Origin: a virus
Length of the DNA stretch: 64,000 nucleotides
IMG/VR virus record: IMGVR_UViG_3300025876_000005
Coordinates: 8,643-72,642 of that record
Strand: one strand, 5' to 3'
Positions within the stretch are counted from its first letter, which is position 1. Every line of letters starts with the position of its first letter. The translations under genes were made by a program, and so were the position numbers. Below the pieces are notes generated by a model. That model did not search any database, was not told where the DNA came from, and saw only the letters and a program-made list of their open reading frames with translations. Of this stretch, positions 1 through 64,000 are shown one piece after another.

Positions 1-1044
1 GGTAAGGAGCTCTATATTGTTGGCGGTGCTGTCAGAGATGCAATCATGGGTAAAAAGCCTAAGGATTTTGACCTTGCAACTGATGCCTTTCCAGAAGAGG
101 TGGTTAACATGGTCCAAGGGGCTGGTTACTCTACGATTGGAGAGGTTGGGCAGCAGTTTGGTGTTGTGATTGTGCAAATACCTTCAGATAAGAATGGAGT
201 TGAGATTGCCACGTTTAGAGAGGACCTTTCAGGAGGTCGCAGACCGGATGCTGTAAAATACTCAACCATCGACAAGGATGTTCTTAGACGAGACTTAACA
301 ATTAACGCTCTTTTCTACGATATTGGCAGAGGCGAGATTGTTGACCTGGTTGGAGGACTAAAAGACATCCAGGACCAGAAGATTCGAACTGTTGGCGCTG
401 CTGCTGATCGATTTGCTGAAGATCCATTAAGAAAGCTGAGAGCACTCAGATTTGCAGGCAGGACTGGTTCTAAACTAGAGAAGGAGACGGCAGATGCTAT
501 CTTGACCGACAATAGCCTGGAAGGTGTTAGCCCTGAAAGGATTCGTGATGAGTTTAAGAAGTCAATTGAATCTGCAAAGAAGCCAGTCGACTACTTAAAT
601 ATGGTTAGTCACTTTAGTCTATGGGATATTATGTTTCCAAATCTTGTAATTTCAACCAATTTTGTCAATACTAACACTTGGCCTATTCAATTGACTCACC
701 TGTTTGATATGAACTCAAACGATATGATTAAGAAGGAGATGAATAGGATGACTTTTACGTCAGACGAGGTTAATGCTGTGGTCTTTCTAAAGAACCTGAG
801 GGACCTTAAGCCTGAAAATGTGTTTGACCTTTACAAGCAGTGGGTGACCACCAAGGTTGACAAGGATGTAATTACACAGTTTGCGAAGATAAATAGATTA
901 GATCTGAAGCAAATTAAGGCCTTCTTAAAGTACAAACCAACAACCGATGGTAATTGGGTAATGCGAGAGTTTGGCGTTAAGGGACCACAAATTGCGCAAA
1001 AGATTAAAGAAATAGAGGCTGAAAAATACAAAAAAACAATATGA
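1..1044 (+). CDS. cca: CCA-adding tRNA nucleotidyltransferase / poly(A) polymerase family (class II), 5'-truncated by the window edge
   Basis: Frame is open from base 1: GKELYIVGGAVRDAIMGKKPKDFD (VGGAVRD...DxD), EIATFR, RRDLTINA, RFAEDPLRKLRALRF, ERIRDE motifs. Confidence 0.9.
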   Translation, partial: GKELYIVGGAVRDAIMGKKPKDFDLATDAFPEEVVNMVQGAGYSTIGEVGQQFGVVIVQIPSDKNGVEIATFREDLSGGRRPDAVKYSTIDKDVLRRDLTINALFYDIGRGEIVDLVGGLKDIQDQKIRTVGAAADRFAEDPLRKLRALRFAGRTGSKLEKETADAILTDNSLEGVSPERIRDEFKKSIESAKKPVDYLNMVSHFSLWDIMFPNLVISTNFVNTNTWPIQLTHLFDMNSNDMIKKEMNRMTFTSDEVNAVVFLKNLRDLKPENVFDLYKQWVTTKVDKDVITQFAKINRLDLKQIKAFLKYKPTTDGNWVMREFGVKGPQIAQKIKEIEAEKYKKTI

Positions 1045-1066
1045 AACACGTAAAACTAATTAAAGT

Positions 1067-1672
1067 ATGATTGTTTTAGACTTAATAGAAGAGCTAAATA
1101 AAGCTAAAGACGGTGTATCTAGCCTGGTTCGCTTAATAGGCAAACATAAAAAGGCTAGAGTTACTAATTCACCTTTACCTTATATAAGGTCTAGAGTGTA
1201 CACAGAACCAGAACACTTTAATACGTTAAAGCTTAATATAGGTGATTTTGTTTCTATTGCACAAGAATGCAAATTTCTACTAAGTGGAAACCATAACATG
1301 AATAGAGTAACTACATATTTGCCAGGTTTTAATCTATGCCAACCTAGAGAAGGTAACATTTTATCTAACGGTGAGATTACTATTGGTAACGATGTTTGGA
1401 TTGGACAGAATGTAACTGTACTAAGTGGTGTTACAATAGGCCACGGTGCTGTAATAGGTGCGAATGCAACGGTAACTAAAGATGTTGAGCCTTATACAAT
1501 TGTAGGTGGGTTTCCAGCTAAAGAGATTAGAAAAAGATTTGATAAAGAAACAATTAATAAATTACTTGAAAGTAAATGGTGGGAATTAGACCTTAATGCA
1601 TTAGAAGATAGATTTGAACTTATTTTCTCAGAGGATATTGAGGGCTTTTTACAATCATTAAAACAATTATAA
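1067..1672 (+). CDS. CatB/Vat-related hexapeptide-repeat O-acetyltransferase
   Basis: IGNDVWIG..VTVLSGVTIGHGAVIGANATVTKDVEPYTIVGGFPAKEIRKRF...LLESKWW signature. Confidence 0.88.
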   Translation: MIVLDLIEELNKAKDGVSSLVRLIGKHKKARVTNSPLPYIRSRVYTEPEHFNTLKLNIGDFVSIAQECKFLLSGNHNMNRVTTYLPGFNLCQPREGNILSNGEITIGNDVWIGQNVTVLSGVTIGHGAVIGANATVTKDVEPYTIVGGFPAKEIRKRFDKETINKLLESKWWELDLNALEDRFELIFSEDIEGFLQSLKQL

Positions 1673-1677
1673 ACCAT

Positions 1678-1866
1678 ATGAAAAAGTTAAACCAAGAAAG
1701 AATCCCAGTAATCACTGATATTCTAAATGACATTAACGCAAAGAAGGGAGTTGAGATTGGTGTTTTTAAAGGCCAATTTACTAAACAACTATTAGAGATC
1801 TCGGCCGTATACAATAGATATGATGATAGAGTTATTAAATTAAAGTCTGCTAAGGCACCTAAATAA
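1678..1866 (+). pseudogene. Truncated class I SAM-dependent methyltransferase fragment (Methyltransf_24-like N-terminus) with an unrelated tail
   Basis: GVEIGVFKGQFT motif I; only 62 aa, and the rest of the Rossmann fold is absent. Confidence 0.55.
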
Positions 1867-1868
1867 TT

Positions 1869-2120
1869 ATGAAACACGTAAAATCTTTTGAGCTATTTGA
1901 AAAAGCAACCAAGGCAGAATACAACTCTAAAATTAAGGACCTTAAAGATAAGATAGGAGACCTTGCCAACAAGTATGATGATCTTAGTGTTAAAAATAGA
2001 GATGAAGAAGATGCATACAAGCAAGAGATTAACGCCTTAACTTTACAAAAGATTCAGTTTCAAAAAGAAATAGCTAAAATCGATATAAATATCAACAAAA
2101 TAAAAAGAACAATACTGTGA
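1869..2120 (+). CDS. Hypothetical coiled-coil protein with MKHVKSFELFE leader
   Basis: ORF with A-rich start context; shared leader motif. Confidence 0.7.
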   Translation: MKHVKSFELFEKATKAEYNSKIKDLKDKIGDLANKYDDLSVKNRDEEDAYKQEINALTLQKIQFQKEIAKIDININKIKRTIL

Positions 2121-2995
2121 AGAAAGTAGGACTATACGAACAATTCGTAAACGAAGAGTTTATCTTCGATAAAATTAACAACGAGCCGCTTTTCAATCAA
2201 CATGAAAAGATGTCAGCAAGTGACTTCTTAAAGAGAATTAAGAACTCACCAGAGGCAAAACAAGCTCTTAAATCTAACCTAAACTTTGGTAAAGGTATTA
2301 AGGCTGTTAAATTCTTAAAGAAAGCACTACCAGTTAGACTTGAGGTTTCAGTCTATAGATCAGAATGGAACTATGGAGGTAACCTAGTCCTAAGTATTGG
2401 TGTTGTTGGTATGGGCACAACTACTTACAAAGATGCTCCTCTTTCATATACTTCAGGTGATAGTACACGAGGTCCAGGATATTCTGTAGGCCACTACTTC
2501 GAAGGATTACCAAATCCAAACGGTGGAAAACCAATTGAGAAATATGTAACATACGGTACATATAAAGCAATTTCAAAGCACGATGAAATGCTAGAAGATA
2601 TTGTAAAAATATTTGCCGAATATGAGAAGAAACATGGTGCTCCGTTTAATCCAAGAGAGGCTAAGAAGATTGCTAAGAATAGAGCTGCAATTGAAAAGCA
2701 ATTCAATACTTTAAGTGATAAAGTTAGCAAGGACTACTATGCAATGAAGGACATAGCCAGAAAGCTGGGTATTGATACAAGACAACCTACTCTAGTTATG
2801 AAACACGGAGAGGTTCGTATGAAAATAGATGAGCCTAGACAGTATAGACATCCAGATGAGTATGGTAGTGATGCAACAATGAGCAAAGAATACACTAAGT
2901 TCGAGAAGTTACAGTCAAAAATTATCGACGCACTTCAGAAATTTACAGATAAACATGGCTTAGAATTAAGCGTTGCTGCAGACTGGAGTTACTAG
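2117..2995 (+). CDS. Hypothetical protein with MKKVGLYEQFVNE leader (putative internal head protein)
   Basis: 292 aa ORF, GTG start overlapping the upstream stop. Confidence 0.75.
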   Translation: MKKVGLYEQFVNEEFIFDKINNEPLFNQHEKMSASDFLKRIKNSPEAKQALKSNLNFGKGIKAVKFLKKALPVRLEVSVYRSEWNYGGNLVLSIGVVGMGTTTYKDAPLSYTSGDSTRGPGYSVGHYFEGLPNPNGGKPIEKYVTYGTYKAISKHDEMLEDIVKIFAEYEKKHGAPFNPREAKKIAKNRAAIEKQFNTLSDKVSKDYYAMKDIARKLGIDTRQPTLVMKHGEVRMKIDEPRQYRHPDEYGSDATMSKEYTKFEKLQSKIIDALQKFTDKHGLELSVAADWSY

Positions 2996-3035
2996 CGAAT
3001 ATGACAAATTGTTAATAACTTTTTGCAAAATAATT

Positions 3036-3066
3036 GGCCTGACATTTTTTTATGTCAGGCTTTTTT
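3036..3066 (+). terminator. Rho-independent terminator-like hairpin
   Basis: GCCTGACAT-6 nt-ATGTCAGGC followed by T6. Confidence 0.7.
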
Positions 3067-3068
3067 AT

Positions 3069-3090
3069 TATATTAGTACTGTAATTAAAA
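3069..3090 (+). promoter_or_regulatory. Putative early promoter, copy 1 (TATATTAGTACTGTAATTAAAA)
   Basis: 22-nt motif shared with 4525-4546 and 8222-8243, each upstream of small ORFs. Confidence 0.65.
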
Positions 3091-3098
3091 GCAACAAC

Positions 3099-3260
3099 AT
3101 GAGATATTTAGTAAGATACTGGAACGGACAAGAAATCATCAACGACCTTAGAACCAACAACATTTCACAAGCAATCGCCAGAGAGATTGAATTGCGCAAA
3201 GAGCTCGGTAAAGATAACGTATGGATGGCTGATGCTGTTCAAGAAATAATGGTAGGATAA
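3099..3260 (+). CDS. Small hypothetical early protein (MRYLVRYWNG...)
   Basis: ATG 3099 follows the promoter motif; the upstream part of the called ORF spans a terminator and promoter. Confidence 0.65.
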   Translation: MRYLVRYWNGQEIINDLRTNNISQAIAREIELRKELGKDNVWMADAVQEIMVG

Positions 3261-3466
3261 TGGAAATCACAAAGAAATCACAATTGACCGGCAAGGTTCA
3301 CACGATGGACCTTAATGTTACTCAAGAACAGCTTGATCGCTGGCAAAGAGGTACATTAATTCAAAAGGCAATTCCACAGTTGCGCCCTGACGAGCGTGAG
3401 TTCTTAATCAGCGGTATAACCCCGCAGGAATGGGAAGAAACATTCGGAGCATATGAAGATAACTAA
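3260..3466 (+). CDS. Small phage hypothetical protein (LIQKAIPQLRPDEREFLISGITPQEW)
   Basis: Translationally coupled ORF; motif typical of small phage proteins. Confidence 0.75.
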   Translation: MEITKKSQLTGKVHTMDLNVTQEQLDRWQRGTLIQKAIPQLRPDEREFLISGITPQEWEETFGAYEDN

Positions 3467-4496
3467 AGACATATTAGACAGATATGTAGCGGAAGGTTGG
3501 CTGATCTCACAGACTCACCCAACTCTGCCATTAACTATTTACAACTACTCTCAAGCAACTCAGTATGATGCACATTGGGACGAGGTTACTCTTCAGTGCC
3601 GTGGACTTGTAGTAGATGATATGGGTACTATTGTTGCTCGTCCATTCAAGAAGTTCTTTAACATCGAGGAGAACAAGCACACTGCAACAAATGAATTTGA
3701 GATCTACGAGAAGATGGATGGTTCATTAGGCATCATGTTCTACTACAACGGTGAATGGGTCTTTGCATCACGTGGTTCTTTTACCTCTGAGCAGGCCTTA
3801 AAGTTTAAGGAGATCTTCACAAGCAAGTATATGACCTCTCACCTTACAGTGACTAATACTTACATGTTTGAGATTATTTACCCTGAAAACCGGATCGTTG
3901 TAAACTATGGTGACATGGAGGATGTAGTTATGTTAGGTGAGATTCATACTGCTTCTGGTGAAGAGTTGGGTATGGATTACTGGCAGAACAGCATTTTTAA
4001 CATCGTTAAGAGGTATGACTTTAAGGACTACAATGAGATTCAAAAGCTGAACTGGGATAACAAAGAGGGTTTTATCGTTAGGTTCTCTAATGGAGATCGT
4101 TGTAAGATCAAGTTTGCTGACTATGTGAAATTACACCGAGTCTTGACTAACTGTTCTTCTTACGATGTCTGGGAAAACTTAAAGACTTTTGGTAAGTTAC
4201 CTGAAGAGATGTTGAAAGATGTTCCGGATGAGTTCTACGATTGGGTTAACCAACTGGAAGTGCGCTTGAAAGAAGAGTATGATTTTGTTTTCAATCAGCA
4301 TATGGCACATCTTTCCAGCACTCTTAGATATGGACTTGATCGTAAAGAATTTGCACTGAGAGTTCAAGAGTTAAATGGAGTCAATCATGGACTTATTTTT
4401 GCTATGTATAACACTAAAGAAGATAAAGTGAAACAATTAATCTGGAAGATGATAAAACCGGCTTACGAGAAGCCTTTTAATGAAAAAACTTCATAA
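3453..4496 (+). CDS. rnlA: T4 Rnl1/RnlA-family RNA ligase
   Basis: YNYSQ, CRGLV, ARPFKKFFN, motif I EKMDGSLG, ASRGSF, FEIIYPENRIVV, EGFIV, KIKF..Y. Confidence 0.9.
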   Translation: MKITKDILDRYVAEGWLISQTHPTLPLTIYNYSQATQYDAHWDEVTLQCRGLVVDDMGTIVARPFKKFFNIEENKHTATNEFEIYEKMDGSLGIMFYYNGEWVFASRGSFTSEQALKFKEIFTSKYMTSHLTVTNTYMFEIIYPENRIVVNYGDMEDVVMLGEIHTASGEELGMDYWQNSIFNIVKRYDFKDYNEIQKLNWDNKEGFIVRFSNGDRCKIKFADYVKLHRVLTNCSSYDVWENLKTFGKLPEEMLKDVPDEFYDWVNQLEVRLKEEYDFVFNQHMAHLSSTLRYGLDRKEFALRVQELNGVNHGLIFAMYNTKEDKVKQLIWKMIKPAYEKPFNEKTS

Positions 4497-4524
4497 AAAG
4501 TTTTACCGATTCAAATATTATGTT

Positions 4525-4546
4525 TATATTTGTTCTATAATTAAAA
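4525..4546 (+). promoter_or_regulatory. Putative early promoter, copy 2 (TATATTTGTTCTATAATTAAAA); contains the Bacteroidota -7 box TAnnTTTG
   Basis: TATATTTG at 4525-4532 in an intergenic region. Confidence 0.7.
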
Positions 4547-4571
4547 GTTAAACCATTAAAAAATAAAAATT

Positions 4572-4787
4572 ATGACTAAAGTAGAATTAGATTACAGTAA
4601 AGTACACGACATTGAAGTAGATGGAATTGATACAAGAGACTATCCAGATTTCTGCGATGCTTATATCGCTAGTGCAACTATTGAAAACGAGGACGGTACC
4701 TTTCGAGATGCCACTGAGGATGAAGTAGAGGAAATGAATGAAGATTCAGATTTCGTTTACACAGCGGTAGAAAATTACTTATATTAA
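4572..4787 (+). CDS. Small acidic phage hypothetical protein (DGIDTRDYPDFCDAYI)
   Basis: ORF after the promoter; recurrent phage-type motif. Confidence 0.8.
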   Translation: MTKVELDYSKVHDIEVDGIDTRDYPDFCDAYIASATIENEDGTFRDATEDEVEEMNEDSDFVYTAVENYLY

Positions 4788-4808
4788 TAAACTTATACTA
4801 ATATAGAA

Positions 4809-5414
4809 ATGCAAACAATACTCAATATTTTAACAGCAACGTTAACATTATTTGCGGTTATCGACATGGTCGGTAACGTGCCGCTGATTATTAAGCTCAG
4901 AAAGACACATGGCGAAATAGAGTCATTTAAGGGCACTTATATTGCAGCATGTATTATGATAGGCACTCTCTTTGTAGGTACATATGTCTTTCAACTCTTG
5001 GGCATCGAAACGTTTCACTTCGGCCTTGCAGGTTCATTCTTAATCCTCTACTTTGGCGTTAAGATGGTACTTGGTATTGATGATAACGGGCAGCAGAAAA
5101 AAGAGGCCATGAAGGCTACTATATTTCCAGTTGCGTTTCCGTTAATAGCCGGGCCGGGTACTCTGTCGACGATTATGTCACTGACAAGTGAGTTTACTAA
5201 ACTTGAGATTGTAGTTGCAATTGTCTTAAACTCTGTTGTGATCTATCTCGTTCTCAAGAGTGCGGATTGGATTAAAAACAAAGTTGGCACAACTGGCATT
5301 ATCATCGTCGAACGTGTCTTCGGTATTATCCTGATTGCAATAGGCATGAAGATCCTGTTACAGAACCTGCTACTAAGCATTCAATATGCTTCTAGCGTAA
5401 TAAACACAATATGA
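4809..5414 (+). CDS. marC: MarC-family integral membrane protein
   Basis: LFAVIDMVGNVP, FPVAFPLIAGPGTLSTI, ERVFGIILIAIG; about 6 TM segments. Confidence 0.88.
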   Translation: MQTILNILTATLTLFAVIDMVGNVPLIIKLRKTHGEIESFKGTYIAACIMIGTLFVGTYVFQLLGIETFHFGLAGSFLILYFGVKMVLGIDDNGQQKKEAMKATIFPVAFPLIAGPGTLSTIMSLTSEFTKLEIVVAIVLNSVVIYLVLKSADWIKNKVGTTGIIIVERVFGIILIAIGMKILLQNLLLSIQYASSVINTI

Positions 5415-5495
5415 GAGAATTTACATGTTGGCGCAGATGGAAGAGTTTAAGATACGAACATGGACTAGCATAAGCTAACAATAAGTTATAAATTG

Positions 5496-5524
5496 AAGGC
5501 CAAACATTTGTTTGGCCTTTTTTT
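5496..5524 (+). terminator. Rho-independent terminator
   Basis: AAGGCCAAAC-ATTT-GTTTGGCCTT followed by a T run. Confidence 0.8.
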
Positions 5525-5588
5525 GTGCTCTAGTTGAAACTTTTTGGTAGTATCATAATATATACTACTGAACTTTAAACTTATCGAT

Positions 5589-7034
5589 ATGAAACTAGTA
5601 GACGCACTTCGTCAAGAGGACTGTTTGACTGAAAATGGCATGGCAACCAACAGTAGCTCTTTAAGCGCAGTTGTAGACCTATTCTTTAATATAGGTGCTA
5701 TGCGCGGTCAAGACAAAGATCGTTTAATCGCAACTTTCTCAAAGGCATTTTACCAAGATCCGACTCGAGCAATGAAAATCTTGTTCTGGGCTCGTGATGT
5801 TCGCGGTGGAGCTGGAGAGCGTCAAATCTTCCGTGATATTATGGGCTACTTGTTGGAGTCTCATCCAGAAGCCTTGAAGATAAACCTCAACCTAATTCCA
5901 GAATTCGGACGTTGGGATGACCTTCTAGTCCTTGAGGACACTAAATTACAAGCGGATGCGTTTGACCTAATCCAAAAGGCTCTTCTTGAAGACCAAAATG
6001 GACTTGCGGCAAAATGGCTACCGCGTAAGGGTGTTACTGCAGCTAAGTTGCGTAATCATATGGGCTTAACGCCAAAGCTTTACCGTAAGGTTCTGGTTAG
6101 TCTAACTAACGTAGTTGAGCAGCTAATGTGTGCTAAGAAGTGGGAAGACATTGACTTCTCTAAACTGCCTTCAGTTGCAGGTGCTCGTTATCAAAAAGCG
6201 TTCTGGAAGAATGCTAAGGATCAATACGAGGCCTACATTGGTAAACTGCAAAAAGGTGAGGCTAAGATCAATGCTGGTGCAGTTTATCCTTACGATATTA
6301 CTAAGTCTCTGCACAGAGGAAACGCTGACGTTGCGACCGAGCAGTGGAAAGCACTACCAAACTGGATGGAAGGAGCCAACGAAATGATCTTGCCAATGGT
6401 AGACGTTTCAGGTTCAATGAATACTCCAGCTGGCGGTAATCCAAACGTAACTTGTATGGATGTTGCAGTTTCATTAGGTCTCTATATTTCTGAAAAGAAT
6501 GTGGGTCCTTTTAAAGATGCGTTCTTAACTTTCAGCGGTAAGCCAGAATTACAGATCTTGACTGGAAGCTTGAAAGACAGATTCCAACAGTTAAGCCGAT
6601 CAGAGTGGGCAATGAACACTAACCTTGAAGCAGCCTTTAAGCAAGTCCTAGACCAGGCTGTAAAGCACAGCGTCTCACAAGACCAAATGCCTGATAAGAT
6701 CTTGATCCTATCAGATATGGAGTTTGACGAAGCAACTTCAACTAGAGGTTACTGGGGCAGAAATGACAATACTGCTGAATGGAACCCAACTGCTCAACAA
6801 ATGATTGAGAAAATGTACAATGACGCTGGTTATAAAATGCCAAAGATCGTATACTGGAACATTCAGTCTAGAAATGGTCAGTCTCCAGTTAGATTTGACA
6901 AGCAAGGTACTGCGCTGATCAGTGGATTCTCACCAGCAATTATGACTTCGGTTATAGCAGCTGAAGAGTTTACGCCAGCTAGTATCATGGATGAAACAAT
7001 CATGGGCGAAAGGTATAAAAACATTAAAGCGTAA
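5589..7034 (+). CDS. DUF2828-family TROVE/Ro60-like protein with C-terminal vWA (MIDAS) domain
   Basis: TENG..VDLFF, ARDVRGGAGER, FGRWDDL, AAKWLPR; vWA DVSGSM, TNLEAAF, ILSDMEFD, YWN, SGFS. Confidence 0.85.
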   Translation: MKLVDALRQEDCLTENGMATNSSSLSAVVDLFFNIGAMRGQDKDRLIATFSKAFYQDPTRAMKILFWARDVRGGAGERQIFRDIMGYLLESHPEALKINLNLIPEFGRWDDLLVLEDTKLQADAFDLIQKALLEDQNGLAAKWLPRKGVTAAKLRNHMGLTPKLYRKVLVSLTNVVEQLMCAKKWEDIDFSKLPSVAGARYQKAFWKNAKDQYEAYIGKLQKGEAKINAGAVYPYDITKSLHRGNADVATEQWKALPNWMEGANEMILPMVDVSGSMNTPAGGNPNVTCMDVAVSLGLYISEKNVGPFKDAFLTFSGKPELQILTGSLKDRFQQLSRSEWAMNTNLEAAFKQVLDQAVKHSVSQDQMPDKILILSDMEFDEATSTRGYWGRNDNTAEWNPTAQQMIEKMYNDAGYKMPKIVYWNIQSRNGQSPVRFDKQGTALISGFSPAIMTSVIAAEEFTPASIMDETIMGERYKNIKA

Positions 7035-7080
7035 ACATGGCAACAATAGACGTAGAGTTCTTTAATATATAAACAAAATA

Positions 7081-7146
7081 AGGTTTCTTACAGCAAACTA
7101 CAATACTTACAAGCAAATATCAAGTTAAAGTTCAAGAAACCTGTTA
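7081..7146 (+). ncRNA. Putative small RNA 1 (Y-RNA-like): 9-bp terminal stem, ACAGCAAAC, CCUGUUA tail
   Basis: AGGTTTCTT (7081-7089) is the exact reverse complement of AAGAAACCT (7134-7142); ACAGCAAAC at 7090-7098; region has no ORF of 60 aa or more. Confidence 0.6.
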
Positions 7147-7147
7147 A

Positions 7148-7393
7148 AGGATCGGTACAGCAAACAGTACCTTATATACTATGACAGAGTTAGCGAAGCA
7201 ATTTCGGTTGTATTGAGCTAACAAGACCCGGAAAGCAGTGCCCTGGTTGAAAACTACAAGCACGCCATCAACTTCTCACTGTTGACGAAGAAGCACCAGA
7301 CCAGCTGAAGTATAGTAGGCCGTCGAAGCAGAAGTCTAAGATGTAAAAAGAGATATAGCTGCCGAGCTGAATAATACGAACACGATCCTGTTA
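7148..7393 (+). ncRNA. Putative structured RNA 2 (~245 nt, Y-RNA-like) with the same stem/ACAGCAAAC/CCUGUUA frame and several internal helices
   Basis: AGGATCG 7148-7154 pairs with CGATCCT 7383-7389; ACAGCAAAC 7157-7165; internal pairings 7170-7180/7309-7319, 7189-7194/7217-7222, a UUCG hairpin at 7198-7211, and 7238-7241/7260-7263. Confidence 0.62.
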
Positions 7394-7400
7394 TAACTTT

Positions 7401-7427
7401 AAAGCCAGACTTCGGTCTGGCTTTTTT
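7401..7427 (+). terminator. Rho-independent terminator closing the ncRNA unit
   Basis: AAAGCCAGAC-TTCG-GTCTGGCTTT followed by further Ts. Confidence 0.88.
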
Positions 7428-7429
7428 AG

Positions 7430-7437
7430 GATATATA
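7430..7437 (+). promoter_or_regulatory. Putative late promoter GATATATA (representative copy; others at 10571, 13064, 19396, 27591, 28928, 36234, 38666, 42687, 49601, 54850, 56248, 60670)
   Basis: Octamer recurs upstream of start codons, often right after terminators; analogous to the T4 late TATAAATA box. Confidence 0.7.
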
Positions 7438-7441
7438 TGTT

Positions 7442-8128
7442 ATGGCAGGAGATAGTCTTAAATTTAGATCAGAGAATAGCGTGTTGAGTAAGATTAACGG
7501 CACGCCTGATCCTACAGTATCTCAAGATCTCACAAGTACAACATCCGATGCGAGTAATAACGGTAGCTCTAAGATTACCGACAATCAGAGCGAACTCTCT
7601 GCAAAAGAGGGCCAAGGTTTAAATAAGGTCAATAACGCTGAAGATCCAGCTAAAGGCTCAGACGGTTTAAGCGTAAATGACATGAAAAATAAGTCTAGCG
7701 CTAAATCCTCAGAAAAATCAGACTTAGCTCCTATTAATGAAACGAAAGTGGATGCAAAGAGTGATGCTGATGGTAATATAGTTTCAAATATTTATAACTC
7801 TGGTAAATCTTATGTTAGCGACTGGTTAAAGACTAGAAAAGAAGAAGCTATTAATAAGCTAAGAGAATATGCCATTGAAAGTGTTAGTAATATAACAAAC
7901 CCTAAAAGTGATGACGGGCCTGATTCTAATGAAAATACACGTTCTACGCCTAAGTCAAGTATGGGCAGAGTACCGGCTTTAGATGCTCAACGACCATCAC
8001 CTGAAATACCGAACACAACAGGCCAAAAGGAAATACCAAGTCCTAAGATGCCGCCTCGAACTCCGGCAAATGCAATGCCAAAGATGAACATGCCGAAGGT
8101 ATCTGTTCCTAAGATGAGATTTAGATAA
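7442..8128 (+). CDS. Low-complexity Ser/Asn/Lys/Pro-rich hypothetical protein
   Basis: 228 aa ORF between a GATATATA box and a terminator; likely largely disordered. Confidence 0.7.
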   Translation: MAGDSLKFRSENSVLSKINGTPDPTVSQDLTSTTSDASNNGSSKITDNQSELSAKEGQGLNKVNNAEDPAKGSDGLSVNDMKNKSSAKSSEKSDLAPINETKVDAKSDADGNIVSNIYNSGKSYVSDWLKTRKEEAINKLREYAIESVSNITNPKSDDGPDSNENTRSTPKSSMGRVPALDAQRPSPEIPNTTGQKEIPSPKMPPRTPANAMPKMNMPKVSVPKMRFR

Positions 8129-8152
8129 TTTAGATTGAACAAGATAGATCTT

Positions 8153-8178
8153 GGGCCCCATTGGGGCCCTTTTTTTTG
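8153..8178 (+). terminator. Rho-independent terminator
   Basis: GGGCCCC-ATT-GGGGCCC followed by a T run. Confidence 0.85.
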
Positions 8179-8221
8179 CAAAAAAGTTGCAAAAAAGTTT
8201 TCTAGTGTCAATCTTTTTGTT

Positions 8222-8243
8222 TATATTTACACTGTAATTAAAA
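8222..8243 (+). promoter_or_regulatory. Putative early promoter, copy 3 (TATATTTACACTGTAATTAAAA)
   Basis: Same 22-nt motif, ending 10 nt upstream of ATG 8254. Confidence 0.65.
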
Positions 8244-8253
8244 CAAAGCAATT

Positions 8254-8517
8254 ATGACACCATTTTGGAACGATAACGGAACAATGCAATTCTTCGAGGT
8301 TGGACAATTCGACTGGCAAAAGGATAACAAGGCGTTTGTACAAGAAGCAAGTATGCTTGGCATTGGAACTCCAGCAACGACCCTGATAATTAAGAACCCT
8401 AAGACTGGTAATCTCAAGAGTTTTAAGATGTGTGGTATCGATCGCGATGCTGAAGAAATCTACGGCTGGCGATATAAAACTAACGATGGTCTCAAAGCGC
8501 TTATTATTAACGACTAA
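8254..8517 (+). CDS. Small hypothetical early protein
   Basis: ORF directly after the promoter motif. Confidence 0.75.
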   Translation: MTPFWNDNGTMQFFEVGQFDWQKDNKAFVQEASMLGIGTPATTLIIKNPKTGNLKSFKMCGIDRDAEEIYGWRYKTNDGLKALIIND

Positions 8518-8521
8518 AATT

Positions 8522-8932
8522 ATGAACATGGAATATACATTTAACGCAAACGAAGTCCACTGTAATGGTGTTGGTGGATATGGTTACCAAGCAGCTCTAA
8601 AATCAAAAGATCTAATCGAGTCTACCATCTTAAAGGTCCGCTTAGATCTTGGTCTTAATGAAATCTGGAGTAGAATTATTGCAGCAGACCCTAACGGTGA
8701 CTATCACCAAGGCAGTCGCTTTAACCATCTTGATAATATAGTTTCTCGACTAACAACAGGTCTTGGCAATTGGGCCTGGAATAAGTTTGAGAACGAAGAG
8801 CTTGTTGAGATGAATATTAAGCACATTCTTGAAACTATCACTAAAGAAGATGCTATAACTATCGTGGTCGACGCGCATCGTGATTGCGCTGGTGCAGACC
8901 ACTGGTACACATTCGAAAAAGACTGGGGCTAA
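8522..8932 (+). CDS. Hypothetical protein
   Basis: ATG 8522 follows the previous stop; C-terminal DHWYTFEKDWG. Confidence 0.7.
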   Translation: MNMEYTFNANEVHCNGVGGYGYQAALKSKDLIESTILKVRLDLGLNEIWSRIIAADPNGDYHQGSRFNHLDNIVSRLTTGLGNWAWNKFENEELVEMNIKHILETITKEDAITIVVDAHRDCAGADHWYTFEKDWG

Positions 8933-8933
8933 G

Positions 8934-9134
8934 ATGCAACACATTATTTACTACTTACTTGGAGGAATCCTGTTCAACTTTATCTACGACTTGCTTGTAG
9001 ATAAGTTGGGCAATAAGGCTCTACGCTTTACAATGAAAGAGCGGATTGCAGTCGGTCTAATCTGGCCAATCTATACTATTATGTTTATACGAAACCTTTT
9101 CATACACCTCTTTAAAAATAACCAAGATGACTAA
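8934..9134 (+). CDS. Small two-TM membrane protein
   Basis: Hydrophobic IIYYLLGGILFNFIY and IAVGLIWPIYTIMFI segments. Confidence 0.65.
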   Translation: MQHIIYYLLGGILFNFIYDLLVDKLGNKALRFTMKERIAVGLIWPIYTIMFIRNLFIHLFKNNQDD

Positions 9135-10044
9135 TTTAGGCTACTGCTGTATCAATATTGAACTACGCAAAGACAAGATCACTACCAATCGTGGTATGAT
9201 TAAACGCACCTTTCAAGAAAAGGGCATTGCATACGCATCAGAACTAACCTTAAACAACATCCGAGATCTAATTGAGATCATCAAGTGGAACCATAAGAAC
9301 GGCATTACGCTTTACCGTATGTCCAGCGACATCTTTCCATGGATGAGTGAATACGAACTCAAAGACTTACCAGACTATAAGAAGATCTCAATCCTACTCA
9401 ACGGTGTGGGTCATCTGGCAAAGAAATACGGTCAACGCCTGACCTTTCACCCTGGTCATTTCAACGTGCTTGCTAGCACAAATCAGGCTGTAGTTGACAA
9501 GACTATTAGAGAATTAGACCAACATGCTGAGATCATGGATCTTATGGGTTTACCAGAGACTCATTACGCTGCAATCAACATTCATGTTAATACAACTCAA
9601 GGTGGCAAGCAAGAATGTCTGGCTAGATTCAGACAGAACTTTAAATTGCTTAAACCGACTACACAAGCACGTCTTGTTGTAGAGAACGACGACAAGCGGT
9701 CTCAGTACGCAGTAGAGGACCTCTATGACGGTCTTTACACTCACCTTAATATACCAATCACTTTTGACTATCATCATCACTGGTGCCATCCAGGCCATTT
9801 AGATCAAGAAGCAGCGCTCCGACTTGCTAGTAAGACTTGGCACAGATCAATCAAACAACTTTGCCATTACTCTTCAGCTAAATGCGTTTACGAAGATGAA
9901 AGTGTAATGAACCGCGCACATGCCGATTACATCTATGATCCGATTGACGACTACGGCCTAGACCTTGACATTGAGATAGAAGCCAAGGCTAAAGAGAAGG
10001 CAGTGCAACGTTATCTGAAACAATACACATTAGAACTCGTATAA
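9127..10044 (+). CDS. uvsE: UV DNA damage endonuclease (UvsE/UVDE)
   Basis: LGYCCIN, YRMSSDIFP, RLTFHPGHFNVL, LVVENDD, TFDYHHH, HYS, HADY, IEAKAKE. Confidence 0.92.
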   Translation: MTNLGYCCINIELRKDKITTNRGMIKRTFQEKGIAYASELTLNNIRDLIEIIKWNHKNGITLYRMSSDIFPWMSEYELKDLPDYKKISILLNGVGHLAKKYGQRLTFHPGHFNVLASTNQAVVDKTIRELDQHAEIMDLMGLPETHYAAINIHVNTTQGGKQECLARFRQNFKLLKPTTQARLVVENDDKRSQYAVEDLYDGLYTHLNIPITFDYHHHWCHPGHLDQEAALRLASKTWHRSIKQLCHYSSAKCVYEDESVMNRAHADYIYDPIDDYGLDLDIEIEAKAKEKAVQRYLKQYTLELV

Positions 10045-10045
10045 G
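10016..10045 (+). promoter_or_regulatory. Putative middle-class promoter (T/G)AAAC-N17/18-TATAA
   Basis: TGAAAC 10016-10021 and TATAAG 10040-10045; similar at 14576, 17014, 56229 and 56463. Confidence 0.5.
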
Positions 10046-10058
10046 CATTAAAATATTT

Positions 10059-10286
10059 ATGAAAAACATTTTATCTAAATTGGCTAGTGGTTTTAGAGCA
10101 TTCCTTAGAATCTGCTCTAAATACCAAATGTCTATTCAGTCAACTATCTTTTGGATTGTTGCTATCATGAACATTGGTTCTGATAGATTTTGGTTATTTG
10201 CTATTCCAGCTATTATTTTTAGCGGACTAGGAGAGATTATTGGAGAACTACGTAAATCAAATACAGAGCAAAATGGCAAATCTTAA
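10059..10286 (+). CDS. Small membrane protein
   Basis: Two hydrophobic segments. Confidence 0.6.
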   Translation: MKNILSKLASGFRAFLRICSKYQMSIQSTIFWIVAIMNIGSDRFWLFAIPAIIFSGLGEIIGELRKSNTEQNGKS

Positions 10287-10515
10287 ATTACAAGCACTTA
10301 AAGCGCGCTATCAAGCTAGAAAGCTTGAAGCATTAGCTGAACTAGAAAACTATATGTCAAATTCGGCTGGGATCGGGGAGCACCCGCACATTGTTGACGA
10401 AATGGACAAATTGGTATCTGCAATCGCAGATGCAGATGGTTGCATGCAGGTTCTAGATGAGGTATTCACATCGTCACCTGAAGGCAACACCCAGACAAAT
10501 GCCGTGAATAGTTGA
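10273..10515 (+). CDS. Small phage hypothetical protein (GIGEHPHIVDEMDK)
   Basis: GIGEH motif recurrent in T4-like aquatic phages; start re-assigned to ATG 10273. Confidence 0.75.
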   Translation: MANLKLQALKARYQARKLEALAELENYMSNSAGIGEHPHIVDEMDKLVSAIADADGCMQVLDEVFTSSPEGNTQTNAVNS

Positions 10516-10538
10516 TTAGGCCTTAGTTTAGCTTTAGC

Positions 10539-10568
10539 AGAGGAGTCACGTTGTGGCTCCTCTTTTTT
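10539..10568 (+). terminator. Rho-independent terminator
   Basis: AGAGGAGTCAC-GTT-GTGGCTCCTCT followed by a T run. Confidence 0.8.
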
Positions 10569-10582
10569 ATGATATATAAACC

Positions 10583-11305
10583 ATGAGGCATATAGAGACT
10601 TATAATGATTTTATCAACGAAGGCAGAAGCAAGTACGATGGCTTAGCCAATAAACTCGTGAGCCAAAACTTTAAGAAGTGGATTAAAGACTGGAAGAGTG
10701 GCAAGAAGCTATCGACCTTTATGCTAAGCGTTGAAGAGCGTGGACTAATCTTTGATCTTACTTCAACGATCTACTTTGGTGACGTTGAAGGTCAGCAGAT
10801 AAAAGGCTTTGAAGTCTTAGATTCAACTGGCGCTGACGGTAGAGATGAGTATTACGATGATGAAGGCGATCTAGTGGATCAGGATCCTTATATCTTAATT
10901 GACTTTGCAATCAACGATGAGTGGCTGCCTGGCGAATGGCAAACGGTCTATATGCACCTTGCCGACGTAATGCGCCACGAGATGGAACATATTACCCAAG
11001 ACGGTAAAAGTGTCGGAAACTACAGAATGGGCAAACCAGATGAAGATGACTCTGAAATGCGAGCCTTGATTAAAATGGGCTTCTTACCAAAGTATCATTA
11101 CTTGATGCTACCAAAAGAAGTAGATGCTAATCTACAAGGCTTAAGGTATGAGGCTAAGAAACGTAAAGAGTCGATTGCAGATGCTATTAACAGATATTTA
11201 GACGTTCAACAAGAACAAGATGTGATAGATAATGAAACAAGAGCTGAAGTTTTAGACCTTTGGCGCAGAAGAGCACAAAAAATAGGTGGCATTGGTAAAT
11301 TCTAA
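10583..11305 (+). CDS. Putative zincin-like HExxH metallopeptidase with MRHIETYNDFINE leader
   Basis: RHEMEH motif and downstream Y..LPKEVDA (possible third ligand E). Confidence 0.6.
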   Translation: MRHIETYNDFINEGRSKYDGLANKLVSQNFKKWIKDWKSGKKLSTFMLSVEERGLIFDLTSTIYFGDVEGQQIKGFEVLDSTGADGRDEYYDDEGDLVDQDPYILIDFAINDEWLPGEWQTVYMHLADVMRHEMEHITQDGKSVGNYRMGKPDEDDSEMRALIKMGFLPKYHYLMLPKEVDANLQGLRYEAKKRKESIADAINRYLDVQQEQDVIDNETRAEVLDLWRRRAQKIGGIGKF

Positions 11306-12225
11306 TGAAGATCAATACAACATATAATGATTTCTTAAACGAGAAGAAGAACAAGAAGAATTCAATTAAGTCTAAGGTCAAGAAGATTGACAAGAAGATT
11401 AAGAAGACTGTTGGCAAACAAGAAGATTTAGTTAAAACAGCCAAAGAGCTTGCTGATTCTCCGGAACCTTCTGATAAGATGAAGGCTTCACTAGCTAAGG
11501 TGCAACTACGTCAGTCTTCAGCAAAGGCACAAGAATTGGTTATGCGCAAAGAGGCTGAAATCTTAAAGAATAAAATTAAGGCTGCTAAGAAAAAAGAAAG
11601 AGCAACCAACGAAGATATGAAATTTGTAAAGCTCTTTGAAGAATTTGTTACCGAGAAGAAGCCGAAAGGCGCACCGGACTTTCATCACTCAGATGCACCG
11701 GATGCTGAAGGTCGCTTCAGAGATCTTTCTATTAAGGATCTAGCTGCTTGGCTAATTAAGACTCGCAAGAAGGATGTTAAGAAGATTAGTGGTTCATTAA
11801 CTCAACAATACGTCTTTAATCGCAACGACGATCCAGACTACGCTGAGAAGATGCAGAAGACTCGCAAAGAGGTTTATAAGCAACTTGGTAGAGAAGATCT
11901 AATTGACAAGATGGATGAGTCTTTAAATGAGTCAAATTATTATCCAGGTTTTGATGGTGTTAAGATTACCGGCTACGTTGAAGGCGATAAGGCTAAGTTA
12001 AACCACATTGAAGTTAAAGCTGCACAAAGAGGTGGTGGAATTGGCTCAAAGGCGGTTGCTGACTTTGAAAGATGGGCTAAAGAACAAGGTGCTAAATATG
12101 TAGAGATTGATGCATATAAGAAATCAATCAAGTTTTGGGAGAAGATGGGCTATGAACTAGAGAAAGAGTTTCCAGTGATGTATGGACATAAACAAGATTA
12201 CAAAACTGGAATAAAAGAACTATGA
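11305..12225 (+). CDS. Modular protein: Lys-rich N-module, central module (internal MKFVKLFEEF) and C-terminal GNAT acetyltransferase
   Basis: GNAT motif A QRGGGIGS and motif B SIKFWEKMGY after an ESLNES linker. Confidence 0.75.
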   Translation: MKINTTYNDFLNEKKNKKNSIKSKVKKIDKKIKKTVGKQEDLVKTAKELADSPEPSDKMKASLAKVQLRQSSAKAQELVMRKEAEILKNKIKAAKKKERATNEDMKFVKLFEEFVTEKKPKGAPDFHHSDAPDAEGRFRDLSIKDLAAWLIKTRKKDVKKISGSLTQQYVFNRNDDPDYAEKMQKTRKEVYKQLGREDLIDKMDESLNESNYYPGFDGVKITGYVEGDKAKLNHIEVKAAQRGGGIGSKAVADFERWAKEQGAKYVEIDAYKKSIKFWEKMGYELEKEFPVMYGHKQDYKTGIKEL

Positions 12226-12761
12226 AATTTATAAAGACATTTGAGGATTGGAATAATGTATCGCCAGAACTAAAGGCTCACATCGATGAGGACCTTGACT
12301 TAACCAATTCATTCTTTAGACTGGGCAGTGAGGCCTATGCTAAACTTTTTGAAGAGGTAAAAGAGTACTGGGATAAAGGCAACATCATTCTTAAAGGTCC
12401 AAGCGGTTGGATGGCTAAAAACCTTGAAGTTGGTAAGCCAGCAGTCTATAAAGAACGTGGCGGTAAGGCCAAGAAGGTTAAACTGGATTCACCAGAACGT
12501 GGTGGCAATAAGAAGTTTATTGTCTATCGTAACACTGGTCGAACTGATGAAGACGGTAATATTCTAGCTAAGAAGATTGAATGGGGAGACCCGAAACTTG
12601 CAGTTAAGAATGATGACCCTGGGGCAGCGGCTTCATTCTGGGCAAGACATAAATGTGACACTAAAGCTAAACAAGATCCTAATAAAGCCGGCTTCTGGGC
12701 TTGTTATGGGCCAACACTTTTTGGCAAACAACTAGGGCTTAAATCAGATCAACCATGGTAA
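12222..12761 (+). CDS. Phage hypothetical protein (SFWARHKC...KAGFWAC) with MKFIKTFEDW leader
   Basis: Motif recurrent in aquatic phage proteins; function unknown. Confidence 0.7.
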   Translation: MKFIKTFEDWNNVSPELKAHIDEDLDLTNSFFRLGSEAYAKLFEEVKEYWDKGNIILKGPSGWMAKNLEVGKPAVYKERGGKAKKVKLDSPERGGNKKFIVYRNTGRTDEDGNILAKKIEWGDPKLAVKNDDPGAAASFWARHKCDTKAKQDPNKAGFWACYGPTLFGKQLGLKSDQPW

Positions 12762-13060
12762 CGCACGAAGAAATGATAGAGATGATTGAAGACCAGCGTA
12801 AACCCTTTACTGAAGAGCGCTACGATGGTTATATCATGCGTCATTTTGATTCAAGCTACCCGGAACACTTATTCAAATGGCACTGGGATGAAGAGGACCG
12901 AACAATAGAGGTTCTTGAAGACAATGACTGGCGCTTTCAGTATGACAATGAAATGCCAATTCCAATGCTAACAGGTGTGGATATTAATATCCCAGCTGGA
13001 ACTATCCACAGAGTAATCAAAGGCACAGCTGTGTTAAGCGTAAAAATATTATTTGATTAG
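12755..13060 (+). CDS. Cupin-like small protein
   Basis: WHWDEEDR ... IPAGTIHRV cupin-type His motifs. Confidence 0.6.
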   Translation: MVTHEEMIEMIEDQRKPFTEERYDGYIMRHFDSSYPEHLFKWHWDEEDRTIEVLEDNDWRFQYDNEMPIPMLTGVDINIPAGTIHRVIKGTAVLSVKILFD

Positions 13061-13102
13061 CAAGATATATAAAACCTAAGCACAAAAATAAAACTAAAGA
13101 AA

Positions 13103-13687
13103 ATGGCTAGAAAAATTTTATCATTTGAGGAGTACTCAAAGAAAGTAAACGCACCAGACGTTAGTGAAGAAGAAACTGACGAGGTGGCAACTGAAGACAG
13201 AGCTGAAGAGATCGAGGACGATGGCATAGAGACGGCTAACGAAGAAGATGAAGACGAGTCTGAAGAACTAGAAGGCGAAGAGTCTGATGAGGACGAGGAT
13301 GAAGACGAGGATGAAGACGACGACGATGATGAGGACGAGGATGAAGACGAGGATGAGGATGAAGACTCTGAAGAGGAGTCTGAAGAAGTTAAGTTAGCAT
13401 CTGAAATGTTAAAAGAAGTCTACGAATCTGCGTGTAACGAAGCTAAAGCATATGAAGGTGATGATTACCAAGAACATACCGTAGAATCTTACATGAAAGA
13501 GATGGCAGCTCTTAATGCTGGCATGATGGCTGAAATGTATGAGTCTGCGTGTGAAGGTGTTAAAGAAGGTGAAATGACTGTTGAAATGTACGAAGCATCA
13601 TGTAACGAGATGAAAGAAGCCTATGCTAAGAAGATGGATGAAATGATGGAAGCGTGGTCGGCTGATGCACCTGCTACTGAAGACTAA
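13103..13687 (+). CDS. Highly acidic protein with a poly-D/E tract and three E(V/M)YE(S/A)(A/S)C repeats; possible scaffold/core protein
   Basis: Composition; MARKILSFEEY leader; GATATATA upstream. Confidence 0.7.
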   Translation: MARKILSFEEYSKKVNAPDVSEEETDEVATEDRAEEIEDDGIETANEEDEDESEELEGEESDEDEDEDEDEDDDDDEDEDEDEDEDEDSEEESEEVKLASEMLKEVYESACNEAKAYEGDDYQEHTVESYMKEMAALNAGMMAEMYESACEGVKEGEMTVEMYEASCNEMKEAYAKKMDEMMEAWSADAPATED

Positions 13688-13709
13688 ACTAAATAAAAAT
13701 AAATTAAGA

Positions 13710-14468
13710 ATGGCTAAAATATTTTACGTAACAGAAAGAACGCCAGATTATGCTCAGGTGAATTTCTTTAAGACAGAAAAAGAGGCTTTGGAATATGGTA
13801 TCTCTGAATTACCACAATTCGACATGTATGACGAACCAACGAACGATGAAGAGGCTGATGGTGAAGAATGGTACCAAGGAGACTCTCTAACATTTAAAAA
13901 AGGAATCTTATTTTCATTTGAAGGTGGCGAGGTCTACGTTCAAGCAATGGAAGAAGACGCAGCTAGAGAATATGTTGAAGAGCTTGGTGAAGAAGGTGGA
14001 GCTATTTTCTTTGATGGCTTTAGCAGAGGAATGTATGGTTATCTAGGCACAGCAGCTGACGGTAAAGGTTTCAAATGGGACTGGGATGGCTACGATCTTA
14101 ATGAGTCAAAAAATGAAATACATAAAATGAAATACACAAAAACATTTGAATCATTTGTAAATGGTTCTACAAAAGAGCTTAACGAAAAAGTAAACGCATC
14201 AGGTTACATTAAAGCTGGTAAATTAGGTTATAACGATCAATTCCTAGGAAGACAATCACTTTCTAAAACATTATCATTAGATTTAGGTTTTGATAAAAAG
14301 AACGAATTTGGTGGTGGAGATTGGATTGGATTCGATCACGTATCAATGTACGCTTCTGGTAAAAAGGGTGGAACTATAATAGATGACGCACTAACCGGTA
14401 AATATACATATGATGAGTTAAAGGCAGCAGCTGCTAAACACTTTGGCATTAGCGAATCAGGTAGTTAA
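13710..14468 (+). CDS. Two-module hypothetical protein (internal MKYTKTFESF leader at 14127)
   Basis: Start re-assigned to ATG 13710; LNES/LNE linkers. Confidence 0.7.
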   Translation: MAKIFYVTERTPDYAQVNFFKTEKEALEYGISELPQFDMYDEPTNDEEADGEEWYQGDSLTFKKGILFSFEGGEVYVQAMEEDAAREYVEELGEEGGAIFFDGFSRGMYGYLGTAADGKGFKWDWDGYDLNESKNEIHKMKYTKTFESFVNGSTKELNEKVNASGYIKAGKLGYNDQFLGRQSLSKTLSLDLGFDKKNEFGGGDWIGFDHVSMYASGKKGGTIIDDALTGKYTYDELKAAAAKHFGISESGS

Positions 14469-14562
14469 CGAAGGTCTTACTAAAAAAGATCTTAAAGATG
14501 TTTAAAAGCGTGGATATGGCGCAACATTAGATGACGGTGTTATTGAAAAGCCTGAGTACTAA
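14461..14562 (+). pseudogene. Decayed C-terminal module VVNEGLTKKDLKDV*KRGYGATLDDGVIEKPEY*
   Basis: Removing one G at ~14460 would continue the upstream ORF as ...SESVVNEG; one internal TAA. Confidence 0.45.
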
Positions 14563-14585
14563 GAACTACATACTATAAACTTTAT

Positions 14586-14617
14586 AAAGGTCATGCATAT
14601 AATGCATGACCTTTTTT
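14586..14617 (+). terminator. Terminator hairpin overlapping a TAAAC-N17-TATAAT promoter
   Basis: AAAGGTCATGCAT-ATA-ATGCATGACCTTT followed by Ts; TAAAC 14576-14580, TATAAT 14598-14603. Confidence 0.75.
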
Positions 14618-14629
14618 ATTTAAAGAAAT

Positions 14630-15142
14630 ATGCCAAGAATCGCAATTGAAAAAATATACATGCAGACAGCATACCAGTTTGCAAAGCTAAGCTATGCTAA
14701 AAGACGCAAGGTTGGCTGTGTAATTGTTAAGAACCAACAATTAATCTCATTTGGCTATAATGGTATGCCGTATGGTTTTGATAACCAATGCGAGGATGAC
14801 CATACTTTATACTATGAGGATCCAGAAGGTACTTTAGATCTAATCGAAAAAGGATATGAATGTAGTGATGGCTGCTGTACTAAAGAAGATGCTGTAACCA
14901 AGCGTGAGGTTCTACACGCAGAATCAAATGCTATTATGAAGGTTGCTAAGTCAACTATGAATTGCGATGGTGCTGAACTTTATACTACAACTTGCCCGTG
15001 TTTTGATTGTGCAAAATTGATTATTCAAGCCGGTATCTCAAAAGTCTACTACTCAGAAGACTATCGTGATATGAGTGGTGTAGAACTACTAAAGAAAGCT
15101 AATATTGACGTTGAAGAAGTTATCTGTTGGAACGACCTATAA
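14630..15142 (+). CDS. dCMP deaminase
   Basis: VGCVIV, GYNG, HAESNAI, PCFDCAKLIIQAGI. Confidence 0.93.
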   Translation: MPRIAIEKIYMQTAYQFAKLSYAKRRKVGCVIVKNQQLISFGYNGMPYGFDNQCEDDHTLYYEDPEGTLDLIEKGYECSDGCCTKEDAVTKREVLHAESNAIMKVAKSTMNCDGAELYTTTCPCFDCAKLIIQAGISKVYYSEDYRDMSGVELLKKANIDVEEVICWNDL

Positions 15143-16857
15143 AAGACATAATAGACCATGCACTAGAAACTAAAGTTTTTGGTGAGGACTTCTCTTTCAG
15201 GAGAGGTCAGCGTGAAGTGATTGAGCAGATTGTGACTGCTTATCAAGAAGATCCAGAATCTACAGTGGTGATTGATGCACCAACTGGAACTGGTAAGTCA
15301 CTCATTGCTATGTGGAGCTCATATATCCTAAAGGAGATGGGCAAGCGTGGCTATCTAGTGACTTCAGATCTAGCACTACAAGACCAGTATGAGAAAGACT
15401 TTAAGCGCCTTAGCCTAAACTGGCCAAGTATTCGAGGTGTTGATAACTATGAGTGCTTTGTCAACAGCTTACCATTTAGTCTGGGTGACTGTAAGATGAA
15501 AGGCATGAGCTATGAACAAGCTGAACAACTCTCTTGTTATGGTCACTGTGGCTACCTACAAAACAGAAGGCGTGCGATTGAACAACCAGTTGCTCTCTTA
15601 AACTACAGCTTCTGGCTAATCCAACGTAACTACGTTCAGGCTAGAATGGATGAACAAGAGCGTGATGCTCCGTTCAAGAAGCGTGACTTTGTCTTCTTTG
15701 ATGAGGCACATAAAGTAGATGAGATTGTACAGAACCATTTTAGCGCACGTATCGACGAGTCTATTATTGACCGAGTAGTTTACCTTAACCGGTTTATTAG
15801 TCGCCATAATATACCAGCTGAAACACAAACCAAGAATAGATTACAGGCAGTTGTACATGATCTAATGACAACTAAAGGTCGCGAGCCACTCTTTAAAGCT
15901 ATTCAAGAGTTTAGAGGTATTGCTATTACATACAGAGCTGCACAAGATATTGCTAAGAAGACCGCCAAGAAGAGGTTTGGTCAGAAAACAATACCAAGTG
16001 ATTGGGCATCCGCATTCACCGCTTTCGACCGCCTGAAAGACGTCTACTGTAAGTTTGATGACTACAGTGACTTAATCAAAGATGTTGGCTTAGAAGCCAT
16101 GGTAATTGACCAGCGAGAAGATGAGGCTAGATTCACATGTGTAGAAGAGTCTAAGATGATTCAAAAGTACTTACACGAACAAGCTGGCTTTAAAGTTTTC
16201 ATGTCAGCTACAATTGGTGACCCAAGAGCATATGCAAGAATCATGGGCATTAAAGGCGCTCGCTTTATTCGTATGGACAATTCATTTAGCTTTGAAAAGT
16301 CACCAATAATTTTTGTCAACCGACATAAGCTAACCTATAGAGAGCGTGAAGCCTCACTGCCAAAGGTGGTTAAGATCCTGGATCAGATTATAAAGAAACA
16401 TAAAGGCCAGCGTGGTATTATTCACTCGGGCTCATATCAGTTTACAAACTATATCAAACAGCATTCAATGCATACCTTTAGGCTAATGGACTATGAAGGT
16501 TCAAAGGAGAAGGCTGAGATGCTTGAACTCTTTGAGCAGAAAGAAGACTCTATTATCATGGGCCCTTCACTCTTAGAAGGCCTTGACCTTAAGGATGGTA
16601 TGAGCAGATTCCAGATCTTTTTTAAAGTACCTTATCCTAGCTTAGCAGATCCACTGATTAAAGCTAAGCTCAACATATCAAACGACTGGTACAACTGGAA
16701 GACTGGTGTTTCAATTCAACAGGGTGTTGGCCGAAGCGTAAGAAGCGTAGATGACTGGGCAATTACATACGTGATTGACGCTAGTTTTATGAGTCTGATA
16801 AATAAACCAGACTTCTTCCCGCCTTCATTTAAAGAACGTATTAAGATAGTAAAATAA
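15127..16857 (+). CDS. DinG/YoaA-like SF2 DNA helicase
   Basis: Q motif RRGQ, APTGTGKS, DEAH, MSAT, EGLD, KVPYP, QGVGRSVRS; Cys cluster suggests Fe-S. Confidence 0.88.
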   Translation: MERPIKDIIDHALETKVFGEDFSFRRGQREVIEQIVTAYQEDPESTVVIDAPTGTGKSLIAMWSSYILKEMGKRGYLVTSDLALQDQYEKDFKRLSLNWPSIRGVDNYECFVNSLPFSLGDCKMKGMSYEQAEQLSCYGHCGYLQNRRRAIEQPVALLNYSFWLIQRNYVQARMDEQERDAPFKKRDFVFFDEAHKVDEIVQNHFSARIDESIIDRVVYLNRFISRHNIPAETQTKNRLQAVVHDLMTTKGREPLFKAIQEFRGIAITYRAAQDIAKKTAKKRFGQKTIPSDWASAFTAFDRLKDVYCKFDDYSDLIKDVGLEAMVIDQREDEARFTCVEESKMIQKYLHEQAGFKVFMSATIGDPRAYARIMGIKGARFIRMDNSFSFEKSPIIFVNRHKLTYREREASLPKVVKILDQIIKKHKGQRGIIHSGSYQFTNYIKQHSMHTFRLMDYEGSKEKAEMLELFEQKEDSIIMGPSLLEGLDLKDGMSRFQIFFKVPYPSLADPLIKAKLNISNDWYNWKTGVSIQQGVGRSVRSVDDWAITYVIDASFMSLINKPDFFPPSFKERIKIVK

Positions 16858-16864
16858 TATAATT

Positions 16865-17074
16865 ATGGGATTTAACAAATTATGGGTGCCGGCAATCGAG
16901 GACCTAGAAGAGAGTAAGTGTAAGATGGGTGAACATGAGTTCGGTATGCATTGGCATAAGAGGCTGATGAAGACTGATGCAATCATTGGAGATAGCTCGT
17001 CTGTTGAGATGATTAAACAATTTGCAGAAAAGGCATATAATGTTCAGAAAGATAATCAAAAAGATAAAGAATAG
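16865..17074 (+). CDS. Small hypothetical protein (MGFNKLWVP)
   Basis: ORF in an operon context. Confidence 0.65.
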   Translation: MGFNKLWVPAIEDLEESKCKMGEHEFGMHWHKRLMKTDAIIGDSSSVEMIKQFAEKAYNVQKDNQKDKE

Positions 17075-17075
17075 T

Positions 17076-17702
17076 ATGTCTACACAAGTTAAAGACAAGC
17101 AACAAGAAATCTGGTACGTTTGGGCTAAATCCGAACGTGTTGGTGATATTGTACAGCCTGCTGAAGTACAAGATGATGCTAAATGGCTTAAGTTTACAGA
17201 TGGTACTCAGATCAACAAGAGTATCGTTAAAGAATTCTTAATGTCGGCTAAATCTGAGCAAGAGGCTAAGGTTTATTCACTAGACTTAAACCCAATTGGC
17301 TCGAGTGTTAATAGCGCTGCTAAACCTGTTGCGGTAAAACAAGAGGCACCAAAGCAAGAGCGTAGAATTACAGACGGTAAGTCAGCACCAACTCCAGAAG
17401 TTAACGTAATGATGGAGATGTTGAAGAAGATCAGCAAGAAGAACAAGGCTGCAATGCTAGTTGAGGTTAATATCCCAGCAAAAGAGGTCTATGAAATGCT
17501 ACAGGATCAAATGGACATGGAAGCAACAGAACTGAATGAACAGATAGGACTGCTTGTAGAAAGCCAGATAGATAACCTAAGAGAACAACTTAAAGAACAA
17601 ATCGAAACTTTTATTTCTAATTATTATACAAATGAGCCAAGAAACAACAAACGAGCAAAATCAAACTCAAGCAACGCCACAGGCACAGATGCCTCTGAAT
17701 AG
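17076..17702 (+). CDS. Hypothetical protein
   Basis: Start re-assigned to ATG 17076, downstream of TAAAC-N17-TATAAT (17014-17041). Confidence 0.7.
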   Translation: MSTQVKDKQQEIWYVWAKSERVGDIVQPAEVQDDAKWLKFTDGTQINKSIVKEFLMSAKSEQEAKVYSLDLNPIGSSVNSAAKPVAVKQEAPKQERRITDGKSAPTPEVNVMMEMLKKISKKNKAAMLVEVNIPAKEVYEMLQDQMDMEATELNEQIGLLVESQIDNLREQLKEQIETFISNYYTNEPRNNKRAKSNSSNATGTDASE

Positions 17703-18063
17703 ACGTCAGAGAAGACTTATGATGAAGCAGAATGGAATGCTTAAGTATTTAAGCAAGCTAAGCTTTTTCCACCCGACAAGAGCTGCAATTAGACGGCAGA
17801 ACATGGAGAATGGGCGTAAAATTCAGGAGGCTAGACTAGATGCTGCTGAAAAAGCTCAAGCCGAAAGACTTGAAGCTGCATTAGAAAGAATGAAAGAGAC
17901 TTGGTCTAACATTGGCTACAACAAAGAAGAAATGACAATGCTAGAAGAAGCTTGGGCTTTGACTGCAATCAAAGACAGAGAAACTTACCGAGCTGATGTG
18001 AAGCGGTCTAGAAAATTGATGAAAGAGGCTGCAGCTTCATTGGCGGCTAGAAACAAAAAGTAA
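17632..18063 (+). CDS. Hypothetical basic helical protein
   Basis: 143 aa ORF. Confidence 0.7.
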   Translation: MSQETTNEQNQTQATPQAQMPLNRRQRRLMMKQNGMLKYLSKLSFFHPTRAAIRRQNMENGRKIQEARLDAAEKAQAERLEAALERMKETWSNIGYNKEEMTMLEEAWALTAIKDRETYRADVKRSRKLMKEAAASLAARNKK

Positions 18064-18066
18064 GAT

Positions 18067-18387
18067 ATGATTACAGTTAGCATTGAACCTGCTGATAACG
18101 GGGTCATCAAGTATGTAGTTGATGATAACGTTAACGGTGGCGGAGAAGAACATGTGTCTCGAGTTGTCTATGATTTAGACAACGACGAAGAAAGAATAAA
18201 CCTAGTCAACCTGGTCCAAGACATTATCTTGGATCTAGGGCTAGAAACAGGAACTGAAATCGACAAGCATATGTTCAGTGCTAAAACTGAATGGGGTGCT
18301 AAATACAACCCGTCGATCAAAGAAACAAAGGAGAGAATCAAGCAGCTAGAAGCTGAAATTGATAGACTCTCTACGCAATTAAAGTAA
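18067..18387 (+). CDS. Hypothetical protein
   Basis: ORF in an operon. Confidence 0.7.
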   Translation: MITVSIEPADNGVIKYVVDDNVNGGGEEHVSRVVYDLDNDEERINLVNLVQDIILDLGLETGTEIDKHMFSAKTEWGAKYNPSIKETKERIKQLEAEIDRLSTQLK

Positions 18388-18794
18388 TGAATTTTAGGAT
18401 AGAATGCGTTTGGTGTAAAACTAGAACGGAGTTTGATAAATTGTATAGGTCTAATGGTCATGACTTAGCAATATCTTATTCCGATATTTTTAATAGACTG
18501 ATGAAGAGTGATCCGTATAACGAGGAGCCTTCTGATGTTATCATTACGCTTTATATCCGTAAAATGATTATGAGAGCACTCAACTCTAAAATAGAGAGTG
18601 AGTCTGATGACTTTTCTATAGCCTATATGTTTAACAACTTAGATCAAGATTCAGTCACCGGTGTTCATGATTTTATGTCTGGGCTCTTTGATTCTGAGAT
18701 AGAGCTTAATCTAACTGTGATTAACAGATCTGATTACCCAAAGCAGGGCGTCTTAAGTAAATTTAACAATGTAAAATTCATTGACAATGATTAA
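18387..18794 (+). CDS. Hypothetical protein
   Basis: Coupled ORF. Confidence 0.7.
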   Translation: MNFRIECVWCKTRTEFDKLYRSNGHDLAISYSDIFNRLMKSDPYNEEPSDVIITLYIRKMIMRALNSKIESESDDFSIAYMFNNLDQDSVTGVHDFMSGLFDSEIELNLTVINRSDYPKQGVLSKFNNVKFIDND

Positions 18795-19386
18795 GCACAA
18801 ACTTTTTGCAAAAGGTGAAAAGATACATGCGCTAATCTCAACTACACAAAAACCAAACGTACTTTTCCCAGTCAGAGCTATCATTTATGACGTCAAGTTC
18901 GACGACATCAATCCACAGTATCAGATTAAAGTACTTAAGTTCTACGATCAAATCTACTTTTTAAAGCAGAATCTGTTTGGTGGCCGATTCATTAGAGACT
19001 TTGAAGGCCACGACACAAAGATCAACCTTAAACGTGAAAACTATTCTAAAGTAAAGATCTTAGAAGATGAGGTCTTTGGTGGCCAGAACTGGCAAAAATA
19101 CATGATTGTTGTTGACTCTGTCTTTTGCACAAGGACTAGAGCAGAACAAGAAGAGCTCTTCAATAATATCCAATCCTTTCATATTGAGTTAAAACTGAAA
19201 GAACTCTATGAACTAGTTAATCGTACGGTCTATTCTAAAGGCCCATACTATTTCCATACTCGAGGTGAATACATTAAAGCACTAGAGAAGTTTTTAGGAG
19301 ATAGATACCCTAAGCAAAAAGACTGGGTAGACGAATTGCTTTACCGCCCAGATACATCTGAGATGGACAACTCTGAGTGGGTTTAA
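18787..19386 (+). CDS. Hypothetical protein
   Basis: Coupled ORF, ATG 18787. Confidence 0.7.
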   Translation: MIKHKLFAKGEKIHALISTTQKPNVLFPVRAIIYDVKFDDINPQYQIKVLKFYDQIYFLKQNLFGGRFIRDFEGHDTKINLKRENYSKVKILEDEVFGGQNWQKYMIVVDSVFCTRTRAEQEELFNNIQSFHIELKLKELYELVNRTVYSKGPYYFHTRGEYIKALEKFLGDRYPKQKDWVDELLYRPDTSEMDNSEWV

Positions 19387-19424
19387 GTAGAGCTGGATAT
19401 ATATAAAAAAAGAATAGTGATTTA

Positions 19425-21191
19425 ATGGCTTACCAATATCTAGGGAAACTCGGACCTAAAATACAATTTGAAGTTATAGAGACTGGTGTGCAAGAGGAAA
19501 CTTTTGCTTCTCCGCCATTTAAAGGCGCGGATGACCAGTGGTATCTTTTTCAAGAAACACCTGAAAATATATTATATGGTTATACTGAGCCAGAGCCAGA
19601 GCCAGAGCCAGTAACTCAGGGTAATACTACTGTTGAAGAAGAACCAACACCTACAGAATATACTAGTGTTTATGGTAAAACATTAGTCCAGAGTAGAAAG
19701 TATAAAGCACCGGAAGGTGATAGCAGAACTGAGGGTATTCATGAAGGTGAAGCTGTTAGATCACACTTTAATAAATGGACTCTTTTTAAGTACAAGAACA
19801 TAAGTGGTTTAAGTGAAAACTCACAAGGTTCTGAAGTTTCTGACAAGTATAGCACGGTTGTTAACTCAACTTCACCATATATTGCACCTACTGCTAACAA
19901 TATTGTACAATATTCTAATAATATTGATTCTTTAGCTTTTAAGTATAGCTTGACTGACTTTATACAATGTGAACACTATGGTCAAATTTCTAATAATTAC
20001 ATGGTGACTCTAAGACGTTTTGGTTATCCAATTGCTGATGACCTCATTGCGCCTAGGCAAATGGGGCCTGACGGCGAACCCATTGATGTTACTCAGCCGG
20101 ATATAGCACGTGCGATTACTTGGTTGAGTCCTGCATTGGGTAACGATCTAAAAGAAATCCTTAAGTTTAACGTTGGTATACCATGGAAAGAAGAAGAATC
20201 TGCAGTTCAAACTATTCAGGCTGGTAAGAAGAATAGAGGTGCTGTTGGTGCAATGATTGATGGTAGCCCTATTTTCCAGGCTATTGAAAATGGTATAAAC
20301 GGTTACAATGCAGATCAAACACAACGTGCAAACGCACAAGGTGGTGGATTTGACCCACTTAAGGAGACATATCCAAACACTGTTTATGGTCCTCTTAATG
20401 TAATTAAAAACATTATGGCTAGAGAGCAGGGTTTAAAATTTGAACAAGAGTTTAAATTAACTTTTCACTATGATTTACGTGGTTATGGTAACACAAGTCC
20501 TAAGGTTGCTTTTATGGACAGTATGGCAAACTTACTAGCGTTGACATACAATAATGCTCCTTTCTGGGGTGGTGCTGTTAGGTATACTGGTAGTGGTTCT
20601 CTTGGTAAACCATTTGGTGACTATGAACTACTAAGATCTGGTGATTATGAGGGCTTCTTAAAAGGCCTAGGTAGTCAACTGAGCAATGCTGTTTCTACAG
20701 GTTTTGCTGATATATCTAAAGCATTTGAAACAGGTAATCTTGGAGACTCTAAGATCTTAAATAACGTTATTGGTGGTGGTCTTATGAAATTATTTAATGG
20801 GCCACAGGGTGGCGCGATTGTTAACTCACTTTTAACCGGAGACCCTACTGGGCAGTGGCATTTAACTATCGGTAATCCACTGAACCCGATTATGATGGTT
20901 GGTAATCTTGCGTGTACTGATTCTAGCTTCTCATTTGAAGGGCCGTTTGGTTATGAAGATTTTCCTTCTAAACTAAAGGTTGAAATTACACTTAAACCTG
21001 CTAGAATGCGCGATAAGGGTGAGATTGAGAGTATGTTTAATGCTGGAAAAGGTAGAATGTATCTACAGCCAGAATATGGTGGAGACATAGACAATCTTGT
21101 AAATGTATCTGCATATGGAAATAAAGATAGACTAGCTCAAGGCTTTAGCGAAGACGCTATACAAAAATTGTCTGACATGTCAGCTGGATAA
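19425..21191 (+). CDS. Putative tail/baseplate structural protein
   Basis: First gene of the late module after GATATATA; C-terminal WHLTIGNPLNPI..GNL..FEGPFGYEDFPSKLKVEITLKP resembles tube/hub-like proteins; (EP)4 linker. Confidence 0.55.
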   Translation: MAYQYLGKLGPKIQFEVIETGVQEETFASPPFKGADDQWYLFQETPENILYGYTEPEPEPEPVTQGNTTVEEEPTPTEYTSVYGKTLVQSRKYKAPEGDSRTEGIHEGEAVRSHFNKWTLFKYKNISGLSENSQGSEVSDKYSTVVNSTSPYIAPTANNIVQYSNNIDSLAFKYSLTDFIQCEHYGQISNNYMVTLRRFGYPIADDLIAPRQMGPDGEPIDVTQPDIARAITWLSPALGNDLKEILKFNVGIPWKEEESAVQTIQAGKKNRGAVGAMIDGSPIFQAIENGINGYNADQTQRANAQGGGFDPLKETYPNTVYGPLNVIKNIMAREQGLKFEQEFKLTFHYDLRGYGNTSPKVAFMDSMANLLALTYNNAPFWGGAVRYTGSGSLGKPFGDYELLRSGDYEGFLKGLGSQLSNAVSTGFADISKAFETGNLGDSKILNNVIGGGLMKLFNGPQGGAIVNSLLTGDPTGQWHLTIGNPLNPIMMVGNLACTDSSFSFEGPFGYEDFPSKLKVEITLKPARMRDKGEIESMFNAGKGRMYLQPEYGGDIDNLVNVSAYGNKDRLAQGFSEDAIQKLSDMSAG

Positions 21192-21193
21192 TT

Positions 21194-22198
21194 ATGAATT
21201 TAAAGACATTTATAAATAAAACATCTGATGGTATTAGGTATATCCTAACACAACCAACTATGATCTTTGCTAACAAGGAAAACATTACACTGCTTAATCC
21301 AGAGCATGTTGTTAATGCTGATCAAGCTGCAAGGCCAGATCTAATTGCATTGAAGTATTATGGAAATCAGAGTAAGCTTGATATGATCTTAAAATGGAAC
21401 TCTATTTCAGATCCATTTTCAATTAACGAAGGTGATGTCTTAGAAATTCCACATGCAAACGCTCCCTTCTACAAGCTAGAAAGACCGAAAGAATTTGATG
21501 CTACAAATAATCCTGTTAAACTACAGTTTATTTCAGGTAAACGCTTGAGCAAAAAGGACCAGCGTAGACTTGATGCTTTAAAGAAGAAATATGGTAAAGA
21601 TAATCTGTTGCCACCGAATGTAATACCGGTTGGTAAAAAGAATTATGAATATGTGGGCTCTCAGATTAGAATGGGTGCTCAAGCACAAACCGATGCTGTA
21701 GTTGATGCTATTAATAGAAATCTTGATGCAGATTCAGGTGATGAGATTAACACAGATCTTCTAGGAGATACAATTACAATTGGCGGTGAAAACACAGGCT
21801 CTCAATTTGAGAAGATTCCAGGTGGAGTATGGAGCTGGACTGGTGGCTCTTGGGTTGCTGTTAACCCGGATGTTGCACAAGAAGTTGCAGGCTCACTCTA
21901 CGGTGAATATGGAGATCCGAACGGTTCTATACAAGGTAGCTTTGAAAGTCAGCTCTATTTTGATAAATTAAGAAATGGTGGCGATGGAAATGGCACTGGT
22001 GGCGGAAATGGCACTGGTGGCGGAAATGGCACTAGCGGCACTGGTGGCGGAAATGGCACTGGTGGCGGAAATGGCACTAGCGGTACTTCAGCAGACGAGT
22101 ATGGAGATAACCAAAACGATGGCGGAAATGGCACTAGCGGCACTGGTGGCGGAAATGGCACTAGCGGCACTGGTAGTACAGCTCCATGTGGTCAATAA
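21194..22198 (+). CDS. Baseplate wedge gp53/LysM-like protein with Gly-rich C-terminal repeats
   Basis: ARPDLIALKYYG...ILKWNSISDPFSINEGDVLEIP LysM-like segment. Confidence 0.65.
   Translation: MNLKTFINKTSDGIRYILTQPTMIFANKENITLLNPEHVVNADQAARPDLIALKYYGNQSKLDMILKWNSISDPFSINEGDVLEIPHANAPFYKLERPKEFDATNNPVKLQFISGKRLSKKDQRRLDALKKKYGKDNLLPPNVIPVGKKNYEYVGSQIRMGAQAQTDAVVDAINRNLDADSGDEINTDLLGDTITIGGENTGSQFEKIPGGVWSWTGGSWVAVNPDVAQEVAGSLYGEYGDPNGSIQGSFESQLYFDKLRNGGDGNGTGGGNGTGGGNGTSGTGGGNGTGGGNGTSGTSADEYGDNQNDGGNGTSGTGGGNGTSGTGSTAPCGQ
21977..22175 (+). repeat. Coding tandem repeat of GGTGGCGGAAATGGCACT(AGCGGCACT), encoding GGGNGT(SGT)
   Basis: Multiple near-identical 18/27-nt units. Confidence 0.9.
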
Positions 22199-22204
22199 TA
22201 AATT

Positions 22205-23725
22205 ATGAATCTAGACAATAACATATTAGCGGTCGTTGAACCGGCAATTATGCCTACTGCAATTGAGATTGAGGGGCTAGGTGAGGCTGAAGAAGATGGT
22301 GGTGCAGATCGCCAGACTAAAGCTATTGGTGTTGATTTACCATTTGTGCTCCTAAATAATTATCAATTCATGCAGAAAGACATACAGAGTTTCTCATTAG
22401 ATAACTCTGGATTTTTGCCTGAGATGAGGATCCGCTTAGTTGACAGAAAAAATACATTTGGTGTTGATTCATTTCCAAGAGATGGCGATGTGATTACAAT
22501 ATTGTTAACTAGTAAAAACTCTTCTACGTTTAAGAGTATTCACATGGATTTTGACATTACGAGCATTACTAGTAAACAGGCCAGTGAAGGTGATTTTAAT
22601 GCAATTACCGTAGTTGGGACAGCTAAAGTACCAAGGCTTTACAGCGAAGAGTGTAGAAGTTTTGATGCTGCAGGTTCGTTAGATCATCTAGAAGAAGTTG
22701 CTAGAGATTTACAGCTAGGCTTAGCTACAAACATCGAAAACACTGACGATGCTCAAATTAGAATACAAGCATATACATCTACTCTAGATTTTATTAAAGA
22801 AACAGTAGACACCTCTTATATTTCAGACGACTCATTTCAAAGGTTTTATATAGATCAATACTATTATTTAACCTATGTTGATGTGAATAGGGTTTTTAAT
22901 TCTCCTAATCCACCGATAGATGATTTACAGGCCTCTTTTGCATCAGCAATATACAGCACGGCAGAGGATAAAGAAACACCTGAAGAAAGTGATGATATTG
23001 AAGCACCTTTAATACTTACAAACCACAGAAACAGTAAAGGTACAAATATGTTTATCGGTGCTTTTAATCTAGTAAATAATGCTAATGATATAAGTACAGC
23101 ATATGGTTATACTAGAGACGTTGTTATTTATGATGATAACTCAGAAGCCGGTGAAAGATTTCAAGAATTTACAATAGAAGCCTTGAACTCAGAGGAAATG
23201 ATGGACTATGAAGAGCCTCTAAAAGGCAGGCGTAACGAGGATAGATATGACACTCATAAGAAGCATAAATATATTGGTAGACAGGATGTTGGAGAAGGTG
23301 ATATTGGTAACGTACATCCAAGCTTAAATTTTGCTAAATTACACCAGGCGCAAAACTTAGCTGAGATAGAAAAGGTTAAACTTAAAGTCTCTCTAGAATC
23401 TTTTAACCCATCGATCTATAAGTACCAGAAGATTCCAATTCTTATTTACGAATACAATAAAGAGCGTGTTGCGGCAATGCTCAAGTACAATAAGTTTTTA
23501 GATGAACAAGGTTTTTCTGATAAGTTTTTGGATATAGATCCGGGTGTTGCTGAAGAAGATAATGAAGATTCTAAACCAGACCAGGTAGTTAACAGATTCT
23601 TAAGCGGTTTTTACGTAATTGAGAATATTAACTATAAATACAACATTGATAAAGGTGGAATAGTACAAGAGGTTACTCTTATTAGAAGAGAATGGCCAGG
23701 TGGTTTTACTAACTACGCAGAATAA
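22205..23725 (+). CDS. Putative baseplate hub (gp27/VgrG-like) protein
   Basis: Lies between the LysM/gp53 and gp5 genes; C-terminal LSGFYVIENINY...QEVTLIRREW typical of hub proteins. Confidence 0.5.
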   Translation: MNLDNNILAVVEPAIMPTAIEIEGLGEAEEDGGADRQTKAIGVDLPFVLLNNYQFMQKDIQSFSLDNSGFLPEMRIRLVDRKNTFGVDSFPRDGDVITILLTSKNSSTFKSIHMDFDITSITSKQASEGDFNAITVVGTAKVPRLYSEECRSFDAAGSLDHLEEVARDLQLGLATNIENTDDAQIRIQAYTSTLDFIKETVDTSYISDDSFQRFYIDQYYYLTYVDVNRVFNSPNPPIDDLQASFASAIYSTAEDKETPEESDDIEAPLILTNHRNSKGTNMFIGAFNLVNNANDISTAYGYTRDVVIYDDNSEAGERFQEFTIEALNSEEMMDYEEPLKGRRNEDRYDTHKKHKYIGRQDVGEGDIGNVHPSLNFAKLHQAQNLAEIEKVKLKVSLESFNPSIYKYQKIPILIYEYNKERVAAMLKYNKFLDEQGFSDKFLDIDPGVAEEDNEDSKPDQVVNRFLSGFYVIENINYKYNIDKGGIVQEVTLIRREWPGGFTNYAE

Positions 23726-23738
23726 GAATATATAGTAC

Positions 23739-25043
23739 ATGGCAGACTTTGGTAAGATAAACGAATTTAGAAAGACAACTCAATTAAGGAAGATCAATGA
23801 GGATCCGACTTACTTGAGCTTCTTCCTTTTGTTTGATACTTCTCGAGAAAATTCACCATTACTATCAGGTGTTGCCGAGGAATATTTAAGAAATGTAGTT
23901 AAAGATACTGAAAGAGCTGATCTATTAGCTCGTTTTGTTAAACTTTTAAAGAAGGTTAATACAGAACTGCCTTGGTTTTGGCAAAGCGTATCCGGACTTG
24001 AGAATACTAGAAAGTACAATAAGATGGAAGATCCATGGCGAGGTGCTGAGTCGCCATCGCTGGAAATTGAGTGTCTAGAGAATATTGAACTTACTGCTGC
24101 TACTCTGATTGATTTATACAAAAGAGCTGCATTTGATTTTAACAGATGGGTTGAAGTAATACCTAAGAATTTACGCCATTTTCAGTTGGACGTGTGGGTA
24201 ACTGAAGTTAGAGGCTTTCAACAAACAACTGTCGCAGGACTTTTAAATTCAAAAAATAAAGATACTTCAAGGACTGAGATTAGAAATCCAGACGAAACTA
24301 ACCCCGATAACGCTACTAACGCTGAGATGGCCGTTGACGCTAAACCTCTTTTTGTAACTAGATTAGGCCACTGTGAATTCGATATAGAATCTACTAGTGA
24401 TATGTTTGCCAGTCTGAGTAAATCGCCAGAAATGGCAAAGTCTAAGATTATTATACACTGGAATACCGCTGAACAGCAGTCGCAAAGGTATGGTGCAAAC
24501 TTAAACGCTAACCAAGAAAACAGTATAGCGTTCCAAAGAGATCCTGATCCTAGATTAGAGGCATATAATCCATTTGACCCTATTAACCCTATTGATAAGC
24601 TTAAAGATAGGGCAAAAGATCAATTAGATGGTGCTATTGCTGGTGTAACAAATATACTAGGTGGACTTCCAGGTGATAGAGGTGCTTTAGGTAATGCACA
24701 TGGTTCTCTGTTAACAGGGCAACTTGGGCAACTCGCTAACTCTGTAGTTGAAGGTGCACTTGCGCGTCTTCTACTTGGTAATGTACACGGGATTAACGCA
24801 GGATCTACAATCCAAGATGCAATAAACGCAGCTAGTTTAAACGGTATAGCCAACGCAGCTGGACAATTATTTAATCAGTTTAACCAGCCTTCAGGTGGAA
24901 ACGGTAACGATGTAATAACTCCAAAAAAGATCTATCCAGAAAATGCGATAGATAGTTCACAAGGACCAATTAACGAAAGAATATACGAGCCAGGAGTAGA
25001 CAGTAGTCCAGATGGCAACTTAAACCAGAACGTACATGAATAA
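23739..25043 (+). CDS. Putative tail tube-related/baseplate structural protein
   Basis: Context; PWFWQSVSGLE N-domain with a low-complexity C-terminus. Confidence 0.45.
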   Translation: MADFGKINEFRKTTQLRKINEDPTYLSFFLLFDTSRENSPLLSGVAEEYLRNVVKDTERADLLARFVKLLKKVNTELPWFWQSVSGLENTRKYNKMEDPWRGAESPSLEIECLENIELTAATLIDLYKRAAFDFNRWVEVIPKNLRHFQLDVWVTEVRGFQQTTVAGLLNSKNKDTSRTEIRNPDETNPDNATNAEMAVDAKPLFVTRLGHCEFDIESTSDMFASLSKSPEMAKSKIIIHWNTAEQQSQRYGANLNANQENSIAFQRDPDPRLEAYNPFDPINPIDKLKDRAKDQLDGAIAGVTNILGGLPGDRGALGNAHGSLLTGQLGQLANSVVEGALARLLLGNVHGINAGSTIQDAINAASLNGIANAAGQLFNQFNQPSGGNGNDVITPKKIYPENAIDSSQGPINERIYEPGVDSSPDGNLNQNVHE

Positions 25044-25752
25044 CAATGAACTTTATAGAGATAATCTTAGAGATGCGCATTGGCTTGGTGAAGTTGTGGT
25101 TAACGAAGACCCACTTCTAAAAGGCAGGTGCCGTGTCAAAGTCTTTGGTAAATTTGATCAGTTAACAGACGATGCTATCCCATGGGCAACACCAATGAAC
25201 AGAGATGCTGTAGGTTCACATCACGTACCTAGAGTTGGTGATATTGTTGCAGTTCGTTTTGATAATGGTAACATCTATCACCCAGAATACTGGTTTCAAG
25301 TAGATCAGAATGATGACCTTAAGACTGATGTTCTTGAGGCCTCAGACGCACCACAAGATGTTATAAGCCTAGTCTACGACGCTGAAAGAAATTTAAGGAT
25401 ATATCACTCACCGGAAGATGGTCTTGTGATTACGCGTGGCTCTGGAGCCAAAGAGAGGCCGATGATTCAGATCGACGAAGAGGGTTTTATTAAGATCTCA
25501 ACTGATGCTAAGATGTTCTTAGACTGTGGTGACATTTTTATCTCAAATGAAGGTGAAGGTGGAGCAGATGAGACTGAACCTGCGGTGCGTGGTCAATCCT
25601 TACAAGACTGGTTACAAAAACTATTGGATGACTATAATACACACATCCACCCAACTGGAGTTGGTCCTAGCGGCCCACCAATGCCGCCAACACCAGTTAC
25701 CGTTGGAGAACTTACAGCTACTCATATTAACTATCAACAAAAGAATAAGTAA
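25036..25752 (+). CDS. Baseplate spike gp5/gpV-like protein (OB-fold)
   Basis: GEVVVNEDPLLKGRCRVKVFG...IPWA..VPRVGDIVAVRF; C-terminal HIH metal-binding tip. Confidence 0.85.
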   Translation: MNNNELYRDNLRDAHWLGEVVVNEDPLLKGRCRVKVFGKFDQLTDDAIPWATPMNRDAVGSHHVPRVGDIVAVRFDNGNIYHPEYWFQVDQNDDLKTDVLEASDAPQDVISLVYDAERNLRIYHSPEDGLVITRGSGAKERPMIQIDEEGFIKISTDAKMFLDCGDIFISNEGEGGADETEPAVRGQSLQDWLQKLLDDYNTHIHPTGVGPSGPPMPPTPVTVGELTATHINYQQKNK

Positions 25753-27578
25753 TGCCAGCACTATGGCCTAAATTCATAACAGACGTTAGTAGTTACATTG
25801 CAAACGGCGATGCAAATGCTGGTGGACCAGGAGTTCTGAAAGGTCAAGATAGACCAGGCGCTGAGATTAACGCTAACTTTAACGTTAAAACATATGTACC
25901 ACTTGTAACACCAAGTGGCCGCAGGAATTTTGGTGAAGCCTTAGCTGGCTTCTATTTAGATGCACTTAAGACTGCACAAACTCCATTTGGTGCAACACAC
26001 ACTCAATCACCAGCAGCACAAATCTTTATTAAAGCCTACGGTGAAATCTTTGAGCAGATCTTTAGAAATGGTGAACCTTATTTAGTAGATCAAAAAGACG
26101 CAGACGGCAATGTTACAGAACAGGGCAAAGAATCTCTTGAGCCTTATGATGAAATGTCAACTGAGATTCCAGACCCACCGACTGAAGAAGAACTAGAAGC
26201 CGAACGCGAGAAGAAGTTCTGTCAGTTCTTAGAAGAAGAAGGGTCAAGGCTCTACACTTTCTCTTATTTCGAGTTTCACTGTATTGAGCCCAGCGACACA
26301 CGGGCTCAGATTGAAGATATGTTTGCGAACAGGCTCTTACAACAGTTTGAGAAAATAAGCAGTCCAAACGAACGCTGGAGTTTCTTTGAATGGGTTTCAT
26401 CTTTAGGTAAAATAGAATACCTAGGCTATAACTTTAGCGGGGTTAATTTAGGCAGTGGCTTTAGTGCACCTTATATTAACGTACATAACAATGTTAAAAC
26501 AGGAATTGCAGCTGCTGGTTATAACTGGCAAACGTTGATTGATAACGTTTCAAACAAAGTAAGAAATGCTATTATGGCGGCACATCCTGTTGATATTTCT
26601 AGCTGGTATAGTGCTTTTGCTAATGTTGTAAATATCGATACTATCGACTCTGCAATTAAAAGACCTGCTGTTAATCCAATTCAAAAACCATGGCCCTTTG
26701 GAAATGATAGGCCAGAAAAGGAATTGAACCCAAAACGTATCCAAGTTTCTTATAATAGAGAATCTCCTAGTGAAAGGCCTAAAATATTGACAGATGCTGT
26801 TGTTGCCTTCTTTTCATGGAGACCAGATGTAAGAGTTTACTTACCATCTACCTTTACAGCTGGTAGTATTGATGCTTCTTCATTTACAGAGACATTAGCC
26901 GATGGTACACAAAGAATCCTAAGTAGATGGCAGAAAACACCGCTACATGTAGTATCAACATATGTGGTTACTGAATATAAAAATAACTGGGTTAGAACAC
27001 CAGATCCACAGTTAAGGGCTTTTAACTCAAGTAGCACATTTGCAGACTTTAAAGCTCTTAGCGGTGGTACTCTATTTGAGTTTGTTAAATGGCAAGGTGA
27101 ACAGGCTGAAAATAATGCTGCTGCTTGTGAAGAAGCGCCTGTAGATCTACCGTTTGACTACAGGTGCTATTCAGGTCTATCTATGGACAACGGTCTATTT
27201 AATACCGAGGATGGTACAGATCCATGGAAGCAACTTGCTTTAGCTACAATTGCTTATTGGTATAGTACATTAGTACAGCCTTTTAAGGTTTCGCCATCCG
27301 CTCTACCAGCTCTTATTCCAGCTCCACTTGGTGGTCTATACATTCCAATTTATTATGGTAGTGTAGATCGACTGGCAAATAACTTGAGAAGAGCTATGCA
27401 CATGGGGCAGACTTTTTCACAAATACCGGCAACGCAGCCGCCGGCCATAGCTGTCGCTTCTGCACTTGCAGCTACATATGCTCTACATTTATTAGAGTTT
27501 AAATTACTCTACCTTGGTGGTATACCAACACCAATTGGTCCAGTGCCAATGCCAGGTTTTGTGCCCGTGGTTTTTTAA
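25752..27578 (+). CDS. Hypothetical virion-associated protein
   Basis: 608 aa ORF coupled to the gp5-like gene. Confidence 0.6.
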   Translation: MPALWPKFITDVSSYIANGDANAGGPGVLKGQDRPGAEINANFNVKTYVPLVTPSGRRNFGEALAGFYLDALKTAQTPFGATHTQSPAAQIFIKAYGEIFEQIFRNGEPYLVDQKDADGNVTEQGKESLEPYDEMSTEIPDPPTEEELEAEREKKFCQFLEEEGSRLYTFSYFEFHCIEPSDTRAQIEDMFANRLLQQFEKISSPNERWSFFEWVSSLGKIEYLGYNFSGVNLGSGFSAPYINVHNNVKTGIAAAGYNWQTLIDNVSNKVRNAIMAAHPVDISSWYSAFANVVNIDTIDSAIKRPAVNPIQKPWPFGNDRPEKELNPKRIQVSYNRESPSERPKILTDAVVAFFSWRPDVRVYLPSTFTAGSIDASSFTETLADGTQRILSRWQKTPLHVVSTYVVTEYKNNWVRTPDPQLRAFNSSSTFADFKALSGGTLFEFVKWQGEQAENNAAACEEAPVDLPFDYRCYSGLSMDNGLFNTEDGTDPWKQLALATIAYWYSTLVQPFKVSPSALPALIPAPLGGLYIPIYYGSVDRLANNLRRAMHMGQTFSQIPATQPPAIAVASALAATYALHLLEFKLLYLGGIPTPIGPVPMPGFVPVVF

Positions 27579-27626
27579 GAAAATTAAACGGATATATAAT
27601 ATGTTACACCTTTAATATAAAAATAA

Positions 27627-28910
27627 ATGTCAAAAGAAAACAAAAGGACTAGAATCGGATCGGCAACCGATAGTCAAAAATTAGGTCAAACACCTGAACA
27701 AAACGTCGAATCAAACAACATTTCAGAGGAGCCAAAAAATGAGCATAGTGAATTCTATGATTCAGATGGTAATTTTATATGGGAAGCATATGAAGCTACT
27801 TGTGTTTCACACACAAGAAAACCTAACCCTCACATTAAAACACAAAAAGGTGACAAAGTTTACTCTCGAGAAGATTATGCTCAAGAGATGTACGACATGT
27901 TGCAGAACTCTGAAATCAACAGATCGATTAAATCTAGTGTTAAAATAGGTGAAATCCACGAGGGTATTGTTTATGCAGTAACCCAAGATACAATTACAGT
28001 TGACATTGGTTACAGAGAATTAATCTATGTGAAAGCCGATAAAGAACCACAGAGTGTCAAAGAACTTACACCAGGTGAAGAAACTGCAGTTTTAATTACT
28101 AACACTGATAATGCCTTTATCTCAGGTTCTGTTTCAGGCGGTATTAAACAGAAAGTCTTTATGGATCTTAGAGACGGTGTTGAATCAGGCAATACTGCTT
28201 GGGTAGGTCTTGTTAAGAACATGATTGAAAACGGTGGTTACATTGTTGAAGTACAAGGTATTGAATGTTTCATGCCAGGTTCACTTGCGGGTATCAACAA
28301 GCTTGCAGACTTTGAGTCTATTGTTGGTGAAGAACTCTATGTGGTACCAGTATCTTTCTCTGCGACTAGAGGCACAATAGTTGTTTCACACAGAAAATAC
28401 TTACAGGCATTAATCCCACAGGAGATTGAGAATATTAAAGAGAATGCCGGTGAAGAAATCACAGGTAACGTAACAGGAACTGCTAAATACGGAGTCTTCG
28501 TTGAATTTAACAGATGTTTGACAGGTATGATTCACAAGAATGATCTAGACCCAGAAACATTCGAGAAGTTTAAGAAGCGTGAAATTATGCCGGCGGATGA
28601 AGTTACCTTTAAAGTAAAGGATGTTATCTCGAACACTAAGATTACTCTAACACAGATCGATAATGTACAAACTAGCCCATGGGATGATATTACTACAAGG
28701 TATAAAATTCCAGCTGTTGTTAAGGCTCAAGTAAAAGCCAAGAAAGACTATGGCCTTTTTGTTACAATCGAGGATGGTGTTACTGGACTGCTACACGTCA
28801 GTGAACTAGGCGAAGATATAATGAAAGTCTTTAACCCAGGTGATGACATTACAGTCAAGATTACTCGAATTGAAGAGGAGACCCAGAAGGTCTTTCTTAA
28901 ATTACCATAA
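27627..28910 (+). CDS. rpsA: Ribosomal protein S1-like protein (about 4 S1 domains)
   Basis: S1 repeats: GGYIVEVQGIECFMPGS, YGVFVEF..TGMIH, YGLFVTIEDGVTGLLHVSEL...ITVKITRIE..KVFL. Confidence 0.8.
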   Translation: MSKENKRTRIGSATDSQKLGQTPEQNVESNNISEEPKNEHSEFYDSDGNFIWEAYEATCVSHTRKPNPHIKTQKGDKVYSREDYAQEMYDMLQNSEINRSIKSSVKIGEIHEGIVYAVTQDTITVDIGYRELIYVKADKEPQSVKELTPGEETAVLITNTDNAFISGSVSGGIKQKVFMDLRDGVESGNTAWVGLVKNMIENGGYIVEVQGIECFMPGSLAGINKLADFESIVGEELYVVPVSFSATRGTIVVSHRKYLQALIPQEIENIKENAGEEITGNVTGTAKYGVFVEFNRCLTGMIHKNDLDPETFEKFKKREIMPADEVTFKVKDVISNTKITLTQIDNVQTSPWDDITTRYKIPAVVKAQVKAKKDYGLFVTIEDGVTGLLHVSELGEDIMKVFNPGDDITVKITRIEEETQKVFLKLP

Positions 28911-28960
28911 GCTACATATTTGAGCCGGATATATATCCAAACAAGAATATATCGAGCTCG

Positions 28961-30271
28961 ATGAATAAACTAAGTAGACAGTCTACAAGAGAGTCAATAC
29001 TCAATGCCGCCTTAATGGGCATTGAATTTGAATTCTATTCAAAAAAGAACCTAGAAGAAACTCAAAAAATGCTTGAGGATCTTCTAGGTTTACCTATTAG
29101 TCTAGAAGAAAAGGCACACTCTGACTTTCAACCAACAGACAAACACTTTAAGATGGAGCCTGATATGTCAGGTGGTTCAGGCTTAATTGAGCTTGTGACT
29201 GGTGCGATGCCTTACCGTAATGCTAGAATTGTTATCATTAAGATGTTGGGTTGGATTAGAGAGCATGGTTATACAACAGATAGAGCTTCAATCCACTTAA
29301 ACATGTCATTTGACAAGAAGTATCTTGAAGATCCGATGATGGTATCAAAGATGAACACTCTTAAGTTTATCTTGGCCTTTAATGAAAAGCAGGTCTATAA
29401 ATTCTTTCCAAATAGAGAGAACTCGGTTTACGCAAAGTCGATTAAGTTTGTGATGCCAAAGCATGAAGCGGCACACTTTAGCGCCGAGCACGTTAATCCA
29501 ATGAACTTTGTATTTCCGGACACTAAATACTATGGCGTTAACTTCTTAAAGAAAGAGAAGAACTACCTAGAGTTTAGGTATATTGGTGGTAAAGATTATG
29601 AAGAGAGACAAGACGATATTCTTTACATGGCTGATAGATTTATTCTACAGCTCTTTAAGGCATGTTCTCAGACTGAATTTACAGCTGAAGATAAAATTGA
29701 GCTTAAGTATATCTTGAATAAGAACTTGCCAATTCTTGAGGCTTTAAAAGACCACAGGAACTTAAATAAGCACTGGCCCAAGATTAACCTCTTAGTCGAT
29801 CTGCAAGATGACTACCAGATTATTAAAGTACATTGGGATAGAATTAAGAGAAGAGTATTGGACTTAATTATCCATGGCTCTTTAGAAGAAGGTACTATCA
29901 ACTACGACTCTGACTTTTCTTCAATTCAAGTTAAAGACGGTAAGATGTCGACTTGTTTCTTGGCTGAAAATTACGAGTTTATCACATCTGAAATTAGAGG
30001 TAATCTAATTAACTGTAATTTTTATGCGTGTAAGATAGAGGGTTCAGATCTACAGTACTGTAATTTTTATCAGTCAACTGAGGTTAAAGAGTCCAAAATA
30101 CAGTCTTCATATGTACATGGAAGCTGTAGTGCTGTTAACTGTTACGTTTTCGGTAGGGATGGTATCTTTAAAGGCAGGATGGTCGGTGGTATATTTAGAG
30201 AGGGTAACGTTGGCCCGTATGCTAGATTTGACGATACGGAAATCGTAGTAAGTAAAAAAATAAATTCATAA
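28961..30271 (+). CDS. Putative amidoligase (COOH-NH2 ligase family) with a C-terminal repeat domain
   Basis: GIEFEF, EPDMSGG..IELVT, SIHLNMS, KYYGVN, YLEFRYIGG; C-terminal pentapeptide-like repeats. Confidence 0.7.
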   Translation: MNKLSRQSTRESILNAALMGIEFEFYSKKNLEETQKMLEDLLGLPISLEEKAHSDFQPTDKHFKMEPDMSGGSGLIELVTGAMPYRNARIVIIKMLGWIREHGYTTDRASIHLNMSFDKKYLEDPMMVSKMNTLKFILAFNEKQVYKFFPNRENSVYAKSIKFVMPKHEAAHFSAEHVNPMNFVFPDTKYYGVNFLKKEKNYLEFRYIGGKDYEERQDDILYMADRFILQLFKACSQTEFTAEDKIELKYILNKNLPILEALKDHRNLNKHWPKINLLVDLQDDYQIIKVHWDRIKRRVLDLIIHGSLEEGTINYDSDFSSIQVKDGKMSTCFLAENYEFITSEIRGNLINCNFYACKIEGSDLQYCNFYQSTEVKESKIQSSYVHGSCSAVNCYVFGRDGIFKGRMVGGIFREGNVGPYARFDDTEIVVSKKINS

Positions 30272-30272
30272 A

Positions 30273-31112
30273 ATGAGTGAAATTAGAAGTGGTAATGAAA
30301 ATGGTTTAACAACCCCTAGAGATTTTAGTGACGATTGTTTAAACGAGTTTCTAGATGAGATCGGTGATGAGATTACTGGTGCTTGTATGGTACCAGTTAA
30401 TCTGCCTAAAAAGGAGATCATCAACATTATCAAGAGAGCTAAGAAATGGTTCTACAAGAAATATGAGGACTCTGTAAAGGAGAACTATTATCATATCCCG
30501 AAAGAGATTTTTGAGACTGAATATTTTAAGAAGCACAGATGTTTGACTCTGCCAGATGCTGCGGCTGACGGTGCGGGTAAAGTTTATGCTGTTTACGGTG
30601 TATATGATCTTGCAAGTGGTTGGAATAACATGGGCGGATCTGATTTAAGATTCCAGTCTGGTGCTGACTTCTCAATCGATAAGATGTTATTTAGAAGAAT
30701 GTATGATGGTTCAGGACCTGCACAAGCAGCTGAAGAGTTACAATACTATGTACTTAATGCTTCACTTGCCGATCTGTCAAGGCAGATTCTTGAGAATCCG
30801 ATCTCTTTCCAGTACTCAAGATTAACTGGTGATTTAAAGTTCATGGGTGATACACCAAAAGGTGATATTATTCTAGAGGTTTATGAGACAATTCCAGACT
30901 GCGCTCTGTATGATGATGAGATCTTCTTTAGATATATTAGCGCAAAGATCAAACAATCACTTGGTGCCAAATTGGGTATCTTCAAATTTGCTTTACCTGG
31001 TAATGTAGACTTTGATTATGATGCAATTAAATCAATGGGTGATGATGAACTTTCTGCTATTGAAGAAGAAATCAAGGGTGATGAAGGTGTGGACTGGATG
31101 TTCCATAGCTAA
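30273..31112 (+). CDS. Neck protein (T4 gp13-like)
   Basis: IIKRAKKWFY, Y..AKIKQSLG..LG.F..LPGNV.......G..EL..IEEEI pattern; context. Confidence 0.65.
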   Translation: MSEIRSGNENGLTTPRDFSDDCLNEFLDEIGDEITGACMVPVNLPKKEIINIIKRAKKWFYKKYEDSVKENYYHIPKEIFETEYFKKHRCLTLPDAAADGAGKVYAVYGVYDLASGWNNMGGSDLRFQSGADFSIDKMLFRRMYDGSGPAQAAEELQYYVLNASLADLSRQILENPISFQYSRLTGDLKFMGDTPKGDIILEVYETIPDCALYDDEIFFRYISAKIKQSLGAKLGIFKFALPGNVDFDYDAIKSMGDDELSAIEEEIKGDEGVDWMFHS

Positions 31113-31129
31113 AAGAGATACATATAAAG

Positions 31130-31486
31130 ATGGAATTGTACATTAAATATATAGGAGATCCTAACTATGATCCAAATCAAGTTCATATTGAGAATGAAGT
31201 ACAACAACTTATAACTCAAATTGAAACTACTCTTTTTACTGATAAAGGAGAAGTTTTAGGCGCTCCTGGTTTTGGCTGTAATTTAGAAGATTTGATATAT
31301 TCATTACAGTACAATGAACAGCAATTGAAATCAACAATAGAAGGTCAGATAAACGCGTATTGTCCACTGGCTAAAAAATATAACGTGAAAACCGAAATTA
31401 GCTTTTTACGAGGTACTGTGAGAGATGTTGCTTATATTGACATCACAGTTGATAATAGTTATCTTGTGCAGGTTTACGTAAATTAA
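31130..31486 (+). CDS. Baseplate gp25/GPW family protein
   Basis: LFTDKGEVLGAPGFGCNLEDLIY. Confidence 0.8.
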   Translation: MELYIKYIGDPNYDPNQVHIENEVQQLITQIETTLFTDKGEVLGAPGFGCNLEDLIYSLQYNEQQLKSTIEGQINAYCPLAKKYNVKTEISFLRGTVRDVAYIDITVDNSYLVQVYVN

Positions 31487-31499
31487 ATAAATAAAACGG

Positions 31500-33326
31500 A
31501 TGGCAGATCTTAAATTTTTAAATAAGCTTAGAGTAACAGGTGCTCAGATTAAACAGGATGCAAGAACATATATTTCTCGTATCTATAATCGTGCAGGTAC
31601 CTTGTTCACTGAGGCCTCTCCTTTCGCACAGCTCTTAAATGTAATGAGTGAGATGAGTGAATTGATTATGTTCTACGTAGAAGATTCTTTAGTGGAACAG
31701 AATATTTACACGGCTCAACAGGCCGAGTCAATTTACGGTATGTCAAGACTAACTGGACATGATGCAACTAGAGGCTATGCTGCTTTTGGTGAAATTGAGT
31801 TTAGGTGGAAGCCGGGCGCTGATTTTGTTAAAATTGCAGGTACTGGTCTAACATTTGATGGTAGAGCTGTTATTAAGTTCGACTCAAATGGTCTAAAGTA
31901 CACTGTTCAAACACCAAGAGAAAGATTTAGAGTTGAGAAGAGTAATAAGAATAAATTTACATGTGAAATTATACAAGGTGAATATGAATCACAAACTGTA
32001 ACTGGGACTGGAGAGAATCTTCAGTCTTACAATATAAACGTTAGAGGATTAACTGACCATAACAAAATTACAGTCTACGTAAACGGCGAAGTATGGACTA
32101 AACATGTTTCACTCTATGACATGAACGCTAATGAAAAAGCTTATATGGTTAAGACTGGAATTAGCGGCGGATTAGACCTTTACTTTGGTAACGGTTCTTT
32201 CGGTATGCCACCGGCAAATGGTGCCACAATCGAGATTGAGTATATTAAACACGGTGGCTCTAAAGGTAATTTGCCTGATGGTTCAGATCTAACTGTAAAA
32301 TGGGAAACGGAAGGTGAGGATTCAATTGGAGAACTACATGACCTAAATGAATTCTTTGATATAACAGTAACATCTTCTCCGAAGATGGGAGCAGATCGTG
32401 AATCAACTGATTTTACAAGGATTCTAACACCACTTGCAAGTAAGTCGTATGTGTTAGCCACTCCAGACAACTATGAGTACTTCTTATCTAAGTACAACCA
32501 GTTTTCATATATTGATGCTTACAACCGCACAGACGACCAGTATTTAGACGACGATAACGTAGTTTACATCTTTGCAATGCCAGACTTTAAGAGAAAGTTA
32601 ACTGCAGGTATGGATTATTTCTCTCTACCGCAACAAGAGATGTTCTTTACACAAAGCGAATATGATGCAATGTATCAGGTGTTGCAAAACTCAGGCCAGA
32701 TGATGATGGCTGCTGAAGTTAAATTCGTAGAACCAATTGTCAAGAAGTATAGTATGGATGTTGCAATCAGATACTTTGATGGCTTTAGTAAACAAGAGAT
32801 TGCAAACGACGTAAGAGCAGCTATCTCAAATTATATGCTTAACATTACGAGAAGAGATAAGCTGCCTAAGTCAGACATTGTCTATATTCTTGAAGAGATT
32901 GAAGGTATTGATTCGGTTAACGTAAGATTCATTAGCCAGAAAGAAGAAGATGCACTTAGATTGGGTTACTATGAGACTGTAACTACAACTATTCAGCCAC
33001 AAGAACCAGTTACTCTTGAAAATATCGGTAACGGTAAACAAAAATATGTATTCTTCCAGAAGATTGAGGAGTCTAATCTAGTTAGAATTAACCCAGGAGA
33101 TTCTATCCCAGACTCAGTTAGAGGCTTAGATCAATGGGGTGATATTATAATGGGCAAAGATGAAGTTGCTATCTTTAGAGGTGGTTGGTTAGACCGCGAT
33201 GACGATCTTGTCGATGATGATGTAAAATTAAATGAAGAGGCTGCACTAAGTATAAACTTTGATGAAGCTCCTGTGCCTAGAACAATTTACACTAGAGTGC
33301 AAGCTGGAAATAGAAAAGCGTTATAA
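31500..33326 (+). CDS. Baseplate wedge gp6-like protein
   Basis: TAQQAESIYG, LYFGNGSFG..P, GGSKGN, GADRES, LATPDNY; follows gp25. Confidence 0.78.
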   Translation: MADLKFLNKLRVTGAQIKQDARTYISRIYNRAGTLFTEASPFAQLLNVMSEMSELIMFYVEDSLVEQNIYTAQQAESIYGMSRLTGHDATRGYAAFGEIEFRWKPGADFVKIAGTGLTFDGRAVIKFDSNGLKYTVQTPRERFRVEKSNKNKFTCEIIQGEYESQTVTGTGENLQSYNINVRGLTDHNKITVYVNGEVWTKHVSLYDMNANEKAYMVKTGISGGLDLYFGNGSFGMPPANGATIEIEYIKHGGSKGNLPDGSDLTVKWETEGEDSIGELHDLNEFFDITVTSSPKMGADRESTDFTRILTPLASKSYVLATPDNYEYFLSKYNQFSYIDAYNRTDDQYLDDDNVVYIFAMPDFKRKLTAGMDYFSLPQQEMFFTQSEYDAMYQVLQNSGQMMMAAEVKFVEPIVKKYSMDVAIRYFDGFSKQEIANDVRAAISNYMLNITRRDKLPKSDIVYILEEIEGIDSVNVRFISQKEEDALRLGYYETVTTTIQPQEPVTLENIGNGKQKYVFFQKIEESNLVRINPGDSIPDSVRGLDQWGDIIMGKDEVAIFRGGWLDRDDDLVDDDVKLNEEAALSINFDEAPVPRTIYTRVQAGNRKAL

Positions 33327-33598
33327 TGGAAGCACCCTTTAAAGACTTATTAAGGTATAAACGTAGAAAGATTTATGATGTTGCAAAGCACCGTAAAGAC
33401 TCTAGACTTAATACTGGTTACGATTATAAGGACAATCTTTTTAATCTGATGACCTCGAAACACATTCGTAGAAATCAGATTATTAAAGAGTTTATGCTCT
33501 TTCTTAATGATTATTTTTATAATATTATTAAGGGCGTTAAGCACCTAAAAACGTTTAAAAATTACACAGTAGAAAAAGACGATACTAATGTACGATAA
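33326..33598 (+). CDS. Small baseplate-associated hypothetical protein
   Basis: Coupled ORF between baseplate genes. Confidence 0.6.
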   Translation: MEAPFKDLLRYKRRKIYDVAKHRKDSRLNTGYDYKDNLFNLMTSKHIRRNQIIKEFMLFLNDYFYNIIKGVKHLKTFKNYTVEKDDTNVR

Positions 33599-36365
33599 AC
33601 TAAGATTTTTTAACGGATTTGACTATGACATGAACATGGTCAAAGATGCTGATGGTATCTGGCAAGGTAACGTCTATCTAGATGAAGTATCTGTTGGTCT
33701 CTACGAAACGGCTAACATTTTCTTATTAGAGGAGACTGGCTACTACTATGCGGGTCAGACTACATCTGCTACAATGCCAGGTTTGATTCAGCCGATTGAA
33801 AATTCAGTTGGTTCAAAACTAGTTTGTAAATGGATTGATGAAAAAGGAACGTCTAGTGATATTTTTATCTACGGTGCGGAAATGAAGAATGGCCAGCCCG
33901 TTATTACACACCATAAAGAGTTAACATTAGAGCCGCAGCTACAGTCGGTTGCACCTTATAATGTTGTTGATGGTGTTAAGTATTATGAGAAGCTGGACTT
34001 TAAAAAATTGAGCAACCAAGCACTGCAGTTAAATGTAGCTTTAAGATCTAATGCTGACGGACCACACAGGCGCGTCTTAGGTATTTATGATGTAGTTAAT
34101 GGAATTGAGACACAAGTCGCTCAGATTGCATTCTATGGCGAAGTGGTTGCCGAAGACGAAAGACTTAGAACTTTACTACAAAATTTCGGCGCAACTCTAG
34201 ATGAAGGAGACTTCCTACTCTTTAAAGAGCACGACATCTCGGAACAAAGCCCAGACTATAAACTCTTAAACAGAAAGCGTAAAGAGCTCTTACTAGAGCT
34301 ACATAATATTAAACCCTTCGTTGGTACTTACAAGGCAATCTTAAATGCGATTGACTTCTTTGGTTATAGCAATATAACACTAAAAGAATACTGGATGAAC
34401 GTTGACAAGAGCAAACCTTCTTTTGGTAAACTCTTTGCGATTCCTGTCCCTAATTCTTCGGTGCGCGGTGAGATGTTGCGTAAGAAGTTGACGGTACAGA
34501 TCCCTTCAAGTACAATGAAGAAGACTAGTCGTTTTAGCCTAGTCTACAGATTAAACGAGCCGAACGGTGGTGTTGACCAGTGGGATATTCCAACCGTTGA
34601 TGAGATATTTGAGTATACACCGGATGAAATCTTAATCAAGCTCTATGGTTTAAAGCAGAAATTACAGCGTGAATATCTGCCATTAAATACTAAGATTGTA
34701 GATATTACAGCAGAAGGTGACTACTTTACTCAGAGAAACTTAAATGTATGGAACGTTCAGAATGAGATTGGTTTTATAAGTGAGGGTCATGATATTAAAT
34801 TTAAGGTTGCGCCAGAAGGTAGAACTCTCTTTATTGAGGATTTGGGTCTAGTGCTAGAGACAACTTTAGATAAGAATAGTGCTGACTATCAAACATACTT
34901 AGGTTTTACACCAGCTGATTTTGCAATAGCAACTACATCTCAACTACAAGAACTCGAAGATATTTACAATGAGTTCTACGAGTACTACATTGAAAGAGAC
35001 TTAAGGACGTTTAACCAGGATATTCCAGTTGGCTGTCCGGTTATCTTAGACGGTAGTGAAACTTTTAGGGACACTTGGTTCGACGGTGGTTTTACATGGG
35101 ACGATGCTATTGACCCGAACTCACAGCTCTTAGTAACTTGGGATAACTGGTGGAAACGCTGGGTTTATGAAGTTGAATGGCTTGTAACTGGACCTAATGG
35201 TTTTAGCTTTGAAGTTCGCGGTGATATTGACAACTATCTAACAATGCCAATTATAGTACCTTACGAAGGCAGCTATACGGTTGAGATGAGAGTTTATGAC
35301 CTTTTTGGCCATCGATCACACTATAGAGAAAGAGATCTTTTTCAAGTTGAACTAAAAGACGTTGAACTCTATGGAGTCTATAAGTGGTTAGACCCAGTAA
35401 GATGGAATGATAAAGGCTTAACTTGGAATAAGTCAGGTGGCTATTGGGATAACGCTCAAGACAGTAGTGTAACTGTAGACCAGGCAATTGCAAGTCTATC
35501 CAATACGCTAGACAGGGCTAATTATTTACACGATGAAAGCCAAGGTATTAGGTTTTCAATGGTAAGAAGGTATAATGACACGTTAACTGAAACTGGTTTT
35601 TCAGAGACTACTGGGCCGTACCAATTTGATGAATCTAGGTTTAGATGGAGAGACACTGAACATCTTTCTTGGAATGCAACTAGGGTTGGTAGTGATTTGT
35701 CTGCATCTTTTAAAGTTTACGATATAGAGAATGGCGATGAAATTGCGATTGACTTTAAAGATCCAAATACTGAAGTTATTACAACAGGTTCACATGTGAT
35801 TACAAGCAATACGGCAAGCTCGCCGGTTAACACAGCTCAATATGAAGCTGAATGGGAAGCAATTAGAGATGAATTAAATAACTCAACCAATCCAATCATT
35901 CAGAAGTTTAACTGGAACGCAGTTTTTCACGATACTAATGGTGACGGCTATGCTGATACATTTTTGTATATGCTGGCTGTAGGTAAAGAGTACTCTAAGA
36001 ATTATGACTTTGAGAGTGTTACCGTAACGCCAAATGGCGCAAGTGCTATTTTAGCCGATGGAGAATTACACGTGGTTCACTATAATCCAGGTTTTGATGA
36101 TACTAAGATTTTTAGAGAATATACTGAGGTTGAAAGATCAACTCACGTTACAATTGCAGCTGATGCTACTAACATGCCGGGTATTAAAAACCCAAAGTGG
36201 GGCATTGTAAACAGAAGCAACCCTGAAATAAATGATATATACTATGATAGTATGTGGTTAACCTACATATTCCAAGACCCAGGTACTTATGAGATTACAC
36301 TTGAGGTTGAAGATACCAATGGTAACCACAACGTCGTCAAACGTAATATGATAAATGTAAAATAA
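33588..36365 (+). CDS. Baseplate wedge (gp7-like) protein with PKD/Ig-like segments
   Basis: GTYKAILNAIDFFGY; GSYTVEMRVYD and PGTYEITLEVEDTNG PKD-like motifs. Confidence 0.55.
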   Translation: MYDKLRFFNGFDYDMNMVKDADGIWQGNVYLDEVSVGLYETANIFLLEETGYYYAGQTTSATMPGLIQPIENSVGSKLVCKWIDEKGTSSDIFIYGAEMKNGQPVITHHKELTLEPQLQSVAPYNVVDGVKYYEKLDFKKLSNQALQLNVALRSNADGPHRRVLGIYDVVNGIETQVAQIAFYGEVVAEDERLRTLLQNFGATLDEGDFLLFKEHDISEQSPDYKLLNRKRKELLLELHNIKPFVGTYKAILNAIDFFGYSNITLKEYWMNVDKSKPSFGKLFAIPVPNSSVRGEMLRKKLTVQIPSSTMKKTSRFSLVYRLNEPNGGVDQWDIPTVDEIFEYTPDEILIKLYGLKQKLQREYLPLNTKIVDITAEGDYFTQRNLNVWNVQNEIGFISEGHDIKFKVAPEGRTLFIEDLGLVLETTLDKNSADYQTYLGFTPADFAIATTSQLQELEDIYNEFYEYYIERDLRTFNQDIPVGCPVILDGSETFRDTWFDGGFTWDDAIDPNSQLLVTWDNWWKRWVYEVEWLVTGPNGFSFEVRGDIDNYLTMPIIVPYEGSYTVEMRVYDLFGHRSHYRERDLFQVELKDVELYGVYKWLDPVRWNDKGLTWNKSGGYWDNAQDSSVTVDQAIASLSNTLDRANYLHDESQGIRFSMVRRYNDTLTETGFSETTGPYQFDESRFRWRDTEHLSWNATRVGSDLSASFKVYDIENGDEIAIDFKDPNTEVITTGSHVITSNTASSPVNTAQYEAEWEAIRDELNNSTNPIIQKFNWNAVFHDTNGDGYADTFLYMLAVGKEYSKNYDFESVTVTPNGASAILADGELHVVHYNPGFDDTKIFREYTEVERSTHVTIAADATNMPGIKNPKWGIVNRSNPEINDIYYDSMWLTYIFQDPGTYEITLEVEDTNGNHNVVKRNMINVK

Positions 36366-36378
36366 TAAACAAACAAAA

Positions 36379-36945
36379 ATGGCAAACATTACACAAATCT
36401 TAGGAACAGATTCTATCTCATCTTCTAGGCCAGTTATTAATAGTAACTTCCAGCTGGTGAATGATGATATTGCTGATCTACAGGCACTTCTAGATCCTAC
36501 AAATGCTACTATTCAGAATATTTCATCTGCAACAGTACAAAGCTTGACAGTACTTAACGGTACAACAAACATTGCTACATTTACAGCATCCGGTATTGAT
36601 TTAGACGTTGATGTTGAATTTGCTGCAAGAACTACGATGGCCGGTGAAATTGTAAAGCCTGGTGTTGAAGGTAGCGCTGTAGTTCCAACTGCAACAACGT
36701 CTCCGGGCTCTTTAGCCGAGTCAGCTTATTTTGTAAATACGGCATTCTTGTTACCGGCAGGTATCGAGGGTCAAGAAGTAACCATTATCAACGTTAATAC
36801 TAGTGCTGTTACAGTTGGTGTTCAAGCAGGATCAACTTTAGGAGCAACTTCTATTAGCTTAGATGGACAGAACTCAACAGTAACATTAAGATACATCGGT
36901 ACAGTTTGGTATGTGATCTCATCACACGCTGCAACTATATCGTAA
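36379..36945 (+). CDS. Small baseplate/fibre protein with a gp9/gp10-type N-terminal anchor (SRPVINSNF)
   Basis: IN.NF motif; beta-rich C-terminus. Confidence 0.55.
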   Translation: MANITQILGTDSISSSRPVINSNFQLVNDDIADLQALLDPTNATIQNISSATVQSLTVLNGTTNIATFTASGIDLDVDVEFAARTTMAGEIVKPGVEGSAVVPTATTSPGSLAESAYFVNTAFLLPAGIEGQEVTIINVNTSAVTVGVQAGSTLGATSISLDGQNSTVTLRYIGTVWYVISSHAATIS

Positions 36946-36967
36946 GCAATAAATTAAAAGAATATAA

Positions 36968-38902
36968 ATGGCAACTCCGTTAGTTAGAATACCTCAACCA
37001 AGAGGCGGCACGATGTACGCTTTTGCGTCTTCTGCTAGAGATATGACTAGGGCGTTCAATAACCCTGACCTGAACTTTGAGTTCAGCCGTTATGCGTTAT
37101 TGGATTTACCTGACTTTACACAATCCACAAATGGTGCAAATACAATTGACTTTAGTTTAAACCTGGTTAATGCATCTGGAAGTGCTTATTCTGCCGGCGC
37201 GCCAAACATTGATTTTGCACAGACTTTTCAGAATTATACATTAAATGCTGAAGAGCTCTTATTACAAGATGACGATTACGATCCAATAATTCTACAGTCA
37301 GATGCTGAAAAATTATTCTTTAAATGGTTAAGCAATCTAGGTGCGATTAGATTTAGAACTGCTGATTCAAACGAGGCTACAATCGGCGCTCTAACCGAAG
37401 AGAACAATTCAATTCAGACTGGTGCTGTTTATGATCGAGTAGTTAAGTACATTGGTACAATTGACGCTGAGAACGATATTGCATATAAAGGTAATGCATA
37501 TCATGAAGTTTACATTAACGTGCCAACTTCAGTAGGTTCAACGCCAACTGTTCTTTTCCAGCCTAGACAATATAACACAACAGCAACCAAACTCTATGCT
37601 GATAATGTAATTGAAGGCAGATCGGGTCAAAACCACCCAGATCCAAACATCAACTTATTATCAGTTGTAGATACTTACGACGTAGGCACAGGTGAGGCCT
37701 ATTACAATATTAATCCAAATGCAACCGATAGCGTACAAATTGTTTTTAACGATACCTCATATGCTCAGATTACAAATGTATCTGATGTTGAGAATTTATT
37801 AGACTTTGCTAAAACAGGCCAGCAGTTTACTTTCAATGCCATTTTGGTTTACTATGACTTATATAGCGCTTCTAATCCTTCACAAAGGGCGACTAACTTA
37901 TATGGTATTCTAATCTTAGATGAAATTCAGTCCACTGGCGGAACTGGTTCTAAGATTCACGAGCAGATTAAATTTAAACCGAATGAAGTAACAGGACTTA
38001 ACGGTAATGCCTTCTCTTTGAAGCTTAACCTTAAGTTTAACTCTTCTCTAGATAACGTTGGTGTTGAGACTTCAGTAAATGACTTTACTACATTCTCAAT
38101 GGATCTGTTTATGGATACGACGACTGCTCTTGAGAATGCAACTGAGTTATTAATTGAAGCTAACAGAAGATATGGTTATCTAGCAGAGAGGCTGGATAGC
38201 GTAGAGAATCTAGTAGTTGGTAGTCAAGAGAATGATGAACTAGTTGCTAGAATAGCTGAGGTTGAAGAGCAGATGCAGAATGCATCTCTACAGCTACAAG
38301 ACTCAGATTCTCTGTTACAACTTATTACTAAAGCACACGACCGTATCAATTCAATGATTGACGGTACTATCCCAACTGAGATCCAATATAATACTGACGT
38401 AATCTTTGCTGGTGCAGGTACAAGAATTGATAAGTCTAATCCTGAAAAGATTAAGATTATAAATGATGTAAACGGATACTCTATCACACCTGCATTTACA
38501 TGGGATCAAGTTGGTACTCCGACCTTGATTACTACTAGCAGTCCGTTTGACGTTGGTGCATCAGGCCAAGGCGCTCAAGCTTTTGGTATTTATGCTAAAT
38601 TAGCAAACTATACAAATAGGCTAAGTTTACAGAACTTATTAACCAATGACCCTAATGATGATCTAGATATATACATTGACGATGGTTCATTTGCATGGAA
38701 AGCTGGTCAATTATTTAAGATCTCTTTCGATACAATAAACATGGGTGGTAACTCAATTAACATATATACGGGCCGCGCTACTGGGTACGATAAGACAATT
38801 GCAACTCTACAGCCGGTACAGCTTATTAGTGATAAGCCATATATTGAGGTTGTGTGTATCGACCCTATAAACTACATTTTTGAAGTGGATATATTAAGAT
38901 AA
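36968..38902 (+). CDS. Virion structural protein (putative baseplate)
   Basis: 644 aa ORF in the structural module, with a central coiled coil. Confidence 0.55.
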   Translation: MATPLVRIPQPRGGTMYAFASSARDMTRAFNNPDLNFEFSRYALLDLPDFTQSTNGANTIDFSLNLVNASGSAYSAGAPNIDFAQTFQNYTLNAEELLLQDDDYDPIILQSDAEKLFFKWLSNLGAIRFRTADSNEATIGALTEENNSIQTGAVYDRVVKYIGTIDAENDIAYKGNAYHEVYINVPTSVGSTPTVLFQPRQYNTTATKLYADNVIEGRSGQNHPDPNINLLSVVDTYDVGTGEAYYNINPNATDSVQIVFNDTSYAQITNVSDVENLLDFAKTGQQFTFNAILVYYDLYSASNPSQRATNLYGILILDEIQSTGGTGSKIHEQIKFKPNEVTGLNGNAFSLKLNLKFNSSLDNVGVETSVNDFTTFSMDLFMDTTTALENATELLIEANRRYGYLAERLDSVENLVVGSQENDELVARIAEVEEQMQNASLQLQDSDSLLQLITKAHDRINSMIDGTIPTEIQYNTDVIFAGAGTRIDKSNPEKIKIINDVNGYSITPAFTWDQVGTPTLITTSSPFDVGASGQGAQAFGIYAKLANYTNRLSLQNLLTNDPNDDLDIYIDDGSFAWKAGQLFKISFDTINMGGNSINIYTGRATGYDKTIATLQPVQLISDKPYIEVVCIDPINYIFEVDILR

Positions 38903-38903
38903 G

Positions 38904-41900
38904 ATGAATACAAATAACTCAATTTCTAGCACGGTTAAGAAACTTCTCGAGATCAATACTAACTCGTTGAAGACCTTCGAACGTATAAACGAAGCGATTA
39001 CAACACAAGAGAAGAACGTGCCACTTGAAATCTTAAACGGTGAAGGTGGGACAACAACTGTTTATGTGCCTTCTTTTGGCTACATGAAACGTGAACTTGA
39101 GCGTTTAGATACTAATCTTAAAGCCCTAAGCGGTCTTGGTAAAGGCAATACTAAAGTAAGGCTTTCAGATGGTACTTACCAAAATGTAATTACATCTAGA
39201 CTTAAGAGCCCTGCAAACGATATTAGAACTTTTACAAAGCCGGATCAATTTAAGGTAAAGTCTAACTACTTTTTTGAAGACTTTTTGAACCCGCTTTTAT
39301 CAGTTTCATTTAATGTTACAAATCAAATTCCAAGCGATACCGAGCGAGTTCTTGTAAAAAGAATTCTTTTTGACAATACTAGCCAGGCTGCTGTTGACTT
39401 CTTTAACGAGAACTTCTTAAACCAAGAAGAAATTGACCATGCACAGGCAATTAGAGATATTGCTAACAATAACATTTCATATCAAGTTGACGAAGAATTA
39501 AGAGACATGCCTTATCAGAGTGTTCTCTACTTTGGTTCTTTCGACGTTTTAGCAATAAATGACTCTAAGAGAACAGTAACTATTGACGGTCAGACTAAAA
39601 GAAAGGCAGTTAAAAGATACCGCCTAGACAAGCTAACATATACAGATTCTAACAAAGACGTTAAAGATACCGAGGTCTTAAAAGAAGGTGATGAACTTAT
39701 CGTTAATACTGGTAAGATGACCACTAAATATAAGGCTACTAGAGTAGACAGTTCGACAAGAGAGGTTGAACTAGAGCTTGTAGAAGGCTTTGAGGCTATT
39801 AGGATTGGCGCTAACGCACTTAAAATTTATAAGAATACAAACATTCAGCTGAATGTAGAAATCAACGTAGGGTTCAACGAACGCGTCCTAGTGTTTGTTA
39901 AAGCAATTGACCCGGATTCTAAAATTCTAGCTGAGAACTGGTCACCTGGTGTTGGCTTTTATACTAATGACCTGAGTAGAGTTGATGAGGACGGAAACGT
40001 TATAACTCTTGCAAATTATTACAAAGAAGAAGTTGCTGACTTTGGTCAATTTATCAGAGCACTAAAAGAGGACTCAATACCACCTTCAACTGAGGGTATT
40101 ACGCCAGATGCTCCAACAATTGACGCTGCAAACTTTAGTGTTGTACAAATTAACAGACACTTAACTGATAATGATGCTGCTAACAAGATTAAGCAGTTGT
40201 CAAGAGATAAAGTTGCAGTAGAGGAGGCAATCAAGAAATTAGACGATACAATCGTTAAGAAGAGATCTGAAATCGCGACTAAAAAATACACGTCGCAGAT
40301 TGAGTCTGATAAAGACAGAAACCAGTTAGCGAGCTTAGTTGAGCAGCGAACTTCTGAAACTAGACTCTACGGTTCTATTGTAAACCAGGTTCAAAGCCTT
40401 TCTTCAGATACTAATGTTACTAACGTAACTCCTAAATTTAGAATTAGAGGTTTCTGGTCTATTCCAGCCGATAAAAAGGTTGCTTCAACCACAGATCAAA
40501 GAGTTGTACAATTTGTTATTCAGTACAGATACCTTTCAACTAGCGGTAAAGCACCTGAAGTTTCTCAGTTGACCTTTACCGAAGATGCTAGAGAGAAAAC
40601 AGCAGTCTTCTCAAACTGGAATGAAGTTAAAACACCAGTTAGAGAAAGAGCTAAAGATCCAGTAAGTGGAAAGTTTGTATGGCAAGACTCTTTAATAGAG
40701 GACGGTCAGAAAGTTAACTTTAACCAGCTTGACATTCCTATTCAACAAGGTGAAATCGTTGAGTTTAGAATCAAGTCTGTTTCTGAAGCTGGCTTCCCAG
40801 CTAATCCAATCATGTCAGACTGGTCAGCTCCGATTACAATTGCGTTCCCAGATGCTGAGTTAGACACGACTGATCTACAAGATATTGTTGATCTAAACAA
40901 AACAGAGTTAACAAGTGTCAGACTAGCAGAAGAGCTAGACTCTAAAGGAGTTTACACACATGTTGGCGACTCATTTACTGCTAACGAGAGCTACTATGCG
41001 CACGTTGCAACTAATCTGGCTTCGGGCTTTTTATCACCTGAACAAAAGCCAATTTCAGTTTACGATAAACTGGCTGAACTACAGCAGAAAATTGAAGCGC
41101 TACAACAACAAATTGAAAATGCCAAAGGTGAACTTCTAGTTAAACTTATTGCTGAAGACGGTACAGTAACTATTATTAACAAGAATACTAATAATAAGAT
41201 CTTTGCTGGCTATTACGTAGATGAGGTTGCTGAAATTTCAATTAAGAAAGGCCACATTGTAACTAAGACATTTAAACTCCTACTTGAGAATACTAAAGCA
41301 ACTCAACTTGAATTAATTTCGAGAATTGCCGGTGAAAGAACAAAACCAGCTTACAGATCTTCTGCAAGTGGTTCTGTTGCAGGTATACATAGCTTTGGTA
41401 ACGTAAGTAACGACCAGGGTACTAATGATGTTGATGATAAGATAGTATCAGACATTTATTACACAAGCAAAGGTAAATATGATCTTGCGCCTATTCTTTA
41501 CCAAAACTTAACAGGTACCGAATTAACAAGATATGATCTATTACAACCAGCGCCATATCAGTCTGCTCAGAGAAGAGGTCAATTCATTTACTCAAGGTAT
41601 ATGGATATTGCTAACGTTGAGCCTCTGTATGCAGTGAATGCGGTGACAAACCAGCAAATTTCAAGCACTAACTTTAGATACTATGAACATACGTTAAGTT
41701 ACGGTACGTTTGAGGGTAGTGATGCTAACTTCTTAACGCCTGATGGCGATGCTGATTCAACTAATTATATTTGGGCAGGTTCTTTCGGTAGATACTGGTC
41801 TTCATCACAGCAGACCCCACCACTGATTCAATTCCAAGAATGGGGCGGTTACGACCCGGAAGCAGTTGACTGTACTGCAATTACAAGTATTAATACCACT

Positions 41901-42659
41901 ACATACAACAATGGTATCTTTATGCATAAGGACCATCCAGATATTGAAACTTTCTTTGGGTCAACATATCCACAGGCCAATTCAGATCCATCAGATTTAA
42001 AGGATAGCGAACAGGTGCAAGCGCTACAAGCTATTGTAGACAGTGGTATCTACACAATGCCGATTACAGCTAATATACCGAACGGTGCTCTAACCAGTAC
42101 GCATTTAGGTTTAACAGGTTATGCTCTAAAACAATTAGGCTTTAGAGATACTAACAACATGATTACGGCTGACAGAAGAACGTTTAAAATGTCTTTCGAT
42201 GCCAATGATCAGTATCTACTAGGAGGTCGCTCTTGTGGTGCTTTCTTATACATGTCGCCAATTAACTTATTCTCACTTTCAATTGATGGTGATAATGATC
42301 TTTCTAGAAAACACTTAAATCAGGGTGATGCTAATGCTATTGCAGTTGATATTGTATTCCAGTACAGAATGACTGATTACGCCGGTAACGATACTACGAC
42401 CGATATTGGTAACATTGCAGGTTTAAGAGGTTCTAGTGTTTCTAACGTTACGTATTCTAAGAAAATTGGATTAGATATATTCGACGAAGGTGACGATCAA
42501 TTCTCATTTGACTTAGAAGTATTTGCTAAATACTCAGCAAAAGGTAGCAATATTAACTCGATTAAGGCTGCTCAGCTAGTTGCAAATACGGCTGTTGGTA
42601 ATGATGTTTCGGCTGCATCTCCAATCTCACCACTAGGCTTTACTCTTTACTCTAGTTAA
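38904..42659 (+). CDS. Large virion structural protein
   Basis: 1251 aa; coiled coils and an FN3-like segment (FRIKSVSEAG..SDWS). Confidence 0.55.
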   Translation: MNTNNSISSTVKKLLEINTNSLKTFERINEAITTQEKNVPLEILNGEGGTTTVYVPSFGYMKRELERLDTNLKALSGLGKGNTKVRLSDGTYQNVITSRLKSPANDIRTFTKPDQFKVKSNYFFEDFLNPLLSVSFNVTNQIPSDTERVLVKRILFDNTSQAAVDFFNENFLNQEEIDHAQAIRDIANNNISYQVDEELRDMPYQSVLYFGSFDVLAINDSKRTVTIDGQTKRKAVKRYRLDKLTYTDSNKDVKDTEVLKEGDELIVNTGKMTTKYKATRVDSSTREVELELVEGFEAIRIGANALKIYKNTNIQLNVEINVGFNERVLVFVKAIDPDSKILAENWSPGVGFYTNDLSRVDEDGNVITLANYYKEEVADFGQFIRALKEDSIPPSTEGITPDAPTIDAANFSVVQINRHLTDNDAANKIKQLSRDKVAVEEAIKKLDDTIVKKRSEIATKKYTSQIESDKDRNQLASLVEQRTSETRLYGSIVNQVQSLSSDTNVTNVTPKFRIRGFWSIPADKKVASTTDQRVVQFVIQYRYLSTSGKAPEVSQLTFTEDAREKTAVFSNWNEVKTPVRERAKDPVSGKFVWQDSLIEDGQKVNFNQLDIPIQQGEIVEFRIKSVSEAGFPANPIMSDWSAPITIAFPDAELDTTDLQDIVDLNKTELTSVRLAEELDSKGVYTHVGDSFTANESYYAHVATNLASGFLSPEQKPISVYDKLAELQQKIEALQQQIENAKGELLVKLIAEDGTVTIINKNTNNKIFAGYYVDEVAEISIKKGHIVTKTFKLLLENTKATQLELISRIAGERTKPAYRSSASGSVAGIHSFGNVSNDQGTNDVDDKIVSDIYYTSKGKYDLAPILYQNLTGTELTRYDLLQPAPYQSAQRRGQFIYSRYMDIANVEPLYAVNAVTNQQISSTNFRYYEHTLSYGTFEGSDANFLTPDGDADSTNYIWAGSFGRYWSSSQQTPPLIQFQEWGGYDPEAVDCTAITSINTTTYNNGIFMHKDHPDIETFFGSTYPQANSDPSDLKDSEQVQALQAIVDSGIYTMPITANIPNGALTSTHLGLTGYALKQLGFRDTNNMITADRRTFKMSFDANDQYLLGGRSCGAFLYMSPINLFSLSIDGDNDLSRKHLNQGDANAIAVDIVFQYRMTDYAGNDTTTDIGNIAGLRGSSVSNVTYSKKIGLDIFDEGDDQFSFDLEVFAKYSAKGSNINSIKAAQLVANTAVGNDVSAASPISPLGFTLYSS

Positions 42660-42728
42660 ACTTGTTTATCTCAAGTTTCAGTCTATGATATATAGATTGC
42701 AGAAGCTATATAAAAAAGAAGGCAATAG

Positions 42729-45700
42729 ATGGCATTACAATCAATTAACTTATATTCTAAAACTGGAATAACTAATCCATGTACTGGTGGTGGTCAGGGT
42801 ACATTAGGCGTTTTCTATTGGGATGACGATGATGGCTCCAGCGGTAGTCTAACACCGAACTCTTTAGACACTATTGTAAGTAATAGTAAGGAGATCTATA
42901 ATGATAGCTTATTTCAAAGTTTAGCACAGGATGGTTGGTATGCTGAGTCTCTCTTTCCTGGTCAAAATCAAGTTGATGTGTATCAGTTTCAGAGTGGTAG
43001 CTGGGGGAGTTATACGCAATGTCAACCTTCTGCTACAGCTTCAATTACAGTTTATTATAAAGACCCTAATCAATTAGACCCTAGTGTAGGTCCTGATGAC
43101 ACTAATCCTTGTGACCCTAATGTCAGCGCATCCCAGGAAACAATCTACTATGACTCTACTGCCCAAGGTGGAGTAGGCTTTGGTTTAACTCTAGCACAGG
43201 CTATTCAGTACAACGTAGGCGTTTTTTATGATTTTAGTCTGAGTCAACAACTAGATGACGGTTGGTACGCTGACGATGATTTTCCAGATTCTGTAAATGA
43301 TGTAAACGTTTATCTTTTTTTAGGAGGCGCTCATTATTCAAATCTAAATACTAACGGTTATATTATATGCCAATCAACGGGAGGGACCTCTACAACTAGT
43401 GGAACTAGTGGAACTAGTGGAACTAGTGGAAGTTCTGGGACTGCAGGTGCTTTTTCATTAAGAGTAACCGCAGCAGAAGCAGCGCCTTTTTTATGCCAAG
43501 ATGTCACAGATGATGATCCCGATTCAACAATTCCTTTCTATACTATACACTATTGGACATCTAGTGGTCCTTTAACACTAGCTCAAGTAGCTGATGCAAA
43601 TATACCTATTTTCTCAGATGAGAATAGTGCTGTTGACTACGGCCTTCGTGTTCAGAGTGGAGTTACACCAACGTACAGTGGTATTATTAAGTTTAGTGGT
43701 TACTTTAGAGAATTTAAGCAGAGAGGTATATTCTATTGGGAATTTAATGACTCTAATCCGGCGAATTCTAAGTGGAGGAGCGAGTTACAAGATGATTGTC
43801 CGCCTATTCCAGAACCACAAGCATGGCCTATAACACTTTACCATGATAACACTTTGTCTAATCCAGATAGTATTTCAGAATACTGCTGTAGCAATAATTC
43901 AACTTCAGCAGTGTGGTATTACTGGAGTGTAAATCCTTATCCAAATCTATTAACTTTAGCTAATGCTGGTATTTTACTCTACAATACTGCAAATGCAGCT
44001 GAAATTTCTTTATTTCCTGAACTTATCCCATTTGGTATATGGGGAGATGACACTGGCATTGGCACTGATAAACTGCTTAAATTTAGACCTAATGATGATC
44101 TTCAACCAACATGGTTCGGCCTAGACGATAGTGATACGGAGACAGAGAGCCCTAACATCACACAATATTTTAACTGTGGTTATTTTACTCAGCCTGCTGG
44201 TAGCCCGAATACCAACATACAGAGTACAAGTCCTTTTGCGAACAAAGTATTTTATGCTTTTCATTCATGTGATCCAACAGCGGGCGAACATATTTTACAT
44301 GTAGTCGACGGGCAGCATTTTGCTAACGTTGACAACTTTATGAGTGACTTTATAGAAACTCTAGTAAGAACTAACCCTAAGTTGACAACTATTGAAACTG
44401 GCGTTATTGGCTGTCAAACTTACAAGCATAAAGTTATTGCAGAGAGCATCGAAGAAGCAGTGCAGCTTTTAAAAGCGGAAAAATTGAACGGTGTCAAATA
44501 TTATGATGCTGTACAAGAGTCTGAGTTAAGTGATTTAGGTATTGGTGACTTTGTAACTCTTAGTATTTACGCAGACTGCTGTGATTGTATACAAAGATTA
44601 AACGATAGTAGGTATCAGTTTGGTGAAACTGGTGTTGTTCAACCAGCTGGCCTAGGGCCTAACTTTGCAGTAGAGAGAAATGCAAAGCTGGATAACGTTG
44701 CTAAACCTCTTTTAAGAACTAATCCTAAACTAACAACTAATGTTAAACTTGTTGTTAACTCAAGAGATGAACTATATCTTGATTCGATCAGTGCAACTGA
44801 TGATTTAGCATCTGCTAATTACAAGAAGTTCCCGGTTAATCCAAGAGGATCGTATGCGTATGATCTGACTAGATTCTACACTAAGAATAAAACACCGCTT
44901 GAAATAGTTTACACAACTAAGAGGCGAGATTCTGACTTCTCTGTTTTCTCTGAGTATGAGAAACAGATCGAAGAAGATTACCATTACGGTACGGCAATGA
45001 ACTACTCTAAGTTATATGACGAGGAGTTTAGAATGTTTGCTCCGATCTATGTTGATCTAAATATGCCTAAGAAGTTTGTAATCTACAGGATAAACGACCC
45101 TAAGGATAGTACTTCTTTTACAGATAGTGCTCTTGGCAACGAAGCTAGAATTAAAAAGTTAATTGAGAAATCTGAGATTGTTAAGGTTTTTGATCTGACT
45201 AAAAATAGTAATATCGGTAAGTATTTAAGAAATTACGTACAGGATCAAGCCTTTCCAAAGGCTCCGATTACATTCTCATTCGAAGAGAATGAAAAGACTA
45301 CATATAATGGTATTGATTTAATTAAAGGTGGTTTTACTAAGAAGGCTGAGTATATGCATAACGATTTTATACTTAAAGATAAGCCTTTAGTAGCCGCTAA
45401 TGATTTTGTTACAGATGGCTTTAGAAGAAACCATATTGCGGCTGCAAACATCATCAACATGGAATTCTTGTTCGATGACCCACATGCAAGTACTTATTCA
45501 GTTAACAGATATATTGGTCTTTACGTAGATGATATTGAGACTGGTTCTGGTCGAGTTTCTTCGATTAGAAATGGTAGTATTATCTTTAAGAACGTGAACT
45601 CTAACATGAGCTCTACGTTTGACTATGCGGCAATACCTTCTTATAAGATGTTAACTGAAATGCCAATTTTAGCATATGCTAGAACTGGCGAAAATTACTA

Positions 45701-48700
45701 TAAGCTAGATAATACAAAGAGCTATGACCATAGTAGACTGGAGCTTAGAGTTCAGGACTCTAGAAATGAGATCCCAACACAGCTGGGTATACAGTACAAA
45801 GGTCAAACAATTGACATAAAGGCTAATCCTAACAGGGGGTTTGACTTTATCAAAGTTAAAGTTGTCGATATTCCAAACCACAACGATAAAATTGCACTGG
45901 CTACAGTAAAGAATGAGTCTTATAGATTTACTTTTGTTAAATTTGTAGCTAATGTTAACGTTCAGATTGATGATTCAGTTGGTAATACAATAACTTTTAA
46001 CACTGGTGCTGATATTACTACAGCTCTTTCTAACGTACAAACCGCATATACAGCTCCATTTGCTGATGTTTACAACCTTGAAATTTTAGACAATGGCTTT
46101 ATCTTAACCGAGAAGTTAGCCAATCTACTTAATCTAGCACCAGAAGTTACCACATCGAATGGTAACGTCTTTAATAGAAAGGAGATCTATACAAACGTTG
46201 AGATACCAAACAGATCTTATTATGCCGCAGATCCAAATACTGCAAGCCCGAATTACTTAACCAAAGGAACTTTCAGCGGACAATACTTTTCTGCTGCTGG
46301 TAATACTAGAGATGTCGCTATTGCTTTAACTAAGTTAATTAGAGAAAGAGGAGACTTTGATGCATTTAACATTGGTGATGAGATTTATATAAGTGTTAAG
46401 ATACCGGGTTATAAAATTATGCAGCAAGCATTCTTAGTTAACAGGAATAATACACTACCGTTCTTGGAGTTTGATGCTATTAACGTAGACTCTGATAACG
46501 AATTAGAGCTAGGAGATTTAGCTATCGGTACTTCTGGCAACTGGGATGCGTATTTCTTTAAAGGTGGTAATTTAGAGAATAAGAGTATTTTAGTGACTAA
46601 AGAAACTGCTCCAATTATAAGTGTAGGTGAGTATTTACCAACTGCATATAAGGGGCGTTATAATAGAGTCGTAGATATTGTTCAAGATATTACAGACCCT
46701 GCCGGTGATTACTTAAAGGTTATATTATCTTTGGAGAACTCAGTTAAGGATGGTGAGGTTAGAGTTTTTGTAGATAGAGACTTAACGATGGGTCTATTCT
46801 CAGCATACTCAATTTACGATATGGACTTTGACTTCCACGATACAGCTAATTCTAATCTTAAAGAATTGAATCACGAGACAATAGACCAGATAGTTTATGA
46901 ACCTTATAGTGGGGTTAGTCAAAATACTAGTCCAGGAGCAGGTGACCTAATAAAAACCGATGTTCTAGATGCAGCTTACGAAATTTCACCAGATTTATAT
47001 TTTGCTAATCTACAGCCTATTCTTGGCAACGAAGATATTGATGATGTTGACTTAGAATCAATCGGAAGTGAGTACGATAGGCTTTCTGAAAATGAAATCA
47101 AAGAGTTTGCAATAGGGTCAAGAGTTGTGCCTAATATTAACAAGTGGGTTCTAAGAAATGGAAATACTGTAAGAGAAGAGCCTTATCACTTAAACGCTAA
47201 TAGTGCTTTTGGTAGAACAAACTTTGCACCGGACCTTGAAGTTACAGAACGTGATATAAAAGCATTTACTCATGAATGGTTCTATATTGAAAACTTACCA
47301 GATTATTTAAGGTTCTGGCAGATTAACAATACTTTTAGTTACATTAACTTTATTAAAGGGTTTGATCTAACTAAAGACCTATTTAAGAGAGTTGACTACG
47401 ACTACTTCGATATGTTCATGGTCGGCGAAGGTCACGAAATTGATCTTTATAATGATGATCCACTTGAACGAGATTCAAGTCTTTTCAATATTAACAGTTA
47501 TGTAAAATCTAATCTACGTAAGAAATACACTATCATTGACAATGGTTCTTCTGAAACTTTTGCAAATACTATATTTAAGGGCTTAAATGTGACTCTTAAA
47601 TCTAGAAAAGAGTTTGTTAATAGCGTAGCTTCAGAATTTGTAAAGAATACCGAGTTCAACGGTTATAAGTTTAGTATAATGGTTAAGGTTAACAATCAAG
47701 CTTCTAACAATTCAATTGATTTTGAGGTTATTCAGAATAAGAAGTTTAAATTTGTAATCTTCTATATTACGTTGAATACGGGTGATGTTTGGGCATCAGA
47801 TCTAAACAGAAAGCTATTCTATGAACTTAAACACCAACTTAACTATAACACAGTTACTAATAAATACGTTTATGCTGATATAAACATTTCCGGCGCATTA
47901 GACTTAAAGGCTATTAATTTTAACGGTTTAAGTCCTTATCGAGTTTATGGTATTGACCATGCGGATGGATCAGTTTCTAATTTTGATTCTCAAATATCTA
48001 AGAATACTTCAGGTACTTATAATAATATTGTAATTGACTTAGGTGCTATTGGTGAATATCAAGTACAAGTCTTCTCAGTAGAATCTGATAGTGAACTTTT
48101 CATACAAGGTAGACCAACTAAAGTCGGAGGGTCTGTTAGCGACCCAGATTATTATTTAGATACAGTTGCTTTAAATATTGCTGATCTTAAGAACGCAACA
48201 TATACTTATATTGGCGGTGGTTTTAACGCACAGCAATTGATACTTAATGAATTAACTGCCGGTAATGTCTCTAAAGTACTTAACAACAACGATGACAGAG
48301 TTACTTATACAACTATCGAGAGTGATGGAACTGTAAATAATAATAGGTTTACTATTAACTTTAATGATGGTAAAGAGTTTGTTAAGAAGGTAGATCTAAC
48401 CACAGTTGAAGACGTTGATAAACCGAAGAGCTATAAATTATTAAGCACTGGTGTTACAGCAAAGTTGACTATAAGCGATCCGGTCGCTGCTAAAGAGAAG
48501 TATTATGATGATTATAATAAGTCTAAGAAAACAATAGGCTATAACATCGTAGCTACTAATCCATACTATGCATTCATGGTAAGACACTCAGGTGATTATA
48601 CTATAGATCTAGAACCTGTAGTTACCTTTACGGACATTTATACACACTTTAAAACAAATAGAAAGCACTCTACTCTAGATTTACGTGAACAACTATTTGA

Positions 48701-49664
48701 GACGCCTCTATATAAACACAGTCTGACTAGTTCAGCTGAGATTAACGTTGCTAGATCTTACTATAATAAATTCAATAGATGTGGTGTTGCTTTTAACGTT
48801 GGTTTTATTAAAGACTCAAACGTGATGAAGGTGGTTCAAGGTGAAGCTATTGTGCCTCAGGCGTCAACACATGATTTAGGTTGGGGTAAAATTAAGAACC
48901 ATTACTATCATAAGGTTAATGAGATTAATCCGAACGGTGTGTTGAAACTGACTAAAGGTGGAGACTTTTTACCTGTTTACCCGGTGATTGATGAGATAGC
49001 AATTGACTACAAAGATGTTAATGTCTTTAAGTCTTCTTGGGAAGATGGATATTACACAAGGTCTCTGGCAGGTGGTAATAAGGTTAACGTTGCGGGTACT
49101 TTTGATACTGCAGAAGAAAGATCTTATCTGGGTTCTACGGTCATGAAACTACAAGATGCTTATTTCTTAACAGAGTTTACAGTTCAGTTTGCAGGCTCGG
49201 AAGAAGAGCTAGACGATATTTTAAGAACTAATAATAATGAGAATGATGTTGTAATCTACGAAGACGATCAGACACTAATTGCTGACTTCTACATGAATGA
49301 CGTGGTCTATCAAAAATTAAGTGATCTCGGTGCTTTAAATACGCTTTCTCAGTTTATTGACCCGGTAAAGTCAATTGGTGATAAGACTACGCTGAGTGAT
49401 GATATGCAGGACTACGTAAACAAGAACTTGATTCAAGCGTTTACAATTGACCAGATTGACCTTTGGGTAAGTAGATTTAAAGGTGCTCAGTCTAATATAT
49501 TAAGCACTTCAAGTCTTGAGGGTCTAGATGACGGCGGCTTTACTAGAGATCAGAGCTTTACTTATAGCTTACATGGTGATACACCGCTAAACTTCAGGTT
49601 GATATATAACAAAAGACTAGGCTATTCTTACAATATTAGACCTATGATAAAAATACAGTCCTAA
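42729..49664 (+). CDS. Very large (2311 aa) virion protein with a Cys-containing repetitive N-terminal extension
   Basis: Uninterrupted ORF after GATATATA; repeated DGWYA modules and a TSG linker. Confidence 0.6.
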   Translation: MALQSINLYSKTGITNPCTGGGQGTLGVFYWDDDDGSSGSLTPNSLDTIVSNSKEIYNDSLFQSLAQDGWYAESLFPGQNQVDVYQFQSGSWGSYTQCQPSATASITVYYKDPNQLDPSVGPDDTNPCDPNVSASQETIYYDSTAQGGVGFGLTLAQAIQYNVGVFYDFSLSQQLDDGWYADDDFPDSVNDVNVYLFLGGAHYSNLNTNGYIICQSTGGTSTTSGTSGTSGTSGSSGTAGAFSLRVTAAEAAPFLCQDVTDDDPDSTIPFYTIHYWTSSGPLTLAQVADANIPIFSDENSAVDYGLRVQSGVTPTYSGIIKFSGYFREFKQRGIFYWEFNDSNPANSKWRSELQDDCPPIPEPQAWPITLYHDNTLSNPDSISEYCCSNNSTSAVWYYWSVNPYPNLLTLANAGILLYNTANAAEISLFPELIPFGIWGDDTGIGTDKLLKFRPNDDLQPTWFGLDDSDTETESPNITQYFNCGYFTQPAGSPNTNIQSTSPFANKVFYAFHSCDPTAGEHILHVVDGQHFANVDNFMSDFIETLVRTNPKLTTIETGVIGCQTYKHKVIAESIEEAVQLLKAEKLNGVKYYDAVQESELSDLGIGDFVTLSIYADCCDCIQRLNDSRYQFGETGVVQPAGLGPNFAVERNAKLDNVAKPLLRTNPKLTTNVKLVVNSRDELYLDSISATDDLASANYKKFPVNPRGSYAYDLTRFYTKNKTPLEIVYTTKRRDSDFSVFSEYEKQIEEDYHYGTAMNYSKLYDEEFRMFAPIYVDLNMPKKFVIYRINDPKDSTSFTDSALGNEARIKKLIEKSEIVKVFDLTKNSNIGKYLRNYVQDQAFPKAPITFSFEENEKTTYNGIDLIKGGFTKKAEYMHNDFILKDKPLVAANDFVTDGFRRNHIAAANIINMEFLFDDPHASTYSVNRYIGLYVDDIETGSGRVSSIRNGSIIFKNVNSNMSSTFDYAAIPSYKMLTEMPILAYARTGENYYKLDNTKSYDHSRLELRVQDSRNEIPTQLGIQYKGQTIDIKANPNRGFDFIKVKVVDIPNHNDKIALATVKNESYRFTFVKFVANVNVQIDDSVGNTITFNTGADITTALSNVQTAYTAPFADVYNLEILDNGFILTEKLANLLNLAPEVTTSNGNVFNRKEIYTNVEIPNRSYYAADPNTASPNYLTKGTFSGQYFSAAGNTRDVAIALTKLIRERGDFDAFNIGDEIYISVKIPGYKIMQQAFLVNRNNTLPFLEFDAINVDSDNELELGDLAIGTSGNWDAYFFKGGNLENKSILVTKETAPIISVGEYLPTAYKGRYNRVVDIVQDITDPAGDYLKVILSLENSVKDGEVRVFVDRDLTMGLFSAYSIYDMDFDFHDTANSNLKELNHETIDQIVYEPYSGVSQNTSPGAGDLIKTDVLDAAYEISPDLYFANLQPILGNEDIDDVDLESIGSEYDRLSENEIKEFAIGSRVVPNINKWVLRNGNTVREEPYHLNANSAFGRTNFAPDLEVTERDIKAFTHEWFYIENLPDYLRFWQINNTFSYINFIKGFDLTKDLFKRVDYDYFDMFMVGEGHEIDLYNDDPLERDSSLFNINSYVKSNLRKKYTIIDNGSSETFANTIFKGLNVTLKSRKEFVNSVASEFVKNTEFNGYKFSIMVKVNNQASNNSIDFEVIQNKKFKFVIFYITLNTGDVWASDLNRKLFYELKHQLNYNTVTNKYVYADINISGALDLKAINFNGLSPYRVYGIDHADGSVSNFDSQISKNTSGTYNNIVIDLGAIGEYQVQVFSVESDSELFIQGRPTKVGGSVSDPDYYLDTVALNIADLKNATYTYIGGGFNAQQLILNELTAGNVSKVLNNNDDRVTYTTIESDGTVNNNRFTINFNDGKEFVKKVDLTTVEDVDKPKSYKLLSTGVTAKLTISDPVAAKEKYYDDYNKSKKTIGYNIVATNPYYAFMVRHSGDYTIDLEPVVTFTDIYTHFKTNRKHSTLDLREQLFETPLYKHSLTSSAEINVARSYYNKFNRCGVAFNVGFIKDSNVMKVVQGEAIVPQASTHDLGWGKIKNHYYHKVNEINPNGVLKLTKGGDFLPVYPVIDEIAIDYKDVNVFKSSWEDGYYTRSLAGGNKVNVAGTFDTAEERSYLGSTVMKLQDAYFLTEFTVQFAGSEEELDDILRTNNNENDVVIYEDDQTLIADFYMNDVVYQKLSDLGALNTLSQFIDPVKSIGDKTTLSDDMQDYVNKNLIQAFTIDQIDLWVSRFKGAQSNILSTSSLEGLDDGGFTRDQSFTYSLHGDTPLNFRLIYNKRLGYSYNIRPMIKIQS
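43395..43430 (+). repeat. (ACTAGTGGA)x4 encoding a TSG linker
   Basis: Four exact 9-nt units. Confidence 0.9.
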
Positions 49665-49665
49665 A

Positions 49666-51657
49666 ATGGCAATCAACATAAAAGAAATATTAACTAATGA
49701 TAGCGATGTAATTAAAGTTGACAAGACTAATTACAACTTTGATCAGCTTGTTGCTAACGGCGGTGGACCGATCGGGATCAAGGGCCAGAAAGGCGAACTT
49801 GGAGGTGTCGGTACAACAGGAGCAAAGGGTGAAAATGGTGATGAAGGAGCAAAAGGAGCAAAAGGAGATACTGGCGCTGATGTTAACAACTGGGGTAGAA
49901 TAAGCTACGACAGCGCTACAGACGCTGATATATTAAAACCGAAGAGAGGTGGTACTACTGATGAGCCTGTTTCTATTATTCTAGGCGATGAAGCCTATGT
50001 ATACGGTGTAACAGATGGTATTGACAATCCAACTGCGTGGTTAAATATAGTTTTACCTGATAGTCCAAAATACAGTAATTATGCTAGTTTTTTAAACAGC
50101 ACTTCTTCTGTTTTAAATCTTACAAGTTCAACCCAGTCAAGCGTTGATACTTACCAGATTAGCCATGGAACTTCTACAAATAGTGTAGACTTTAAGATAG
50201 ACATTAAGAATAGTTTATACTTAAATGCACCTGATTTAGTGCAGATTACATCTAATACTGCGATTAAGCTTAATGCTGCTAACAACAATATTACATTAGG
50301 GCCAGATACTGGTACTTCTTCAGGTCTAATTGACTTAAGAGCAGATAGTGTTATTGCTAGAGGTAATTTGACAGTTGAAGGTACTACTACTGGTTATATT
50401 AAAGTGCCAAATGGTACTACGGCTAATAGACCAACCGGTGCTTATGGTATGATCCGCTACAATACTAATTTAGATGTTGGTCATAGCAGTGATAAAGGTA
50501 GTTTAGAGACTTTTGTTCAGCACCCAGAAGGAGATTACTGGAAGCCTTTGGGTAATATGGTAGACGCAGACGGCGATACTTTTATTACAGTAGACTATGC
50601 TGAAAACGATGGAACTGATAATGTGATTAGACTTAATGTTGGTTATCTTAGCGGTAGTTCTTACTTAACAGAAGTTGTTGGTACTTTTGGTGAAACTGTA
50701 AGTGATGGAACAACAGATATTGATAGAGTATTTAAGTATAACAACGTTATTTATGCAGCTGATGATATTTTAGTGGCAAATGATTCTGGTTTAAGGATTA
50801 AGGAAAATGGAGCAACACCGGGCGGTAGTCAAGTTGCTGCACAGAATAGCGGTGCTGCAGCTGCTAATAGAACTTTAGCAGATTACTTTTATAGAGAAAG
50901 TGCATTACAATATGACGTTGATGCATTTACTGACGGTACTCCATTTACTAATACGGTCACTGCTTCTACATCTAGCTACAGAAGAACAAATCAGGTTATA
51001 AAGGCTCTTGGTTGGGATCCGTCTGTTGGAAGTACTCTATCAAGCGCAAACGTAGCTATTATCATTGACCACAATAAAACAAAAATGTCTTATGTTAAAG
51101 TTGGGCATATGGTAACGGTTTGGGGAAGAATCGATTATTTCCCTTATTCAATAGCCAGTACTAACTTAAGTACAGAAACACCAGATATTAATTTTGATGG
51201 CACAAGCGGATCATCTGGTATTACTACACCTTCTAGAAGAGCTGCATTTGCAATAGGTAAACCAGCTACTTTCCCATATACTTCTGGTCTTACAGATACT
51301 AGAGTTGTATTCCCAATATCTGTTAGTTTAACAGCACAAGACGGTACAGCTGCTAGTGTTGGTTTTAGATATTTTGGAGTTATTGAACCAGGTATGAATG
51401 TGTTTACAATTATACAAGTAGATGATAGTACTGGTTTTATACCTGACGAAGCGTCAGAATCAGCCGATTCACACCACGCTAAGCATTTAGATATTGATGA
51501 TTTAAAAGTAACATCAGCTACACCAGGTGAAGTTATTACATTAGAGTATAACTTTAGCATGCCTACTGATATAAACTCATATGATCTTAGTTCTAATTCT
51601 CTTGCTATTTACACTGAAGCTGAACTTACACAAAACCAAAACCAAAACCAAAACTAG
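49666..51657 (+). CDS. Tail fibre protein with collagen-like GXY repeats
   Basis: KTNYNFDQL anchor, about 13 GXY triplets, VPNGTTANRP..GMIRYNT fibre motif; ends in (QN)4. Confidence 0.75.
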   Translation: MAINIKEILTNDSDVIKVDKTNYNFDQLVANGGGPIGIKGQKGELGGVGTTGAKGENGDEGAKGAKGDTGADVNNWGRISYDSATDADILKPKRGGTTDEPVSIILGDEAYVYGVTDGIDNPTAWLNIVLPDSPKYSNYASFLNSTSSVLNLTSSTQSSVDTYQISHGTSTNSVDFKIDIKNSLYLNAPDLVQITSNTAIKLNAANNNITLGPDTGTSSGLIDLRADSVIARGNLTVEGTTTGYIKVPNGTTANRPTGAYGMIRYNTNLDVGHSSDKGSLETFVQHPEGDYWKPLGNMVDADGDTFITVDYAENDGTDNVIRLNVGYLSGSSYLTEVVGTFGETVSDGTTDIDRVFKYNNVIYAADDILVANDSGLRIKENGATPGGSQVAAQNSGAAAANRTLADYFYRESALQYDVDAFTDGTPFTNTVTASTSSYRRTNQVIKALGWDPSVGSTLSSANVAIIIDHNKTKMSYVKVGHMVTVWGRIDYFPYSIASTNLSTETPDINFDGTSGSSGITTPSRRAAFAIGKPATFPYTSGLTDTRVVFPISVSLTAQDGTAASVGFRYFGVIEPGMNVFTIIQVDDSTGFIPDEASESADSHHAKHLDIDDLKVTSATPGEVITLEYNFSMPTDINSYDLSSNSLAIYTEAELTQNQNQNQN

Positions 51658-51659
51658 GG

Positions 51660-52490
51660 ATGATAACATTAACGTACGTGTTAGATAAATTAAAAGCTAT
51701 TTGGCAGAATAAGCAACTCAGGAACTTCTTGATAATTGTTCTTGTTGCTCTATTATTCTTAAAACAATGTAATCAAATCTCTAATCTAAAAAGAGAAGTC
51801 GATCAAGTTGAAGAAACTGCAAATAGAAACTTTAATAATTACAAGGCAGCTCAAGATACAGTTAGACTTTTAGAACTTAAAAATGGTAAGCAAGCTGCTA
51901 CGATTAAGAGTTATGAGTTTGATATTGCTAACCTAGAAGAAGAACAACATGGTTTAATAGCTAAGTACCGGGGTGTTTTAGATATTAATAAGGACTTGAA
52001 CAAGGTTAACACTCTTCTTTCGGCAGATATTAAGATTAAAGATAGTTTGCTAGCTGCTATTTCTGTAGAAAGAATAGACTCAATTACTGATAAAGTAACG
52101 TTTGATAGATTTGATGACTTTGGTCATGGCAATACTAGGAATTTAGCCGGTAGTATGTTTGTTTATAGGGATGGAGATAATCTACTGTACAGGGACGCTA
52201 TCTTTTCAATTCAACAGGAAATGAGCCTTTATGCTGCGATTGAAGATGCTGATGGAGATAGCCAAGATGAGATTAAGATTACAACGGACTATCCTGGCCT
52301 TATAATAACTGACATTGAAAATATAAACCTGATAAATAGTAAGTTGAACCAGAAGTATGAGAAGAAATCTGGCTGGTCTATAGGCTTAGGCGTTGGGTAT
52401 GGAGTAAATTTAAACAATAACCAAGTAATTAGCTATGGACCTAGTCTAGGCATAGGTCTTTTCTGGTCACCTAAATGGTTAAGATTTTAA
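51660..52490 (+). CDS. Membrane-anchored coiled-coil protein, spanin-like candidate
   Basis: N-terminal hydrophobic segment ending in LFLKQC, a coiled coil, and a C-terminal amphipathic beta-hairpin WSIGLGVGYG..GPSLGIGLFW. Confidence 0.5.
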   Translation: MITLTYVLDKLKAIWQNKQLRNFLIIVLVALLFLKQCNQISNLKREVDQVEETANRNFNNYKAAQDTVRLLELKNGKQAATIKSYEFDIANLEEEQHGLIAKYRGVLDINKDLNKVNTLLSADIKIKDSLLAAISVERIDSITDKVTFDRFDDFGHGNTRNLAGSMFVYRDGDNLLYRDAIFSIQQEMSLYAAIEDADGDSQDEIKITTDYPGLIITDIENINLINSKLNQKYEKKSGWSIGLGVGYGVNLNNNQVISYGPSLGIGLFWSPKWLRF

Positions 52491-52491
52491 T

Positions 52492-54558
52492 ATGGCACAA
52501 TCATCAAGATATTTTAGAATAGACGACGACGTACTTTTAGAGTTCATCTATCACGATCAATCTAACCCAAACGCGTATGAGATTGACGTAGACGATAATG
52601 GCTCTGAAGTTATGTTCTTGGACACGGACCAAGGCAATCCATTTGCTCAAAGACACCTGATCTCTGAATTAGGTGGCGACGTTGTCAACTTCGATGTAAC
52701 TGATGATGGAGCCTACATTGCAGTTGAAGGATTTGCCGCTAGAACTCTACTATTACAGAACGGTAAGACTTATAAATTTAACGTAAGCGCTCTTGCAGTA
52801 CCTACAGACTTTGATATTGAAGGTACATTAGGTATAAAGAGTTACGATGTGGTTGCCGGAGTTTTAACGTTTGTGCCGAATACAGACGGCCAAACTAGTT
52901 ATACTTATCCAAATAGAGTTGGTGGTAAAATTACAGTTGACCGTAGAGCTAATCCACTGTTCTCAAACCCAGATGAAGATACTGGCAATGACGTTAACCA
53001 GACATTAGGTCGCTTTCATGCGGTACAACATCTAGATGATAAAACAAAGTATGCTCTGATTGGTTATGACTCAACTGGAGTCTACGCTAAGTATAATTAC
53101 ATAAACAACTCAACGGATTGGCAAGGATCAAACTCAGGCGATCTGGTGACCAACCAGGCGGCGAATACACTTGCTATCAACTATATCAAGTACGATACAA
53201 TTAGACTACATTTAAGAAGTGGCTATTCTTTCGCTGCTCGAGGCTATGAGGGTTTCTTGTTTGAAGTAACTGCCGATAGAACTTCTGGCGTGAAGAACTA
53301 TCTAACACAGTTAGTCTACTTGAATCAGAGTAACTACGAGTACGCTAATCCAAAGCCTTTTATTCTAGGTGAGACTCTCTACTCTAAGTTTATTGAAGTA
53401 AAGGTACCAACTCTAGTACAGCAGAATCAAGAGTTCTTAGATAGGTTCTATGGTGACGGTACTCAATTCTCATCTGACGTTTCACAGACTTCAAACTACG
53501 GTATTAGTTTTAAGCTAATCGATACTCTTTCAGCTGAAGCTGGATTTGACTATATTTACACAGGTGAAGAGAATAAGTTTACGGTTTCAAGAGAGGATGA
53601 ATTCCAGGACTTTACGGTTGTAGTTGAAGACGCTGATGATGGAGATTACTTTAAGATCTACGGTGAAAAAGATAATTCAGCTTCTAATTTTGAGGGCTAT
53701 ATCCTGAATAGAATTCAGACTAGCCAAGATGATATTACAGTCTTCTTTGACATCGAAGTATTTGAACAAGTTGGTGTTTCTAATATTAAGACGGCAACTG
53801 CAGGCTTTACACAATATGAAGATTTTGATACTCCAGTTGTATATCGACCAGTTATTCAAAATGCAAATACAGCGGTTAATTTCTCAATTGACGTAACGAT
53901 GAGAATTTACAACCAGACTGATAATACTCAAATCGTAAAGAGAGCGAGTTTAACAGTACCTCAGGCTGCGAAATACGGTAAGACTTTACAGAAGGTTACA
54001 ATTAGCTCAGCTAACAAATTATCTGAGATTTATAATGTGTTGCCAAATACAGTTCCGAATAGAGTTATTCAAGATGTATTGACAAATGCACTACCGAGAA
54101 GTACAAAACAGGTAATTGCACTTGTTGAAAGACATAATGTTGTAACAGCTTCTGCTCCAGTACAAGCGGTACCTAGTCTTTCGGATCCAAATACAATTGA
54201 AATCGAAGACGTAGAAGAAGTAAGCTATGTTAGTAATAAGCAAACAGTAATAATAATACCACCTTTTACAACTTATATTAAATTTAAGTTTGCTAAAAAG
54301 AAAGGCGATGATCTGGAATATATCTCACTAAATAATATTGAAAACGTTGTCCTAACTGTTGGTAGAGGTGAAAAGGCTCTTAAGTTTAACCACTATCCAC
54401 ATAAAGACATTGAGATGATCGACGGTGAAGTTCTATTTAAGATTGATGAAGGAAATGCTAAGATCATTAATGGCCGTAACAGAGGTAGATTCTACATATC
54501 TCTGGATAACGGTAACGAAGAAACTATGTTAACAACAGGAAGATATAGAGCAGGCTAA
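52492..54558 (+). CDS. Virion structural protein (hypothetical)
   Basis: 688 aa beta-rich ORF in the structural module. Confidence 0.55.
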   Translation: MAQSSRYFRIDDDVLLEFIYHDQSNPNAYEIDVDDNGSEVMFLDTDQGNPFAQRHLISELGGDVVNFDVTDDGAYIAVEGFAARTLLLQNGKTYKFNVSALAVPTDFDIEGTLGIKSYDVVAGVLTFVPNTDGQTSYTYPNRVGGKITVDRRANPLFSNPDEDTGNDVNQTLGRFHAVQHLDDKTKYALIGYDSTGVYAKYNYINNSTDWQGSNSGDLVTNQAANTLAINYIKYDTIRLHLRSGYSFAARGYEGFLFEVTADRTSGVKNYLTQLVYLNQSNYEYANPKPFILGETLYSKFIEVKVPTLVQQNQEFLDRFYGDGTQFSSDVSQTSNYGISFKLIDTLSAEAGFDYIYTGEENKFTVSREDEFQDFTVVVEDADDGDYFKIYGEKDNSASNFEGYILNRIQTSQDDITVFFDIEVFEQVGVSNIKTATAGFTQYEDFDTPVVYRPVIQNANTAVNFSIDVTMRIYNQTDNTQIVKRASLTVPQAAKYGKTLQKVTISSANKLSEIYNVLPNTVPNRVIQDVLTNALPRSTKQVIALVERHNVVTASAPVQAVPSLSDPNTIEIEDVEEVSYVSNKQTVIIIPPFTTYIKFKFAKKKGDDLEYISLNNIENVVLTVGRGEKALKFNHYPHKDIEMIDGEVLFKIDEGNAKIINGRNRGRFYISLDNGNEETMLTTGRYRAG

Positions 54559-55109
54559 TGATATTAAACAGTAGAAATAACTTATTTGACTTTCGTTTTC
54601 CAAGAAAGTTTGTTCCAGAAGAAGTTGCTGAAAAGTATAAGCCTTATCTGAATAAAATTCCAGGTGGTCTTTTGGCAGAGCCAGTAGACTTTGTGAACTA
54701 TTCAATCCAGGGTTTAAATATTCCTGGAATTAGTTTTGATCCAACGACTCAAGCTGATAATGATGGAACAACAAGATACCACAGAGGTGCTATTCCGATC
54801 CAAAATACAATTGATCGTCAGTTTACAGTGACCTTTCAGTTATTGGATGGATATATAAACTACTGGATTATGATGGACACCTTGCTCTATTATTATGCAA
54901 GAACCACAAAAGAGCCTTATATTCAAGGATTGACATTAAGGATCTTAGATTCAGAAGGAAGCAGTGTTGCTTATATGCAGTTTGAAAGAGTTATTATGAA
55001 CTCAATTAACGAACTAAGTTTAAGCATGGCAGACAACGTGGCGGAATTTAGCACATTTGAGGTTACATTCTTCTACAATAAATTAAACTTAAGGCTAGAA
55101 ATAGAATAA
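54558..55109 (+). CDS. Tail tube-like / tail completion protein (gp19/gp3 fold)
   Basis: IQGLNIPGIS...FTVTFQLLDGYINYW...FSTFEVTFFYN pattern. Confidence 0.55.
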   Translation: MILNSRNNLFDFRFPRKFVPEEVAEKYKPYLNKIPGGLLAEPVDFVNYSIQGLNIPGISFDPTTQADNDGTTRYHRGAIPIQNTIDRQFTVTFQLLDGYINYWIMMDTLLYYYARTTKEPYIQGLTLRILDSEGSSVAYMQFERVIMNSINELSLSMADNVAEFSTFEVTFFYNKLNLRLEIE

Positions 55110-55116
55110 AGATAAA

Positions 55117-55485
55117 ATGAAGACATTTAATAAATACTTAGTTGAAGAACATGTGACAGAAACCGACATGGAACTAATCAAAGAGGGTTTACAGGAAGAA
55201 TGGACTCCGGAATTAGAAGCTAAGGTTGATGCTGCTATCGATGAATTCATGAAGCAATACGCAGATGCTGATGGAAACTTAAGTATTGAAAGGCTTAATG
55301 AAGAGATGACTAATGAAGGTTTTCTAGGTTCTATCTTAGGTGGTTTAACAGGATACGCACTTGGTAAATCAGTTGGTAAAATGGTTGCTAAGGTATTGGG
55401 TATTGAAAAAGGTGTACTTTATGACTTGTTAACTTCAAGACTAGTCGGTGCTGCTTTAGGCGCTAGTCTTGGTAAAAGATTCTAA
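55117..55485 (+). CDS. Acidic pro-region plus glycine-zipper amphipathic C-terminal peptide
   Basis: MKTFNKYLVEE leader; TNE followed by GFLGSILGGLTGYALG... GxxxG repeats. Confidence 0.65.
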   Translation: MKTFNKYLVEEHVTETDMELIKEGLQEEWTPELEAKVDAAIDEFMKQYADADGNLSIERLNEEMTNEGFLGSILGGLTGYALGKSVGKMVAKVLGIEKGVLYDLLTSRLVGAALGASLGKRF

Positions 55486-56139
55486 ATGAACTATATCGCA
55501 GTTGACTTCTCCTTAAACTCTCCGGGTATTTGCTTATATAACGATAAGAGTAAGAAGTATAAATTTATTGGTTACATTAAGCCGAAGACAGGCACAAAGA
55601 AAGAACAAGCCTTACAAGAAGAATTAGGCATGTTGCAAGATGTAACGATGGTGACTCAGCCAGATTTTACAAATGATGAAAACTATTCGGGCTCTGAACT
55701 TGCAAAAGTAAAGCGCTACGATCGAATGGCTGATGAAATAATTAATCTCATTCTACAAGAGTCCTTTCCAGGCGACTCATTTACTATTGCATTCGAAGGA
55801 ACTTCATACGGCTCAAAGATGGGTACTAACAATATGATCGATATGGCAGCCGGCGCAGCAATCTTAAAACTAAAGATGTTGAAAGTTCTACAGCCGGAAG
55901 ATTTGCTAACGGTCGCTCCGACGACAATTAAGAAATTCGCTGGTAAAGGTAATATGAATAAGTCTCAAGTGTTCGATGCTTTCGTTGCTAATTCAATAGA
56001 TGACAAGTCTCTGCTTAAGAGTCCATTCTACGCTCGGATTAAAGAGCTAGACTGTGGGAAAAAGGTGCCTAAACCTGTTGATGACCTCGTCGACGCTTTC
56101 TTTCTTGCAGCCATGATCTCTGCTCCAGCTCTAACCTAA
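55486..56139 (+). CDS. RuvC-like Holliday junction resolvase / RNase H-fold nuclease
   Basis: IAVDFSLNSPG, AFEG.SY, APTTIKKFAGKGNMNK, DDLVDAF. Confidence 0.78.
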   Translation: MNYIAVDFSLNSPGICLYNDKSKKYKFIGYIKPKTGTKKEQALQEELGMLQDVTMVTQPDFTNDENYSGSELAKVKRYDRMADEIINLILQESFPGDSFTIAFEGTSYGSKMGTNNMIDMAAGAAILKLKMLKVLQPEDLLTVAPTTIKKFAGKGNMNKSQVFDAFVANSIDDKSLLKSPFYARIKELDCGKKVPKPVDDLVDAFFLAAMISAPALT

Positions 56140-56259
56140 CCTTATCTCTCCCCGAAAAGACATTTATTATATGCAAGCCCTGGGGATTTGTTCCAAAAAG
56201 GTTCAAAAAAACTTCAACTTTTTTCAGTTGAAACAATCTGTTAGCTAGATATATAATAC

Positions 56260-56478
56260 ATGCAAGCAGATTATACTATGACGAGTAGATGTTTATGCAC
56301 GGCAGAATATTTCCAGCTTAATAGCATTCTAACAAATATGGTGTTACACGGTTCGATCTCAAACGATGATCGCGAAGAACTACTACACAAAGCGAAGTTG
56401 CTAAAGACTGAGGATGGTAAGTGGAAAGATTCAAACGGAGACATATTAACTCTCAACTCGACTGAAACAATAGTCTAA
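56260..56478 (+). CDS. Small hypothetical protein
   Basis: ORF right after TGAAAC-N17-TATAAT/GATATATA. Confidence 0.6.
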   Translation: MQADYTMTSRCLCTAEYFQLNSILTNMVLHGSISNDDREELLHKAKLLKTEDGKWKDSNGDILTLNSTETIV

Positions 56479-56491
56479 TTGCAACTATAAG
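56463..56491 (+). promoter_or_regulatory. Putative middle promoter for the SSB/primase operon
   Basis: TGAAAC-N17-TATAAG. Confidence 0.55.
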
Positions 56492-56543
56492 GTTTGAAAG
56501 TAATTTCAAGGAATTAAACATTTAAAAAGTAAATTAAAGTAAA

Positions 56544-57467
56544 ATGAGCGACAATTTTGACATTTTCAATTTGGGCGTAGAAGACGTAGAAACGCATCAG
56601 CCCGCAGCAAACACTTCAGCAAATGAAGTCTACAAACCATCAGCCGACGACGGCAAAGATGGAACTTACAAAGCACTAATCCGCTTTGTTCCTAACCCAG
56701 AGAATCCACGCAACTCTCTTATTCAAAAGTACGTACACTGGTTGACTAATTCATCTGGTGAAGGTAAACTGGTAGACTCTCCAAGTTCAATTGGTGAGAA
56801 ATGCCCGATTGCAGACGTATTCTGGAAATTGCGTAAAAGCGATTCTGCAGTTGATCGTAAAGCTTCAGAAAAATTGAAGCGTCGTCAACAGTACTACGCG
56901 TTGATTAAGATCATTAAAGATCCACAAAACCCAGACTTAGACGGTACTTACAAAGTCTTTAAGTTCGGTTACAAAATCAAAGAGAAGATCGACGCTGAGT
57001 TGAAGCCAGACTTCGGTGAGCCAACACAAGTATTTGACCTATTTGAAGGTAAGAACTTTGAGTTGATTATCACTCGTCAAGGTGAATACAACAACTACGA
57101 CAAATCTAAATTCTCTTCAAGTCAGTCAGCTATTATCTTAGGCGATGCTCCGGCAGAACGTAACAAAGAGAACATGGCTACTATTAAAGAAGAGCTAGAA
57201 GACGCACCTTCGCTTGCTACGTATGACTATCAAGCGTGGGACGAAACAACTCGTGCTTTCGTAAACGACGTCCTTAGAATGTATCTAAATCCAGGTGATT
57301 CTATCTCTGAAATCTCTAGCCCAGCACCAAAGAAAAGTGCAGCTAAGGCAGAGCCTAAGAAAGAAGAACCAGTAGCAGTTGAAGCAGAAGCAGCTAGCGC
57401 AAGCAGCTCTTCTAGCGTGAACGCAGATGATGATTTAGATTCTTTCTTGAATGACCTCGACATCTAA
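56544..57467 (+). CDS. Single-stranded DNA-binding protein (T4 gp32-like)
   Basis: ALIRFVP, KCPI, Y..IKIIKDP.NP..DG...VFKFG.KI, FDLFEGKNF, NYDKSKF, acidic tail DDDLDSFLNDL. Confidence 0.9.
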   Translation: MSDNFDIFNLGVEDVETHQPAANTSANEVYKPSADDGKDGTYKALIRFVPNPENPRNSLIQKYVHWLTNSSGEGKLVDSPSSIGEKCPIADVFWKLRKSDSAVDRKASEKLKRRQQYYALIKIIKDPQNPDLDGTYKVFKFGYKIKEKIDAELKPDFGEPTQVFDLFEGKNFELIITRQGEYNNYDKSKFSSSQSAIILGDAPAERNKENMATIKEELEDAPSLATYDYQAWDETTRAFVNDVLRMYLNPGDSISEISSPAPKKSAAKAEPKKEEPVAVEAEAASASSSSSVNADDDLDSFLNDLDI

Positions 57468-58521
57468 ACTTACTGATGACTTAAAGGACAGAATAAAAAG
57501 TACTCTTAAAGAAATAGCAGTACAAGAACATTCTGCACCTAATAAGCAAATGCTAAAAGACATGCCAGGACGAATAGTCTTGGCATGTCCTTATTGTGGT
57601 GACTCGCATACTGATGACACAAAGAAACGTGGCAACTTATATTGGGACACTTTACAGTATCACTGTTATAACTGTGGACATCATACGAATATCCACACAA
57701 TGGCCAAGGACTTTCAGGTTCGGATGGGCCAGAGCCAAGACACATTTAACGTTATTGACTATATTCAGAGCAATAAGATGAAGGTGAAGCAGTCAGATGC
57801 TTTGCAACACAACATCTTAAAGAAGCTAAACGATATTGCAATTACAGTTGATGAGTTTAAGAAATTTGCACATGCGGAAGAGGTTCAACCTGGCGACTGG
57901 ATCTGGTTTAAACTAAAAGAAAGACTCTTACATAATAGAGCCGAAGAGTTTCTCTACTCACCTAAGACCTATAAGCTCTGGATCCTAAACTTTGGCGCTA
58001 ACGGTAATATCATTGGCGTACAGAGTAGAAGAATGAAAGGCTACGGTCAACGTTATTTGACCTACGATATTGGTAAGCTCTATGAAGAGATGAAGAAAGA
58101 GCATGGTCTGACTGAAGATGAACTGGCTCGAGTTAACAAGGCATCTACACTTTTCGGTATAATGCAACTTAATTTCCAAAGAGACGTTACAATGTTTGAA
58201 GGTCCTCTTGACGCCAAGTTCATGAGCAACTCACTTGCACTTGCAACTGCTGGTAGATCGACAGAAGAGTTTGATGAAATGGCAACTGTCAGATATATGT
58301 TTGACAACGATAAAACAGGTAAGAAGAAGATGATTGAGAAGCTTAAGAAGGGCAGACCAGTCTTTATGTGGCAGAAATTCTTACAAGATTTTAAGCTAGA
58401 TAAATATGATATAAAGGATCTAAATGATCTGATGTTGAAATGTTACGAGCTTAAAAACGACGCACATAAGAAGATTAACGATTATTTCACATCAAGTCAA
58501 TTAGACCTATGGTACATATAG
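57451..58521 (+). CDS. DNA primase (T4 gp61-like)
   Basis: Zn finger CPYCGDS...HCYNCG; TOPRIM FEGPLD, FDND, KDLND. Confidence 0.88.
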   Translation: MTSTSKLTDDLKDRIKSTLKEIAVQEHSAPNKQMLKDMPGRIVLACPYCGDSHTDDTKKRGNLYWDTLQYHCYNCGHHTNIHTMAKDFQVRMGQSQDTFNVIDYIQSNKMKVKQSDALQHNILKKLNDIAITVDEFKKFAHAEEVQPGDWIWFKLKERLLHNRAEEFLYSPKTYKLWILNFGANGNIIGVQSRRMKGYGQRYLTYDIGKLYEEMKKEHGLTEDELARVNKASTLFGIMQLNFQRDVTMFEGPLDAKFMSNSLALATAGRSTEEFDEMATVRYMFDNDKTGKKKMIEKLKKGRPVFMWQKFLQDFKLDKYDIKDLNDLMLKCYELKNDAHKKINDYFTSSQLDLWYI

Positions 58522-58724
58522 ATGAATTAATGATTGACAACGAATTAGACGATTTTTATAGAGACCGCGACCGATTCAAAGGTCATAAGCTCTTAATTGA
58601 CTTTGAGCAAATTGAGCTTAAGTTTACACCAAAGGATTTTAGTGCCGGCAAGCCAAAGATGAAGAAGAAACAGACGGCTGCCAAGTACATAAAACCTAGT
58701 AGAGACAAAGGTTCTCTATTTTAA
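58509..58724 (+). CDS. Small hypothetical protein
   Basis: Coupled ORF. Confidence 0.6.
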   Translation: MVHIDELMIDNELDDFYRDRDRFKGHKLLIDFEQIELKFTPKDFSAGKPKMKKKQTAAKYIKPSRDKGSLF

Positions 58725-58735
58725 AGATATATTGA

Positions 58736-59158
58736 ATGAGCAAAGAAAAGATACTAGAGCTTGACAAAAAATTAAGCACCCAACGCACCAACTGGTCTAA
58801 TAAGATTAAAGAACTTGCCAAAGGCCTAAAGAACATTAATCAACTAGAAGATGTAATATCGGAAGTGTTATCTACAAGACAGATCTTGATAGACAACATG
58901 GCCTATATTAACATGAAGGTAAAAGAGCAGAAAGCCACAATTGGCTCTAGATACAGAGAGGCATATATAAGATACTACGAATACGACTATAAACTAGGCG
59001 AGAAGCAGAAAGAACGCTTTATTGAGACTGATCTCAGAGATGAGAACATGATTCTTTCACACCTAGAAAATCAACTTGAATTTTTGAAAGAGTCGGTTAA
59101 GACTCTAGATAATATGGGCTTTGCTATTAGAAATAGGCTAGCTCTAAAAGATCTATAA
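58736..59158 (+). CDS. uvsY: UvsY-like recombination mediator
   Basis: Helical 140 aa protein with LEFLKESVKTLDNMGFAIRN C-terminus, directly upstream of UvsW. Confidence 0.6.
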   Translation: MSKEKILELDKKLSTQRTNWSNKIKELAKGLKNINQLEDVISEVLSTRQILIDNMAYINMKVKEQKATIGSRYREAYIRYYEYDYKLGEKQKERFIETDLRDENMILSHLENQLEFLKESVKTLDNMGFAIRNRLALKDL

Positions 59159-59163
59159 TAAGA

Positions 59164-60678
59164 GTGGAACTTACACTAACGGAAAATAAACAGCTATTAC
59201 GAATTGACTCGGCTACAGACATGGAGCTCGAGCAACTCAACATATCCTTAAATAAGAGGATTGAATCATGGCGTTTTAACCCGTTGGTAAAGAAAGGTCT
59301 TTGGGATGGCTACATCTCATATATTAAAGACGATACGTGGATCCCGTCAGGCCTATGGCGTGAAGTTATGTTGATTGCTAAAGATTATAACTATGATCTA
59401 AAACTGAACGGCATCACTGAACTATTTGACCGCAACATTCAACAAGAGGCTTTTGAAGAATGGGCGTTAGACTTTTTTGACGGTCACCCAGACGGTATCT
59501 CACCTAGAGACTATCAGATGGACGCAGCTTTTAACATCCTAAAATTTAGGCGCTGTTTAGCAGAGCTGGCTACATCAGCCGGTAAGACCTTAATCTCATT
59601 CTTGACTGTGGCTTATACGTTAGAGAAGCAGAAGGCCGAGAAGATACTCTTTATTGTACCTAACGTTTCGCTTGTAGTTCAAGCATCTGAAGACTTCTTA
59701 GATTATAACTGGCAAAACAGAGTTAGTATTAAAGTACAGCAGATCTACAGTGGCCAGAAGATTAGAGCTGGGCGTAATGTTGTGATCGGCACATACCAGT
59801 CGCTTGTTAAGAAGAAGGCTGAGTACTTCGATCAGTTTGATGCAGTTATCATTGACGAGACACATAAAGCTAAGTCACAGTCCATTAAAACCATTCTATC
59901 TAAGTGTAAGAATGCAGACTATAGATTCGGACTATCAGGTACGATCCCTAAACCAGGTTCATTGGACCGATTAACCTTAATGTCACATACAGGCCCTGTA
60001 ATTACAGAGGTGACTGCCAATTACCTACAGAATGAAGGTCACATTGCTAAATGTAATGTAAAGGTAATTAAGATGGACTATGCTACTGAGTCTACAAAAG
60101 AGGCTTTTAGAGAGATGGCATTCAATAAATATGAAAGCAAAGATGTCTTTAAATTTGAACAAAATTACGTTATCAATTCGCCAGGTAGGCTCAACTTTAT
60201 TTGTAACGTTATTTCCAGAATACCACGCAATTCCCTTGTACTTTTCCACCGCATTGAACATGGTCAGCGTATTTATGAGAAATTGCGCCAAGAGAGTGAC
60301 AAACGGGTCTACTATGTCGACGGCGGTACCGATAAAGATATTCGCGAAGAATACAAGAAGAAGATGGAGGCGGGTGAAGAAGTGGTGATTGTAGCCTCTT
60401 ATGGTACATTTTCGACCGGTATTTCAATTAAAAAGATCCATAACATATTCTTTACAGAGTCGTTTAAGTCTGAAGTTATCATTCGCCAGTCGATTGGTCG
60501 AGGGCTTAGACAACACTCTTCAAAAGACTCAGTTAACATTATAGATTTTGTAGATGATATTAGTCTGCCGGACTGGGATAACTACCTGATTCGACATGCT
60601 AAAGCTAGACAGAAGATCTACAAGGAACAGAAGTTCAAGTACGATATTAAAAACGTCACTTTTGAAGGTGATATATAA
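59164..60678 (+). CDS. uvsW: UvsW-like SF2 DNA helicase
   Basis: PRDYQ, ATSAGKT, TYQSL, DETH, GLSGT, FSTGISIK, QSIGRGLR, DFVDD. Confidence 0.92.
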   Translation: MELTLTENKQLLRIDSATDMELEQLNISLNKRIESWRFNPLVKKGLWDGYISYIKDDTWIPSGLWREVMLIAKDYNYDLKLNGITELFDRNIQQEAFEEWALDFFDGHPDGISPRDYQMDAAFNILKFRRCLAELATSAGKTLISFLTVAYTLEKQKAEKILFIVPNVSLVVQASEDFLDYNWQNRVSIKVQQIYSGQKIRAGRNVVIGTYQSLVKKKAEYFDQFDAVIIDETHKAKSQSIKTILSKCKNADYRFGLSGTIPKPGSLDRLTLMSHTGPVITEVTANYLQNEGHIAKCNVKVIKMDYATESTKEAFREMAFNKYESKDVFKFEQNYVINSPGRLNFICNVISRIPRNSLVLFHRIEHGQRIYEKLRQESDKRVYYVDGGTDKDIREEYKKKMEAGEEVVIVASYGTFSTGISIKKIHNIFFTESFKSEVIIRQSIGRGLRQHSSKDSVNIIDFVDDISLPDWDNYLIRHAKARQKIYKEQKFKYDIKNVTFEGDI

Positions 60679-60715
60679 TACTGTAATAACAAATTTAAAA
60701 ACAAAGAAACATATA

Positions 60716-62281
60716 ATGGAACGATTAGTAACATTTGAACAATTTGCTGAGCAAAAGGCAAAAAAAGATCAGGTTCAACTTGAGGAAGAGTTGAATGCAA
60801 AAAGGGAAGCTTCAGCAAATAGCTTTAAGGACTTATTATCTGAATTCGGTGTAACTTCAATGAGTGAATTATCTGAAGAAGATAAGCCTAAATTTAACGA
60901 GAGATTAGGTACTTTAACAGAATCTGCACTATTGCTAGAAGGCACAAGATCTCAAGTAGGGAAGATCGATAAGAAAGGTAGGATTACATCGGTCTATGTA
61001 CACTATGATGGTTATCCAGACCACATGGTACCAATGATTAAGAACTACGACAAGAAAGGTGTTGACCAACTAGTTAAACTAGGTAAGTCTGGTATCTCAT
61101 ATTTAGACAAGAATATCGGTAAAAAGCAAGACTTTAATAGTCCAGTAAGGGGAACCACTCTATTCTACGGTAGAGATCGCGGAGAGAACAAAGATATGAC
61201 TACTACATGGACCAACGCAGCTGACATTAAAGGTTACTTTAAAGAAGTTGCTAATGACGGTGGAGCTGAATACGTTTATCTATATGATGAACGAGATGGA
61301 AAGTGGTACATGGGAGATACTTATGGTAGCCCTGTATTACAAGTAGTTGAATCAGTAAACGAGGCTGTTATTGCAATCAGTGGTAAGAGAACAGCCAAGA
61401 AAGTAGCTTTAAGACTAACCAGATTATTTGATACCAAGTTAACAGCTCTTGCTGCGGATAAAGTAACAATGCTAGGCTTCTTGAAAGAGTTATATTTCTA
61501 TGCAATGGAAGACGCTAACTTTTCACGCGAGGCCAATGTGACAATGAACATGATTAAGGGTAAGATTAGCCCGCTAGAAGTTAAAGTAGAAGGCTTGGAT
61601 GGTGAAGTTATTAGAATTTCAGCTAAGACGATAAAAACTATAGCAGACAAATACTACTCAGATCTTGCAAATGCAGGTGATTGGTCAGGTATTGGTATTA
61701 CTGAAGGTTTTGCAATGTACTTAGATCAAATCGGAGAGTCTAACATGGCACAAGCACTTCTTGACTCTTTTAATGCACAGTTTGAAGGTGAAGAGAAAAG
61801 AGTTTCTAGAACTGAAAAGCTTTATGAATTATCACAGAGATTAGAATCTACCAATGAGGCTAAAGAATCAGTAAACGAAGCTAAATACGATAAGAAGAAG
61901 CTTTTAAAGTTAATCAAGAATCATGATGATGCTGAAATCCTAGTTAATGGAAAATGGTACATCATCTATAATCCAGATAACGGTAATGACGAAAACACAG
62001 ATATGTGGAATGACGATTCAGTATTTGCATTAGATCAAGATGGTGAAGAGTTTGAAATCAATTACAAAGATATTGAGCATTTTAAAGAGTCTGTTGAAGT
62101 AAACGAGACTGAAATTAAATCTGATGATGAATTCAAAGAATATGCATTCACAATACTTCAAAAAGCATTTGGAGCAGACTTTGATGAAGCAAAAGCGCAA
62201 GAAGTTGTCGATGGTATCTTAGGTAAAGTTGATGGCGATTATGGTAAGGCTGCAGGTATTTTGCAAAGCTCACTTGGCTAA
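60716..62281 (+). CDS. Multi-module protein with MERLVTFEQF leader, a GTRS..YVHYDGYP domain and ESVNE linkers
   Basis: Start re-assigned to ATG 60716 after GATATATA; 18-nt near-repeat GAATCAGTAAACGA(G/A)GCT at 61349 and 61865. Confidence 0.75.
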   Translation: MERLVTFEQFAEQKAKKDQVQLEEELNAKREASANSFKDLLSEFGVTSMSELSEEDKPKFNERLGTLTESALLLEGTRSQVGKIDKKGRITSVYVHYDGYPDHMVPMIKNYDKKGVDQLVKLGKSGISYLDKNIGKKQDFNSPVRGTTLFYGRDRGENKDMTTTWTNAADIKGYFKEVANDGGAEYVYLYDERDGKWYMGDTYGSPVLQVVESVNEAVIAISGKRTAKKVALRLTRLFDTKLTALAADKVTMLGFLKELYFYAMEDANFSREANVTMNMIKGKISPLEVKVEGLDGEVIRISAKTIKTIADKYYSDLANAGDWSGIGITEGFAMYLDQIGESNMAQALLDSFNAQFEGEEKRVSRTEKLYELSQRLESTNEAKESVNEAKYDKKKLLKLIKNHDDAEILVNGKWYIIYNPDNGNDENTDMWNDDSVFALDQDGEEFEINYKDIEHFKESVEVNETEIKSDDEFKEYAFTILQKAFGADFDEAKAQEVVDGILGKVDGDYGKAAGILQSSLG

Positions 62282-62302
62282 TCAATAAAAAGAACTACAA
62301 CA

Positions 62303-63586
62303 ATGAGAAAATTACTTTCATATCAAGAATTTTTAGTTGAGAAAGCATCTGCTCCGGTAGATGCAAATCTCATTCTAGAGGGCGGTGCAGCTGGTCATAT
62401 GTCGCATCCGTTCGACGAAAAAGAATTGACATTTGGTGACTTTAAAAAGATCGTTGAGTTTGGCTTAAGAGGCGAACTTAACTTTGAAGAAGAAGTTACC
62501 GAAAAGACCGACGGACAAAACTTATTTGCAACTGTAATGGATGGTGAGGTTAAATTTGCCAGAGGTATTAATGATATGAGGAATCCAATGGATCTAAAAA
62601 CTTTTAAACAAAAGTTTGAAGCACATAAAAGTCCACTAGTAAGAGATACTTTTCAATTCGCAGCAGAAGATTTAGCAAATTCATTAAATAAGCTACCAGC
62701 AAAAGACTTAGAGGTTTTTAATAATGGTAAGAGTTTTATGAATATGGAGCTAATCTACTCGAAGAACCCAAATGTAATTTATTACGACAGGGATGTTATT
62801 CAATTCCATGGTATTAAACATACTGATGGTGATGGTAATGAAATAGGAGATGAAACAAAATACGCAGCATCAATTGCAAAGGTTCTTAAAGACCTTAAAC
62901 TTGATATGGGTAAAACATTTTCAATTATCCCACCACAAATCATTAAAATGGGTAAGGATATTGACTTCGATGCAAACAAAGCTAAATTCCTTAAACAAAT
63001 TGAAGATCTACGTAAACAGTACAACTTAACAGATGCTGATGAAGTTTCTATGTATCATGAAATGTGGTGGAGAGAAACTATCGATAAGAACTTTCCGGAT
63101 CTAACACAAGATCACAAAGAAGGACTTTTATTAAGATGGGCGTATGATGATAAGAAGACTCTTAATATAAGAAGTCTTGATAAAGAGTTAGGTAAAGATA
63201 AAGCTGCTCTAATTAAAAAGTTTGACAAAGAAGATGTAAAGAAAAAACAAAAAGAGAACATGAGACCTTTTGAAGATTTATTTCTTGAACTAGGTAGTGT
63301 TATCTTAAAGAACGCATCTAACTTTGTGGCTGCTAATCCAGCTGCAGAAATGCAGAGACTACAAAAGCAATTAAAAGATGAAGCGGAAGCAGTTAGAAAA
63401 AGCGGTGATGTTTCGGACATTGAAAAAGTTGCTAAAGAACTTGAAAGACTTGAAAGAATCGGAGGTATCGAATCAATTATACCAACAGAGGGTATTGTCT
63501 TTAGATACAAAGGCAAGACTATGAAGCTAACAGGAACATTCGCTGCAGTTAACCAGCTTATGGGTTTTATAAAATACGGTAGATAA
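62303..63586 (+). CDS. Ligase-fold nucleotidyltransferase-like protein (GGAAGHMSHP family)
   Basis: EKTDG (motif I KxDG), NMEL, EGIVF (IV), KLTG (V); leader MRKLLSYQEFLVE. Confidence 0.6.
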   Translation: MRKLLSYQEFLVEKASAPVDANLILEGGAAGHMSHPFDEKELTFGDFKKIVEFGLRGELNFEEEVTEKTDGQNLFATVMDGEVKFARGINDMRNPMDLKTFKQKFEAHKSPLVRDTFQFAAEDLANSLNKLPAKDLEVFNNGKSFMNMELIYSKNPNVIYYDRDVIQFHGIKHTDGDGNEIGDETKYAASIAKVLKDLKLDMGKTFSIIPPQIIKMGKDIDFDANKAKFLKQIEDLRKQYNLTDADEVSMYHEMWWRETIDKNFPDLTQDHKEGLLLRWAYDDKKTLNIRSLDKELGKDKAALIKKFDKEDVKKKQKENMRPFEDLFLELGSVILKNASNFVAANPAAEMQRLQKQLKDEAEAVRKSGDVSDIEKVAKELERLERIGGIESIIPTEGIVFRYKGKTMKLTGTFAAVNQLMGFIKYGR

Positions 63587-63596
63587 AACATAACAC

Positions 63597-64000
63597 ATGG
63601 CATTACAAAACCTTAAGACATATTTTGAGTCGACTAACAGAAACGACTTCATGCAACTTCTAGAAAACACATGCGTTGTTTCTGAGAAGATTCAAGCATC
63701 CTCATTCCACGTTAGAAAAACTAACAGCGGTTTTGAGTATTATAAGAGCGGTTCTAAGGACGCAATGAACAAAGTTGATAGAACTATTGTAAAGTACTAT
63801 GAAAATGCCATCAAGTACTTTAAATCAATTTCTGGTGACATTGCTGAACAGATGCCAACTGACTGGAAGTTTGGCTTTGATTATATGGTTGATAAGAAGA
63901 CTGTAGACATTGAATACGACAAGCTACCAAAGAACCACCTGATCTTAACGCATATTCAGGTGATGAGTCCTAGCAATCCTACTGAAATCAAGAAGGTGGT
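63597..64000 (+). CDS. Partial ORF, possibly a degenerate ligase-fold protein (VVSEKIQASSF)
   Basis: ATG 63597, open to the window end: MALQNLKTYFESTNRNDFMQLLENTCVVSEKIQASSF... Confidence 0.6.
   Translation, partial: MALQNLKTYFESTNRNDFMQLLENTCVVSEKIQASSFHVRKTNSGFEYYKSGSKDAMNKVDRTIVKYYENAIKYFKSISGDIAEQMPTDWKFGFDYMVDKKTVDIEYDKLPKNHLILTHIQVMSPSNPTEIKKV

Follow-up and report, generated by a model that had tools for sequence, protein, structure and literature searches.

What is known of the capsid targeting sequence (CTS) of bacteriophage T4 comes mostly from T-even coliphages, in which it directs three small internal proteins (IPs) into the head; one of these, IPI, blocks a host restriction enzyme, and the tag has already been used for protein packaging. 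Mullaney and Black are said to have described the sequence on T4 internal proteins in 1996. IPII and IPIII share the N-terminus MKTYQEFIAE, and mutagenesis assigns targeting to residues 4 and 7 (Y4 and F7) and processing to residues 8 and 10 (I8 and E10) (PMC9026906). The internal proteins of T-even phages are diverse, the targeting sequence alone being common to all (PMC3012670), and the CTS of IPI, IPII, and IPIII is cut off by the gp21 prohead protease (PMC9026906, PMC3012670, PMC5694885). In the giant phages phiKZ, 201phi2-1, and SPN3US, an S80 protease cuts ejection or inner-body proteins behind the motif (S/A/G)-x-E (PMC5694885). A search of the literature found no account of a CTS in Bacteroidota-type or marine far-T4 phages.

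The phage considered here is uncultured, marine, and T4-related. The sequence analyzed amounts to 176 kb (the record is ~59% complete) and includes the window, a stretch of 64,000 nucleotides (positions 8,643 to 72,642 of IMG/VR record IMGVR_UViG_3300025876_000005) to which the coordinates below refer unless genome coordinates are named. Because a Megablast comparison of 21 kb of the window with GenBank phages gave no match, the phage was placed by protein alone; its closest relatives are LR756500, a 462-kb relative (MCP identity 51%) with 18 matches to the leader profile described below, and the Lak and Tenacibaculum phages (~33%). Phages bearing the leader form a clade of abundant, uncultured marine phages, represented by hundreds of contigs of up to 462 kb.

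The leader is a peptide of 13 residues with the consensus M-K-x-h-K-x-(F/Y)-E-x-F-(I/V/L)-N-E. The 176-kb genome contains 18-19 strong and 3-4 variant copies, giving ~22 carriers; all copies are on the coding strand and nearly all at the start of an ORF, and the carriers share nothing past residue 16. The preliminary description had placed the leader on about 10 unrelated proteins. All 11 peptides that it listed are present at their positions, nine at an ORF start and two internal (11617 and 14127, each with more than 100 open codons ahead), and the unrelatedness holds, since BLASTP among carrier bodies returned one self-overlap and nothing else, but the number was too low. An origin of the carriers as a paralogous family was rejected on this BLASTP result and on the clustering of bodies, in which 64 carriers from five genomes fall into 49 clusters. 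Further copies lie at genome positions 182, 444, 76651, 77481, 77945, 78363, 104357, 116376, and 123750, and looser variants at genome positions 97508 and 108732 and at window positions 55117 and 13103.

In leave-one-out scoring, 17 of 19 copies reached at least 15.3 bits, against a best score of 10.2 among 168,343 other six-frame 13-mers, and only one of 20 shuffled proteomes attained 15 bits; the motif is not a chance product. The two weakest leaders (MARKILSFEEY at 13103 and one other) scored about 0 when left out, and their membership is doubtful on their own evidence. A spacing-free core, aromatic-x-x-aromatic-hydrophobic-x-E, is enriched 15-fold in residues 1-15 (Fisher P 1.4e-10); 15 occurrences are internal, three of them within the scaffold. 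A set of 91 distinct leaders has F/Y at column 7 in 88 members, F/Y/W at column 10 in every one, I/L/V at column 11 in 84, and E at column 13 in 73. These columns carry the most information (3.8 bits at 7, 4.3 at 10, 2.5 at 11 and 13), and conservation ends right after Glu13, columns 14 onwards holding 0.2-0.6 bits. An (I/L/V)-x-E-type site ends at residue 12 or 13 in 16 of the phage's own 22 carriers.

A leader HMM (A1), built from the leaders of the present phage alone, was run over all six frames of the complete T4 record and gave two matches only, the N-termini of ipIII and ipII (15.9 bits; E 0.005, a modest value, both matches being the same peptide). The most conserved leader columns (7 and 10, then 11 and 13) have the spacing of T4 residues 4 and 7, then 8 and 10.

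The genome encodes a T4-type head module in the order gp4, gp2, gp20 portal (PF07230, 6e-74), a 118-aa leader carrier, gp21 protease, and gp23 capsid protein (PF07068, 7e-45); the gene after the MCP is also leader-bearing. The gp21-like protease, sought as a check on the preliminary description, is present (PF03420, 46-49 bits, above the cut-off; phrog_207, 1e-43), and its catalytic motifs GELDHP and SSRA align with GELNHP and SSRG of T4 gp21. This gp21-family (S77) protease is fused to the scaffold in one 734-aa ORF, with the protease domain at residues 1-200 and a C-terminal part that is dense in (H/Y)-(V/I/L)-A-E sites, like T4 gp22; the scaffold has its own repeat, (F/Y)-x-x-Y-(L/I)-x-E, which is similar to the leader. 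In 54 relatives the MCP N-terminus reads MANL(I/L)NE(A/S)E, and a site KLYE/DA is conserved at the position of LTE/A in T4 gp23. The best-conserved carrier is the acidic 118-aa protein whose gene lies between those of the portal and the protease, in the position of gp67/gp68, and which has an acidic C-terminal tail.

The carriers in the window are all on the + strand. An 83-aa carrier (1869..2120) begins with MKHVKSFELFE (22.6 bits), with Glu at 11 and not at 13; its leader is kept in the ortholog of relative G002, and no late box (see below) was found upstream. It is followed by a 292-aa basic carrier (2117..2995) with a GTG start and the leader (M)KKVGLYEQFVNE (30 bits), for which no Pfam or PHROGs family match was found. 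A 240-aa carrier (10583..11305) consists of the leader MRHIETYNDFINE and then a folded domain with the motif HEMEH, which is invariant across 26 homologs; 311 homologs of the protein were counted, and in the AF2 model (pLDDT 84.8) only residues 1-14 fall below 50. Fold comparison gave no significant match, to a zincin or to any other fold (Foldseek E 0.085 or worse; VIA-align best Z 5.6, on a helical sub-part). The metalloprotease proposed as cargo is a putative call from the HExxH motif.

A 306-aa ORF (11305..12225; K+R 23%) carries two leaders, in the order MKINTTYNDFLNE, a lysine-rich 104-aa segment, the internal MKFVKLFEEFVTE (11617), and a GNAT domain. The GNAT acetyltransferase domain named in the preliminary description is firmly identified at the sequence level (Acetyltransf_1, 2e-08, 34.9 bits where the gathering score is 20.7; phrog_1249, 1e-10). 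Next come a 179-aa carrier (12222..12761) with the leader MKFIKTFEDWNNV, which is probably uncut at the leader end because it lacks Glu13 and whose ortholog in relative G001 has the same leader, and a 194-aa protein (13103..13687), 43% acidic, with the weak leader MARKILSFEEY, the leader of its G001 ortholog also being weak. In a 267-aa ORF (13665..14468) the leader MKYTKTFESFVNG is internal, at 14127 (32.6 bits), with Gly in place of Glu13 and 160 open codons upstream. A 122-aa carrier (55117..55485) has the short-form leader MKTFNKYLVEE, with T4's own spacing (aromatics at 4 and 7, Leu8, and Glu10).

Near the right end of the window are two larger carriers. The first, a 521-aa acidic protein (60716..62281) with the leader MERLVTFEQFAEQ (23.4 bits), contains a phrog_1987 domain, which has no assigned function in PHROGs; the protein atlas gave nothing usable for it. 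The second, a 427-aa protein (62303..63586) with the leader MRKLLSYQEFLVE, is a core gene of the clade with 1768 homologs, and across 22 of these EKTDGQN (motif I, KxDG) and EGIVF..KLTG do not vary and leader residues F10 and E13 almost never change. It falls in DUF6267-type clusters of the protein atlas, and a PDB profile search returned nothing relevant. Its AF2 model is poor (pLDDT 63), and the top Foldseek matches, T4 Rnl1 and Trl1, are weak (E 0.13 or worse). The suggested ligase cargo is borne out as far as its nucleotidyltransferase motifs go; with such fold matches, the assignment as an RNA-ligase-like protein of the ATP-dependent Rnl1/Trl1 type is tentative. The pore-like peptide also proposed as cargo is a tentative call from a sub-threshold glycine-zipper match. 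Across 19 carriers, Pfam and PHROGs recognized only GNAT, DUF5661, phrog_1987, and phrog_1250; for the others they gave no family.

The late-promoter box (late box) GATATATA is intergenic, with 32 copies on the + strand and one on the - strand, and is also found ahead of the portal, protease, and MCP genes. In the window it lies 12 nt ahead of carrier 10583 (10571..10578, +), 39 nt ahead of carrier 13103 (13064..13071, +), and 46 nt ahead of carrier 60716 (60670..60677, +), whose start was fixed as the first ATG after the box; for carrier 55117 a box found at 267 nt upstream falls within the gene before it. Several carriers had been described as lying in units headed by this box, and the box is real and heads many carriers, 14 of 22 being within 2 kb downstream (P 0.003) and seven directly downstream; the other eight fall outside recognizable late units. 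At the left end, four of these come after genes that look non-structural, and the 76.6-78.9 kb cluster accounts for the remaining four.

Searches of the head regions of 80 relatives gave 80 leader matches, every one on the coding strand and at an ORF start. Each large relative has 7-23 matches, the bodies mostly differing. The set of carriers changes greatly from one relative to another, in agreement with the diversity published for the T-even internal proteins; such variability is more in keeping with an arms-race cargo than with parts needed for assembly. The profile was also run on five control genomes (1.36 Mb in total), with no match in Tenacibaculum phages PTm1 and pT24, Prevotella phage Lak-C1, cyanophage S-SSM6b, or Aeromonas phage 44RR2.8t; in PTm1 the gene between portal and protease has a different start. 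The leader in its present form thus appears limited to one clade, together with its likeness to the T-even sequence, and given these negative results, which include the closer cultured relatives PTm1 and pT24, that likeness could be convergent and not inherited.

The reading of the leader as a capsid-targeting signal, put forward in the preliminary description, is supported by computation: the protease, the matching sites, the match to T4 IPII/IPIII, and the conserved columns are all as expected. We therefore consider it likely that the leader is a T4-type CTS, predicted to act by co-assembly with the scaffold, cleavage of the gp21 type, and packaging. The leader would form a short amphipathic helix resembling the scaffold repeat and join the gp22-like scaffold core during prohead formation, so that the attached protein would be enclosed in the shell. 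The scaffold-fused protease would then cut behind Glu13, using the (I/L/V)-x-E motif on which it would also act in scaffold and capsid propeptide, and the mature protein, now free within the head, would exit together with the DNA when the next cell is infected. We infer targeting, cleavage, packaging, and injection of the carriers, and the phage would probably package a protein cargo much exceeding that of T4 in size and diversity. Counting against the reading are the six of 22 carriers without Glu at 12 or 13, the internal leaders (three in the genome), the eight of 22 carriers outside late units, and the presence of the RNA-ligase-like core gene among the carriers. We know of no RNA-ligase-like enzyme packaged in T4. 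The fullest version, which we hold tentatively and at slightly less than even weight, is that the clade loads the products of ~10% of its genes, at least 20 mostly lineage-specific proteins, through an ancient tag shared with T4, as a large and fast-evolving store of pre-made effectors injected with the DNA; these would include the ligase-like, GNAT, and HExxH proteins, and some would be tandem polyproteins by virtue of internal leaders.

The leader might instead dock to the scaffold on proteins that are mostly transient core or assembly parts (gp67/gp68-like), later degraded or expelled, leaving no large injected cargo. The best-conserved carrier, with its position and acidic tail recalling gp67, another carrier that is 43% acidic, and the leader on the gene after the MCP fit such a role; many carriers, however, consist of folded domains or enzymes (GNAT, the ligase-like core gene, and the HExxH protein at pLDDT 85) and, in contrast to the scaffold, contain few (I/L/V)-x-E runs internally, and the set is too variable between relatives to suit it well. 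As an account of most carriers we judge this unlikely, while giving it some weight. For some of them, such as the 118-aa acidic protein, a role as core components like T4 gp67 is more likely than one as injected effectors.

That the leader instead sends its carriers to the membrane or to the tail or baseplate, or docks them to a chaperone or degradation system or to a modifying enzyme able to recognize a common N-terminal sequence, is improbable in our estimation. The eight carriers outside late units could be understood in this way, as could the hydrophobic segment in three carriers, but most carriers have no membrane segment, and the leader ends in the head-protease motif, resembles the scaffold repeat, and in T4 matches the CTS alone. 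Recognition of the leader by a radical-SAM enzyme is unsupported, no such gene having been found in the 176 kb of a record that is ~59% complete. Conservation at the nucleic-acid level, with the peptide a by-product of a translation-initiation or repressor-binding region or of a cassette recombination boundary, would suit the carrier arrays (76.6-78.9 kb, and clusters in relatives) and the exchange of cassettes that a common 5' end could promote, as proposed earlier for the T-even IP locus, but is very improbable and largely refuted by codon-position analysis, which points to selection on the peptide and not the DNA: the three codon positions carry on average 0.94, 0.86, and 0.51 bits of information, hydrophobic columns are fixed at codon position 2 only, synonymous codons are mixed (TTT/TTC 63/25, GAA/GAG 44/29), and the 24 nt upstream of the leaders carry at most 0.4 bits.

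If the leader is a capsid-targeting signal that works in distant Bacteroidota-type relatives of T4, the tag would date far back in the program by which the T4 head is assembled. Reading N-termini would then be enough to list, for hundreds of uncultured phages, which proteins are packaged and injected. Such a list would be rich in candidates for anti-defense and host takeover, mostly belonging to no known family, and the leaders would offer a natural range of tag variants for T4-based protein packaging; about one-tenth of the genes in these phages would be devoted to pre-made cargo.

Like the T4 CTS, whose type spans 10-19 residues, the leader is a short, putative N-terminal propeptide on unrelated proteins, with aromatics three apart followed by hydrophobic-x-Glu, in a genome that also holds a gp21-family protease, a gp22-like scaffold, and gp23, and its bodies are hypervariable between relatives. 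It differs in having three more residues between Met and the first aromatic (the leader at 55117 excepted), in having Asn and not Ala ahead of Glu, and in the three internal copies, which follow another domain. The ~22 carriers per 176 kb compare with three IPs in T4 (plus Alt, gp67, and gp68); the carriers here include enzymes, and protease and scaffold are one ORF. The 118-aa carrier resembles T4 gp67/gp68 in lying between portal and protease and gp67 in its acidic C-terminal tail, but no sequence similarity to them was detected, and gp67 and gp68 start without an IP-type sequence. In phiKZ, 201phi2-1, and SPN3US, many head-packaged proteins lose a propeptide to a gp21-related protease that cuts behind Glu, as predicted here, and the N-terminal propeptides of some paralogs are identical, as with the shared leader here. 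The propeptides of those phages are long and diverse, with no single common 13-residue leader, unlike those of the present phage; P3 of their cleavage motif is a small residue and not I/L/V as here, and lineage and head genes differ.

The window covers bases 8643–72642 of a contig from an uncultured virus (176,489 bp, 38.6% G+C), which is estimated in its record to be about 59% complete and holds nearly all of its genes on one strand. A whole-genome scan identified the strong form of a 13-residue N-terminal leader, M-K-x-h-K-x-(F/Y)-E-x-F-(I/V/L)-N-E, in 18 or 19 ORFs and looser forms in three or four others: MHFLDFNSFLNE (genome 97508; genome coordinates are those of the whole contig), MMKLKNKLMLFEEFAE (genome 108732), MKTFNKYLVEE (window 55117), and MARKILSFEEY (window 13103). 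A possible extra variant, MKNYYMTDEDFTSFLDE, is located at genome 148945; its core motif falls at residue 11. Every leader copy is on the coding strand, and all except three have an upstream stop within a few codons. The eleven leader peptides listed in the preliminary description were all confirmed in place; the set of about ten carriers (proteins bearing the leader) that it reported is real but too small, as the genome encodes about 22 in 176 kb, roughly one gene in ten, and the window accounts for only about half of these.

The leader exceeds chance on four counts, the strand and position of its copies being one. When each copy was scored against a matrix made from the remaining copies, 17 of 19 reached 15.3–40.7 bits, against a maximum of 10.2 bits among 168,343 other six-frame 13-mers; 15 bits was attained in only one of 20 shuffled proteomes. 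Across the 205 called genes, the spacing-free core motif (aromatic-x-x-aromatic-hydrophobic-x-Glu) is enriched 15-fold within the N-terminal 15 residues (P = 1.4e-10). Conservation acts on the peptide: the information content is 0.94, 0.86, and 0.51 bits at codon positions 1, 2, and 3, position 2 alone is fixed in the hydrophobic columns, the leaders use a mixture of synonymous codons, and the 24 nt 5' of them show no conservation, all of which contradicts an origin as a DNA- or RNA-level signal. Paralogy is contradicted by BLASTP, which found no shared similarity among carrier bodies past residue 16, and by the 49 body clusters formed by 64 carriers of five genomes.

A T4-type head module in T4 gene order lies at genome 101.6–109.6 kb. 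It comprises gp4 and gp2, the gp20 portal (PF07230, 6e-74), a 118-aa leader carrier at the site of T4 genes 67 and 68, a gp21-family protease, the gp23 major capsid protein (PF07068, 7e-45; L005:15110-16624, genome 107109-108623, L005 being the stretch with this module), and a 286-aa carrier whose sequence includes a membrane-like segment. The protease, which the preliminary description proposed to look for, is present outside the window as the first 200 residues of a 734-aa ORF (L005:12770-14974, genome 104769-106973; PF03420 above cut-off, phrog_207 at 1e-43); GELDHP and SSRA align to GELNHP and SSRG of T4, preserving the motifs surrounding the catalytic His and Ser. The remainder of this ORF is acidic, helical-looking, and dense in (H/Y)-(V/I/L)-A-E-(K/S/G/A) sites, the pattern seen in the T4 scaffold gp22, and the same protease-scaffold fusion is annotated in the record of Tenacibaculum phage PTm1. 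Among 54 distinct relatives, most of the capsid proteins aligned begin MANL(I/L)NE(A/S)E, which puts the true start here at Met13 and means that the ORF as called begins 12 codons too early; an invariant KLYE/DA in these relatives occupies the place of the LTE/A maturation site of T4 gp23. Both a protease and (I/L/V)-x-E-type sites are thus in place in this genome.

In the T4 record, IPII and IPIII begin MKTYQEFIAE and IPI begins MKTFKEF. A profile built from 18 leaders of this phage only, used in a six-frame search of the whole T4 genome, gave exactly two matches (E 0.005 per genome), which are the ipIII and ipII N-termini; five other phage genomes (1.36 Mb total) gave none. A review of L. 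W. Black's work (PMC9026906) reports that residues 4 and 7 are the main determinants of targeting in the ten-residue T4 sequence, and residues 8 and 10 those of processing, and that Asp at position 10 keeps loading while blocking cutting. The equivalents of these determinants are leader columns 7, 10, 11, and 13, the columns that stand out in 91 distinct leaders of the clade (F/Y, 3.8 bits; F, 4.3 bits; I/L/V; and E, 2.5 bits); from column 14 onward information drops to background (0.2–0.6 bits), coinciding with the predicted cut. The T4 spacing itself occurs in one carrier (window 55117). In the only confident structural model, that of the HExxH carrier (window 10583..11305; pLDDT 84.8), residues 1–14 are the sole low-confidence stretch, which makes the leader a tail outside the fold. 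Three of 15 internal core motifs fall within the scaffold region of the protease ORF, and T4 ..EFIAEA is likewise similar to the gp22 N-terminus ..QLIAEA, which suggests that the leader may act as a mimic of a scaffold repeat. Its resemblance to the T4 sequence may reflect either inheritance or convergence; the profile has no matches in intermediate lineages.

That the leader is a tag for a modifying enzyme has no support: the 176-kb contig (about 59% complete) contains no radical-SAM gene, and the leader ends in the head protease's own site. Capsid targeting with removal by the protease, as first proposed from the sequence, agrees with every available computational test, and we regard it as probable. 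The most serious alternative is that the leader docks proteins to the core, yet many carriers are transient core parts and not injected effectors. The 118-aa and acidic carriers are likely to be such core parts.

Some of the cargo that capsid targeting would package can be assigned. The GNAT domain behind the internal leader at window 11617 is firm, as is DUF5661 in the carrier at genome 182. The 427-aa core protein (window 62303..63586), described earlier as a ligase-fold enzyme, has invariant EKTDGQN and EGIVF..KLTG motifs and a weak fold list headed by T4 Rnl1 and Trl1; it is probably a nucleotidyltransferase of the RNA-ligase kind. The suggested metalloprotease, with invariant HExxH and a fold lacking any significant match, is a lead only, and the pore-like peptide, based on a glycine-zipper match below cut-off, is unsupported. 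A 194-aa protein of 43% Asp+Glu (window 13103-13687), behind a late box, could be a gp67-like core filler or a DNA mimic. Lysine-rich segments of carriers resemble the basic internal proteins of T4, and an AAA/HTH protein of phrog_1250 bears the leader on a 136-residue extension. Three internal leaders, preceded by a lysine-rich segment, a 154-residue domain, and a DUF3008-like domain, respectively, could represent tandem cargo freed by cleavage. The last lies at genome 77169-77927 (window-equivalent 68527-69285, past the window end), where a DUF3008-like N-terminal domain (MPSTSKAQQRLMGMAY...) is in frame with the leader and a 148-aa body; this may be tandem cargo or an in-frame internal start.

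The late box, GATATATA, has 32 copies on the coding strand and one on the other, almost all 12–50 nt 5' of a start (including those of the portal, protease-scaffold, and capsid genes), and behaves as a late promoter. The proposed placing of carriers in late-box units holds in part: seven directly follow the box, and the 2 kb downstream of a box take in 14 of the 22, compared with 33% of the genome (P = 0.003). Of the other eight, four follow non-structural-looking genes at the left end and four form an array at 76.6–78.9 kb that lacks a late box; these eight are the main soft spot of the capsid-targeting reading. A 332-aa ORF (window 46-1044, start MGKKPKDFDLATDAFPEE) heads an operon with two carriers and by eye looks like a nucleotidyltransferase of the CCA-adding or poly(A) polymerase type. 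A 2311-aa ORF (window 42729-49664) in the tail/baseplate block has a late box upstream at 42687.

IMG/VR contains more than 586 relatives of the capsid protein at 65–99% identity. When the matrix was run over 80 fetched head regions, 1.25 Mb in total, it picked out 80 leaders. Each sits at an ORF start on the coding strand, and most belong to the small gene that separates portal from protease or to the gene following the capsid gene. Four large relatives have 23, 16, 8, and 7 profile matches, often arrayed. A further 18, with the pattern MKYIKxYxDF(I/L)NE, occur in LR756500 (uncultured, 462 kb), whose capsid protein is 51% identical. Unlike the variable carriers, the 427-aa protein (1768 homologs) and the HExxH protein (311 homologs) are core genes of the clade; their homologs retain the leader, with Glu13 invariant or nearly so. 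Tandem arrays of 4–12 small unrelated leader ORFs (genome 76651-78881, past the window end, and 70.8–73.0 kb and 174.9–182.7 kb in the relatives G001 and G003, respectively) recall the polymorphic IP loci found in T-even phages.

T-even internal proteins are a highly diverse set with only the targeting sequence in common (PMC3012670), a diversity matched by the body clusters of the clade. The proposed mechanism is already known from T4, as its capsid targeting sequence (Mullaney and Black 1996, via PMC9026906, PMC3012670, and PMC5694885); full-text literature searches found no published account of a capsid targeting sequence in Bacteroidota-type or marine far-T4 phages. The system described here differs from that of T4 in lineage, belonging to an uncultured marine clade related to huge Bacteroidota-type phages; in the leader, a longer form of the T4 tag; in its predicted enzyme cargo, internal leaders, and fused protease-scaffold; and in scale, since these 176 kb encode about 22 carriers and a relative has up to 23.
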